Positions 1 to 64,000 of a stretch of 64,000 nucleotides of DNA are shown piece after piece. The notes below the pieces were generated by a model. That model saw nothing but the letters and a program-made list of their open reading frames with translations. It was not told the origin of the DNA and did no database searches. Made by a program: the position numbers and the translations under genes. Position 1 is the stretch's first letter. Every line of letters starts with the position of its first letter. This DNA is from Scyliorhinus canicula (taxonomy: Eukaryota), in assembly GCF_902713615.1 (NCBI RefSeq), contig NC_052162.1, forward strand, positions 110,015,811 through 110,079,810, given 5' to 3'.

Positions 1-189
1 TGTTTCTCTCAAAGTCTGCCATAATCACAGATAGAATGTTACACGTTGAGGATTGGACCAGCTCCAACAATAGTGGCATGATGGAGCCATAGGTTTTGCT
101 TGCAATTGAAGACCCCACCAAAAGCATATTCTACGTCATTTAGGAAGCGCAAGTAACATATTAGGTTTATTTTTTTTCAGCCGAGGATT

Positions 190-1180
190 ACATTGGCAAC
201 AGCTATACACGTGACTAACACGCCCTTTGAATATACCATGCACATCCAACCTCATGATATTTTCTTCCTTTCACAAGCACGCCCGGGTTACTCTTGTCCT
301 CACCATTCAACCCACCATAATTCCTCTAGAAGAATCATCCTCCACGGTTTTAAACAATTTGTGTATGGTGGCTGTACAAATCCCATCCTCCCGACAGCAT
401 TCTCATCAGCATCGTGAACAGAGCATTTCCTCGGCCACACACTAATTCCACCGTCTAACGCTCCAACACCTCATCCCCGTCGTCCGGAATCTTCCTGTAC
501 AGTAGGAGGTGTAAAATTGGCACAGCCCTCCGCCCTCCTCAATGTCCAAGTTGCCAAACATGCCTTGTGCGTGAATTGCTCCCACATTCAAATGAGATTA
601 TTTTATTCGTTGCTCACAAATCCGCCCCATCTACATTGCAGAAACCAAGCGCTGACTGGTGACCACCTTGTGGAAAAGCATCGCCCAGTTCTGAAGTATG
701 ATGCTGATCTTCCTTGTCGCTTGCACATGCAGTTTAATATCTTCCCTGCAGCAATGTCCCAGTGAAGCACACCAAATAATAATGATCTGTATTAGTCTCA
801 CAAGTAGGATTACATTAACACTGCAGTGAAGGTACAGTGAAAATCTTCTATTCGCCACACTCGGTGGCCTGGTCGGGTACACAGAGGGAGAATTGTGAAT
901 GCCCAATTTGCATAACCAACACGTCTTTCGCAATTGCGGGAGGAAACCGGCGCACTCGGCGAAAACCCACTCTGACACGAGAGAACGTGCAGACTCTGCA
1001 CAGGTTCCCTAGCCGCGAATCGACCGCGGGCCCATGGCACCCTAAAACAACAGTGCTAACCATTGTGCTCACCTTCAGCCCGAAGCATCAGCATCCAATT
1101 TTCCCATTTGGCACTGTACAGAATTGTCTACGCACCGTAGAGTTCACAAATTTCGGACCATGCAACCCGACCTCCAATTT
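190..1180 (+). mobile_element. Penelope-like retroelement relic (C-terminal linker and GIY-YIG endonuclease region), interrupted by a SINE
   Basis: Frameshifted translation gives RVTLVLTIQPT..RRIILHGFKQ (~290-360), YFIRCSQIRPIYIAETKR*L.GDHLVEKH (~600-680, GIY-YIG 'YIGETKRRLGDRF.EH'-like) and QHPIFPFGTVQNCLRTVEFTNF (~1088-1155, 'QHLIFRLG.LQP.GLN.EF'-like). Confidence 0.65.
776..1073 (-). mobile_element. tRNA-derived HE1-like SINE with 'cagtgttaatgtaa..ctacttgtga' tail
   Basis: Degenerate HE1-type core (ggaggaaaccgg..cact.gg.gaaaacccac..gacacg.ggagaacgtgcagactc). The tail matches the copy at 57535-57830. Confidence 0.75.
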
Positions 1181-1667
1181 ACTCCCCCAAGTCTAAGACC
1201 TTACCTTGTTTTTATGTTTTGTTTTCGCTGATCATTTTTCTACTGTTCATGCTTCTAACGACTTCGATTTCAAAAAACGCTGACTATTACTTTGCTCTTG
1301 AAATGTACACTGTGCGAACACTTTCGCCATCAATATTTAAGCTACCACTCTCTTTGTCTTGTGTTCCATGAAATTCCTGTGACTTAACTTCCCCTGCCTT
1401 TGCACCGACACTTTTTATTTTGCTCCACATGCCTCAAACATATGGTTAAACAACTGACAAATAATAACATTTCTACCAGAAGAAGAAACAAAAGGACTCG
1501 AAAGTTAAATTTGTTTCTCTCTCTCTGGGTTTTTCAGTATTTTCAGTTTTTACGTCAGTTTTCCAGCATTTGCAATATTTTAACTTTCTATTCCTACCTC
1601 TCGCCAGTTCTGAAGAAAAGACCTGCAGGCTCAAAAGATTGAGTGGTACTATCCTTACCGCCAGCAG

Positions 1668-1987
1668 CATAGAACATAGAACATACAGTGCAGAAAGCGG
1701 CCATTCGGCCCATCGAGCCTGCTCCGACCCACTTAAGCCCTCACTTCCACACTATCTACGTAACCCAATAACACCTCCTCACCTTTTTGGTCACCAAGGG
1801 CAATTTATCATGGCCAATCCACCTAACCTGCACGTATTTGGACTGTGGGAGGAAACCGGAGCACCCGAAAGAAACCCATGCAGACATGGTGAGAACGTGC
1901 AGACTCCTCACAGACAGTGACGCAGCGGGGAATCGAAGCTGGCGCTGTGAAGCCACTGTGCTATCCACTGGTGCTACCGTGCTTCCC
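1668..1987 (-). mobile_element. HE1-type SINE with CR1/HER1-derived 3' tail
   Basis: tRNA-like head at the right end, core 'ggaggaaaccggagcacccg..gaaacccatgcagac', and (catagaa)n tail at the left end. Confidence 0.9.
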
Positions 1988-2274
1988 TTGAGCATGTTTC
2001 TCAGCCCCGCGCCTATCGATGACGGCGGGATTTTGCATTGAAACCAGCCCACCCACGGGCGGAGGGGCGTGTCCGGAGGAAAAACCTATTCACAAAAGGC
2101 AGAGAATTCAATTTTCTGTTTTTCTCTCTCTACAGATACCAAGAGGTGTATGATGTATAAGATTTAACTATGTTTTACTATTTTATGCCATTTTCCAATC
2201 TCTGCTTTTTTTATTCTCTTTGTTATATCCAAGTGACGTTCAAAATGGAAGCTTGTCGATTTATTACCTCAGGT

Positions 2275-3030
2275 TAGAATCACAGAACAATAGAGGTTTA
2301 GCAGAAAAACGTCAATCGGCCCAACTTGTCCATGGCACCGAGTTTTTACCACTTGGCGAATCCCAATTCCCCGCATTTGGTCCATAACTCACAATACCCA
2401 GCTTTCCCATAAAAAACAATATTGTTCCTTCCTCTACTACTGCCTCTGGCAGCTCGTTCCAGACACTTATCACCCTTTGTGTGAAAATATTGCCCTGTGG
2501 CTCCTTTTGCATTTCTTCCATCTCACATTAAACCTATTCCTCCTCCTTTTAGACTCCCCTACTTTCGGGAAAAGCTATTGACTGTCTACCTTATTATTAT
2601 TTCATTATTTTAAGGACATCTATAAGATCACCCCTAAGCCTCCTACGTTCCAGGGAAGAAATCTCCCATTCTATGCAGCCTCTCCTTATGACTCAACTCA
2701 TCAAGACCAGGTAGCATTCTAGTAAACCTTTTCTCCACTGTTTCTAGTTTAATAATATCCTTTCTCTAATAGGGCGACCAGAACAGAACACAGTTTTCCA
2801 AATGTGACCTTACTAATGTTTTGCATAACCTCAGCAAGTCCTCCCAACTCCTTTATTGAATGTTCTGACCAATGAGACCAAGCATGCCGAATGCCTTCTT
2901 CATCACCCTGGAGACCTGTGATTCCACTTTCAGGGAGATATGAACCTGTACTCCTGGATCTCTTTGTTCTATAACTTACCCCAACTCTCTCCTACCAATT
3001 GAGCAGATCATGTCCCTATTCGATCATCCA
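2275..3030 (-). mobile_element. CR1 LINE 3' fragment
   Basis: ORF 2312..2521 'FTQRVISVWNELPEAVVE' is the CR1 ORF2 C-terminus; a CR1-type 3' UTR lies at the left end. Confidence 0.85.
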
Positions 3031-3034
3031 AAAT

Positions 3035-6000
3035 CCCCCCCCCCCTTTTGGAATTCTGCATCTGCTGACATTTAAATGTTCCCCGAGAAAGTCGACGAAC
3101 AGCTCCCACCTCCGGGTGAACTTTACAATTGACTTCTTAAGGCGAACTTTATTTTCTCAAGACTGAGAAACCCAGCCATGTCACTAACCCAGGCCACTAC
3201 ACTTGGTGGCTTCGTGTCAATCCACATTAATAAGATCCGTCTCCGGGCTACCAGGAAGGAAAAGGCAAGACGTTGGCTCTTTCACCCCCTGAAGTACCGG
3301 CACATCCGACACTCCAAAGCTCGCCACCTCCGGGCTCGGCACCATCCGTCTTTTGAGTACTGTGGACATTGCCTCAGCGAAACAATGCAAGAAACCTCTA
3401 AGCATGCCCAACACATGTGGACATGATTTGCTGGGCTTCGCGCACCTCGCTCACCTGTCCTCTGCCCCGAAAAACTTGCTCATCCTAGCCACTGTCATGT
3501 GTGACCAGTGGACTACATTGAATTGTATCAGGCTAAGGCTGGCAAATGATGAGGACGTAATAAGCCTGCTTTGGGCATCTGCCCACGGACCCACCTCTAT
3601 CTCTCCTGCTAGCTCGTCCTCCCACTTGCCCGTAAGCTCCTCCACCGGAGTTTTTCGGCATCCAAAAGTTCCTGGTAAATATCTAATACCTTCCACTCTC
3701 ACACCCAGGTGCAAGAGACCACTCTGTCCTCTATGCCCCGTGGGGGAAACAGCGGGAAAGTCGACATCTGCCTTCTAAAGAGGTCTCGCACCTGCAAATA
3801 CCTAAACCCATTCCCTGCTGGCAATTCCAATTTATCCTGCAATGTCTTAAAGCTGCGGAAGCTCCCGTCTATAGTAGATTCCCCCATCCTCCGAATTTCC
3901 GACCATTGCCATCTCCGGAACCCACCATCCAGCCTACCCTGTACAAACCGCTGATTCTGAGAAATCGGGGCCAAACAGATGCTCCCTCCACTCTCTTATA
4001 TCTCCTCCACTACACCCAGATTCTCAGAGGCACCACCACCACCGGACTTGTGGAGTATCGGGCCGATCAGAACGGAAGAGGTGCCGTTAACATTGCTCCC
4101 AAGCGTGTGTCTTTACATGACGCTGCCTCCATCCGCTCCCACACCGACCCCTCCCCCACTACCCACTTTCCAATCATGGCTATATTAGCCGCCCAGTAGT
4201 AATTGCAAAAGTTCGGCAGCGCGAACCCACCATTCCCTCGACTGGGCTCCAGTAACACTTTATTCACTCGCGGGATTTTACCCGCCCACACGAAGCCATC
4301 AATAACCCTATTCACCCGCTTGAAAATGGCCCTTGGTATGAAGATGGGGACGCACTGAAAGACAAACAGAAATGTCGGGAGGACCGTCATTTTCACGATC
4401 TGTACCCTCCCCGCCAATGAGAGTGGGAGCATATGCCATCTATTAAAGTCCTCTTTCATTTGTTCTACATGCCGGCATAGGTTTAATTTGTGCAGTGCCT
4501 CCCATTCTCGGGCTACCTGGATTTCCCAGACACCGAAAGCTCTTTCCTTCCATTCTAAGCGGTAGCTCTCCCAGTTTCTTCTCCTGCCTTCTTGCCTGGA
4601 TCGCGATCATCTCACTTTTCCCCATGTTCAATTTATAAATGGAAAAATTACCAAATTCTCAAGGACCCACGGTACTTAACACATACCCTCCAAAGGATCT
4701 GAAATATGCAAGAGGAGGTCATCTGCGTAAAGCGAGACCCAGAGCTCCTCCATACCCGCTCCCGCACCGCCCCCCCCCCCCCCCCAACCTGCCCTTTCCA
4801 GTTCCTACAGGCTCTTAACGCCATGTCCAATGGCTCTGTGGCCGGAGCAAACAGTAGCGGGGAGAGGTGGCACCCTTTCCTCATCCCTCGGTGTCGTTTG
4901 AAAAACCCCAACCTCAGCCGGTTCATAGGCACACTCGCTACTGGTGCCTGATAGAGCAACCGCACCCAATCAATGAATCCGTCACCAAGCCCGAACCTTC
5001 CCTGCGCCTCCCACAGGTAATCCCACTCCACCCGATCGAAAGCCTTCTCCGAATCCATCGCTACCACAACCTCAAACTCCCCTCCTTCTGAGGGCATCAT
5101 AATAACATGTAAAAACCTTCGAACGTTGGCATTGAGTTGCCTGCCCTTTACAAATCCCGTCTGGTCTTCCCCAGGACACAATCCACTCTCCTTGTGGCCT
5201 GTATCTTAGCCAGCAGTCTGGTGTCCACATTCAGTAGAGAAATTGGCCTGTCTGACACACATTGCTCCGGATCCTTCTCCCGTTTCAGGATCAAGGAAAT
5301 CGAGGCATGCGACATTGTTGAGGGAGGACCCCCTTCTCCCTTACTTCATTAAATCCCCTCAACAGCCGTGGGCTCAATATCTCTAAAAACTTCTTATAGA
5401 ATTCCATTGTGTAGCCATCCGGGCCTGGCGCTTTGCCCGGCTGCATTTCCTCAATTACAATTGGGGCTTCTAGCCCTTCTACCTGATCCTCATCCATCCT
5501 CGGGACCCTAAACTGACCCAAAAACTGCTTCACTGGTCCACCCCCGCCAGAGGTTTCGACTCATATAATTTACTGTAAATTACTTAAACACCACAGTCAC
5601 CTTCACTGGGTCCGGGACCGTACTCCCACCTCTACGCTTTACCCTCCCTATCTCCCTGGCCGCCTCCCTTTTTCTGAACTGGTCCGCTAACATTCTGCTT
5701 GCTTTTTCCCCGCTTTTTCCACCACTTTCCCTCTGGTCAACAGCCCACACTCCGCCTGTAACCTGTGCCGCTCCCTCAGAAGCCCCGCGTCCCGGGCCTT
5801 CAAGTATCTCCTATCCACCTGGAGTATCTCATCGACTAACCCATCTCTCTCAACCTATTCCACCTTTTCTCTGTGGGCCTGTATCGAGATTAATTCCACT
5901 CTGATCACTGCCTTCAAAGCTTCGCAAACCGGCCCTGCAGAGATCTCCCCCGTACCATTTGTTTCCAGGTAGTTCTGGATGGACCTGTTCACGGCCCACA

Positions 6001-8511
6001 GATCACTTTGCCCGCTAACAACCCCATTTTCAGCCTCTACAGCGGGCGTGGTCCTCTCTCCAGTCTAACCTGTAGTTCCACCCAATGTGGGGCATGATCT
6101 GACACTGCGATTGCCGAGTGCTCAGTATCTACCAGCCCCCGGTAATAGAGCCATGCTCAGAACAAAAAGTAATGCGAGAGTATACCTTGTGTACATGAGA
6201 GAAAAAAGGAAGCCCCTTCGCCCTTGGCCATGCGAACCTCAATGGGTCAACTCCCCCCATCTGATCATAAACCCCTTGAGTTCATTTGCCACGGTAGGCA
6301 TCCTCCCTGGCTTGGATTTCAACCGGTCCAATTTCGGATGAATGACTGTGTTAAAATCTCCTCCCATAATCAAGTTATGTGACTCTTTTCTGGGATTTTA
6401 CCAAACATCCGTCTCATCAATTCCACATCGTCCCAATTCGGAGCATACACGTTCACGAGTACCAACGGCACCCCCTCCAGCTTCCCGCTCACAATTACGT
6501 AGCCCCCCCCCCCCCCATGCCTGACACAATTCTCCCTGCCTCGAATGCCACTCGTTTATTGATCAAGATCGCTACCCACCTAATCTTTGGGCCCAGCCCG
6601 GATTGGAAGCCTTGGCCAACCCACCCATTTCTCAATGTAGTCTGGTCTATAGCCTTTAAGTGTGTCTCTTGTAATATTGCCATGTCCGCCTTCAGCGCCC
6701 TCAAATGGTCAAACACACAAACCCTCTTGACTGGCTATTCAACGCTGCAACGTTCCATGTAATCAGCCTGGTCGGGGGACTTCCCACTCCCCTCCCGACT
6801 AGACATCACCCTCTTTTGGCGATCCTCCAGCTCGTGCCCCCTGCCTCCTCGAACACCCCCCCCCCCCACCAGGCATTCGCCGTCCCGACCTCCCTTTTGT
6901 CCCCGAGTAACAGTTCCTCCCCTGACAGCAAAGCAGCTCACCCCTCTCCATCGCCCCCGAGTAACAGCACTAGAAACCCAACCCCCACATCAAGCTCCAG
7001 CTTAACACCTGCTAAACACCCCCCCCCCCACTGTGCTTCCGTGAGTCAGCTGACTAGACTGACTTGGTAGCCCCGCCCATGGCACCAAGCAGTCTGACTC
7101 CCCATTGTTCTCTCCCCTCTACCACCACTTGGACAAATATATTCAAAGCATCAAATTCCCAATTAACAAACATCAGAACAAACAGTGAAAAAGCAGCCAC
7201 AACCGCAGAAACCACACCTCCTCTAACCAGCTCCAAGTAATTCAAAGATAACTTTCGTAATCAAAACAGCCCCTTATTGCACATAACAGTACATATTCTA
7301 CCCAGCACAAAAGTGATTTACAACAAATCGCCACTGCAGTACTATCCAAGGCTTCAGTGCCTTTTAGTTCACCAGCCTTTTTTCCTTAACGAAAGTCAAT
7401 ACATCGTCTGGTGTTTCAAAGTAAAAGTCCCATTCCTCATGTGCAATTCAGACGGGAAGGGTAGAACATCCCGAACTTTACCCCCTTCTAAAAGAGGGCC
7501 GTTTTTGCCTGCTTAAACCCAACTCGACTCTTGGTCAAATCTGCGCCCAGGTCCTGATAAATGCACAGCTCACAATTCTCCAATTTGCTGCTCCGTTCTT
7601 CTTGGCGCAACTCAGAACGTGTTCTTTGTCCAGGAATAGATGTAAACGTATCACCATCGCCCTCGGCAGCTCGTTCGCTCGGAGCTCCTTCGCAAGTGCT
7701 ATTTGCGCTCTATCCACTTTGCGGGCGGAGGGAACGCCTCAGCCCGCATCAACTTCACCAGCATGTTCGTCACACGGGCCCTCGCATCCGATCCCTCACT
7801 GCCTTCAGGGAGGCCAACGATTTTCAGATTCTCCTCCTGGACCTGTTCTCCAGGTCCTTCAGCTTCTCCTGCATTCTTTCCGGGTGATCATTTACCGTCT
7901 CCACCTAGGTCTCCAGAACTGTAGTATATTCCTCGTGCTCGGACAACTTTTTCTCCAACTCCGGGATCGCTCGTCCGTGGGTTTCTTGATTCTGCACCAC
8001 CTGATCAATCAAAGACTTCATCGGGTTCAGCGTGTCCATCTTAAGCTTGGCGAAGTACTCTTCAAAAATTTTCACCAGGTGCTCCGTCGATTACTGTGCG
8101 GTCTCCCCGAGGCCCTGAATCTCTGCCATGCTTTTCCGTGTTGTCAGATCTGCTTGCATCTTCATTAAAGGGCAGTATCGTCTCACACAGCCAGTTCTAC
8201 TCCAATTCTCAAATGCACTGGATGCGAATTTCTTCTCACTGTCACTCATCACCGATCTATCCAATAAAATGCGGAAAAAACGGGAGTGAAAAGATCCAAA
8301 CGTCCGTCAAAGGCGGGAGCTATCAAATAGATCGTTTGAGAAATACAGCACAGAACAGGCCCTTCGGCCCACGATGTTGTGCCGAACTTTTGTCCTAGGT
8401 TAATCATAGAATTTTGGACACTAAGGGCAATTTATCATGGCCAATCCACCCAACCTGCAGATCTTTGGACCTACTTTGCGATCGACTCCTCCATGGCTGC
8501 CACCGGAAGTC
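3035..8511 (-). mobile_element. Near full-length decayed L1-clade LINE (5'UTR, ORF1 ~7350-8150, ORF2 ~3075-6790; 3'UTR lost)
   Basis: Endonuclease 'ADMAILQETHL..WVGQ', RT 'DQTGFVKGRQ..DSEKAFDRVEW..GMRKGCHLSPLLF', 'LSLAGRVQIVKM..GGFALPNF..YYWAAN', ORF1 'PRAMVIRLHLFLDKE'. The 5' end reads gacttccggtggcagccatgg on the minus strand. Many frameshifts. Confidence 0.9.
8329..8472 (-). mobile_element. Small chimeric insert (CR1 3' tail plus SINE fragment) in the L1 5'UTR
   Basis: 'tacagcacagaacaggcccttcggcccacgatgttgtgccgaacttttgtcctag' resembles the CR1 tail at ~48360-48417. It is followed by the SINE segment 'ggacactaagggcaatttatcatggccaatccacc'. Confidence 0.65.
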
Positions 8512-9298
8512 TCATCTCTGTACTCTTTAAGGGATTCACTGGATCCCAGCTGCCGATGCATATCATAGATCTGCTTCTTCTTTGCCAGGGCCTTCTATCC
8601 TTGGACTTCACTCGAAAAGGGATGAATCGTGCTTAACACACTTTTAAAAGCCTTCCATTTGCCAGCCGTTCTTTTGCCTGCCAGTAGACTTACCCAATCA
8701 ACTTTTGATAGTTCATGTCTAATACCATCAAAATTGGCCTTGACCCAATTCAGAATATTAAATTTTGGGTCGGACTTATCATTCTACATAGCTATCATAA
8801 AACTAATGGATTTATGGTCAGTGTTCACAAAGTGATCCCTCACTAACACTTTTGTCACATTCCCTTCCTTACTTCCCAAGAGGAGGTCACGTTTTACCCC
8901 TGGCTAGTCGGCCATCCACCTGAATGAGTAATTACTCCTGAATGCACTCAACAAATTTCTCTCCATACAAGCCCCTAATGCCACGGCTGTCCCCGTCAAT
9001 GTTGGGAAATTTAAAGTCTCCAATTATGACCACACGATTTTTCTTGCATCCATGTGTAATCTCCGTACATATTTGTTCCGTAATTTTCCGCTGACTATTT
9101 AGGGACCTGTACACAATCCTCTCAAAGTGGTCTTTCCCTTCTCATTTTTTCAGTTCTACCCACATAGACTCAGTGGGTGAACCCTCGGATATCTCCCCAA
9201 TCAGCACTGCCGTGATACTCTCCCTAATCAAAAACGCAACTCTCCCTACTCTCTCACTTCCTGTTCTGTCTTTCCTACAGCATCTGTAGCCTGGAACT
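8512..9298 (-). mobile_element. CR1 LINE endonuclease-region fragment
   Basis: ORF 8932..9114 'RVVIIGDFKFPNID..FVECIQE' is the CR1 APE motif. Confidence 0.8.
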
Positions 9299-10033
9299 TG
9301 ATCATTTGCAGGAGGTTTATCTGGCCATGTGTTTCTTCATACTTTGTGACTGCATGGAAATCCGCAGTCAATGTTGTGGACACGCGGCTATACAACCGTG
9401 CGCCCGTAGCCCAATTGTCGATCAGTGATCACAGCACTTAAGATAGACGACGTTACCTGCATTTATAGTCTATCTGACCCATTTATGGAAGAGTGCAGAT
9501 CTTGGGGTACTTTCAGTGGAGTCAGGAATATTGCCTCAAGTTCATGAGCCTGAGACCATGTCTATAGCAGGCTGTTGTCCAACGAGTCTTGGCGACAGCT
9601 TTATCTATCTTAATACAAATTCCAAGAGTTTCGTGGGAATCGCCTTTTACTGTCGCAGAGTCCTGGCGACGCTCTCATTTTTCTTGGACAGATGCATATG
9701 TTACGGGCCGACAGTCCACCTTTGACTCCTCCTGTATTCATTTTCCGGATGTTTGGTTGAAGTGAGTGTTGCAGCCTTCTGAAAGTATCGGTTAACCATC
9801 CTCTCAAAGTGACTAACATTAGTGTAAGTTTGAAGGTTAATAGGAAGACCAGAAAGTAATTTTGTTCAAAGTCAGAAATTTTGGTTTGAAATCTTTCTTC
9901 ATAACTGAGCACATGTAATCACATCAATGGCACAGCTAAAACGGAGCGCATTAATGCGCTTGCTGAATAACGACAATCAGAAATGACTAAATGCTTCAGT
10001 AACGTTGTTTGTTTAGTGACTGTAAGTAACACT

Positions 10034-10084
10034 ATTGGCAATGATATATAATTGAGTCTGAGGGGAATTACAGCAGGTATAAAA
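10034..10084 (+). promoter_or_regulatory. Putative core promoter of the GPCR gene (inverted CCAAT plus TATA box)
   Basis: ATTGG at 10034-10038 and TATAAAA at 10078-10084, 70 nt upstream of the exon-1 ATG (10154), in non-repeat sequence. Confidence 0.55.
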
Positions 10085-10153
10085 CGGAGCCCATTGAAAG
10101 TCGAGCAGAGGGCAGGCGAATTCTCAGATAGGCATCGCTGCGTCTCACAGAAA

Positions 10154-10223
10154 ATGCACGCTCCACCTACCGGACTACCATATGCCATTTATTACACTGC
10201 ACTTGCTGTCATCGCAGTCCCTG
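10154..10223 (+). CDS. GPR139/GPR142-like class A GPCR paralog 1, coding exon 1
   Basis: aaaATG in good context encodes MHAPPTGLPYAIYYTALAVIAVP+G. Donor CTG|GTAACG at 10223/10224. 'YY..LA...VP' matches the TM1 start of GPR139-like receptors. Confidence 0.85.
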
Positions 10224-10299
10224 GTAACGTATCAGAACCATTGTTCTCAAAGTGTCGCAATACTAACGGGTAGAAGATTTGCAGCCATCGTATAAATGT

Positions 10300-12080
10300 C
10301 TAATTTGGCCCCAACGCGAGTACTGTTTTAATTTTCTGAGACTGTACCTCACGAAGGATAGACTTGACATTCACGAATGATGAAAAGCAGCTTAGCAAGA
10401 ATGATCCCAAGTGTCAGGCAGTTAATTATCAGGAACGGCTGCGGACATTTCACGTGCTGTACATTTAGTGTGTAAGATTAAGACATTAGTTAACAGAGTT
10501 AGTAAAATAATTAATCGGATCAGTGCGAAACAAACATTTCGTCTGTTGAAGATGTTCAGAACAAAGGGCAAAACTGATAAACCAGCTCGGAACATGGGTT
10601 ATTGAAGGGTAAGTCATCCCTGATGGTCCTGAGTTGATTTCACGAAATGGTGATAAACTGGTAAACCTTAAAATGTCTATGGTTGTTATGAATACTGGCT
10701 TTCAGAAAACACTTGGTTAGACCGCAGACGTCGCAATTTTGCTGAACGTTGAAGTTATTGCAATTGCAGTAATATGATGGAAATGCTTGAAAAACGTATC
10801 AAAATCAGAATGTTTCTAAACTGACGAGATGTGAAGAAACAGTTCCGACTACTGTAAGTATCCAGCACTAAAGGGCACAGCATTGACGTATTTAGTAAAA
10901 TAAGCGGAATTTATACAAGGGGATGCCTGTTCGGCTGCAACTGGCTAGCGTGAGTGACAGGGTGCCTGAGACAGTGGTGGAGATAGGCCCAGTTGAAGCA
11001 TTCAGAATCTAACTGGACAGTTATCAGTAAGATAAAACGTGGAATACTCTGAGGAGAAAGTGGCGGGATATCCCTTGGTGAGGGGCGCAATCAGACTGAC
11101 GGTGGAGCAACAATTGGTCAAATGGCATCGTGGCATTGTGCTGCGCAGTAATAATTCTATCATTCTGTGAACCTGGATAAGCAGCATGACGCAGAGATAC
11201 GGGTAAACCATATGTATGGCAAAAATGTGCCTGCCGTTTCCTGCTCGGATCTCTCTTGGCGTCTCAATCGTTAGCCCTACTCATTCGCGGCTGAGATGCT
11301 GATGGTACAAATGTAAGTTGCATCTGAAGCATATAGATGGAAATATAAAAGTGGGAATAAATGGCAACAGATAAATTAAACGGGCAAAACTTCGCCAAAA
11401 GGTGATCGAACTGAAAAACATGACGTTATCCACGTTGTGCATGAATATGATAGAATAGCTTATTGTTAATGCTTTAATTTCATTTTTACAAAGCTCTTTT
11501 TGTTGTCGAATTAGCTTTGTTATGTGTGAATGCATGACACCTAGAACGATAGAATGGTTCCTGCACAGAAAGAGACTCCTCGGCCCTTCACGTCTGCACT
11601 GCCATTCTGCATTCAGTTCATCTAGTCGCATTCAGCCATCCCTTTCCCTTTCGCAAATATATATTTTCACATCAGCTGATAATCTAATGTTGTTTCGAAA
11701 ACCGCTACAAAACCTGTCACCACCACAATCTCACACAGCGAATAACGCTGCAGAGAAGTGATTTGTCCTCCCTTTGCCATTGCTTCACTTGCCTACAGCA
11801 TTAAATCGGCCTCCTCTTCTGTTCAATCGTTCGGCTGAGGGAAGCATGTTCTCCCCCTCTGCTCTGCACAGACATGTACTGATTTGGTCACCACTTTCAA
11901 ATCTTCCGTCAATATTTTCATCCCGAAGATCCTAACCGCAGTTTCTCCAATATTTTCTCGCAACTGAAGTAAATTGTTTGTGGTGACATTTTCCGCAATC
12001 TTTCCCGCACCAATTCAAAAGCTATTGACACCAATAAAAATGTGATGTCCAGATATAGATGAAATTACTTCATTATTGTG
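10300..12080. mobile_element. Very old CR1-like fragments in the GPCR intron
   Basis: Degenerate CR1 3'-region and RT-like stretches (+ at ~10300-11170, - at ~11540-12080); no usable ORF. Confidence 0.4.
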
Positions 12081-12333
12081 CAGCCAGAACATTGAATGCA
12101 TTTGAAAATTATGCAAATGTTAAATTATATTTCGATCGTTTGGAAGATATTTCTTTCATCCGAGGTGTCTTTCCCGTCTAACCGCCATCTCCACATTATT
12201 ATATCAACTCTTGTCTCTTCACGCCCAGATACTCGGCTCAGAATCAGAAAATGAATGTCCATACATTTTGGTCAATGTGATGATATTGTTGCGTTTGCAG
12301 AATGTAATTTATCTATCCTTCTCTTTCATGCAG

Positions 12334-13244
12334 CAAATTTAGTAGCGATTGTCATCCTGTCCAGAGGAAAATGCGGCCTGTCGGTATGTATCACTCGATA
12401 CCTTGTCTCCATGGCAGTGACGGATCTCCTGGTCATTATCACAGCCGTGATATTAAATCGTATTAGTGGCATTTATTTTCCTGGCAGCTTCTTGTCCATC
12501 ACTCCTGTGTGTAGCCTGAGCATTTCGCTAACTTACGCTGCCAGAGTGAGTTCCGTCTGGTTAACAGTCACTTTTACGTTTGATCGATTTGTGGCTATAT
12601 GCTGCCAGAAGCTGAAAATAAAGTACTGTACCGAGAAAACGGCGACTGTGGTGATAGGGATTGTCTGCACGCTGGGCTGTTTAACCAATATCCCCTGGTA
12701 CTTTATCCACGAGCCTATTTACATAGTTGACAATATCCCGTGGTATTGCAGACTGAAGGACATCCGTTATACTTCATTCTTTTGGACAGCATATGACTGG
12801 TTCGACCGTATTTTGACCCCGTGTGCTCCGTTCATTCTTATTCTTCTGTTGAACGCTCTGACCGTCAGACACATTCTAGCAGCCAGTAGAGCCCGGACGA
12901 GACTCCGTGCAGAAAGCAACAGGGACAAGCAGAGTGACCTGGAGATGGAGAGTCGGAGAAAGTCCATCGTTTTACTCTTCACCATCTCTGGCAGCTTCAT
13001 TCTGCTTTGGATGACGTATGTTGTACAGTTCTTATATGTGAGAATTACAAATGACTATAACATCAAAAGCTTCAGTGATCCCAAATTCATTCTCCAGGAA
13101 TCCGGAAACATGCTTCAACTCCTTAGTTCCTGCACCAACACATTTATTTACGCAGCGATTCAGAAGAAATTCAGAGAGGAGTTGCAAAATGCTTTCGAAT
13201 ATCCACTCAGCATAATTATTAAATTATTTATACAGAAGTTGTAA
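12334..13244 (+). CDS. GPR139/GPR142-like class A GPCR paralog 1, coding exon 2 (spliced protein 326 aa)
   Basis: Polypyrimidine acceptor cttctctttcatgcag|CA; phase-1 join gives VP-A-NLVAIVILSRG. TM2 'MAVTDLL', TM3 'FTFDRFVAIC', TM7 'SCTNTFIY', helix 8 'KKFREEL'. Open to TAA at 13244. Confidence 0.92.
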
Positions 13245-15363
13245 CACAGTCCATGAGTCGTACTTCTTCTTTAAATCTAATAATTGACTTATTTCTTCCC
13301 ACACAGCAAAGGAAAGAAAAGTAATTAGTTTGTAATGCATTTCAATTCCAGTGAATTATTTCCCAAATGTAACCACACCACATAAAAGTGTTAAATTAAG
13401 AAATTATGAAAGGATTCATATTTTATGTTTTATTTTTATTCACCAGGTGATCACCCCGTTCTTGTATCGGGTATACATTGACCACAATTCAATAACAAGT
13501 GATTTTATTGTCTAAGTTGAAGACGCATGGTCCATTGGAGATACAAATGCCACAACATGCCTGACAGGTCACTCCATACTACTAGTGATGGAAATGTCTC
13601 AATACAATAACAATATCCTTCATCTGGCCATGAGTTTAACACCAACATTTGCTGAGAGATCAACATCAATGTCACAGTCATTGAGCAGGAATATTGGCTC
13701 TGGATATTTCTGTTTTTAAAAATGTACTTCCGGATGTTGGCATCACTGGTTCGGCCAGCATTTCTTTTTCATCCTTAGGTGCCCTTCAGAAGGTGGTGGT
13801 GAGTTGCCTTCATTAGCCTCTGCTGTTCCTGAGGCGTAGACACCCCTACAGTGCTTTTATGAAGGGAGCCAGTGACAGTGAAGGAACAGTGATATATGTC
13901 CAGGCCTGGTTGATGAGTGACTTGGAACAGAACGTCTTGATGGGGTTCGGAGGTACCTATTCTTCGTGTATTTTAGATGGTATTGGTTGTTGGTTTGGAA
14001 GATGCTGCCCAAGGAATCTCAGCGAATTCCTGAGGTGCATCTTGTAGATGGTACTCATGGCTGCCAATGTTTGTTGGTGGGAGAGGGTTTGAAAGTTTGT
14101 GAAGGGGGTAACAATCAACCGGAATGCTTTGTCTTGGATGGCGTCGAGATTCTTGAGTGTTGTTGGAGCTGTAATCGTCCAGGCAACTGAAGAGTATTCC
14201 ATTACACTTCCGACTTGTGCCTTGGACCGGCTGCAGGATGAAGACGTGACTTACTCGGTGTAGTATTCCTAGTCGTTGATCTGTTCTGGCAGCCACTGCA
14301 TTAATAAGGCTACTCCAGTTAAGTTGCTGATCAATAGTAAGCCGACGATATTGATTGTCGGGGATCTACCGATGAAAATGCCATTGGATGTCATGGGCGA
14401 TGGTTAGATCCTCTCTTGTAGGAGGTGGCCATTGCCTGGCACTTGTGTGGCGCGAATTTAACTTATCACTTTTCAGCCCAAACCTGGATAATGTCCAGGT
14501 TTTGCTGGATTTGAAAATGAACAGCTTCATTATCTGAGGAATCATCAATGGTGCTGCAGATTGTGCAGCCATCTGCGAACATTCCAACATCTGACCTTAT
14601 AATGTAGGGAGGTCATTGATGAAGTAGCTGAAAATGGTTAGGCCTAGAATACGCTCTGAGGAACTCCTACAATAATGATCTGGAGTTGAGATTAGTGACG
14701 TACAGCTACCACAAACATCCTATTTTGCGTCACAAATGACACCAACCAGTGGAAGTGTTTTCCCTGATTCCGATTGGCCCTTGCTATTTCGGTTTTCTTG
14801 ATGCCATACTCCGTTAAATGCAGTCTTTACGTCAATGGCAGCCAGTCTCCCCTCACCTCTCCCATTCTGTCTGTTGTCCAAATGCCTTATTGCTGAGTAA
14901 GTGTCACTTGAGAGCACTTCCGATGACTTATTACATCATTTTATTGACGATGGAGAGTGGACTGGCAGGAGAGTAATTGCCTGGGTCGGATTTTTCCTCT
15001 TCTCTCTGCACATGGCACACCTGGTCAATTTCCCACATCGCTAGACATATGCCAGTGTTGTAGCTGTACTGCCATAGATTGGCTAAGGTGCGGCAAGATC
15101 TGGAGCAGATTACCCGATATTGTAAGGGGCCATAGCCTTTGCATTAACCAGTAGCTTCAGTTGTTTCTTGATACCGAGTTCAGTGAGTCATATTGGTCGA
15201 AGTCAGACAGATGTCATGCTGCGAACCACAGGGGGAGACGGGGAGTATCATCTTCTCAGTACTTCTGGCTGTTGATTGTTGCAGATGCTTCATCCTCCTT
15301 ATGTTCATCAGCGAAGATTGAGGATTCAACATTGAGGATGCCGATATTTGTGAAGCCCGCTGC

Positions 15364-15960
15364 AAAGAACAAAGATCAATGCAGCACAGGAACTTCGGCC
15401 GCCCAGGCCTGCGCCGAGCATGGTGCCTGCCTAATCTAAAACCGCATGTACTTACAGAGTCCGTATTCTTCCATTCCCACCCTATTCATATGTTTGTCAA
15501 GATGCCTCTTAAATGCTGCTATCATACCTGCTCCTACCACTTCCCCCGGCAGCGAGTTCCATATATTTACCACCCTTTGTGCAAAAGACCTGCCTCACAC
15601 ATTGGTTCTAAACTTTCCCTATACATTTTAAACCTATGCCCCTCGTACCTGACTCTCCTTACCGTAGGAGAGAACATCTGATTATCCTCTCTGTCCATGC
15701 CACTCATAATCTTGTAGACCGCTATTTGCCCGCCTCTCAATCTCCGAGGTTTCAGTAAGAAGAGACCGAGTTAATATAACCTCTGCTCAGAGCTGATACC
15801 CTCCATACAGGCAATATCCTAGTAAACCGCTTTTGTACCCTCTACAAACCTTTTGCATCCTTCTGCTAGAGTGGGGATCAAATTTTTACGCAATATTCCA
15901 AATGAGGCTCAACAAAGGTTCTCTACAGCTGCAACATGACTTCCCAATTTTTATAGTCAA
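15364..15960 (-). mobile_element. CR1 3' fragment nested in the Zenon-like LINE
   Basis: (aaagaac)n tail plus 'cagcacagg..cttcggcc' CR1 3' end and ORF2 C-terminal sequence. Confidence 0.85.
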
Positions 15961-16796
15961 TTGCCAATGTTTATATTCAATTATATTTTTATATTCAGTT
16001 AGTTATTTAATTGTCCACCATAATTCACGGCGATTGCAGAATCGGTTAGCTCAGTCTATTGCTTGCTGTTATGCTGTTTTGCACACCAGAAGTCCTGTGT
16101 TGCAGCTTCAACAGGTTGGAACCTCATTTTTAAGTATGTCTGCTTTTGTCCCTTGCACGCTCTTTTGCACTCTTCATTTGATCAATGTTGATAATCTGGC
16201 TTCGTGGTACTGGCATATTGGGAATATGCAGGGCCATGAGGTTTCAGATTGCGGTTGAGTGCATTTCTGCTCCCGTTGTTGTCCCACAGTGCCTCATGGT
16301 TGGGCAGTCTTGAGTTGCTAGATCCGTTATAAGTCTACCCCATTTAGCACGGTTGTAGTGCCACACGAAGGAAGGTATCCTCCATGTGAAGAGACGTTGA
16401 CTCCACAAGGATTGTGTGGTGGTCATGCCTACCTATACTGTCATGGACAGATGCATCCACAGCAGAATATTGCTGCGGAGGAGGTGAGGTACATTTATCC
16501 CTTGTTGTTCCCTAATCAATTGCAGAATTTCCAGCCTAGCAGACCTTTTTGGACCCTGTCAGGTCGTTTTGATGACTACTAACGAGCCACATTTGGTAAT
16601 GAATATTAAAGGCCCACACCCAGAGTATCGTCTGTGCTCTTGCCACCTTCAGTGCTCCCTCGCATTAAATGTGGAGGAGTACTGGTAAATGGTCTGTGTT
16701 AATCAGCAACAGGTTTCCTTGCCCATGTTTAACCTGAAGGCATGAGACTTTATGAAGTCCAGAGTCAATGTTGAGGACTCCCAGGGAAACTTCGAA

Positions 16797-19660
16797 CGAG
16801 TTAGTTGGTAAAAGGTAGCTGTTCACATACCAATAACTGAGTGGCAGTTACCTGGCAATCATCTGAAACCCTATTGGAGGCAAAGGTGTAAAAGTCACAG
16901 AGTTGATGTGGCGGGTGACTTTAGCAAGCACGATTTTGAGTGGCACGGTAGCACAGTAGTTACCACAGTTGCTTCACAGCTCCAGGGTACCTGGTTCGAT
17001 TCCCAACTTGGGTCACTGTCTGTGCGGAGTCTGCATGCTCTCCCCGTGTCTGCGTGGGTTTCTTCCGGGTGCCCCTGTTTCCTCCCACAGTCCAAAGATG
17101 TGCAGGTTAGGTGAATTGGCCATGATCAATTGCCTTTACGATGTGTGGGGTTGCTGGATTACGGAATAGGATGGAGGTGTGGGTTTAAGTAGGGTGATCT
17201 TTCCAAGAGTCTGTGCAAATTTCGATGGGCCGAATGGCCTACGTTTGCTCTGTAAGTGCTATGATTCTACGAACTTTCCCTATGTTGACTGGGACTCAAT
17301 TAGTGCTAGCGGGTGGATGGGGCAGAGTCTGGAAGGAGATTCCAGGAGGGATTTTGGAAACAGTATGTAAATAGTCCAACGAGAGAAGGCGCAGTACTGA
17401 ACCTGATAATGGGGAATGAGCCTGGCCAGGTGGTCGATGTTTCAGTAGGGGGCACTTCGGGAACAGTGACCACAATTCAGTAAGCTTTAATGTGCTGATG
17501 GATAAATATAAGTGTAGTCCTCAGGTGAAGGTGCTGAATTGGGCGAAGACTGATTGCAACAATATTAGGCAGGAACTGAAGAATGTAAATTTGGGGTAGA
17601 ATTGAGGTTTGAAAGCAAACAAATATCTGGCATGTAAGTTGATAGGAATTGAGGAGCGGCAAGTTCCCGTAACTGTGAAGGATAAGTATGACAAATTTCG
17701 GGAACATTGGATAACGAGAGATATTGTGAGCCTAGTCAAAAAGTAAAAGGAAACGTTTGTCAAAGCAAGGAGGCTGGGAACACATAAACGAACTGTGGAA
17801 TACGAGGAAAGTATAAACAACTTCAGCATTGAGTCAGGAGGGCTAAAGGCTTCAGTAAAAGTCATTTTCCAGCATTATTAAGGAAATTCCTGAGGTTTTT
17901 ACACATATATAAAGAGAAACATTGTAGCCAGGTAGAGGGTTGTCCCACTGAAGGACAGCGGAGGGAATCTATGCGTGGAGCCACAGGACACGGGCGAGGT
18001 ATTAAACGAATACTTTGCGTCAGTATTCACCAAAGAGAAGGACTTGGTGGATGATTAGTCTGGGGAAGGGTATGAAGATAGTTTGGGTCATGTTGATATC
18101 CAAGCGGAGGAGGCATTGTGGCCTTGGAAAATGGTAGAAAGACAAGTTTCCCGACCGCCTTTTGGGATATATCCCAGAATACAGAGTTGTATAATGACTG
18201 GTGACAGGGGAGGTCCCAGAGGATCTGAGAATAGCCAATGGTGTTCCTTTCTTTAAGAAGGGTAACAAAAATAATCCAGATGATTACACGCCGGTTCGTC
18301 CTCCGTCAGTAATAAGATCATTATTAGAGATTATTCTTCGGGACAGGATTTACTCCCACTTGGAAATAACTGGACTTATTAGCGAGAGACGACATGTTTA
18401 TGTGAAGGGGAGGTCGTGTCTGAATAACTTGATCGAGTTTTTCGAGGAAGTGACGAATGGATTGATGAGGGTCGGGCAGTAGATGTTGTCCACGTGGATT
18501 TCAGTAAGGTGTTTGACAAGGTCCCTCATGGCACACTGGTACAGAAGGTGAAGTCACACGGAATCAGAGGTGCACTGGAAATATGGATACATAACTGATA
18601 TGGTCATACTTTACAGAGGGTAGCAGTGGAAGGTGCGTTTCTGAATGGAGGGCTGTGACGAGTGGCGTTCCACAGGGATGAGTGGTGGGATCTTTGCTGT
18701 TTCTAATATGAATAAATGATTTGGCAGAAAATGTAACTGGTTTGATTAGTGCATTTGCGGACAACACAAAGCACTCGGATAGTGATGAGGACTGTCAGAG
18801 GACTCAGCCTGATATAGATCAATTGGAGACACGGGCGGACAGATGGGAAATGGAGTTTAATCCAGACAAGTGTGACATAATCCATTTGGAAAGTCTAACA
18901 TAGATGGGAAATATGCAGAAAATTACAGAACCCTCAAGAGTATTGATAGGCAGAGGGTTCTAGGTGTACAGGTATACAGGTCACTGAAAGTGGTTACGAC
19001 GCAGGTGGAGAAGGTAGTCAAGAAGGTATACAGCATGCTTGCCCTCATCAGCGGGGCATTGAGTTTAAAAATTAGCAAGTCATGTTGCAGATTTATAGAA
19101 CCTTAGTTAGGCTGCCCTTTGGATAGAGTGTTCAATTTCGGTCGTCACACTACCAAAAGGATGTCGAGACTTTGGAGAGTGTCCAAAAAAGATTTACTGG
19201 GATGTTGCCTGGTATGTAGGTCATTAGCTATGAGGAGAGGCTTGGAGTAATTTGGTTTGTTCTCACTGGAACGACGGAGTTTGAGGGACGACCTGATAGA
19301 AATCTAGATGATTATGTGGGGCATGGGTAGAGTGGATACTGAGAAGCTTTTTCCAAATATGGAAGAATCAATTACTGGGGTGCATCGATTTCTGGTTCGA
19401 GGGGCAAGGTTTAACGGAGATCTACGAGGCACGCATTTTATACAGGTGGTGTTGTGAGCCTGGGACTCGCTGCCGGGAGAGCTGCAAAAGCAGATACGAT
19501 GGTGGCTTCTCAGGGGAGTCTTGACACATACATGAATAGGATGGGAATAGAGGGATATCGTGCCCAGAAGAGTACGAGTTTTTAGTTCAGACGGGCACAA
19601 TGGTCGGTGCAGGCCTGGAGGGCCGAAGTGCCAGTTCCTGTACTGTACCTTTCTTTGTTC
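16797..19660 (+). mobile_element. Decayed CR1 LINE (5'-truncated ORF2) nested in the Zenon-like LINE
   Basis: 'GEVPEDLRIANGVPFFKKG..GRSCLNNLIEFFEEVT', 'LISAFADNTK', and a CR1 3' tail ending ttctttgttc at ~19660. Confidence 0.88.
16938..17270 (+). mobile_element. HE1-type SINE inserted in CR1
   Basis: A box 'tggcacggtagcacagtag', B box 'ggttcgattcc', HE1 core, ctatgattcta tail. Confidence 0.9.
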
Positions 19661-20834
19661 TTCGTATACCACTGTGTCGGAACCTCTGCTGGGTCTGTCA
19701 TGCCGATGTGAGTGGACACACCCATGATTAGTGATAGACGTGTCTGGGACATTGACTGTATGGCATGATTCTATGAGTAGTACTATGTCAGCCTGTTGCT
19801 TGACTAGTCTGTTAGACAGCTCACCCACATTTGACACAAGCTCCAGAGGTTAGTAAGGAGGACTTTGCAGGGTCGACAGGGCTGAGTTTGCCGTTGTCGT
19901 TTCCGGGCATACTGGGTTCCATTCGTTTTCCGTGTGTTTGTAGCGGTTGAATACAACTGAGTAGCTATTTAGACCATTTCTGGAGTCACAATGGGCCAGA
20001 CCAAACAAGGTAAGTATGGCAGATTTCCTTCCCTAAAGACATTAGTGAACCAGATGGGATTTTACGACGTTCGACAATGATTTCCTTTTAATCTTTAGAC
20101 TTTTAACGCCTGATATTTTGTTGAATTTCAATTGCATCAACTGCCGTGGTGGTATTCTTAAACGGTTCCCTGAACCATCACCCTGGGTCCCTGTATTACG
20201 ATCCCAGCGACAATGTCAGTACGGCAACCCATCCGATGAATAGCGTCGACACAAATTCAATTCTACTTGATCTATCAAGTACCCTACGAACAAAAACCGT
20301 TTGATTTACTTTCCTCTCCACGCGTCATTTCGCAGATCTTACTGGATTTTTATTCCATGTGATTATCGTGATGCAGTGTCTTAAACGTCGTTTCAGCCTG
20401 CACATATCTTTCCCGTGATTTCACGGTCCATTATTCCGACACGTTTTTGCAGTCGTGTTCATAGTACAGGAGTGGGATAATTTTGGCACAGATAAAGTCT
20501 GCTTGATTGAGAATATTTCTGAATGTTCCAGGTCTGTAGGATAGACGTTAGGCAGTCTGCATAATTTGAAATTGGAGAAACTTCAGATTGAAGGAGAGAA
20601 GTGGGATGCTTTGTAGACTGAATTAAAGTATTGGGAAGGGAGGGGGGATCCGTTCAGAGTGGGGTAAATTTAAGGTTGCTCTCGTCTGGAGCATTTTGAT
20701 GCGGTTTGGATTGTTCTTGTGCAAAAGCGCAAAGCGGCCATCGCATGGAATTTTCGGAACAAAACGTTTCGTCCATGTTCAACTTGACGAGAAAAGCAAA
20801 ACATCGAAAAAAAAGGAAACAGATCGGAAGGAAG

Positions 20835-21048
20835 TTTAACATTACTGCTATTTTGTTGGACTTCGCTTGTTATTTTTCATTAATTAAGATGATCAATCTA
20901 CATGCCCGGCACGCCTTTGGGTTGTCGGCCTGAGACCCACGTAGGCAGGGGTAAACTCTCCTCGGTCAGTGATCCGGAGTCGCGTTTGAACCCGACTTCT
21001 CAGCACTGTGCGTCAACAGTGCAAACCACTACGCAACCGTACCGTCCC
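20835..21048 (-). mobile_element. Degenerate HE1-like SINE
   Basis: Recognisable head 'cagtgcaaaccactacgcaaccgtaccgtccc' and core remnants. Confidence 0.6.
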
Positions 21049-21814
21049 GGACAACGGGATGCTGTCAACAGTCCGTAAATATCGATTACTGACCAGACAA
21101 TTCAGGACAATCCGTTTCGATGCTGGTCCTGTGACTAGAGACATAGATCACAGGTACGAACGGTTGGCTGCTTGGTGAAACAGCATGTCGCTCAGGTCAC
21201 TTGAGATACACTGGAGACCGCAATGAAAGAGCCCGCCTTTGCAAAATGCAAATAATCTTCTTGCAATACCTCACTCATGACCGATTGTAGCTAGTCAAGA
21301 CCTCAAAGTCGTGCATTTACCTTTGTTAGATGCGATATTCGCACATTTTGCCAACTGCTCTACCTCTCTCTCGCTCCAGAAATGAATATAAACATATATT
21401 GTTTATATTATATACACGCGTCTGTTTGTGATACCCTAGAAGTACGGTGCCGCGAATCTCTATTTATTTCAACGCTTCTCCACTCCGATTCAACTTCCCC
21501 ACCAATAAACAGTCTTTTATCCTTTCGTCAAAATATTGGCCAGAGATGTTTTAGTCTCCTCCTCGCCACTTAATCGAAAGATTATGATTCGCCAGAATTT
21601 GATGAGAGATTTAAACGCAAATTGTAAGTTTTTACCTAACCAGGTTGAGAACGCTAAACGCCAGAGCAAAGCACTGTTTAAAGCAGAGATAAAGATCTGT
21701 TGATCTGCTGGACACACAATTCTTTTCACAGACGTACTTATCGAGCTTTCTTGCAAATGGTCCAACAGCAGAAACCTATAAGCAAATCGGCTGGAGTGTC
21801 AAAACATGATACAA

Positions 21815-22160
21815 TTCACAGCAATATCCGCACCCAGTAGCCACATACCCCATTGCCACATCCGCCTGGCTGACCAGATGTACACAACGCACATTGCACT
21901 TTGCCCTCCCTCCCACTCGGGAATTTCTCAATGACTCCGCACCTCAGATAGTGCTCAACTCCACCCGAACCGCCCCAAACCACTCCCCCCACCCCACAAA
22001 ACCCCACACACACACGCAAACAACGGTCGCAAAACCCCACACTCCCCTGTCGCATTATGTTAATCCCCAACCCTTACCTTCGGGCAACTTTAACACCCTT
22101 CCAGATATTGTCTCTCAACGCACCATCTTGAATACTTGGCTCCTGTCCCCGTCAGGGCTT
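21815..22160 (-). mobile_element. L1-clade ORF2 fragment
   Basis: Purine/pyrimidine skew and degenerate 'F.W.G...GG...P....YW' region like the L1 at 4100-4450. Confidence 0.45.
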
Positions 22161-22827
22161 CGGCAGCAATATCCGGTGTGAGTGGCGGATTAGGTTGAAC
22201 ATCTTTGCTGTTTGAGAGAGCAGAATAGAGGTGAGTATTCCAGCCGGGTGAGGGAGACCGGAGAACAATGTCTGACGTGAAGCAGGGAGGAGGTAATTGT
22301 TGGGCGGTGAACGGGCATGTGCACTATCAATATGGTGAGACAACGGAGATTTGAAAGCTGACATCTGCACGAAACCTCGAACCATTTTTCTCCGCTGCGC
22401 TAAGATGGACTGGAAACGTTTTCGGAAAGTTTGCATCTGATCAGTCGGTTGCCATCGGTAAGAGGAAACTGGAATTAGTGTGTGTTGATCCGTGAAAACA
22501 GAACGACAGAACAATTTGGCACGACGTATCGAATACATGTATTTAATCTTTTCCTTGTGATATAGATGAGATGCCGAAACGATGCGTGAAATTTCCTTAT
22601 TCCATAACACTAGGCGATTTTGTGGATGTGCATGATAACGTGTAATTCGTCAATACTGCAAAAATGCGTTGACAGTAAAACTATTTTGCGTTCCCCAGTT
22701 TAGAACGCTAATCAGCCCTTCTTTGCGGTATGCATTGATTAAATGTACGACGCGATCCTCAACACGAGATTTAGTGGGGACCCAAATTATGCGCTTGGGT
22801 TTCTGTCTCGCAAGTTATTTTAAAAAA

Positions 22828-23157
22828 TAGAATCATCGAATTCCTAGAGTGCAGCAGGAGGTCATTCGTGCCAATAAGTCTGCAGCGACTCTGTGAAAGA
22901 GCACCCCATCTAGGCCCACTCCACAACCCGATCTCGGTAACCCGTAACCCACCTAAACTTTGGACATTAAGAGCAATTTAGCATCGCCAATCCACATAAG
23001 CACACATCTGTGGACTGTGACGAAACCAAGTATTCAGAGGAAACTTATGCAGGCACGCGGAGAAGGTTCCAAGTCCACACAGACAAACACAAACGCCGAA
23101 ATTGAGCGAGCCTCTCTGACGCGGTGAAGCATCAGCGCATAACACTGTGTCACCCAA
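22828..23157 (-). mobile_element. HE1-type SINE with CR1-like tail
   Basis: 'tagaatcat.gaattcct.cagtgcag.aggagg.cattcg' tail and 'gcaatttagcat.gccaatccac' core. Confidence 0.8.
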
Positions 23158-23319
23158 AGAGTGGGTCAACTGCCAATTATCTTCACTTCTAATGTTCCAA
23201 CGTGCTTGGCTGGGAACTATCTGACAAACTTATGAAAATCACTTACTTCGGATGTTTTTGCCAGTTTTAAACTGATGGTCAGCCTGAAAGACTTAGAAGT
23301 TAAAAGAAAAGCCTAATTC

Positions 23320-25150
23320 CAAAGTAAGTATTTAGAACACCTGACACAGCCTCTGATGGGACAATCCCCAGTACACACCCAGCGGATACCGCACGACGCC
23401 CCATCGGTTTTGCTCGACCAGCCCTACAAGACACGGGGGGGGGGGGTGAGGGGCACGCGGCCCACAGCACCCATTCCAGGACTGACCCCACCATACATTC
23501 CGACAGCCTTTCCCGTCCTAATCACCCTCCCCGCCCACACTCTCTCCATGCTCTTCCGAACATTCTCCCGGTTAGCCTTGCTCCCTTTTGCTCCTCCCGG
23601 CGCCAATGCCGGCAACAATCCTGCATGACCCGACAGTGTCGCAACCAGAAACCTTGCAACACGACCGCAACTTAATTTCCCAACGACCATCCTATCCGTC
23701 GCCTTGACCTCCGACACCTCCATATATGAGAATGCCCGCTCCAACCACACACACCCCACAACAGAAGGCACTCACTCCCGACCGAGCATGAACGCCCCTT
23801 AGGTCCAACCCCGACCTTTCAATGAACGAAGAACAAAGAGCAATGAAAAGTACAGCACAGGAACAGGCACTTCGGCCCTCCAAGCCCGTGCAGACCATGC
23901 TGCCCGTCTAAAATAAAATCTTCTACACTTTCTGTGTTCGTATCCCTCTATTCCCATCGTATTCATGCATTTATCCAGATGCCTCGTAAATGTCACTATC
24001 ATTCCTGCTTCCACCCCCTCCTCCGGCAGCGTGTTCCTGGCACCCACTACCGTCTGTCTAAAAAACCTGCCTCGTACATCTCCTTTAAAACTTGCCCCTC
24101 GCACCTTAAACCTATGCCCCCGTGTAATTGACCCCTCTACACTGGGGAAACTCTCTGAGTATCTACTCTGTCTATGCCCCTCATAATTTTGTAGACCTCT
24201 ATCACGTCGCCCCTCAACTTCCGTCGTTCCAGTGAGAACAAACCGAGTTTATTTAACCGCTCCTCATAGCTAATGCCCTCCATACCAGACAACATCCTGC
24301 TAAATCTCTTCTGCAGCCTCTCTAAAGCCTCCACATCCTTCTGGTAGTGTGGCGACAAGAATTGAACACTATATTCCAAGTGTGGCCTAACTAAAGTTCT
24401 ATACAGCTGCAACATGCCTTGCCAATTCATATAATCAATGCCCCGGCAAATGAAGGCAAGCATGCCGCTTGCCTTCTTGATTACCTTCTCCACCTGTGTT
24501 GCCCCTTTCAGTTCCCTGTGGACCTGTACCCCTAGATCCCTCTGACTTTCAACACTCTTCTACCATTCACTGTATATTCCCTACCTGCATTAGAACTTCC
24601 AAAATGCATTACATGACATTTGCCTGGATTAAACTCCATCTGCGATCTATCCGCGCAAGTCTCCAAACGATCTAAACCCTGCTGTATACTCTGACAGTCC
24701 TCATCGCTATCTGCAATTCCACCAATCTTTGTGTCGTCTGCAAACTTACTAATCAGACCAGTTACATTTTCCTCCAAATTATTTATCCCCTCAGGTCCAC
24801 CTCCCCAAACTTCCACTTCAGTACAACTTGTTCTGATCCGACGATCCCAACGTCCGAACAGATTCCACCCCCACCTCCAGTCTGACCCTACCTCCTTACC
24901 TCAAGTAAAAAACGATACACCTAGCTTCTGGTCAAATACCTCCCCGCTCCCCTCTCACCTCTGGTCCAACAAAGCACTACCCACTAAGACCCTCTCTGAT
25001 ACAAGTCCCCCAAACGCCTCCATCACCGAATGGACCTTCTCCCCTGCGGCCTGAACAGGCCACCCACCTGTCCGAGCCGACGTTCCGAACGAGCCATCCG
25101 TCCTTACCTCCGCACCCACCACTTCTCTCGCGGCCTCCCAAATTGTCATA
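23320..25150 (-). mobile_element. L1-clade ORF2 fragment split by a CR1 insertion
   Basis: 'TIWEAAREVVG' (24955..25149) and 'DRMVVGKL..VARFL' (23424..23771) resemble the L1 post-endonuclease region. Confidence 0.55.
23822..24787 (-). mobile_element. CR1 3' fragment
   Basis: 'LISKFADDTKIGG', 'LVRPHLEYSVQF', 'FFRQTVVGARNTLP', CR1 tail. Confidence 0.92.
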
Positions 25151-26159
25151 TTTGAAACTTAGCTTTTTGCCTTTAGATTGTCCCTTTAAGCATGTCCTTT
25201 TCGGCAGCCAGTGCCGTAAAAATGATGCACCGTTCCTTCTCTGTGCTCATTACTGAACGGCAATACAGCCGAGGAGCTGATTCGATGCTCTCTCACCAGC
25301 CTGAGGAAGGTTGCGTGAGACAGGCGCTTTGAAGTGACAGCGAAGGAAAGTCCCTCCAGATCGACAATCCATTCGTTATTGCCAGTCTGAGGAAATTATC
25401 ATGCTTTTACCAGCAGTCATGTCAATTTGTGAAATCTGACATGATTTTACCCTCCCCCTCTTGAGGTATGAAGCCAGGAAGGGCTTTGGCGATCATAGAC
25501 TTTTGCGTTTATCCATGGTTATGCTGTGCACGTGGTTTGCCCTTCTCTGCTGAAGATGACTGACCAGGAAATTCCCCCACTCTTATCACCCCTCCTTTGA
25601 CCTCACATGAGCATCTATAGAATGATAATCAACCTGGCTTATTCCACGTTGTGAAAGTACGTCCTAGGGCATCATTCTTTGGTTTGGAATGGGAGCCTTT
25701 ATTTCAGGCTAAGTGGTGGGACGCTGTGTTTGCGCCAGAAATTCAATGGCCCATAACTTCCTGCTAGCAACAGGAATCCATTGGCGCCATTAGTAAAGTG
25801 AAATCTGCACAATGGTCTGCTCTCCGATGATGCCTGTAACCTTTCTTACCCGTGACAACCTTGGGCCTCCTATACCTCTGTCTGTGCAGTTTCCAGCGTG
25901 AGCAGAAGAAGGGCAGCCACGCTCCATTGTGACTGGGACAACTGGGAACCTCATTGACAGCAGGGATTTCAAGAACATATTTAGGTGGAAAATAAAATAC
26001 AACGTGTTTGACATGTGTGCCAAAGGTATGTAGACGTTTTCAATAGTCATTTTGCTTTATTTTTAAACAGGAATTACTATTGTTGCTGGTTCTTTTAAAA
26101 TACTTTTTAGTTTTTATTTTGTATGATTAAACATGATTATTTATAAGTAAGCATATGTA

Positions 26160-27720
26160 TGGAGCAGAATTGTCCGTTTCTGAGACTAAGTGCAAACGCC
26201 AACGCAGAAGTTGTGGACTTCCAAAACGGGTGCCCTACCTGGACCAATTCTGCTACTTTCGAGGGACCAGCACCGGTGCCACGTGGAACACAATCGATTC
26301 TAAAGAGAAATGTTTGCGCGACTGACAAGCTGCAACAACATACACACACTCCACTCCCAACACACGCTATCCCTGCCAACAAGACGGCAGTAAAAGAGTG
26401 GCACCTAGTAGCACCGACGGCGAGTTGGAGATGCTCCTGGACGCTGTGGAGGAGAGGAGGTTGAACCTGTACCCCGACTCAGGAAGGAAGATGCCAGCGT
26501 GCCTGGCGCAGTTGTTCGAGGCAGTCAGCACCACTAGCAGTACCGTCCGGGCCGGACGTCAGTGCGGAACAAACTGGATAAGCTCCTCAGAGTGAGTAGG
26601 CAGCACGTGTCCCTGGCACAAACCCGCGTCCCGGACACACCTATAACCCTATACGCCCCAACCCGGAGGTGGGTGAACCCCACACTGCACCACATGCTGG
26701 CACACGTGTCGGTTGCCATGGCCGGCTGACCTGGCCACTGAGGCCGCCACCTACCTTTGTGCTTCATGCGTCGGGCATTCTTATACTGTCATCTTCTGTT
26801 TCTGCACCAGCACCCCCGAAATGTCTGCACACAACCGCTGGGAGCGGAAGAAGGCAGGAGGGGCAGAACCGCACGTGCCCGTCACTGTGGTCGAACAGAA
26901 GGCCCTCCACGTGGTCGGCGGCCTGGAGGTAAGGGAGGTCACTGAGGTGGAGATCGGCCACAAGCGAGGAAGTGAGACCCCACTTAGTTGTGGTTTCCCA
27001 GGACACGTGTGTTACAGCGTGCGCAGAAGAAGAGCAGCAACGCCCTTTATTTTAAAAGAATCAGCAACAAATGTAATTCCTGTTTAAAAGAAAGAAAAAC
27101 AATTGTTAAATCGTCCGCATTCCAATGGAACACATGTCAAAAACGTTGTCTTCTGTTTTCTAACTAAATCTGTACTTGAAATGCCTGCTGTCAATGAGGT
27201 TACCAGTTGTCATCCCCCCACCCAACACCATCCATACACCATCCACAACCCACATCACCATCACCTACACTGCACCCACACACGTACCCCACCATCACCA
27301 TATCACAAACCGCAGCCCCATACTCGCCCTCTCAGCACCCTCAACCCGACACCACACTCACCCCACATCATCCTCACCCTACCACCTCACTCCCTATCCT
27401 ACACTACCTTCACCCCCATATCACAGCCAAACCACTCACCGAAACTCCAGCCACACGCCCTCTCCTAATCGCCCCGGGCCGTGGTCTAACCATGCGTACT
27501 GACGTGTGTCTTACAGGACCTGCTGGAGATCGGGCGTATCCATCAGGCACCCGCCACCCAGTCTCTGCCACAGCCGGAGCCCCCCGTGAACCGGTAGGTT
27601 ACGCGGCTGAGCAGTCGGGCCACGCTTACTCGGGCCACTGCCCCTTTTATTGCACCCAGATTGCATTCCATTCTGGAATACCGACGAAAATGTGGTCATA
27701 TCTCCTTCAGGACCAGCTGA
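26160..27720 (+). mobile_element. PIF/Harbinger DNA transposon relic carrying a spliced Myb/SANT-like (NAIF1/MSANTD-type) accessory gene, pseudogenised
   Basis: Exon 1 ~26384-26591 'APSSTDGELEMLLDAVEERR..LYP...AQLFEAVS..STVRAGRQC' (donor GTGAGT at 26592; start codon reads ACG). Exon 2 ~26820-26971 'AHNRWERKKAGG..EQKAL' (donor at 26972). Exon 3 from ttacag|27517. TIR-like start 'ggagcagaattgtcc'. Confidence 0.7.
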
Positions 27721-28478
27721 GTGAATAGGACACACAAGCTGCCAATTTACTCCTTGGTGATGTAACGAGTCACGCGCCAGCATGCTCGTATCTCTCCCGT
27801 GGAGCACCACCAAAGGAGGACGTGCACGTTGCTGATTATATTCGACAGAAATATACATAGGCAGATACATATAAAATACGAATAGAAGAAGTTAATTCGT
27901 CCCTTTGAGTCTGCTCCACCATTTACTATGGTCAGGGCTGATCATGAAGGTTCAAGACCCTGATACTACCGACCCCATATCACTTTATCGATTCATTAAA
28001 TAGAATTGCTTCCCGAAATTGCACAACGTTTGGCCTGAACTACATGTTGCAGTGGTGAATTCCACTCATTCACATCTCTCTCGTGAAAATATTTCACCTC
28101 AACTCAGCCCTGAAAGGTTTACCCATTATCCTGAAACTATAACCCCTCGTTCTGGACTCCCCCTCCATCGTGAGCATTCTTTCTGAATTTACTCTGTCTA
28201 ATCCTGTTAGAATGTTGTAAATGTCTATGAGAACTCATCTCAGTCTTCGAAGCTACAATCAATAAAATCCTACCAACTGTATCTCCTCATATGACAGTCT
28301 GTAATGCAATGAATCAACATGGGAAGCCTTCGCTGCTCTCCTTCTATAGCAAGAACACCAAAAGTGCACTCAATAGTCCAAGTGTGTCCTTACTAATGCC
28401 ATATACAATTGCAGTAAAACATCTCTATTCCTCCACTTAAATCCTCTTGCTCCAAAGATCAAAATATCAGTTGCCCTC

Positions 28479-28888
28479 TGGAAAAAGGAAATTAATGAAT
28501 TGCGAACTTAGAAGCATTCTGGGTCTGCTTGACTATGTTGAACATTGCTTTTGAACGAAAATAAGTAGGTCTGGTAACGTAAACAAAATACTGGTTAATA
28601 TTTTGGCCTCGGCCTTATTATGATAACACAATGTCCTCCGAAAGATAACAAAACGTGTACTCGCGTTGTTTTTAGCCATACTACATCCCATGGTCTATTT
28701 AGTATAAACGTGGCTGTTTACTTCAAACTATTATTTCAGACTATGAAGATATGCTTTCTTCGAGCGAATCTCAGAGTACTGAGGAATGGCTACTTAGCCA
28801 GACAGGCCTCTCTGCAAATATATTTGTGTCGAATAAATATCTTTGAACGAAACTCGAAGACTTTTTCTTTATTGTAAGTTCCACGACA
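28479..28888 (+). mobile_element. Solo LTR (410 bp)
   Basis: TG...CA ends, flanking 5-bp repeats ccctc/gcctc (1 mismatch), internal TATAAA and AATAAA; cleanly interrupts CR1. Confidence 0.7.
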
Positions 28889-29040
28889 GCCTCTTTATTG
28901 CCTGCTGTAGCTGCGCATTTACTGTCTGGAAAATACACGGGAGCACCAAAGTGTCTCGGAACATCCATCTATCTCAATGTACACCCATTCAATAAGAATC
29001 TGACATCTGTTTTTGCTACTCTAGCGGACACCATCACTTT

Positions 29041-29305
29041 TGTGAGGGCCAAGGAAAATCCAGCACGAGTTTTCAGGATACAAATAAATAACATTTATTT
29101 ACAATGACATATATATACAACAGCAGCAGCAACTTCCCTTGCTGCTCACTCCTCTCTCTCTGCTTGTTCCAAACTGGCTAGCTCTATTTATGCAGGGAGT
29201 CTGCTAATGATTTCTCCGCCCCGCTCATTGGGGAAGCTCATGCTCCCATAGGATTGTGGGATTGTCATTAGTCCCCAGCCAATGGTAAGCAGGCAGTTTA
29301 TAACA
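29041..29305 (-). mobile_element. Solo LTR (265 bp), Gypsy-like
   Basis: TG...CA ends; AATAAA and TATA-like motif on the minus strand; imperfect atcac/gtcac flanks; interrupts CR1. Confidence 0.7.
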
Positions 29306-30609
29306 GTCACATTTACCCATAGTATACAGCATATGCCATGCATATGGCTACTCCTTCAGCCTGTACAAATCCCGCCGAAGCATCTCTGCATCTTCCTCAC
29401 AACTCACCCTCTCACCAATCTTCGTGTCATGTGCAAATTTTGAGACATTTAGTTCCTCATCCAAATCATTAATATGTAATGCGAACCGTAGGGTCAGAGC
29501 ATAGACTCCTGTGGCACCCTACTAGTCACTCCCTGTCAATCAGAAAAAGACACATTTATTCCAACTTTTTGCTTCCTGCCTGCTAACCAGCTTTCGTTCC
29601 ATCTCAATACACATAGCTTAATCCCATACACATTAGATCGTAATCGACTATGTCAGACCTTGTCGAATGCGTCCTGAAAGTCTAAATAAACCACATCCAC
29701 TTTTTCTCCCTGGTCTGCTCCACTTGTTGGAACTTCAAAAAATGCTGGTAGGTTTGTCGCAAACCCATACTGACTTTGTCGATTACACCACTAATTTCCA
29801 CATACTGTTACGCAATCCTTGATGATTGACTCCAGTAACTTCCCTACAAGCGACATTAGGCAGGGCGGTCTATAGTTCCCTGTTTTCTCTTCACCCCCCT
29901 TTCTGAGTAGCGGGTTTATTTTAGACACCCTGCTGTCTGTAGGAATCATTCCAGATTCGAATGAAATTTGGAAAATTACCATGAATGAATCTACTATTGA
30001 TACGGTCACTTCCGTGAGACCTCTGGGGAGAAGCTTATCAAGCCCTGGATATTTGTCCGGCTTCAATCCCATTTATTTACTCTAAACAATTTATTTACTC
30101 TTACTAAATTTCCTTCACATCCTCACTGAAACGTGTGTACTCATGAATTCCGGCATGTTATTCATGTCTTCCTTTTTGAAGAGAGAAGCGAAGCACGAAT
30201 TAAATTCTTCAGCCATTTCTTTGTTCCCTCTTGTGAATTCCACCGCTTTTGGTTGTAAGGGACAACATTGTTTTTTTTAATCAATCTTTTTCTCTTGACA
30301 TACGTATAGTGACTTTACTTTCAGTTTTTTTATGTTAGTCGCGAACTTTCTTTCAAATTGTTTTTTTTACCTCTCAGCCAATCCTTTGGTCCGCATTTTC
30401 TGATTTTTTTCACTGTGCTCCATACTCTGGTGTATTGCTTTTTCTTGCTAATTTGTGAGAATTTTCTTTGAATTAATACTATCTCGAATTTCCCTTATCA
30501 AAAGTTTCCCTTAAACAATCGTTTGACCACAAGTACCTTTCTAGACTTGCACCAAATGGGCTAAAACAACTACAGGAGTTGAAGTGCCTGCTGTTTACAG
30601 CGGTTTCGT

Positions 30610-31907
30610 AATATTAGTGGCCAGCCGCGCATTGGTGTACAACAGAGTCAGTGATTGAAGTCCAGACCGAATGCGGACAAACATATGGCGGCTGGGTACA
30701 AACATTGCCGCCCTGTGTCGAGTTCCACCCAGGTGGGATGTCCATTAACTTGCAGGGATAAATGAATGGGCGTCTCTCTTGGTGCAAGCACGTAGTGAAA
30801 ATGCTGATCGGTGCGGTCTCGTGAGCCCTGTCACGTGGGGATCGGTCGCAACTGGAAGGACAGCGCGTCGGCATATCCTCACGAGTCCTTCTGTTACCCC
30901 TGTCCGTGCGAACCGTTGACATCCCGCTCTGTGGCGATCGTACTCCTGACCTCACGTTCAGGAGAGAATGTCCGGTCAAGCATCGGCCCCTATTCCTGCT
31001 GTAAGTGAGCAAGAATGTCTTTCGGCTTGGTGTCCCAGCTTGAGCACCGACATTCCTGAGAACTCCTGGATTCCTTGTTAGGAGCATTCACTGGAGGTGG
31101 CTATCTCTAACGCGTGTTTTTGGTTCAAGTGGGCCTCAGGTCGTAATTTCGTCAGTGCGGCCGTATTACAGAGTCCGCACACCGAGCGGTCCCGAAACAT
31201 CTAAAGTAATGTTGCTTCGAATTCGCATGTCTCCGCCAATTTTCGGAGGCGAGCCAGGAAGTCTTTCACTGACTGAATTTAGGCCTGATTTGCGGAACCG
31301 AAAGCAGCGGACAATGAGCAGTAGTATTTGGTCAAAACTTTCCCGAAGTGTACCACCATGACGACGAACGACTGGGTTCGGGTTCCCGGCGAATCCAGCT
31401 CTTTACCACACACCAGCAGGCCCTCCACAAGTCGCGAGTACCACCGACGTTTGTCTCTCATCGCTGATAATCGCATACGTCTTAAAATATTCCACATACA
31501 TTCGATGTATTGTCCCAATCGTCGGTACCTATTTTAAATGCTCCAGATTCCCGAGATGCGGCATTTCAGGGGTCCGTAGAGGGGCCACCAGAGGCATAGA
31601 CAAAGTGGACCTTACGCGTAACAACCCTTATCGATGACTACTCTACTCAATCTTCGTCGCTTCAGTACGCCGGGCGCATTAATAACAGATGGAAACTAAC
31701 GAAGAAGGTTTATTACGATACAGATCAAAACGTCCCAAATCTCCTCAGTTTCTCCTTTCCGAATTCCACTCAGGCTAGTGTTTTTATTGTGAGCTGGGGC
31801 TGTCACTGCTAAGGGAAAGCTCCGCCCCTTCAAATGGACAGTTCCAATTCCGGGGAAGTTCTGTGAAATCGTGTGGTCCTAATCCTGGGACCTCCACTGG
31901 GGTTACA
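30610..31907 (-). mobile_element. Truncated Gypsy LTR retrotransposon (5' LTR ~31665-31907, PBS, gag, protease)
   Basis: Minus strand starts TGTAACCCC; AATAAA in the LTR; PBS-like 'tgaagcgacgaag'; gag-like 'GQYIECM..KRR..LLVCG'; aspartic protease motif VELDTG at ~30710-30728. Confidence 0.7.
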
Positions 31908-32951
31908 GCACCGGCCAACTTCACCACTGGTAATGCCAAGTGGCCCCACCCAACTCCATATGTATATATATGTGCATATTTAATCCATACCTACATGGCA
32001 TACCTGGCATATAATAACACCATCGTCTGTGTCTCCATAGCTGTGTCTCTGTCGCATTTATAGTCATAACGTTATGTCAAGGAGAATTCAGGTCTTTCAG
32101 AAACTTCTCAATGCCCACTGCGAAGATATTTCAAATGTCTCAAAGATGTTTGTGGAATTTTTTTAACACGACCCCAACGAGAGTGGTTCAGAGATGAGGA
32201 GACTAGCAGATGACACAGACAGAGAGTGTGAAAAAGAATGAAAGAGAGAGACAAAGACTGGGAGAGGTACTGAGAAGCAAAGTCTGTCTAAATATTTTGG
32301 ACGCATGTGCAATTATTAGAAACCAAGCTGACGTTTTTCTCTCAATGCACAAGTTCACGTTTTCGTTCCAAAACCGTTTTTTGGTTACACTTCCGCTTGT
32401 TACGTGTCCAGTAAACAACTCAGTTATCGCTGAGTTTGAATTCCTGATGTACATATTTTCTTTCCCATCTTCATTTTTTTTAAAATCAGCCCCTGAACTT
32501 TGTCGGTTCCTTTAGGATTTGTTCAGCTTTGAGCTCTCAGCTGTTGGGGCAAGCATCCTTCCTTAATATCCTCCCATTTCCATAATTCTTGACATCTCAG
32601 TGAATCAAGATTTTTGCGACTACAATTGTTCGGTATTCCCATTAACTTTGTCTTGAGACTTACTTCTCATTTCATATCGCCTGAGTTCATTCATGCGTTC
32701 TCAGCCTGGCTCTGGTTTGAGGATTGGTGATCCGAGGTAAAATCTCCACCAGTCAGCTCTCCCGGTCAAAGGGAAAAGCAGCCTACGATAATCTGCGAAA
32801 TGGCGACTTCACTTCTGTTTTTGTTTGTCATTGAGTTGATCTTTCCAGTTGACGTCGGCAGAATAGTAGTTGCCAACGGAAAACATTTGATTCAATAATT
32901 ATTTACTAGAACCAAACTAGATCCTATTGGTTATTTCTATCAGTATAATCA

Positions 32952-33123
32952 GGGGTTGGTTTAGCTTACTGGGCTAAATCGCTGGCTTTTGAAGCAGACT
33001 AAGCAGGCCAGCAGCACGGTTCGATTCCCGTACCAGCCTGCCCGGACAGGCGCCAAGGGGCTTTTTACAGTAACTTCATTTGAAGCCTACTCGTGACAAT
33101 AAGCGATTTTCATTTTTTCATTT
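32952..33123 (+). mobile_element. Short tRNA-derived SINE with (TTTCA)n tail
   Basis: A/B boxes (tttagcttactgg, ggttcgattcc); same family as 38491, 52263 and 63398-63830. Confidence 0.88.
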
Positions 33124-33209
33124 ACCTTCCGTTTGGTCCAATTCCACCTTCCTAGGTCTGTTCCGTGCAACTAAATCTTGGGGTGTTGCATTTTTACTCC
33201 CAGAATTAA

Positions 33210-36200
33210 ATGTTATTTAAAATTTAGAGTACCCAATTATTTTTTTCCAATTAAGCAGCAAGTTTGCATGGCCAATCCAGCTGCCCTGCACATCTTTTAT
33301 TTTGTGGGAGCGAAACCCATGCAAACACGTAGAGAATGTGCAAACTCCACACGTTAGTGCTCTTTGGGGGGGTTTAAACTAATTCAGCAGGGGCATGGGA
33401 ACCTGGATTGTAGTTTTGGGGTACGGGAGATTGAGAGTATAGAGGTCAGGAGCACAGATTTGACTTCGCAGGAGGGTGCCAGTGTTCAGGTAGGTGGTTT
33501 GAAGTGTGTCTACTTCAATGCCAGGAGTATACGAAATAAGGTAGGGGAACTGGCAGCATGGGTGGGTACCTGGGACTTCGACGTTGTGGCCATTTCAGAG
33601 ACATGGATAGAGCAGGGACAGGAATGGTTGTTGTAGGTTCCGGGGTTTAGGTGTTTTAGTAAGCTCAGAGAAGGGGGCAAAAGAGGGGGAGGTGTGGCGC
33701 TGCTAGTCAAGGACAGTATTACGGTGGCGGAAAGGATGCTAGATGGGGACTCTTCTTCTGAGGTAGTATGGGCTGAGGTTAGAAACAGGAAAGGAGAGGT
33801 CACCCTGTTGGGAGTTTTCTATAGGCCACCTAATAGTTCTAGGGATGTAGAGGAAAGGATGGCGAAGATGATTCTGGAAAAGAGCGAAAGTAACAGGGTA
33901 GTTGTTATGGGAGACTTTAACTTTCCAAATATTGACTGGAAAAGATATAGTTCGAGTACATTAGATGGGTCGTTCTTTGTCCAATGTGTGCAGGAGGGTT
34001 TCCTGACACAATATGTTGACAGGCCAACAAGAGGCGAGGCCACATTGGATTTGGTTTTGGGTAATGAACCAGGCCAGGTGTTAGATCTGGAGGTAGGTAA
34101 GCACTTTGGAAACAGTGACCACAATTCGGTGACATTTACGTTAGTGATGGAAAGGGATAAGTATACCCCGCAGGGCACGAGTTATAGCTGGGGGAAGGGC
34201 AATTATGATGCCATTAGACATGACTTAGGATGTGTTGGTTGGAGAAGTAGGCTGCAAGGGTTGGGCACACTGGATATGTGGAGCTTGTTCAAGGAACAGC
34301 TATTGCATGTTCTTGATAAGTACGTACCAGTCAGGCAGGGAGGAAGGGGTCGAGCGAGGGAACCGTGGTTTACCAAAGAAGTGGAATCTCTTGTTAAGAG
34401 GAAGAAGGAGGCCTATGTGAAGATGAGGCATGAAGTTTCAGTTGGGGCGCTTGATAGTTACAAGGAAGCGAGGAAGGATCTAAAGAGAGAGCTGAGACGA
34501 GCAAGGAGTGGACATGAGAAGTCTTTGGCAGGTAGGATCAAGGAAAACCCAAAAGCTTTCTATAGGTATGTCAGGAATAAAAGAATGACTAGGGTAAGAA
34601 TAGGGCCAGTCAAGGACAGTGGTGGGAAGTTGTGTGTGGAGGCTGAGGAGATAAGCGGGATACTAAATGAATACTTTTCATCAGTATTCACTCAAGAAAA
34701 AGATAATATTGTGGAGGAGAATGCTGAGACCCAGGCTATTAGAATAGATGGCATTGAGGTGCGTAGGGAAGAAGTGGTGGCAATTCTGGACAAGGTGAAA
34801 ATAGATAAGTCCCCGGGGCCGGATGGGATTTATCCTAGGATTCTCTGGGAAGCCAGGGAAGAGATTGCTGAGCCTTTGGCTTTGATTTTTAGGTCATCAT
34901 TGGCTACAGGAATAGTGCCAGAGGACTGGAGGATAGCAAATGTGGTCCCTTTGTTCAAGAAGGGGAGTAGAGATAACCCCGGTAACTATAGGCCGGTGAG
35001 CCTAACGTCTGTGGTGGGAAAGGTCTTGGAGAGGATTATAAAAGATACGATTTATAATCATCTAGATAGGAATAATATGATTAGGGATAGTCAGCATGGT
35101 TTTGTGAAGGGTAGGTCATGCCTCACAAACCTTATCGAGTTCTTTGAGAAGGTGACTGAACAGGTAGACGAGGGTAGAGCAGTTGATGTGGTGTATATGG
35201 ATTTCAGTAAAGCGTTTGATAAGGTTCCCCACGGTCGGCTATTGCAGAAAATACAGAGGCTGGGGATTGAGGGTGATTTAGAGATGTGGATCAGAAATTG
35301 GCTAGTTGAAAGAAGACAGAGAGTGGTAGTTGATGGCAAATGTTCAGAATGGAGTTCAGTTACGAGTGGCGTACCACAAGGATCTGTTCTGGGGCCGTTG
35401 CTGTTTGTCATTTTTATAAATGACCTAGAGGAGGGCGCAGAAGGATGGGTGAGTAAATTTGCAGACGACACTAAAGGCGGTGGAGTTGTAGATAGTGCGG
35501 AAGGATGTTGCAGGTTACAGAGGGACATAGATAAGCTGCAGAGCTGGGCTGAGAGGTGGCAAATGGAGTTTAATGTGGAGAAGTGTGAGGTGATTCACTT
35601 TGGAAAGAATAACAGGAATGCGGAATATTTGGCTAATGGTAAAATTCTTGGTAGTGTGGATGAGCAGAGGGATCTCGGTGTCCATTTACATAGATCCCTG
35701 AAAGTTGCCACCCAGGTTGATAGGGTTGTGAAGAAGGCCTATGGTGTGTTGGCCTTTATTGGTAGAGGGATTGAGTTCCGGAGCCATGAGGTCATGTTGC
35801 AGTTGTACAAAACTCTAGTACGGCCGCATTTGGAGTATTGCGTACAGTTCTGGTCGCCTCATTATAGGAAGGACGTGGAAGCTTTGGAACGGCTGCAGAG
35901 GAGATTTACCAGGATGTTGCCTGGTATGGAGGGAAAATCTTATGAGGAAAGGCTGATGGACTTGAGGTTGTTTTCGTTAGAGAGAAGAAGGTTAAGAGGT
36001 GACTTAATAGAGGCATACAAAATGATCAGAGGGTTAGATAGGGTGGACAGCGAGAGCCTTCTCCCGCGGATGGGGGTGGCTAGCACGAGGGGACATAGCC
36101 TTAAATTGAGGGGTAATAGATATAGGACAGAGGTCAGAGGTGGGTTTTTTACGCAAAGAGTGGTGAGGCCGTGGAATGCCCTACCTGCAACAGTAGTGAA

Positions 36201-36453
36201 CTTGCCAACATTGAGGGCATTTAAAAGTTTATTGGATAAGCATATGGATGATAAGGGCATAGTGTAGGTTAGATGGCCTTTAGTTTTTTTTTCCATGTCG
36301 GTGCAACATCGAGGGCCGAAGGGCCTGTACTGCGCTGTATCATTCTATGTTCTATGTTCTATGTTCTACGTACAGTGATCCAGAGCCGGATCGAGCCTGG
36401 GACCTCTGCGCTGTGAGGTAGCAATGCTAACCACTGCGCCACCGTGCTGCCTC
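33210..36453 (-). mobile_element. A-tailed HE1-like SINE split by a young CR1 (halves 33210-33354 and 36368-36453)
   Basis: The halves join as ...caaactccacacgt|acagtgatccagagccgg...; ACGT is duplicated at both junctions. Confidence 0.85.
33355..36367 (+). mobile_element. Young CR1 (HER1-like) LINE: ORF1 tail plus complete ORF2 with a single nonsense codon
   Basis: ORFs 33364..33636 and 33694..36267 are in frame, separated by one TAG (33634-33636). APE endonuclease (NARSIRNK, ISETW, GDFN, SDH), RT (QHGF, DFSKAFD, GVPQGSVLGP, FADD), (CTATGTT)n tail. Confidence 0.97.
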
Positions 36454-38490
36454 GCCATATTAAACTTGAATGTTGGCCAAGGGATTGCCCTATGCAATCT
36501 AAATAATTCAATAGATTGTTTTTGAGAAAATTGTCTGTTTCAGGGAAATGTGAGGTGGAATATTTTACTTGTAATTTCTTGGACCTGACTAGCAAGGGAG
36601 GGATGTATGCAGAGATGATAAATCAACGGTACTTCGATAAAGTTTAAGATGCCTCCCAGTATTTTAATAGCAATATTGTCAGATATCTTGCAACTTGCCT
36701 CATACAATGTACATTAAGCCTTCTATGTTTCTGACGGCTAGTCAACTACTTCAATGTTACAAGAGGATGCACGTTTACAGAAATCTGTAATCCAATAAAA
36801 GTCTAATTTTCTTGCCTCAAACTGAAGGTATAAGATCTATTGTATTTTGCAAATTGGAATAAGAACTAGCATTCCTGTGTCGCGAACAATAAGGTTCGTA
36901 GTGCGCAGACATGATATATAGTTGTTTAATTTGAGGTGCAGGATTTGATCGGTTGAAAAAGCGATGATTGGAATATTCTATTTGGTGGATCGGCTCACTG
37001 GAAAATCCCGAAGAGAATGATATCGTTCAAGCGATTCTGCCGCGCTCACCCTTGAAATGCATGCACAATGTCATTAGAGAAATCATCAAATACAAAATGG
37101 AATATGCCAGAACTTCAGATTAAATGAATGAAGCCATATTCTACCCTAGGATATACTTATTTTCTACATTGCACTGGAATATCGGGAGAGTCTCAGACGT
37201 GTTATTGTGAATTTGAATTCTGTCATTTTCTATTATTGAATGTCGAAAAAGAATGAATTCAAGGATGGAATAATTCGCCTGCGCCCCAAACACAACTCCG
37301 CCCCCTCCCTCCTCCCGTAAAACTGGTGTGATTACATGTACGTGAGCGTACCAATGGGAGTTTGCATTTTGCTCTATTTATGAACTCTTTTATGTCGTGA
37401 TGTACATTGTCACAACTTTGGTCTTGAGATACAAATAGACAGCATTGCCATCTGTGTCACGGAGGTGTGAAATGAAAACGAAATCTGAGTGTCTGAAGTG
37501 AATGGAAAAATGGTGACATTTGGATATCGTTGCAGCACAATGTGAGTTCTTTGACAAAAAATAAAATATGCAGATTCAGTCATAATGGTGACAATCTGGA
37601 AATAATGGATGTTCAACAATATTTAGCGGTGCGCCAAGTGGGAAATTACGGGATTATGAAACAATACCAGTGAGGTTCACATTCCATTGACATTTTAAGA
37701 CTGCAGGTGGTGTGATCAAAGTTTTCAAAATAATAATGGAAACTGAGAGCATGTGTCGAGAGAATATTGCTTGGCCATTGCAGGGTCTAGGACTAGGGTT
37801 GTATTCGCAAATTAAAACAGTAGACTGAATTTTTTCAAGACTAAATTTAAGAAACATTTCTTCACATAATAGAAGTTTAGTACTGACTCTCTCTCTCTCA
37901 ATTCCCCAGTTGCACCATTCTGCAAATCTGCCTCCAATATATGTTTTCCTTTCATTCCGAGAAATTGAACATCCCCAATATTGATTGCTTCACTGTTGGT
38001 GGCCATGCTCTCGCCTATCTGGTGTCTAACGCTGGAAATACTCCCTAAACCTCGAAGTGTCAACATTCCCGTTTCCCCCTCCAGAACATTTCTAAAATCG
38101 ATCTTTGGCTAAACAATTGGTCGTTTATCCATGATTTTCGCATTGGCTAAGAATTGTCCGTTTCTGTGTGAGGCTCCAGTGAATATTCCTTCGACTTCAA
38201 TAAATGCAAATGCCTTTTAAAAAAAACTGTTATCTTGTGTGCATCCTGACAGTTTCTGCCCATGTCCTGCAGACTGTAAGTAGAAGAGAAATATACACTC
38301 CGATCAGCTACTCTATGTCTGAAGTTTCTCAGACTCAACTCCTGTCCATGTTAAATACACTACACATGACCGAGAATTGTCACTGACATCTGATAACACA
38401 CGTTTTCTGTTTGACTGTGTCATGTCCACCCCTATACAGTCCAGGTAAAGAAGAGTATCACCCCTCATTTCTTAGTACACTTGCCATCTA

Positions 38491-38675
38491 GGGGCTGTTT
38501 AGCAAAGGGCTAAATCGCTGGCTTTGAAAGCATGCCAAGCAGACCAGCAGCACAGTTCTATTCCTTTACAGCCTCCCCGAACAGGCGTCGGAATGTGGCG
38601 ACTAGGAGCTTATCACAGTAATTTCATTTGAAGCCTACTCGTGCCAATAAGCGATTTTCATTTTCATTTCGTTTC
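38491..38675 (+). mobile_element. Short tRNA-derived SINE
   Basis: Same family as 32952-33123. Confidence 0.85.
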
Positions 38676-38914
38676 ATCTGGTTTCTTGTGTTAGTGCCAG
38701 CTCCAGTTTATATTTCATATAGTTCAGGGGAAAGCGAATGATTTCCACACCTTTCATACCCCGTTTCATGTTGCTTCCAGTGTCATCTCCTCTCTCGGTC
38801 CATCACACTTCACGTGAAACAGAATATTCACTGCCACCTGTTACAGCACATCCCTTGTGCATCGAAGTGTCAGCTCCGTCCGTGGGTGCAAACCTCAGAA
38901 TTTCACTTCAATCT

Positions 38915-41900
38915 ATGTTGTTTATAGCACAGGAGGAGACCATTCGGCCCAACGTGTCTTCACCTGTTCCCAAAAGAGCTAGTTCGCTCGGCCCATTCAC
39001 GGTCCCTATTTCCGTAGCCCTCTAAAATAATAATTTTCAAATAAATATCCAGCTTTTTAAAACCTCGTATGGAATGCACCTCAGCCAATCACCATGACAA
39101 CGTATTCCAAACCCCAACACATCTCTGAGTAAATAAGCTTCTCCTCATCTGACTCTTAATTCTTTTGCTGACTATCTTCGAACTGTGACCCCTAGTCTCT
39201 GACATACCAACTACTGGAAACAGAATATCCTTTGTTCTGTTACCAAAGGTATTAATAATTTTTAACCATTTAATCTTGAACATAAGTTCAACACTTAATC
39301 TTCTCTGCTCCAAGGAGAGCAAGCCCAAGTTTACAAATCATTCTTCGCATCTAAAGTTCATAATTCCTGGTATTCAAATAAAATTCCTCTGCACGCTCTC
39401 CAGGGTTTTCACATCCTTCCATAAATAAAATGCCCAGATCTGAACACAATACTCCAATTGCTGTCTTACCGATGATGTGTAGAGGTTTAGCATCACGTCC
39501 TTGCTTTTATACTCCTTGCCTCTATCTATAAACCCAAGGATTTACCTGTTTTCCCTATATCGATATCGAGCTGATAGGTTTGTAGTTTCGTGGGATATAA
39601 GCCTTCTTTGCTCAACGGCATCCCCACAATTCACTATTCTCCCTAGCATAGTGTCACCTGCACGTTTAGACATTTTGCCTCAACATCCATTTCTAATATG
39701 TTTAATCTAAATCAGAAAAAACAATGGATGAGCACTGAGCCCCATGAGAAAGCCAATTTCAAATCGGCTCCAGTGTGAGATATGCCCACTTATACCTCCC
39801 CTGCGTTTCCTGTCTTAGCCAACGTCTAATACATGCTGCCAAGGACCCATGAATCCCAAACAATTTTGATATGCAAACAACCCTGCCATGTGGCAGGACA
39901 GCACGGGAGCACAAGTGGCTAGTACTGTGGCTTCCTTCCCTGCTGGGTCACTAACTGTGTGGAGTCTGCATATTCTCCCGGTGTCTGCATGGGTTTCCTC
40001 CGGGTGCTACTGTTTCCTCCCACAGTCCAAATAAGTGCAAGTTAGGTGAATTAGCCATGATAAATTTCCCTCAGTGACCAAAGGTTGAGGAGTGGTTATT
40101 GAGTTATGGGAATAGGGTGGAAGTAACGGCTTAAGTGGGTCGGTGAAAACTCGACAGGCTGAGTGGACTCTTTATGCACTGTATGTTCTATGTGGCAACG
40201 TATCAAATGTTTTCTGGAAGTGCAAATATACAACATCCACGGCACGACCCTCATCAACTGCTTGAGTCACCTCGTCAAGTAAATCAATTAAATTTGTCAG
40301 AGGTGACCTGCTCTTAACAAAGCCATGTTGGATGTCCAGAATTAACCTAATTTCTCCTAAGTAACTATTTATCTCATCCCGTTTGAAGCCTCCATCTGTT
40401 TTCCCTATATCGATATCGAGCTGATAGGTTTGTAGTTTCCTGGGATATTCTTTGCCCCTTCCTGAAATAACGCGTCACATGTGCAATCTCCCAATCCCCG
40501 CGACTAAACCTGTACTCAGAGTGGCCTAGAAATGTTCTATTAACGTCTGCACAATATGCTCCTTTACCCTTCTCAACAATATAGGGCATCTTATACGAGC
40601 CTGTATTCCTTATTTCATCATCAATATCCTGAGTCATCCAGGGTACTCTAGGTTTGAAAAAACCTTATTTATTTATCATGGGTACGTACCTAGTTTGCAC
40701 GCGATTCATCTCTCCTTTGACAGTTTCCAATTTTCGATCCGCCGTTTTATCCACCTAAATGCCGTTCAAATCAACCTACTCCAGTTCAACTTTTAGACCC
40801 CAAAAATATTTCCCTTTTCCAGTCTGGTATCTTAACTCGTGACTGACTTTTATCCTGTTCCAACTTAATGTTGAATTCTATAATGTTATGATCGCTACGT
40901 ACCAACGATTCCCCAATCTGACATTCTCTACTTGCCCTTCCACATTTCCTCAGACCACATCCAGCACACCTTCCTCCCTGGTAGGACTAGAAATGTACTG
41001 TACCATAAAGTTCTCATGTATACACTGCAGACATTTCTCCCGTTCAGTGCTCCACGCTCTCCCCCTTTCGCAATCTATCTGAGGGTAATTGAAATCCTGA
41101 ACTACAACAACCCGACACGTTGTTCAAGATTGCATAATGTGCCGACAAATACTCCCTTCCAATTCCTCCCCACTATTTGGATGTATATAGGAAATACCAA
41201 ACGAGGCCCCTTCTCCCTTTCTATTTCTCACCTCCAATCTTCTCGATTCGAATTCACAGACTGCATCGTGTTCAAGGTGTCTCAAACTATTTTTCTTCCA
41301 AGAATGCTACATCTCCTCCCTTTTAACCCACCCTACTCTTCCTTCTAAAAATATTCTAACCGATAATATTATGCATCCAGTCCTGCTCTGGCTTGAACCA
41401 CATATATGTCAATGCTACAATGACGTACGCCCCCAATGCAATGTCTGATTCCAGTTGCACAATTATGTTCACAACATTCTGTGCATTTTCATAAGTACAA
41501 TTTAACCCTGCCCTTATCGCTTGCTTTTGGAGGCGACTACCTCTTTGTTCACTGTCAACACTCCAGCTGTCCCTCACTTCCTTTTCCACATTCCACATCT
41601 TCTGTGTTTTGCCCTTTGTGATACTTCTAAAACGAAGCCCATTTGTCATACCCCCCCCCCCCTCCCCACCGAGTACCAAGTTTAAATGCACCCCCACTGC
41701 ACCGTTATCTCTCTCAGCGAGGAGATTGGCTACATTTCGGCTCAGACGCAGCCCAATTGTTAGAAACAACGTTCTCCTTTTCCCAATCACCCAACGATCG
41801 AAACACCTTCGTGCGACACCATCACTAAACCTACGAAATTACCTCGCTGATCTGACTATGATGAAATGGTGAAGTTCGTGGCACAGGTTGTGTTTAGAGA

Positions 41901-42340
41901 TTGCTACTATGGAGGTCTTACATTTCTTCCTACTTCCTAACTCCTGAAACTGGCCTTGCAAGACCATGAAACTGTCCCTCCCTATGTTCATGGTTCCTCT
42001 GGTTGTTCATCCTCCTTTCCAGACGTTTGCCCAGCCCATCCGTTATGTCCCGAACCTTTGCACCGTGAAGGAACAGATAAAAAGGGAATAAGAATCACGG
42101 GTGCAAACTACACAGTGTATCCCGCGAACTATTGAGTCGACCACGACTACCATCTTTCCAATCTGCCTGCCGGCCTCCCTCTCTTTTTCTGGAGAAACCT
42201 TATGCATCTTGGTACTATGGGTTTCCCTCGTCATCAATACATGATTTCGTCGTGTTGCTCACTTCAGAGTAGCTGTGCAACTTCTCTGAGGCAGTATTAT
42301 TCTGAAACATGTGCAGCAAAGCGCCGTCTCCCCCACTCTC
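38915..42340 (-). mobile_element. Old near full-length CR1 LINE (ORF1 esterase-like plus ORF2)
   Basis: ORF1 'VVVVDSIVRG' and 'GVHLN' (SGNH-like); EN 'LNCTYENAQNVVN..VALTYMW'; C-terminus 'TRGHS.KI..FTQRCVGVWNTL'. Confidence 0.75.
39896..40189 (+). mobile_element. HE1-type SINE with 8-bp TSD
   Basis: TSD ATGTGGCA at 39888-39895 and 40190-40197; CR1-type tail. Confidence 0.9.
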
Positions 42341-44869
42341 TGTCTCCAGAAAATGGATTATACACTTTTGAAATAAAAGCGACTGAGCATTAAGAATTCC
42401 CGTTGCTTGTAAAGTTACCTGGAACGCCCGTAAGTTATGAAGTTATGACACTTGATTTAAATAGTCCAAATACATTGTTGGGATGATATGGAGTGATATG
42501 TAGACATTTCCTGTCTCTTCAGGGCAGAGCGAACTGACATTCCTCATTTGCATGTCAGCCAGAGAGAAGATTTTGAGCAGGCTTTCGTCTATTTTACTCT
42601 AAATTGTACCTGTCTGTTTTTTGGATTTTCTTGGTCCATTCAGATTCTCTGAAGGATCCCTGCTGTTTATTATCCATTTGTACAATGGTCCAAACGGTCT
42701 AAAATTATCCCACTCACGGTTTCCGGTTATACTGAAGCACCTCATAATAAAGGCAGGTGACTCTTGATGCCGACAGGTGTGTGTGAATGGTCAATGACAA
42801 TCCAACAACCTCATGTGGACCTTCAACTTGTAGCTTTCTATTTCCTGTCCATCCGTTGCTTTGATGCCGCCAGTAAATATCGAAACTTCGCAAATCATAA
42901 TTGAGAAAGCTGGGGACATTGGTCTTTCCGATTCCCCGTATCTCGATCACTCATTATTTCCTACACATCATTTTTTTCTCTCTGAACATCATCTTTTCCA
43001 AAGCACACGACTGCAATACTACCCAAAAAATCTTCATCACTAAAAGAACCGGTGCCTGGTAAGCACGGTTTAGAATCTTCATTTCACCCAAGCTCGTGTG
43101 CTCATATCCTTTCTATAATGTGCGTGCCTAAACTGAACGAGTTTAATTCCGTGAACTTCAATCAATACATATTCTGAAGGGCTGGAACTTTACTTTTAAC
43201 AACCGTCCCTCTTGAGTTACCTTTGATGATTTTCTCCCTGTCAAATCTCCTTGTCGCAGTCAGGTGAATTGTCTCTACCTGCCTGTTTCTAACTTTTCCC
43301 TCTCTAAACCTGCCGATTATCTCAGAAATTGCCAGCAAGATTCTCTTTCATGCCTTACTCGAATTCCAACGCACAAGGTAGGTCATTTTATTGGTGTCTT
43401 CAGCAACACGAAGACGGTATGTGATTTGTGCAAAGGTATTAACAGTTTGCGTTGAAAATATATGTTTGAACCTCCAATAATTCTGCTGTGACATAGATTT
43501 CATTCAACTAACCGTTCCTAGTCCACATCCGTTCAGTTACGCCTGGTACACAATATCGGTGCTTGGTGGGAGAGCATAAATATAGCTATACTCGAACTAA
43601 CCCAGCCAGGCATGCCATAAAAGTGTGATGGAGAATGTGCAAAGGGAGCTTTATCGAATGCTATGCATTAATCTAATGCTATGCTGTTGTTTTCGTGGAA
43701 TGTTTGCAAGAGACATTTTATGCCAAAATTCATTCTCCATCGAAACCCTTGATGCACCTGTTCTGGGAGTGTTCGTTGCTGAATCTGTAGAGGGAAATTT
43801 ACTCGGTATCTTACACCATGCTATATCTCCATTTTATTGCTTATTCAACAGCCTTGAGAGAATGTTTTCTATGTCCGTAACCCCATTCTACGCATGTACT
43901 CGGTGGGTTGAATTCGAAAAGTGTAGTTGGATATTTACTTTGTATCTTTCCCCGTGCTGTACCTGCCCTGTGTGATTTTTGTGGGGCAACTGAAAAGAGA
44001 CACGTCCGTCATATATAACCCCGTGATTGATGAGGAAAAGCTAGAGGGACCTTTATTCTGTATCTCTATTACAGACTCTCTCGTGCCCTCTCTCTGTATC
44101 TGATATATCTTTCTATCTCTGGTAATCACTGTGTCTCCTTGTGTCTCCCTCTCTCCGTGTCTGTCTTTGCCATTATCTATCTCATCACCTATCAGTGACG
44201 GCGGTCATTGGTCCTACCTTTCCTCTTTAACCACCCCATCCCACGGTAATTGAATTTTCGCCTCACTCCCTTGACACTTGATTATTAATGGCATGGTGCC
44301 TTGATGCTGGTGGACACATATCCCTGTCTTAATCTGTGAGTTACATTACAGTTTGTGTCCTAGCTCCCTCTCTTTGAACTCGCTTTCTCACCAACTCCCT
44401 CCATTTATGTCACTGCGGGAATGAAAGCAATGACCAAAAAGCGTGAAGAAGAGAGATTTTCAGTATTTTGCCACTTGACTGGAGGGAAGTGAGGTCAGTG
44501 GATGGGTTTGTTGTCCATTTGGTGAGGCGGACTACTTTGATGCACAATTGAAGTGTAAACCTGCAGGTGAGATACTGGGTGTTTCTTTGTCCGTTTTGTA
44601 TCATAGAAACTAGACTGGTTCGATCACAGTCAAATTTCCACCCCAAATGGACAGTGGGAAGCCGCTCCCACGTTGGAAATGTAAAATAACAAGAAACGAT
44701 TAAGGAAACCCCAGGTTACTGGGTTCCAAACAAAGGCATATGCCACACCAGTAGAAATTATGAATCTTTCAAAACTGTAATCAGTTCACGCATAGGTAAG
44801 ACACTTCACCCATGGCAAATACGAAATAAAATGAGAAAATCCTCAAAAAACCTTGCTATTCTGTTCGTA

Positions 44870-45762
44870 TCATGATCGAGAAATTGAAGTGATGGGATGT
44901 TTCAACACATTTTTCAACTGTTCTCTAAACTTTGTCTGCGTCACAGCATAAATCGCTGTGTTTGTGCAGCAACTCAGCAACTGCAGCATGAAACCTAATT
45001 CCAGAACATATGAATCTAAATCAAATAATTTAATCCCCACCCACGACATCCGCTTCCATATAGAGTAAAGCATTAACAGTGACCATAACAGTATGAAATT
45101 GGCTGAAATAACATATAGTAAAATGATGGATTTTTTTCGACTCTCCATCTCTGGGTCTTTCGCATCATGTTCGCGGTTGCGTCCTCGGAGTCTCCTGCGA
45201 TTTCTGCTGGTCTCTAAAATATTTCTTACAGTGAAAAGATTGAGCAGCAGAATCAGTAAAAATGGGACACATGGGTTTATGATGTAGTGGAGGAACTGAA
45301 TTGCTGCCCAGACCGGAGATGTTACAATAGCCGATGAGAAATAACAAAACCACGGTTCGTTGTAATACAAATACCGACCTTTTAACATAAAATACCAGAA
45401 AATGTTCTTTACAAAGCTCAACGCAGCCACTGATCCCAGAACTATGGACGCCATTTTCTTGCTGCAGTATTTATGTTTCAGCTTCGGGCAACAAATGGCC
45501 ACAAATCGATCAAAGGTGAAAGTTACCGTGAACCAGACAGAACAGTCAGTGACAGCATAAAGGACGGATGCATGGATATTGCACACGGGAATTGACTTCC
45601 TGAAAATAAACTGTTCCTCAAAAACAAGTGCAATATGTCTCAATATCAAGTCGAGGATAATGACCAGGAGATCTGCCACTGCCATGGCAACGAGGTAACA
45701 TGTGACACATTTGGAAAGACCACAGTTTTTTCCAGAGAGTACCAAAATCGTTACTAAGTTAA
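44870..45762 (-). CDS. GPR139/GPR142-like class A GPCR paralog 2, coding exon 2 (exon 1 not found in window)
   Basis: Acceptor ttctttgcattcttcacag|TT at 45763/45762, same phase-1 position as paralog 1 (x-NLVTILVLSG). 'MAVADLL', 'FTFDRFVAICC', 'SCCTNTAIY', 'KFREQL'. Open reading frame to the stop at 44870. Confidence 0.88.
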
Positions 45763-46074
45763 CTGTGAAGAATGCAAAGAAAGAAGGAAATTACAAATCT
45801 TGCTGGGGAAAAAACGATTTTTTTTTACAGACTTTCTATTTTGAAATGTGTTGCTGTGTTCATTGATGCATGGAAATACTTGGATAGACAATCATAGAGT
45901 GGCAGAGAGGAGTGATTCAATAACCAAAGTTTGAAGGGGAAGGGGGAGGAAAGGGCGGGCGCTGGAATCAGAGGTGATATTGGAGCCGGGGTTCACTTTA
46001 GGAGCACAGAGATGACAGTGACGAAAGAGGAGCAGGGATCCTTGGAAGCTTGTGGTGATGAAGGTGCTATTTAT

Positions 46075-46271
46075 TTTTTGATAAATCTGAAGTTCCCAAG
46101 TATTTTCTTTCCAATTAAGGGGCAGTTTAGCGTTGCTGGGGGAGTGATGTGCTTGGAGACACGGGGATAATGTGCAAACTTGACATGGACCGTGACCCTG
46201 GGCCCCGATCGAATCTCGGTATTTACCGCACTGAAGCAACAGTGCTAAACACTGCGTCGGCGTGTCGCCCT
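46075..46271 (-). mobile_element. A-tailed HE1-like SINE (internally deleted)
   Basis: 'ttccaattaaggggcagtttagc' tail segment and 'cagtgctaaacactgcg..gtcgccc' head. Confidence 0.75.
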
Positions 46272-46581
46272 GAAGCTGAAGGTGTAATAGACACGAGAGA
46301 GACGCAGGGCATATTCGACCTTCTCCACTTGTCTATTAACGGAAACAAGAGGCATTTCTGAAAATAAGAGTTACATCCCTCTCGTGCTGTATTTCTAAAG
46401 AGCAGATACTAAAGAGAGGTCCCTGTAAATTCAGAAAGCAAATGAGAAAATTAGCATACATATTGCTTCACCTGAAATGGAGAACAAAAACAGATACACA
46501 TTGCTCAAACATACCAAAATACATATTAGCAGCACGAACTCTAGAACGTTTACTTGAACTCATATTACTTGCAATGTGAGA

Positions 46582-46876
46582 CTCTTGGATAGTGGTTAGC
46601 ACTCTTCCCTCACAACGGCGCCTTTAAATCAGTCGTCGGGTGGCTGACTGTGTGGAGTTTGTACATTCTCCCCCGTGACTGCGTTGGTTTCCTTCGGGTG
46701 CTTCGGTTTTCTTCAACATGTGAAAATGTGTGCAGATAGACTTATTGGCAATGATCAATTGCCTCTATTTGCATAGAGCGTGGGGCTGGGCGATGACTTT
46801 CGGAAGGCCGGTGCAAATTCTCTGGGACAAACGCCCTCCTTCTGCTCCGTAGTGATTCTATTCTATTCTATTCTAT
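46582..46876 (+). mobile_element. Degenerate HE1-type SINE with (TTCTA)n tail
   Basis: 'agtggttagcact..cctcac', 'tgtgtggagtttgtacattctcccc', attcta repeats. Confidence 0.8.
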
Positions 46877-48345
46877 TAGGCAGAACACTTCTTATGCTCT
46901 TGTGATGGTCCGTAAACCTTTGTGGTTAGATGGAATCGCTCCTCCTTTTTCCTAATGAGATGAGGTTGGAAATGTCCTTTTTTAGATGAAATAATGATGG
47001 AGCCTTGTAGTGAAGAAATGTAACTGCAGGCAAAATGAAACACCCTTTCTGCATCAAATTATTCGAAATACCATTCTTCTTTTCCTGGACACCATTTTTT
47101 CCTGGGGGCTTTATCCTCTTTAGTCAACTAAACCCCAGATAGTAAGCACATGTAAATGTAAAGTTTCTGTTATAGAATGTTTGAAACACGTCGGTTTTCA
47201 CGTGTTGTTTCCCTCATTAGCAATCTCCGTGTTCTGTGTTAAGGAAGTCGAATTTCTCTAGCCTCCACTGTAATATCACCGCGTCGTGAATAAAGTCACG
47301 ATCTCTCCTCTATTAACCCAACAACTTTCAGGGGAAAATGCGATGACTTTGGCCAGGCTATAGTGTAAGAGGGCATGGATTTATTTTGTCAACCAAGTGT
47401 GAAAAAAATAAAGCCAAATTGTTGCTTCATCCAGTGCAAAAGCCAGACACACAGACACTGAATTTGAAATTTTGTACACATCCAAAGGAAACATGAAATA
47501 GGATAGTTCCCTTCATGTGGGACTGACTCATACATATGCATGCAATAAGACTGGCACTCTGCATATGCGCGCTGTCTCTGTGGCGGGACAGTGCATCGGA
47601 CACCACCTCCAGTTTCGCACTGATACTCCCTCCATATACATACAAAAAATGCGCTTACACACATAATCTCAGGAATTGCACATTACACTTAATACAGTAG
47701 ACAGGATGCTTATCTTAGATGTGGAAAAGTCACACCAATAGTGTGGGGAAGGATAGCTTCCACCCACAACCACCACCCCCTCGCCCCGCCACAAATGCAA
47801 ACTAACACAGGCACCCTCTCGAGGGCATTGATCGATTGCCCGGTCCTAGAGATAGTTTGTGAACATAAGAATGAGAGGGAAAGGTCTGAAACTTGTTGCG
47901 ATGTCAACCATGGAACGTGTAGCATTGGGTCACGTCAGGTTGATTGAGGTTGGGCTGTGGGAGCCCATCAAGAATTTAATTAGAGTCGTCAAGTCTGCAC
48001 GTAACAAATGCTATGAGGGGGTTCCCGAAGCCAGCGTGCTAAAGCATGGAGATGCTATGGTGGTCAAAATACGTGGGCTAAATGGCGTTGTGAATACATG
48101 TTACAAGGTCTTTAGCAGTCGAATTCAGTTGAGGCAATCATCAGGAAGAGATATAGAGTTGACAACTGGGGAACGAAGTTTAAAGAGGGTACTTAAAACA
48201 GTGGCTTCAGTTATATAATTAACAACGGTGTATAAACGGATTATCTGATTTGGAGTTGGTGAATGCTGAGAGGCAATAACAACTAGATAGTCCAAATAGA
48301 GTGTTGTGAAATATAGACTTGAAAATGGATGCAGAAGACTCATAA

Positions 48346-50354
48346 CATAGAACATAGATAATACAGAACAGGACAAGCGTTTCGGCCCACGGTGTTGGGC
48401 CGAACTTTTGTCCTAGATTAAGAACAAATTAATCTACACCCCATCATTCTACCGCAATCCATGTACCTATCCAATAACCGCTTGAAGGTCACTAATATTT
48501 CCGACTTAACTACTTCCACAGGCAGTGCATTCCATGCCCCCACTACTCTCTGGGTAAAGAACCTACCTCTGACATCCCCCCCCCCCCCCCCCCCCCGACA
48601 TCTTCCACCATTCAACTTAAATTTATGTCCCTTTCTAATGGTTTGTTCTTCCCGGGGAAAACGTCACTGACTGTCTACTCTATCAATTCTCCTGATCAAC
48701 ATATCAACTTCTATCAAGTCTTCTCTCATCCTTCTCCGTTCTAATCAGAAAAGGCCTAGCACTCTCAACCGTTCCTCGTAAAGCCTCCTCTCCATTCCAG
48801 GCAACATCCTGGTAAATCTCCTTTTCACCTTTTCCAAAGCTTCCACAACCTTTCTAAAATGAGGCGACCAGAGCTGCACACAGTACTCCAAATGTGGCCT
48901 TCCGAAGTTTTTGTACAGCTGCATCTCACCTCACGGCTCTTAAATTGAAACCCTCTGTTAATGAACGACAGTACACAATAGGCCTTCCTCACAGCTCTAT
49001 CCGCGTGGGTGGCAACTTTCAAAGATCTATGAACATAGGCCCCAAGATCTCTCTGCTCCTCCACATTGCTCAGAACCCGACCGTTAACCCTGTATTCATA
49101 TTTCTCCTTCCAAAATGGACAACCTCACACTTTTCAGGTTTGAACTCCATCTGCCACTTCTCAGCCCAGCTCTGCACACTATCTATGTCTCTTTGCAGCC
49201 GACAACAGCCCACCTCACTAGCCACAACTCCAGCAATCTTCGTACCGTCTGCAAATTTACTGACCCACCCTTCAAATCCCTCATCCAAGTCATTAATGAA
49301 AATCACAAACAGCAGAGGATCCACAACTGATCCCTGCGGTACGCCACTGGTAACTGGGCTGAATATTTGCCGTCCACCACCACTCTCTGACTTCTATCGG
49401 TGAGCCAGTTCGTTATCCAACTGATTAAATTTCCCACTATCCTATGCCTCTTTGCTTTCTGCATAAGCCTACCATGGGGAACCTTATCAAATGCCTTACT
49501 AAAATCCATGTGCACTACATCCACTTCTTTACCTTCGCCCACGTGCTTGGTCACCTCCTCAAGGAATTCAATAAGACTTGTGAGGCAAGACCTACCCTTC
49601 GCAAATCCGTGTTGACTATCCCTAATCAAGCAGTGTCTTTCCAGGTGCTCAGAATTCCTATCCCTCAGTACCCTTTCCATTAATTTGCCGACAACCTAAG
49701 TAAGACTAACTGGCCTGTAATTCCCAGGATTATCCCTATTCCCATTTTTGAGCAGGGGCACGACATTCGCCACTCTCCATTACTCTGGTACCACCCCTGT
49801 TGACAGTAAGGATGAAAATATCGTTGCCAACGGCTCTGCAATTTCATCACTTGCTTCCCACAGAATCCTTGGATATATCCCGTCAGGTCCGGAGGACTTG
49901 TCTATCCTCAAGTTTTTCAAAATGCCCAACACATCTTCCTTCCTAACAAGTAATTCCTCGAGCATACCAATCTGTTTTACACTGCCTCTCCAACAATATG
50001 GCCCCTCTCATTCGTAATTACTGAAGCAAAGTACTCGTTCAAGACCTCCCCTAACTCTTGAGATTCAATGCACAATCTCCCGTTACTGTCCTTGATCGGA
50101 CCTACCTAGCTCTAGTCATTCTCATATTTCTCACATATGTGTAAAAGGCCTTGGGGTTTTCTTTGATCCTATCTGCCAAAGATTTTTCATGCTCTCTCTT
50201 AGCTCTCCTAATCCATTTCTTCAGTCCCTCCTGCCTATCTTGCATCCCTCCAGCGCTCTGGTTGAACCTTGTTTCCTCAGCCTTACATAAGTTCCCTTCT
50301 TCCACTAAACAAGACATTCAATCTCTCTTGTCAATCATGCTTCCCTCACTCGAC
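48346..50354 (-). mobile_element. CR1 LINE, 5'-truncated, inserted in an older CR1 relic
   Basis: RT motifs 'QHGFAKGRSCLT', 'SKFADGTK'; CATAA duplicated at 48341-48345 and 50355-50359. Confidence 0.92.
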
Positions 50355-51900
50355 CATAAGATAACAGAGCAGGTTTCCAAAGCTTTCAATTGTGTACATG
50401 GAAGGCCGGACCTGTACTTACAAAGAGAGCTCAGGATTCAGATGACAGGAAGTTATGCAGAACATGTATAAGCATTTAGATTGATGCCACTTGGAACATT
50501 GTGCCTAACATTTTGCTCCGTATGTGAGGGAAGATGTGAAGAGTTTGGAGAGACTGCAGAATTAGAAGCATAGCAATGTTCCAGCGAGAAGCCATTCTAG
50601 GGTGAGCTGAATAGATCTGGAAGCTGGGCCTCTTTTTAATGAACAGATAAAATGAAGAGATGAGAAGATATAGAGGTTATTTGATAGTGGTGTTTACCAG
50701 AAAGCAGGGTAAGATAAATTCAATTGGGATGAACAGTTTCCATTGGCTGAGGCGTCAATAAGCAGAGGACAAATATTTTATTTGCACATTACTTCACGGG
50801 ACATTGATGTCAGGTGACCAGGCCTATATTTCTTGGCCATTCTAATTTTCCTTGATAATATTGTCTATTTCTGCCTTCATTTGCAGCGGGTACAGATTGA
50901 AACCGATTGCTAAAAGAAACAAATATTCAGAGTGATTTGTTTGCATTTCGAATGCACTGTCTCATGGGATGGTGGATATGAATTCCATGATACATTTATA
51001 GTAGAAATTGATTAATGTGTCAAAGCGAGCAACACAGGGAAATGTGCAGAGTTTGGGACAGGTGTTATGGACGTCAACGGCAAACACAGATTAGGTGGAC
51101 GGAAATAAATCCATGGGTTCTGTTCTATTGGTTACTTCTACTAATTGTATTTCCTATCCCGCCTTTCCCAGATTGTAAATCCATTCAAAATGTTATTGAT
51201 GAAATTGCACGTGACTGGCGTTAACCAAAATCGAAACACATCGGATTATACGCAGAATGGAAGCCTGGATTAGAATTTAATTCAACGATTGAAGGCTGAT
51301 AACAGTGATCAACGTTTATTATTGGATTACGAAGAAATGTCCGGAGGTTTAGGCAAGTGGGGGGGGGGGGGAGATTAATCTTGATTATTATTTGTGTTAC
51401 TCCTTTCCTGATATGTATTAATGCAATGGGATCATGAACGCAGAGGTAATTATACAGATTTCAGATGTGCGAAAGTGAGAACTGAGAATAGAAAGTGAGA
51501 AAGTCAATCACATACTTCAGAATCACCAAGTCTCAGGTGGATTTGCAACACTTGGTTGGGTCTGAGGTCTGCTTTGAACCCAGTGTTCAGATTTTGAAGT
51601 CATTGTTTCCTGCCCTGTGACAAGTACAAGGACATGGAATAACTTCATTCAACATTTTCTTCCTGACAGCGACCCTTAGCGGCTTTAGAGGGAAAGTTGA
51701 TTTGTGCACTGTCAATACTTCCCAATCAAGTCACTGATGACTGAAAAATTGCTTCCCTGTGAGAGGTGGCCGATTAAGAACATTTCTCCTCGTGCACGCA
51801 TTTGCTACTTCTGCTCCTGCTGATGACTAGTTTAGATCTATCCCAAACGCGAGAAACCTACTCTGATAATGTTGGACTCTTCACCCCTAACGGACAGTGA

Positions 51901-53775
51901 CAAAGAACAAAAAATAACTACAGCACTGGAACAGGCCCTTCGGTCCTCCAACCCTGCGCTGATCCAGATCCTCTATCTAAAACTGTCGCATGTTTTCTCA
52001 GGATCTGTATCCCTCTGCTCCCTGCCCATTCATGTATCTGTCTAGATACATCTTAAATGACGCAATCGTGCCGCCTCTACTACCTCCGCCGGCAATGCGT
52101 TCCAGGCACCCACCACCCTCGGCGTAAAGAACTTTCCACACGTATCTCCCTTAAACTTTTCCCCCCTCACCTTGAACTTGTGACCCCTAGTAATTGAGCC
52201 CCACACACTGGGAAAAAGCTTCTTGCTATCCACCCTGTCTGTGCCTCTCATGAGGTACTCATGGGGCTGGTTTAGCTCACTGGGCTAAATCGCTGGCTTT
52301 TAAAGCAGACCAAGCACGATAGCAGCACGGTTATTCCCGTACCAGGCTCCCCGGACAGGCGCCGGAATGTGCGACTAGGAGCTTTTCACAGTAACTTCAT
52401 TGAAGCCTACTCGTGACAATAAGCTATTTTCATTTCATTTTCATTTTCATTGTAGACCTCAATGAGGTCCCCATTCAACACCCGTCTTTTTAATGAAAAT
52501 AACCCTAATCTACTCACACTCTTTTCATATCTAGTGCCCTCCATACTAGCCAATATCCTGGAGAGCCTCCTCTACACCTTCACCAAAGCATCCACATACT
52601 TTTGGTAATGTGCCGCCCACAACTGTACGCTGTATTCCAAATGTGGCCGAACCAAAGTCTGATACAACTGTAACATGACCTGCCAACTCTTGTTCTCAAT
52701 ACCCCTTCCGATGAAGGAACGCTTGATGCCGTGTACCTTCTTGACCACTCTACCAACCTGCACATCCACCTTCAGGGTACAACGACCTGAACACCCAGAT
52801 CTCTCTGTACATCAATTTTCCCCTGAGCTTTTTCATTTACCGTATTGTTCGCTCTTGAATTGGATCTTCCAAAACGCATCACCTCGCATTTGCCCGGATT
52901 GAATTCCATGTGCCATTTCTCCGCCCAACTCTCGAATCTATCTATATTCTGCTGTACTCTCTGACAGTCCCCTTCACTATCTGCTATTCCACAAATCTTA
53001 GTGTAATCTACAAACTTGCTAATCAGACCACCTATACCTTCCTCAAGATCATTTATGTATATCACAAACAACAGTAGTCCCAGCACGATTAACACCACTG
53101 GTTACAGTTCTCCATCATGAGAAACGCCCTTCCATTACTACTGTCTGTCCCCTGTTGCCCAGCGAGTTCTTTATCCATCTAGCTAGTACACCCTGGACCC
53201 CATGACACTTCACTTTCTCCATCAGTCTACCATGAGGAAACTTATCAAATGCCTTACTGAAGTCCATGCATATGACATCTGCAGCCCTTCCCTCATCAAT
53301 CTACTTTGACACTTCCTCAAATAATTCTATTAAGTTGGTGAGACATGACCTTCCCTGCACACAACGATGTTGCCTATCACTGATAAGCCCATTTTATTCC
53401 AAATGGTAATAGATCCTATCGCTCGGTATCTTCTCCAGCAGCTTCCCTACCACTGACGTCAGGCTCACCGGTCTATAAGTATGTGGATTAGCCCTGCTAC
53501 CTTTCTTAAACAAGGAGACAACATTCGCAATTCTCCAGTCCTCCTGTAGCTCACCCGTGTTCAAGGATGCTGCAAAGATATCTGTTAAGGCCCCAGCTGT
53601 TTCCTCTTTCACTTCCCTCAGAAACCTGGGATATGTCCCATCCGGACCTGGGGACTTGATCACCTAAATGCCTTTTAGAATACCCAACACATCCTCCCTC
53701 CTTCTGCCGACTTGACCTAGAGTAATTAAACAGGTATCCCTAACCTCAACATCCGTCATGTCCTCTCCGCGGTGA
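51901..53775 (-). mobile_element. CR1 LINE, 5'-truncated
   Basis: 'KSPGPDGTYPR..YRPVSLTSVVGK', 'LVRPHLEYSVQ', CR1 tail. Confidence 0.92.
52263..52450 (+). mobile_element. Short tRNA-derived SINE inserted in CR1
   Basis: 'ggggctggtttagctcactgggctaaatcgctggc' head and (TTTCA)n tail. Confidence 0.9.
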
Positions 53776-54619
53776 CGTTTGTAAAATCCTTATGATTAAG
53801 TTCAAGCAGCACTCCTGGAGACCACAGTAAAACATTTCAACTCCAAATTCGTCACTCATAATTCAAGCCCTTTGACACCATCAGCTCCATCTGAATATAT
53901 TCACTGAATGCGGCACAGCACACTAAAGAAACAAGGACCACAAAACAAATTAGGAAATCACCTGAAGCTTCTGGGACAGTAACGGTTCTGTGATGTGGGT
54001 CGTGGCTATTCATCTTGTCACTTGCTATGCAATTTTATATTGTAGATTCAGATGCTGCACTCACAGCAAGAGCTCCTCCACACGGGCATGAAATCCCATC
54101 CGGCTTTTGGTGGTGAACACCAGGAAAACCCATGTTTCTGCTGCAGCGATGGCAGTCCGGGGCTGTGGCCCGATGTCCTGGGTAGAAACAAGGCGCTGCT
54201 TCTCGGATCACAATCTGGAAACGCTTCTGAAGGAGGAAAAATTACACCAAGGCGTTCTTGAAAGATTATAACTCACTTCGCCCACGACAGAAGGGATTCC
54301 ATGAAGAGAATGGATATCATCAGCTCCACTGGTGACCATCAGAGGACTTGAGAACAATATTCAACGGGCGTCAGTGGCCTTCTTCGCCACTGAGAATGAG
54401 ATGTCTGGTAATCATGCAAAATTGTATCGGCGGATGATGCATTTCAGGCCTCATGTGTGCACAGCGCACATGATGCAAAGCAACAGTATAGGAACTTGTC
54501 TCCATGACCAAGGTGAAACAAACAATATCAGTAATAAAGATCTGCAAGCAGAATGATTAAATATAAACCGCTTAACGTAAACAAAATAGTGGGAGGCTGT
54601 GGGGTTCAGTTGAACGGAG

Positions 54620-56360
54620 ATTTAGAAAATCAAATTTAAAAGAGAAGGTAGAAGTGTTAGCGAATGACGAGGCCTTTAAACTAGTTAAAGGCGGCGAGAG
54701 CTTAGAAACGGTTAGTAGATTTTACAGACTATGTAATAGAATAGATATTATGGAAGGTGGCAGGAATCTAACATTTGGCAGAGCAAAAGACATGACAAGT
54801 ATGAGAAGGCAGGTGGCCAATGCAAGACTGAGGGTGTTGAATCAAAATGCGTGCAGCACACAGAACAAGGTAAATGAGCTTATTGACTACATTAAAATTG
54901 TCATGTTCGATGTTGTGGACATAAGAGTGACGCGGCTGCAAGGGAATCAGTGCTGAGATCGGAATATCCAAGGATATCTGTCCTATCGAAAGGATAGACA
55001 TATGGGAAAAGGGGGCGGAGTTGCATTGTTAATAAGGAATAAAGTTACATCGATAGAAAGGTGCTACATAGGGCCAGAAGGCATTGCATCTGTGCGAGTA
55101 GAGTTGAGGAAATGCAAAGTTAAAAAGATCCTGATGGGAGGTATGTACAGGCCCCCCAGCAGTAGTCAGGATGTGGTGCAGAAAATGAATCAGGAGATAG
55201 CAAAAGCGTATTAAAAAGGCAATATAGCAATAGTCATGGGGGACTTCAATATGCAGGTGGACTTGGAAACATAGGTTGGCAGTGGATCCCAAAAAATGAA
55301 ATTTGTGGAATGTCTAATATGCCTTTTTTATGGAGAATCCTATTCACAGCCGACTAGGTAACAGACAATTCTGGATTTGGTGATGACTAATAAGGCAGAC
55401 TTGATTAGGGAATTTAAGGTGAAAGAACCCGATACAACATGATATAATTTACCCTGCAGTTTGAGAGGAAAGAGCTAGAATCAGATGTGACGGTATTTCA
55501 ATTGACTAAAGGTAATTATAAAGACATGCGAGAGAAGCTGGCGAGAGCTGATTGGAAGAGGAGCCGAGCAGGGAATACAGTGGAACAGCAATGGCAGGAG
55601 TGGTTGGCCGTTATTCGGAAGGCACAACAGAAATGCATCCAAAGGAGGAGGAAACATGCTAAGTTGGAAGGGTGGGATGCGGCATCCATGGCTGACGAGA
55701 GAAGTCGAGGGCAGCATAAAAGCAAAGGAAAGCACAACAATTGGCGAGGATTATTGAGAAGACAGAGGTTTGGGAAGCCTTTAAAAGATAGCAGACGACA
55801 ACTAAAAAGCAATAAGGGGGATAAGATGAAAGGTGAGTATAAGCTAGCTAGTAACATAAAAGAGATAGGAAGAGTTTCTTTCAGAATATAAATGTAAGAG
55901 AGAGTTCAGTATGGGCATTGCTGCATTGAAAAACTAGACTGGAGATGTAATAATAGTAAACAGAGAAATGGCAGAGGAACTGAAAGGTTACTCTGCATTA
56001 GTCTTCTCGGTGGAAGATACCTGAGCACCAGAAGAATCACGGGACAGAGAGGAGTGTAGCGGCCATCATTAATACTAAGGTTTTGGGGGAACTGAAAGGT
56101 CTGAAGGTGGATAAATCAACTGGACCAGATGGATTACACCTCAGGATTCTTAAGTTGTGGAGGCATTGGTGGTGATGCTTCATGAATCACTGGCGGAAAC
56201 AAGGGTCCCAGAGTACTGGAATGCAACACCACTGTTCAAGAAGGGAGGAAGGCAGAAGATGGGGTATTCTAGGGTGGTTAGCCTGACGTCGGTTATTGGT
56301 GAGATTTTAGAGTTCATTATTAATGATGAGATTGTGGATACTTGGAAGTGCATGATTACC
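54620..56360 (+). mobile_element. Old CR1 LINE (endonuclease to early RT)
   Basis: 'LRVLNQNACS..NKVNEL', 'GKGGGVALLI..YRPP', 'VPEYWNATPLFKKG..VSLTSVIG'. Confidence 0.85.
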
Positions 56361-56844
56361 ACGTGGTAGTTTGCAGCATGAAGGAAGAAATAACATGAGC
56401 GAAAACCGGTGATGTTAATTTACATATCGGCTGTAAAAGCCAAATGAGCAAAGATAGACGAGATAAGAAGTTCTTAGAATATTTTCAGTGTAGCTCAGAC
56501 AAACATTCTGGAGGCACGGCAGAGCACGCAACATGCGACTATGGGTTGTGATTGAATTTTCCCACAGGCAGCGCACACTCGCGCACGTGTTTCCAAAGCT
56601 TCAGAGAATCGGCAGCAGTCCGATTAGATTAAAAGTTGGCTGCACAAACGCCATTATTCACAACGGGATGAAGACAGAAAATGGAAACGACACTGCAATT
56701 AGCTTAACATCACAAATAGTAGAATGGTTAGAAGCTATTATTAAATAAGTTATTGCAGGGTGCTTGGATAAGTGAACGTTAACCAGGTAGAGTAAATTAT
56801 TTCCTGAAAGACATATGCTGCCAACTTCTTTAAAGAATAATATA

Positions 56845-57965
56845 CGGGGTGTGGGTGTTGCTGGCTAGGCCGCCTGTTATTTCCCAGAACTTTTTACCAA
56901 TGTGAGCACATTGGTGAGCAGTCATCTTGAATCGCTGCAGTATCTGAGCTGTAGGTACAGCCGTAGTTTTTCGAGGGATCGAATTCCATGATTTTCATCC
57001 GGCCACAGCGAAGAAACGGAGTTGTATTTTGAAAGCAGGATTATGGATTATTTGGAGCACAACCTCCAGGTGTCGGTGTTACCATTTATCCGCTGACTTA
57101 AACGGTAGCAATCCCGGGTTTGTATATCTTGTAAATGGGACACGATGAAGCCACAGTCCGTCAGTGGTGGGGAAAGTAAATATTTGAGGATGCAGTCGCA
57201 AGCAGGTCGGCCGCATTGTATTGGATGGTGCCAACATTTTTCAGTTTTGTGGGAGATCTGCTCCCCCAGGGAAGTAGAGCAGATTCCATCACATTTCTAA
57301 CTTGTGCCTTATATATGTTGAACAGACTTTGATCATGCAGGAGTTACGTTATTCGCTGAAGTATCAGCAGTCTCTGATCTGTTACTGTGGCTCCAACATT
57401 TATATGGCAGGTTCACTTCAGTTTTAGTTCAACCGTACCGCTAGGACGTTGATAGTAGAGCTTTCAGAAATGGCAATGCTTTTGAATGTGACGGCGTGTA
57501 GGGTAGATTTGTTTTCTGTTGCTGCAATTTGTTTTGTTTAGAATCTTTATTCCCACAAGTAGGCTGACATTAACGCTACAATGAAGTTAATGTGAAAATC
57601 CCCCAGTAGCCACATTCTGGCACCTTTTCGGGTACACGGAGGGAGATTTCAGAATGTCCAAAGTCCTCAACAGCACGTATTTCGGGACTTGCGGGAGGAA
57701 ATCGGAGGACCCGGAGGAAACCCACGCAGACACAAGGTGAAGGTGAAGACTCCGAGCAGACAGTGGCCCAAACCAGGAATTGAACCTGGTATCTTGGCGC
57801 TGTGAAGAATCAGTGCTAACCGCTATGTATTGCCAGGAATTTGCGTGGTGAGAATGTTACTTGCTAATTCTCGTCTCAAGTTCGTACATTGTCCAGGGCA
57901 TTCTGCTGCTTATGGACATGGACTGCTTCACTGTCTCAGGAGTCACAAACGGTCTTGATTGCTGT
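56845..57965 (-). mobile_element. Zenon-like LINE 3' fragment, split by a SINE
   Basis: Same 3'-end sequence type as 13730-14600 ('gtgggtgttgctggctaggcc...'). Confidence 0.65.
57535..57830 (-). mobile_element. HE1-like SINE with 'cacattaacttcattgtagcgttaatg' tail
   Basis: HE1 core plus a tail shared with the short SINE family. Confidence 0.85.
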
Positions 57966-58389
57966 GCAGGCTTGAGGTTACTATCTGATCAGCTATGATT
58001 TTATTAAATGGTGAAGCAAGCTTGAGGGGATGAATGGCCTACTCCTAATCTTTGTTAATATGTGTTTATGTCTGTTCCTTTGAATGGTGTTCATAGATCA
58101 GCTACAAAATCAAAGAATGGCACTAATTTATGTTGATATACCTGTGTGCCTCCTTTCTGGGAGCCATAATCGCAACGTGAGTACAGTCAACCTCACCCGG
58201 TGTCGGTTGAGAACCAGTGTTGCAGCCAAAACCCGCCACGTTCTGTGTCTGAGATAATGTATCAGTGTCCGAAGAGGTGATTAATTCATCCTGCTGAGAC
58301 AGGCATCGGGGACAAGGTCCACGTAACTCTATGCAGCTACCAGGGAGATTTTACCAGACTGTTGCTGACCCTTGCAAGGAACTGTTTGT

Positions 58390-61300
58390 CCTAATAGTAA
58401 GTGACGGATTGTACTCCACTCTCATTGGCACGGCATTTCTCAGGTGAGACGATGACTGTAGGTCTTGCCGTAGAAAGACACGGAGCTCAGAGACGGTCTC
58501 TCTGAAGAATCATAGACTTCTCCTGCACGATGTTGAAATTATGTACATATAAATGAGTCTGTTTCCGCACATGTTTTAAGATGGCTACTGCTTGGATCTT
58601 TAAACTTATGCAACCGTCAACCATGCAAATGTTGATCTCTCCGCAACAGTTGCTGAAAATTCTATGCCTTAGACTTGACAATGGTGTTTCACAGATAAAT
58701 GGAAAGAGAATGATGAAGTGTACCTGACTGTTGAATTCGTGAATGTTCTGTTTCTGGCAGCTTTGTGACTGGCGGTGGCCAGAATCTTGGGTCTCCATGC
58801 CCCCTCGCAAAGATGGAGTTCTCTTGTCGCAAGTGCTGACTTTTGAAAGAGTAGGAAGTGATGGCTGGATATTAGAATGTTTCAGTATGCATTTTCATAA
58901 CTCCTCTAGACCTGCTCGACGTATTCCGGACTGGATGAAGGAATCGGGATCTCAGGATCCTTCTGAATCATGTACGAGCAAAAGTAAATATTGTGGATCG
59001 GAACATTGGTCGTCCGTTTATGTTATTATGGCGACGCTTTCTTGAGTGGATATCCGTGTGGGATTCATAGAACATAGAACGTAGAACGATACAGCGCAGT
59101 ACAGGCCCTTCGGCCCTCGATGTTGCACCGACATGGAAAAAATCGAAAGGCCATCTAACCTACACTATGCCCTTATCATCCATATGCTTATCCAATAAAT
59201 TTTTAAATGCCCTCAATGTTCGCGAGTTCACTACTGTTGCAGGTAGGGCATTCCACGGCCTCACCACTCTTTGCGTAAAAAACCCACCTCTGACGTCTGT
59301 CCTATATCTATTACCCCTCAATTTAAGGCTATGTCCCCTCGTGCTAGCCACCTCCATCCGCGGGAGAAGGCTCTCACTGTCCACCCTATCTAACCCTCTG
59401 ATCATTTTGTATGCCTCTATTAAGTCACCTCTTAACCTTCTTCTCTCTAACGAAAATAACCTCAAGTCCATCAGCCTTTCCTCATAAGATTTTCCCTCCA
59501 TACCAGGCAACATCCTGCTAAATCTCCTCTGCACCCGTTCCAAAGCTTCCACGTCCTTCCTATAATGAGGCGACCAGAACTGTACGCAATACTCCAAATG
59601 CGGCCGTACTAGAGTTTTGTACAACTGCGACATGACCTCATGGCTCCGGAACTCAATCCCTCTACCAATAAAGGCCAACACACCATAGGCCTTCTTCATA
59701 ACCCTATCAACCTGGGTGGCAACTTTCAGGGATCTATGTACATGGACACCGAGATCCCTCTGCTCATCCACACTACCAAGAATTTTACCATTAGCCAAAT
59801 ATTCCGCATTCCTGTTATTCTTTCAAAAGTGAATCACCTCACACTTCTCCACATTAAACTCCATTTGCCACCTCTCAGCCCAGCTCTGCAGCTTATCTAT
59901 GTCCCTCTGTAACCTGCAACATCCATCCGCACTGTCTACAACTCCACCGACTTTAGTGTCGTCTGCAAATTTACTCACCCATCTATCTGCGCCTTCCTCT
60001 AGGTCATTTATAAAAATGACAAACAGCAACGGCCCCAGAACAGATCCTTGTGGTACGCCACTCGTAACTGAACTCCATTCTGAACATTTCCCATCAACTA
60101 CCACTCTCTGGCTTCTTTCACCTAGCCAATTTCTGATCCACATCTCTAAATCACCCTCAATCCCCAGCCTCCGTATTTTCTGCAATAGCCGACCGTGGGG
60201 AACCTTATCAAACGCTTTACTGAAATCCATATACACCACATCAACTGCTCTACCCTCGTCTACCTGTTCAGTCACCTTCTCAAAGAACTCGATAAGGTTT
60301 GTGAGGCATGACCTACCCTTCACAAAACCATGCTGACTGTCCCTAATCATATTATTCCTATCTAGATGATTATAAATCGTATCTTTTATAATCCTCTCCA
60401 AGACTTTACCCACCACAGACGTTAGGCTCACCGGCCTATATTTACCGGGGTTATCTCTACTCCCCTTCTTGAACAAAGGGACCACATTTGCTATCCTCCA
60501 GTCCTCTGGCACTATTCCTGTAGCCAATGATGACCTAAAAATCAAAGCCAAAGGCTCAGCAATCTCGTCCCTGGCTTCCCAGAGAATCCTAGGATAAATC
60601 CCATCCGGCCCCGGGGACTTATCTATTTTCACCTTGTCCAGAACTGCCAACACTTCTTCCCTACGCACCTCAATGCCATCTATTCTAATAGCCTCGGTCT
60701 CAGCATTCTCCTCCACAATATTATCTTTTTCTTGAGTGAATACTGACGAAAAGTATTCATTTAGTATCTCGCTTATCTCCTCAGCCTCCACACACAACTT
60801 CCCACCACTGTCCTTGACTGGCCCTATTCTTACCCTAGTCATTCTTTTATTCCTGACATACCTATAGAAAGCTTTTGGGTTTTCCTTGATCCTACCTGCC
60901 AAAGACTTCTCATGTCCCCTCCTTGCTCGTCTTAGTTCTCTCTTTAGATCCTTCCTCGCTTCCTTGTAACTATCAAGCGCCCCAACTGAAACTTCACGCC
61001 TCATCTTCACATAGGCCTCCTTCTTCCTCTTAACAAGAGATTCCACTTCTTTGGTAAACCACGGTTCCCTCGCTCGACCCCTTCCTCCCTGCCTGACTGG
61101 TACGTACTTATCAAGAACTTGCAATAGCTGTTCCTTGAACAAGCTCCACATATCCAGTGTGCCCAACCCTTGCAGCCTACTTCTCCAACCTACACATCCT
61201 AAGTCATATCTAATGGCATCATAATTGCCCTTCCCCCAGCTATAACTCTTGCCCTGCGGGGTATACTTATCCCTTTTCATCACTAACGTAAAGGTCACCG

Positions 61301-61600
61301 AATTGTGGTCACTGTTTCCAAAGTGCTCACCTACCTCCAGATCTAACACCTGGCCTGGTTCATTACCCAAAACCAAATCCAATGTGGCCTCGCCTCTTGT
61401 TGGCGAAGAAGGTAACTCTCCTGATCCTCTTCCCGGCCATGGAAAAAATGTGTGGGCCCATTTTTCGACCAGATATTCGGATCTGCAAATAAAAAAGGGT
61501 GTTCTGGAGACTCTGGACGCTATTACTATCGTGAGGAAAATAATACCTGACGTTGGGACACATTAGACTTGTGAAGGTGACAGGGCAAGACGGGAAAGCT
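58390..61600 (+). mobile_element. Possible very ancient Gypsy RT relic (58390-59060 and 61403-61600) split by a young CR1
   Basis: Colinear, highly degenerate motifs read across frames: 'YSTLI..DDDCRSC', 'KFYALDLTMVFH', 'DEVYLTV', 'ESC..KSKYCG', then 'GNSPDP', 'YY..RKIIPD'. Order resembles Gypsy RT, but no YxDD was recognised. Confidence 0.35.
59066..61402 (-). mobile_element. Young CR1 (HER1-like) LINE, 5'-truncated, same subfamily as 33355-36367
   Basis: ORFs 59823..61382 and 59160..59798 are in frame, split by one GGA>TGA change; protein nearly identical to the 857-aa ORF. Confidence 0.97.
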
Positions 61601-62076
61601 GATGCAAACATAAATGGTGCCCTTGACTTTACAGGAAGTCATAAAGGACCAGAATTCATTGAACATTTCAATTTCTTTCTATGAAATTATATAACATCAA
61701 AGGGATAGTGTCCAATTCGAATTACCAAACCAGGGCAAATTTACAATAACTGACTGAAGATATGAAGATCATTAAGTGTAATGGTCCGCGAAATCGTGAA
61801 GTTCAGTTACATGGAGAGATCGAAATGTTTCTAACGTTCTCTTTATACATAAAGAGGAAGAGCAGATTCAATCTCCAAGATCAAATTCATGAAATGCTTT
61901 CAGGGAGTAATTATGATGAAACTGGTTCAGGTGTCAGGGTTAAATATCAGGAATACGACGATACATATTGAAGGCCTTTGACTAAGATCGAGATGTCATA
62001 TAAGGAGAATAATCTTTGTTACGACTTAGAAATCACATTGTGAAGAAATGTTGGAAGCAGTTAAATAGTATGCTTC

Positions 62077-62309
62077 GGGGCAGCACAGTGGCCTAGTGGT
62101 TAGCACAACCGCCTCACGGCGCTGAGGTCCCAGGTTCAATCCCGGCTCTGGGTCACTGTCCGTGTGGAGTTTGCACATTCTCCCCGTGTCTGCGTGGGTT
62201 TCACCCCCACAACCCAAAAATGTGCAGAGTAGGTGGATTGGACACGCTAAATTGCCCCTTAATTGGAAAAAATAATTGGGTAATCTAAAAATAAAAAAAA
62301 AATTAAAAA
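62077..62309 (+). mobile_element. Young A-tailed HE1-like SINE with 14-bp TSD
   Basis: A/B boxes, poly(A)-rich tail, TSD AAATAGTATGCTTC at 62063-62076 and 62310-62323. Confidence 0.93.
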
Positions 62310-63127
62310 AAATAGTATGCTTCAAAATGCATCCAACAAATACTTGACATTAAAAAGTGTACGTGTCTAGAAATGAGGTGGGAAAATGGATTTATTGGTT
62401 CGAGTTAGAACGATTTGATGAAGAGGTAACAATAACACAATGGTTCGTGTTTTAACTCTACTGTGCGGTGTGCAGATTAGTCTGAAAAACATGCTTCGGC
62501 ATGCGTCATGTGGCAGAAACGAAACTGGATTATGAATAAATCATTGGGCATTATTAATGTCATATCAATTAAAAGTTGGCAAATGGTACACAACGAGACA
62601 TAGAGGGATAGAGAGAGGGAGAGTATTAGACCCAGAGTGATAGTCAGGAAGGAACATCAAGACAAATATTTTTTTAGGTGAATGTGATACCACTTCTGTT
62701 CATGGAGTGCACATACCTCCACGCTATCTCATTATTTCACGAATAGTATCAGTTACCCAGCATCACTGATGCTCAGCAAGTGGTCCACCTTAGTATTAGG
62801 TGACTGATGTTTGAATCTGCATACAGCTCTGAGAGACAACCAGCGCCTCTGAAAGGAAAGCTGCATTATATCACTGTAGGCAACTACTGCTGATTTCGAA
62901 ATTGGAGACATGGTAAACCTTATATTGCTGAGGAGAGAGGATTCTCATTTCACAGATGTCGTACTTGAGACAACAGACGTGGAAGTTCTCAAACGACGAG
63001 AGGGAATGTTCATGTGGGGGAAGGGTGTTCTAGATTTGTAAGGAGTGCACTACAAATGGAATGGGAGCAGTTCACCGAGGGGTGAACCATGGATGTCTGA
63101 CCCCCAAGGAACTGTCAGTAGAACCAG

Positions 63128-63340
63128 AAGAACATAAGAAATAGGAGCAGGAGTAGGCCATCGGGCCCTTCGAGCCTGCTCCGCCATTCAATGAGATCAT
63201 GGCTAATGTTTTGTGGACTCAGCTCCACTTTCCCGCTCGAACACCATAACACGTTTTCCTTTATATTTCAAAAGACTATCCAGCTTTATCTTGAAAACAT
63301 GTAATGAAGGAGCCTCAAATGCTTCACTGGGCAGGGAACA
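63128..63340 (-). mobile_element. CR1 3' terminal fragment
   Basis: 'aagaacataagaaataggagcaggagtaggccat..cttcgagcctgctccgccattcaatgagatcatggct'. Confidence 0.8.
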
Positions 63341-63397
63341 AGGAGAAACTGCTCTCCCACAAATGGGAAATGCGTAATGTCTGACCTTACAGTAATA

Positions 63398-63830
63398 CTA
63401 ATCGCTTATTGTCACCATTAGGCTTCAATGAAGCTTCTGTGAAAAGCCCCTACAGTCTCAGGTATATGTAATTAAATGATGCCACTCGCCAAATAATTTG
63501 GTGTCTTTCACCAAAGCAAAAAGGAATGATAATCGTTTTGAAATTGTGATGAAATACCTCTCTACAAACACTGGGAATTAGCGGGACAAATTAATGCAGT
63601 CTAAAGGTGTGTAGGTTACGGGAATCGGTAATTCAAAGTTGCATTAATGTCTAAAGATGCAGGGGGCGCAGTTGTTAGCCCTGCTGCCTACGGCGCTGGG
63701 AACCTGGGTCCACTTGTCGCCACATTCCGGCGCCTGTTCGGGGTGGCTAGAACGGGAATTGAACCGTGCTGTTGGCCTGCCTGGATCTGCTTTAAAAGCC
63801 AGCGAGTTAGCCCTGTGCTAAACCAACCCC
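63398..63830 (-). mobile_element. Short tRNA-derived SINE split by a ~260-bp insert (63454-63712)
   Basis: Tail at 63398-63453 and head/body at 63713-63830 join at 'aagcccct|.gtcgccacattccgg'. Confidence 0.75.
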
Positions 63831-63834
63831 ATCT

Positions 63835-63980
63835 TGTTTGTGATGCAGATCAAGGCCACTAGCGCGGTGCAATCTCCGTGCCAGCTGAGAATTCTGAATT
63901 CTCCCTCCATGAACCCGAACAGGCGCCGGAATGTGGCGACAAGGGGCTTTTCAGAGTAACGTCATTACAGTGTTAATCAT
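63835..63980 (+). mobile_element. Related short SINE, head-to-head with the previous copy
   Basis: 'ccgaacaggcgccggaatgtggcgac..ggggcttttca..gtaac.tcatt.cagtgttaat'. Confidence 0.7.
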
Positions 63981-64000
63981 TCTCTTGTAATGTATTTTTG

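What the first reader, a model, noticed from the sequence alone, without database searches (positions are those of the whole stretch)
10154..45762. Two divergent GPR139/142-like orphan GPCR paralogs: possible unrecognised expanded shark receptor (chemosensory?) family
Seen: two intact 7TM reading frames, tail-to-tail about 31.6 kb apart. They share the same phase-1 intron in TM1 and conserved intracellular signatures (CGLS.C.T.YLV.MAV.DLL, FTFDRFVAICC.KLK.KYC, D.EMESR.KSI.LL, LQLLS.CTNT.IY). Extracellular loops and outer TM halves differ strongly (roughly half identical overall by eye). Known: mammalian GPR139/GPR142 are single-copy aromatic amino-acid sensors, and as I recall GPR139 has its intron at the same 'GLP|AN' position; cartilaginous fish have few classical OR genes. 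Inference: conserved signalling face, variable ligand face and a clustered compact gene layout are typical of chemoreceptor or immune receptor repertoires, so this may be a lineage-expanded sensing family. This is the best candidate for an undescribed system here.
Basis: partly seen in the sequence, partly recalled or inferred. Interest (0 to 1): 0.72.

Follow-up and report, generated by a model that had tools for sequence, protein, structure and literature searches.

The report
Two shark-expanded GPR139-like receptor genes
The window holds two real receptor genes from a very large shark-and-ray gene family that databases mislabel "GPR139"; the family is real and no paper on it turned up, but nothing yet shows that it serves smell or taste.

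Summary
Both 7TM reading frames are real. They lie tail-to-tail with 31.6 kb of LINE-rich DNA between them and are 49% identical.

- **Gene A** (10154-10223 + 12334-13244, + strand, 326 aa) is a complete two-exon gene with a phase-1 intron. It keeps every residue conserved in its subfamily and has close counterparts in sharks, skates and rays (80-96% identity). Contigs from one study cover its exon 2 and leave out the intron before it, so it is probably transcribed.
- **Gene B** (exon 2, 45762-44870, - strand, 296 codons) has the matching acceptor site. Its first exon is not recognisable anywhere in the window, so "intact" is unproven. It sits on a long branch in a subfamily seen so far only in sharks, and no sampled protein is more than 69% identical to it.

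Neither gene is a GPR139 or GPR142 orthologue: identity to human GPR139 is 22-24%. They belong to an elasmobranch-wide expansion of at least 114 clusters at 50% identity, with at least 12 other annotated catshark copies. The nearest bony-vertebrate kin found is an amphibian gene, plus one sturgeon hit. The family lacks GPR139's Arg6.51 and mostly carries an acidic residue at 5.42.

A chemosensory role remains untested. The scan has already met this family on other DNA of this genome. Eight literature searches found no paper describing it.

The parts
10154..10223 (+). Gene A, coding exon 1: start codon, 7-residue N-terminus and first half of TM1. It ends with the first base of a split codon (phase 1).
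   Evidence: Sequence read (ATG...CCT G|GTAACG). It fits the family N-terminal consensus MH.P......AIYY..LA...VP. A regex scan found it as the only family-type first exon in the window, apart from one spurious hit at 32476. It is not covered by the RNA-like contigs.
10224..12333 (+). Gene A intron (2,110 bases, GT...AG).
   Evidence: Depth is zero in runs X1 and X2 over 10885-12263, while exon 2 is covered.
12334..13244 (+). Gene A, coding exon 2 (rest of TM1 through helix 8, stop codon included).
   Evidence: - ORF with a Pfam 7tm_1 match.
- 96% identical to Scyliorhinus torazame P0001.
- Contigs of runs X1 (12344-13105) and X2 (12333-12980) start at the acceptor site.
- Keeps 97/98 family-conserved and 120/120 subfamily-conserved residues.
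13245..13361 (+). Gene A, start of the 3' untranslated region (minimum extent).
   Evidence: Contig of run X1 spans 13141-13361 (record 3). The true end is unknown.
44870..45762 (-). Gene B, large coding exon (second half of TM1 through helix 8, stop included; 296 full codons after a split codon). Its first exon is not identifiable in the window.
   Evidence: - ORF, acceptor TTCACAG|TT and Pfam 7tm_1 match.
- Best database identity is 69%.
- Keeps 94/98 family-conserved and 140/151 subfamily-conserved residues.
- Runs X1, X2, X3 and X25 hold 57-78% of its sampled words.

Best explanation
**What the genes are.** They are two rhodopsin-class (class A) G-protein-coupled receptor genes of the small-spotted catshark or a very close relative. 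They belong to two different subfamilies of one very large receptor family found here only in sharks, skates and rays. This is a distant side branch of the GPR139/GPR142 group, not an orthologue of either.

- **Gene A** is a complete two-exon gene and a conserved orthologue shared by sharks and batoids. It is probably transcribed.
- **Gene B** is a divergent member of a subfamily seen so far only in sharks. Its large exon is open and keeps the family signatures. Its first exon lies outside the window or is lost.

**How they most likely work (inferred).**
- A ligand binds in the outer transmembrane pocket. That pocket is lined by residues fixed within a subfamily but different between subfamilies: 3.33 Y; 5.42 D in A-type and E in B-type; 6.48 W; 6.51 Y or L/F; 7.39 N or F.
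- The signal then passes through W6.48, the invariant DRF and NTxxY motifs and the highly conserved inner TM3/ICL2/TM6 surface to a heterotrimeric G protein.
- The family has lost the Arg6.51 that pairs with the amino-acid backbone in GPR139 and mostly carries an acid at 5.42. It is therefore unlikely to sense free aromatic amino acids the way GPR139 does.
- A cationic ligand (an amine or a basic peptide) is my best guess, at about 35%.

Whether the ligands are external (chemosensory) or internal is open.
For: **Shown**
- Two 7tm_1 frames, 49% identical. Splice sites read directly.
- Family size and taxonomy.
- Maximum-likelihood tree (quick search). The elasmobranch rows group together (support 87) and group with the amphibian gene at 100. 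winA falls in a 9-row set with shark, skate and ray proteins (95) on an end branch of 0.029. winB falls in a B clade whose named rows are all sharks (100), on an end branch of 0.43.
- Distance from GPR139: 42 bits, E 6.5e-10, and 22-24% identity by Foldseek. Human and zebrafish GPR139 are 70% identical (PMC7318219).
- GPR139 is nevertheless the nearest solved receptor to the family profile: 105 bits against 83 for NTSR1.
- AlphaFold model of the S. torazame counterpart of A: pLDDT 87, seven helices plus helix 8.
- Pocket residue tables, read against the GPR139 mutagenesis and binding model (PMC5430874).
- Conserved-column retention.
- Contigs limited to exon 2 with a border at the acceptor site.

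**Inferred:** G-protein coupling, the ligand pocket and the ligand class.
Against: - No ligand, G protein or tissue is known for any member.
- Gene B may not be functional: no first exon was found, it has a long branch, it is at the 5th percentile for conserved residues, and it has Q instead of the subfamily's E at 5.42.
- Runs X1-X3 are not on record as RNA. Exon 1 of gene A and the splice junction itself were not covered.
- True GPR139 and GPR142 sequences could not be put into the tree. 'Side branch of the GPR139/142 group' therefore rests on PDB ranking and shared motifs.
- The 5.42 acid is a single-residue argument.
Confidence: 0.8

Rival explanations
1. The family is an exteroceptive chemosensory repertoire (olfactory, taste or solitary chemosensory cells), and A and B are two of its receptors.
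For: - Copy number and diversity are of the order seen in chemoreceptor families.
- Pocket-lining positions differ strongly between subfamilies.
- The outer half is more variable than the inner half.
- Gene B has no close counterpart even in the congener S. torazame, which fits birth-and-death turnover.
- Both genes appear in contigs of only one study and in none of the 14-16 presumed RNA runs listed from about ten other studies, which fits restricted expression.
- Sharks have few classical odorant receptors (Sharma et al. 2019, as cited in PMC11979771).
Against: - No expression data tie any member to a sensory epithelium.
- The catshark paper found no GPCR among the 50 most specific genes of its brain-and-olfactory-epithelium library.
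- Gene A is a slowly evolving orthologue, 80-88% identical across elasmobranchs.
- Outer-face variability is not specific to chemoreceptors.
Confidence: 0.3
2. They are receptors for internal signals (neuropeptides, amines or metabolites), as GPR139/142 and their invertebrate FMRFamide-type relatives are thought to be. The expansion would reflect diversified internal signalling.
For: - The nearest solved receptors are GPR139, then the neurotensin, neuromedin-U, PrRP, ghrelin and TRH receptors.
- Gene A has conserved counterparts across sharks, skates and rays.
- The amphibian sister gene appeared about once per species at 66-74% identity.
Against: More than 100 divergent subfamilies, and dozens of copies per chromosome in some sharks, are far more than any known vertebrate peptide-receptor family holds. 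No matching ligand expansion is known.
Confidence: 0.3
3. Gene B is a dead or dying copy: a lone large exon whose first exon was lost or separated by LINE insertions, still open by chance or recent origin.
For: - No first exon in 18 kb upstream by four methods.
- LINE reverse-transcriptase ORFs lie in that interval.
- The end branch is 0.43, against 0.12-0.33 for the other B-type proteins in the tree.
- There are non-conservative changes at subfamily-conserved sites, including E5.42Q.
- An earlier scan note reports dead copies and lone exons of this family elsewhere (s1-236518).
Against: - 296 codons are open, with 94/98 family-conserved residues kept and mostly conservative substitutions.
- The acceptor site is good.
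- Its words are held by the same RNA-like runs that hold gene A.
- Other family members have multi-kilobase gene spans: 8 kb for P0126.
Confidence: 0.2
4. They are simply the catshark GPR139 and GPR142 genes, as the database naming of their relatives suggests.
For: RefSeq names for homologues. GPR139 is the best PDB hit. Gene A has two exons, like GPR139.
Against: - 22-24% identity to human GPR139, against 70% for the zebrafish orthologue.
- Loss of R244 and H187 equivalents.
- Thousands of paralogues.
- Even the closer bony-vertebrate kin score only 53-70 bits against GPR139.
Confidence: 0.02

Closest known systems
GPR139 (human; structures 7VUG and 9M42), sensor of L-Trp/L-Phe expressed in the brain
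   Same: - Class A fold, and the best sequence and profile match among solved receptors.
- Two-exon gene.
- No proline in the NPxxY motif (NFFLY against NTFIY/NTAIY).
- Aromatic residue at 3.33 and W6.48 kept.
   Different: - Only 22-24% identical.
- Arg6.51 is replaced by Y (A-type) or L/F (B-type). H187 is replaced by D/E (Q in gene B). P6.50 is mostly lost. DRY is DRF.
- Very many copies instead of one highly conserved gene.
GPR142 (gut and pancreas aromatic amino-acid sensor), closest mammalian relative of GPR139
   Same: Presumed to belong to the same wider group. This rests on the literature (PMC7318219), not on a test here.
   Different: No GPR142 sequence was available to the tools, so no direct comparison was made.
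'GPR210A/B' orphan subtypes proposed beside GPR139/142 from coelacanth, gar and a few fishes (Sci Rep 2019, PMC6504862)
   Same: These are non-mammalian orphan receptors placed next to GPR139/142. A coelacanth protein (P0351, 36% identical to gene A) is among the nearest non-shark relatives and keeps a basic residue at 6.51.
   Different: - That study had no cartilaginous fish.
- In my tree the coelacanth and teleost proteins lie outside the elasmobranch + amphibian clade.
- I could not verify that P0351 is one of the named sets.
Amphibian 'probable GPR139' orphan gene (Pleurodeles, Xenopus, caecilians; one sturgeon hit)
   Same: Nearest bony-vertebrate relative found. It groups with the whole elasmobranch family in the tree (support 100), at 32-35% identity.
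   Different: It appeared about once per species and is 66-74% conserved among amphibians. It keeps F3.33, P6.50, K6.51 and N7.39. It shows no expansion.
Fish clade III trace-amine-associated receptors, which use Asp5.42 for amine recognition (recalled from the literature, not checked here)
   Same: An acidic residue at 5.42 is conserved within both subfamilies.
   Different: No sequence relationship beyond class A. This is a functional analogy only and is untested.

Membership tests
Rhodopsin-like (class A) GPCR, Pfam PF00001 | Significant match to the 7tm_1 profile over the whole core | tested here: met
   E 1.1e-21 (A) and 3.5e-19 (B), both above the gathering score.
Rhodopsin-like (class A) GPCR, Pfam PF00001 | Seven transmembrane helices plus helix 8 | tested here: met
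   AlphaFold model of the 96%-identical S. torazame counterpart: pLDDT 87, pTM 0.84; helices 8-33, 41-71, 80-113, 124-147, 172-217, 226-262, 273-299 and 301-325.
Rhodopsin-like (class A) GPCR, Pfam PF00001 | Microswitch residues N1.50, D2.50, D/E-R-Y, W6.48, P6.50, NPxxY | tested here: inconclusive
   N1.50, D2.50, DRF, W6.48, N7.49 and Y7.53 are present in both genes. P6.50 is replaced by T (A) or L (B), and P7.50 by T. GPR139 also lacks P7.50.
GPR139 orthologue group | High sequence conservation (human to zebrafish 70% identity, PMC7318219) | tested here: not met
   42 bits, E 6.5e-10 against human GPR139. 22-24% identity in the structural alignment.
GPR139 orthologue group | Agonist-pocket residues F109(3x33), H187(5x43), W241(6x48), R244(6x51), N271(7x38) (PMC5430874) | tested here: not met
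   A has Y, D, W, Y, N. B has Y, Q, W, L, F. No member of either subfamily has a basic residue at 6.51.
GPR139 orthologue group | Two-exon gene with the intron in TM1 at the same codon | tested here: inconclusive
   Gene A has two coding exons with a phase-1 intron after ...VP. GPR139 has two exons, but its intron position was not available to compare.
GPR142 orthologue group | Close similarity to GPR142 | not tested
   No GPR142 sequence could be fetched with these tools.
Elasmobranch-expanded GPR139-like family (unnamed) | Placement inside the elasmobranch clade, with family signatures (CGLS in ICL1, FTFDRFVAICC, EMESR before TM6, LQLLS.CTNT.IY) | tested here: met
   Tree (clade support 87; 100 with the amphibian sister gene). 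winA keeps 97/98 and winB 94/98 of the columns conserved in at least 90% of 197 homologues.
Vertebrate chemosensory receptor repertoire (functional class) | Large, fast-turnover multigene family | tested here: inconclusive
   The family is large. Turnover is suggested for B, which has no close counterpart, but A is a stable orthologue.
Vertebrate chemosensory receptor repertoire (functional class) | Expression in sensory neurons or cells of a chemosensory epithelium | not testable with these tools
   Sample names are coded. Only one study's contigs hold the genes.

The most novel reading that the evidence does not exclude
The elasmobranch GPR139-like expansion is an unrecognised chemosensory receptor repertoire, possibly tuned to cationic odorants such as amines or basic peptides through the acid at 5.42. 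It would supplement the very small classical odorant-receptor and TAAR sets of sharks and rays. Gene A would be a conserved 'specialist' receptor and gene B a member of a fast-turning shark-specific branch.
Probability: 0.25. Interest if true: 0.85.

Novelty: new variant of a known kind. Interest (0 to 1): 0.5.

Why it matters
Sharks and rays are known for acute chemical senses yet have very few classical odorant receptors. A class A receptor family with more than a hundred divergent subfamilies, found here only in elasmobranchs and hidden behind an automatic 'GPR139' label, is an obvious candidate for missing sensory or signalling capacity.

The label is also misleading. It implies an aromatic amino-acid sensor, while the family lacks the residue that holds the amino-acid backbone in GPR139.

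For this window the practical results are:
- a clean two-exon model for a conserved member (A), suitable for deorphanisation;
- a warning that B cannot be called intact.

Tried and rejected
- **Gene B's first exon.** I looked with tblastn of 70 homologue N-termini, a motif regex, an HMM of the last 24 residues of B-type first exons, and a generic scan for Met...hydrophobic...P + G|GT. Nothing credible turned up. The weak hit near 55146-55235 lies in LINE-derived sequence with no exon features.\n- **More family copies or relics in the window.** None found by tblastn.\n- **Tandem repeats.** None.\n- **RNA evidence.** Two oligo-dT RNA runs gave no reads on gene A's exons. The 14-16 presumed RNA runs listed hold next to none of either gene's words. 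This is not proof of silence.\n- **DNA of homologous loci.** The S. torazame and S. canicula loci could not be fetched because the files are too large. Synteny, and a B counterpart next to the S. torazame A gene, could not be checked. One look-up failed for lack of capacity.\n- **Tree with true GPR139/GPR142.** Those sequences ranked below the listing limits of every search, and I did not type them in.\n- **Sequences left out of the tree.** It used 17 A-type, 17 B-type, 33 representative and 14 outgroup sequences. All other hits were omitted.\n- **Site-wise dN/dS.** Not possible, because only protein sequences of relatives were available.\n- **Literature.** Eight searches found no description of the expansion.

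Full report

Both match the rhodopsin-family 7TM profile well above Pfam's threshold. They align to each other at 49% identity over 291 residues with E 2e-72, and the four quoted motifs are present in both. They are tail-to-tail with 31,625 bases between the stop codons.

Gene A:
- An ATG at 10154 opens a 70-base exon that ends CCT G|GTAACG. The acceptor TCATGCAG|CA lies before 12334.
- The intron is 2,110 bases long and phase 1.
- The spliced product has 326 residues, the same length as its Scyliorhinus torazame counterpart.

Gene B:
- It has the corresponding acceptor (TTCACAG|TT before 45762) in the same codon phase.
- No first exon could be found on the minus strand between 45763 and the window end. 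I tried tblastn with 70 homologue N-termini, a motif regex, an HMM of B-type first-exon ends, and a generic start-to-donor scan.
- 'Intact' and 'same intron' are therefore shown for A and only half shown for B.

No third copy or relic exists in the 64 kb. The rest of the window is LINE-rich: endonuclease and reverse-transcriptase ORFs lie at 33694-36267, 59163-61382 and 4651-5181.

**2. What are they?**

Each gene finds about two thousand database proteins. Every named hit among the 120 listed for each gene is from a shark, skate or ray, and nearly all carry the automatic label 'probable G-protein coupled receptor 139'.

- *Gene A's relatives.* They are about 325 residues long and occur in sharks of both superorders and in batoids. 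Identities are 96% (S. torazame), 85-88% (Pristiophorus, Heptranchias, Heterodontus, Mustelus) and about 80% (skates).
- *Gene B's relatives.* All named ones are from sharks. They are longer, with N-termini carrying repeated N-x-T-rich units. None exceeds 69% identity, even in S. torazame.

An exhaustive search of 50%-identity representatives gave 114 clusters at E<=1e-30 and 205 at E<=1e-10. The ten deepest-branching representatives I looked up are all elasmobranch. Together with the earlier lists they show at least 12 other annotated S. canicula proteins on at least seven chromosomes or contigs.

**3. Relation to GPR139/142**

Human GPR139 is the best solved match, but weakly:
- 42 bits for gene A alone;
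- 105 bits for a family profile, against 83 for neurotensin receptor 1;
- 22-24% identity in a Foldseek alignment that barely separates it from other peptide receptors.

True GPR139 orthologues are 70% identical between human and zebrafish (PMC7318219).

The nearest non-elasmobranch proteins come from amphibians (32-35%), coelacanth (36%), a few ray-finned fishes and amphioxus. They too score only 53-70 bits against human GPR139, so they are not GPR139 orthologues either.

A 2019 survey placed coelacanth, gar and fish sets beside GPR139/142 and named them GPR210A/B. It had no cartilaginous fish (PMC6504862).

In my maximum-likelihood tree (quick search, 83 rows):
- the elasmobranch sequences group together (support 87);
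- they join the amphibian gene at support 100.

A search with the newt protein found about one such gene per amphibian species at 66-74% identity, one sturgeon hit, and then only elasmobranch family members.

The simplest reading is this: an old gnathostome gene, kept at about one copy per species in amphibians, was massively expanded in elasmobranchs. I could not add true GPR139 or GPR142 to the tree.

**4. The two genes differ in behaviour**

| | winA | winB |
|---|---|---|
| End branch | 0.029 | 0.43 |
| Clade | 9-row set with shark, skate and ray proteins (support 95) | B clade whose named rows are all sharks (support 100) |
| Family-conserved columns kept | 97/98 | 94/98 |
| Subfamily-conserved columns kept | 120/120 | 140/151 (5th percentile of its relatives) |

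- winB's substitutions are mostly conservative. A few are not, including Q for the subfamily's E at 5.42.
- A is under clear purifying selection.
- B looks constrained but divergent. A dying copy cannot be excluded, and I give that about 20%.

**5. Transcription**

Four runs of one 2021 study hold 57-81% of the sampled words of both genes. The 14-16 presumed RNA runs listed from about ten other studies hold next to none.

Laid on 9900-15800, contigs of two of those runs:
- cover exon 2 of gene A only (12333-12980, 12344-13105 and 13141-13361);
- show zero depth over 10885-12263 of the intron;
- have their border at the acceptor.

That is the pattern of RNA, although the runs are not on record as RNA. 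Exon 1 and the junction itself were not covered. Two oligo-dT RNA runs showed no reads on the exons. Expression thus seems real but restricted. The tissue cannot be read because samples are coded.

**6. Conserved inner face, variable outer face**

I took helix limits from an AlphaFold model of the S. torazame counterpart (pLDDT 87) and compared the two halves.

| | Intracellular halves and loops | Extracellular halves and loops | Test |
|---|---|---|---|
| A vs B identity | 61% | 32% | Fisher p 8e-7 |
| Column entropy, 197 homologues | 0.93 bits | 1.63 bits | p 2e-11 |

It is also the usual pattern among class A paralogues (general knowledge; I ran no control), so it does not by itself point to chemoreception.

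**7. Pocket and likely mechanism**

Mutagenesis and modelling of GPR139 place its agonists, including L-Trp and L-Phe, between F109(3x33), H187(5x43) and W241(6x48). N271(7x38) and R244(6x51) hold the polar or charged part (PMC5430874). In the shark family:
- The aromatic residue at 3.33 and W6.48 are kept.
- R244 is replaced by Y in A-type (86/95) and by L or F in B-type. The bony-vertebrate relatives keep K, R or H there.
- H187 is replaced by D in A-type (76/95) and E in B-type (92/102).
- N271 is N in A-type and F in B-type.
- Across the other subfamily representatives these four positions vary widely.
- P6.50 is mostly lost, NPxxY is NTxxY, and DRY is DRF.

I infer ordinary class A signalling through a very conserved inner surface, with ligand specificities that differ by subfamily. 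GPR139-type recognition of an amino-acid carboxylate is unlikely. The conserved acid at 5.42 suggests a cationic ligand. This is a lead, not a result.

**8. Comparison and novelty**

The genes are members of a predicted but, as far as eight full-text searches show, undescribed elasmobranch expansion. The catshark genome paper on sensory systems does not mention it. This scan has already met the family on other pieces of this genome. One follow-up (s1-207377) reached the same view, including the missing pocket residue, which I re-tested here. I rate it a new variant of a known kind: a class A receptor expansion.

**Verdict**

B's integrity is unproven, and there is no compact cluster here.
- The 'expanded family' inference is right.
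- The GPR139/142 label is only a distant affinity.
- The chemosensory idea remains an open hypothesis at about 25-30%.

Noticed in passing
window 33694-36267 (+): An 857-codon open frame carries apurinic-type endonuclease and reverse-transcriptase domains. This is a LINE copy with a long intact ORF, lying between the two receptor genes. It may be a young element.
   Followed up: partly
window 59163-61382 (-) and 4651-5181 (-): Further LINE reverse-transcriptase ORFs. The first lies in the interval where gene B's first exon would be expected, so insertions may have stretched or broken that intron.
   Followed up: partly
window 13643-14627 and 15416-15800: Contig depth is very high (hundreds to about 2,000) in the RNA-like runs, and the oligo-dT RNA runs also give reads here, with many loose ends. 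These are transcribed interspersed repeats just downstream of gene A, not part of the gene.
   Followed up: no
S. torazame gene model for P0001 (GCA_003427355.1): The model spans 87 kb for a 326-residue product. Its first-exon peptide differs from the window's at about half of 23 residues, while exon 2 is 96% identical. Its first exon is probably mis-paired from a distant copy or lone exon.
   Followed up: partly
B-type homologues, e.g. P0126, P0165, P0196 (N-termini): Many B-type proteins have long N-termini built from repeated units of roughly 13 residues rich in N-x-T sequons, of the type MDQNL..DWNVTT. This suggests a heavily glycosylated, length-variable extracellular tail. A-type proteins have only about 7 residues before TM1.
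   Followed up: no
window 49145-49297, 52892-53056, 59850-60011 (-): The first 55 residues of a whale-shark family member's predicted N-terminus (P0144) match three separate places in the window at 40-45% identity. That gene model probably includes a piece of a repeat.
   Followed up: no
window 1-8000, 16000-20000, 34000-36000: Blocks of strong GC skew (-0.2 to -0.3, +0.17 to +0.27 and +0.41) alternate along the window. They probably reflect oriented repeat insertions.
   Followed up: no
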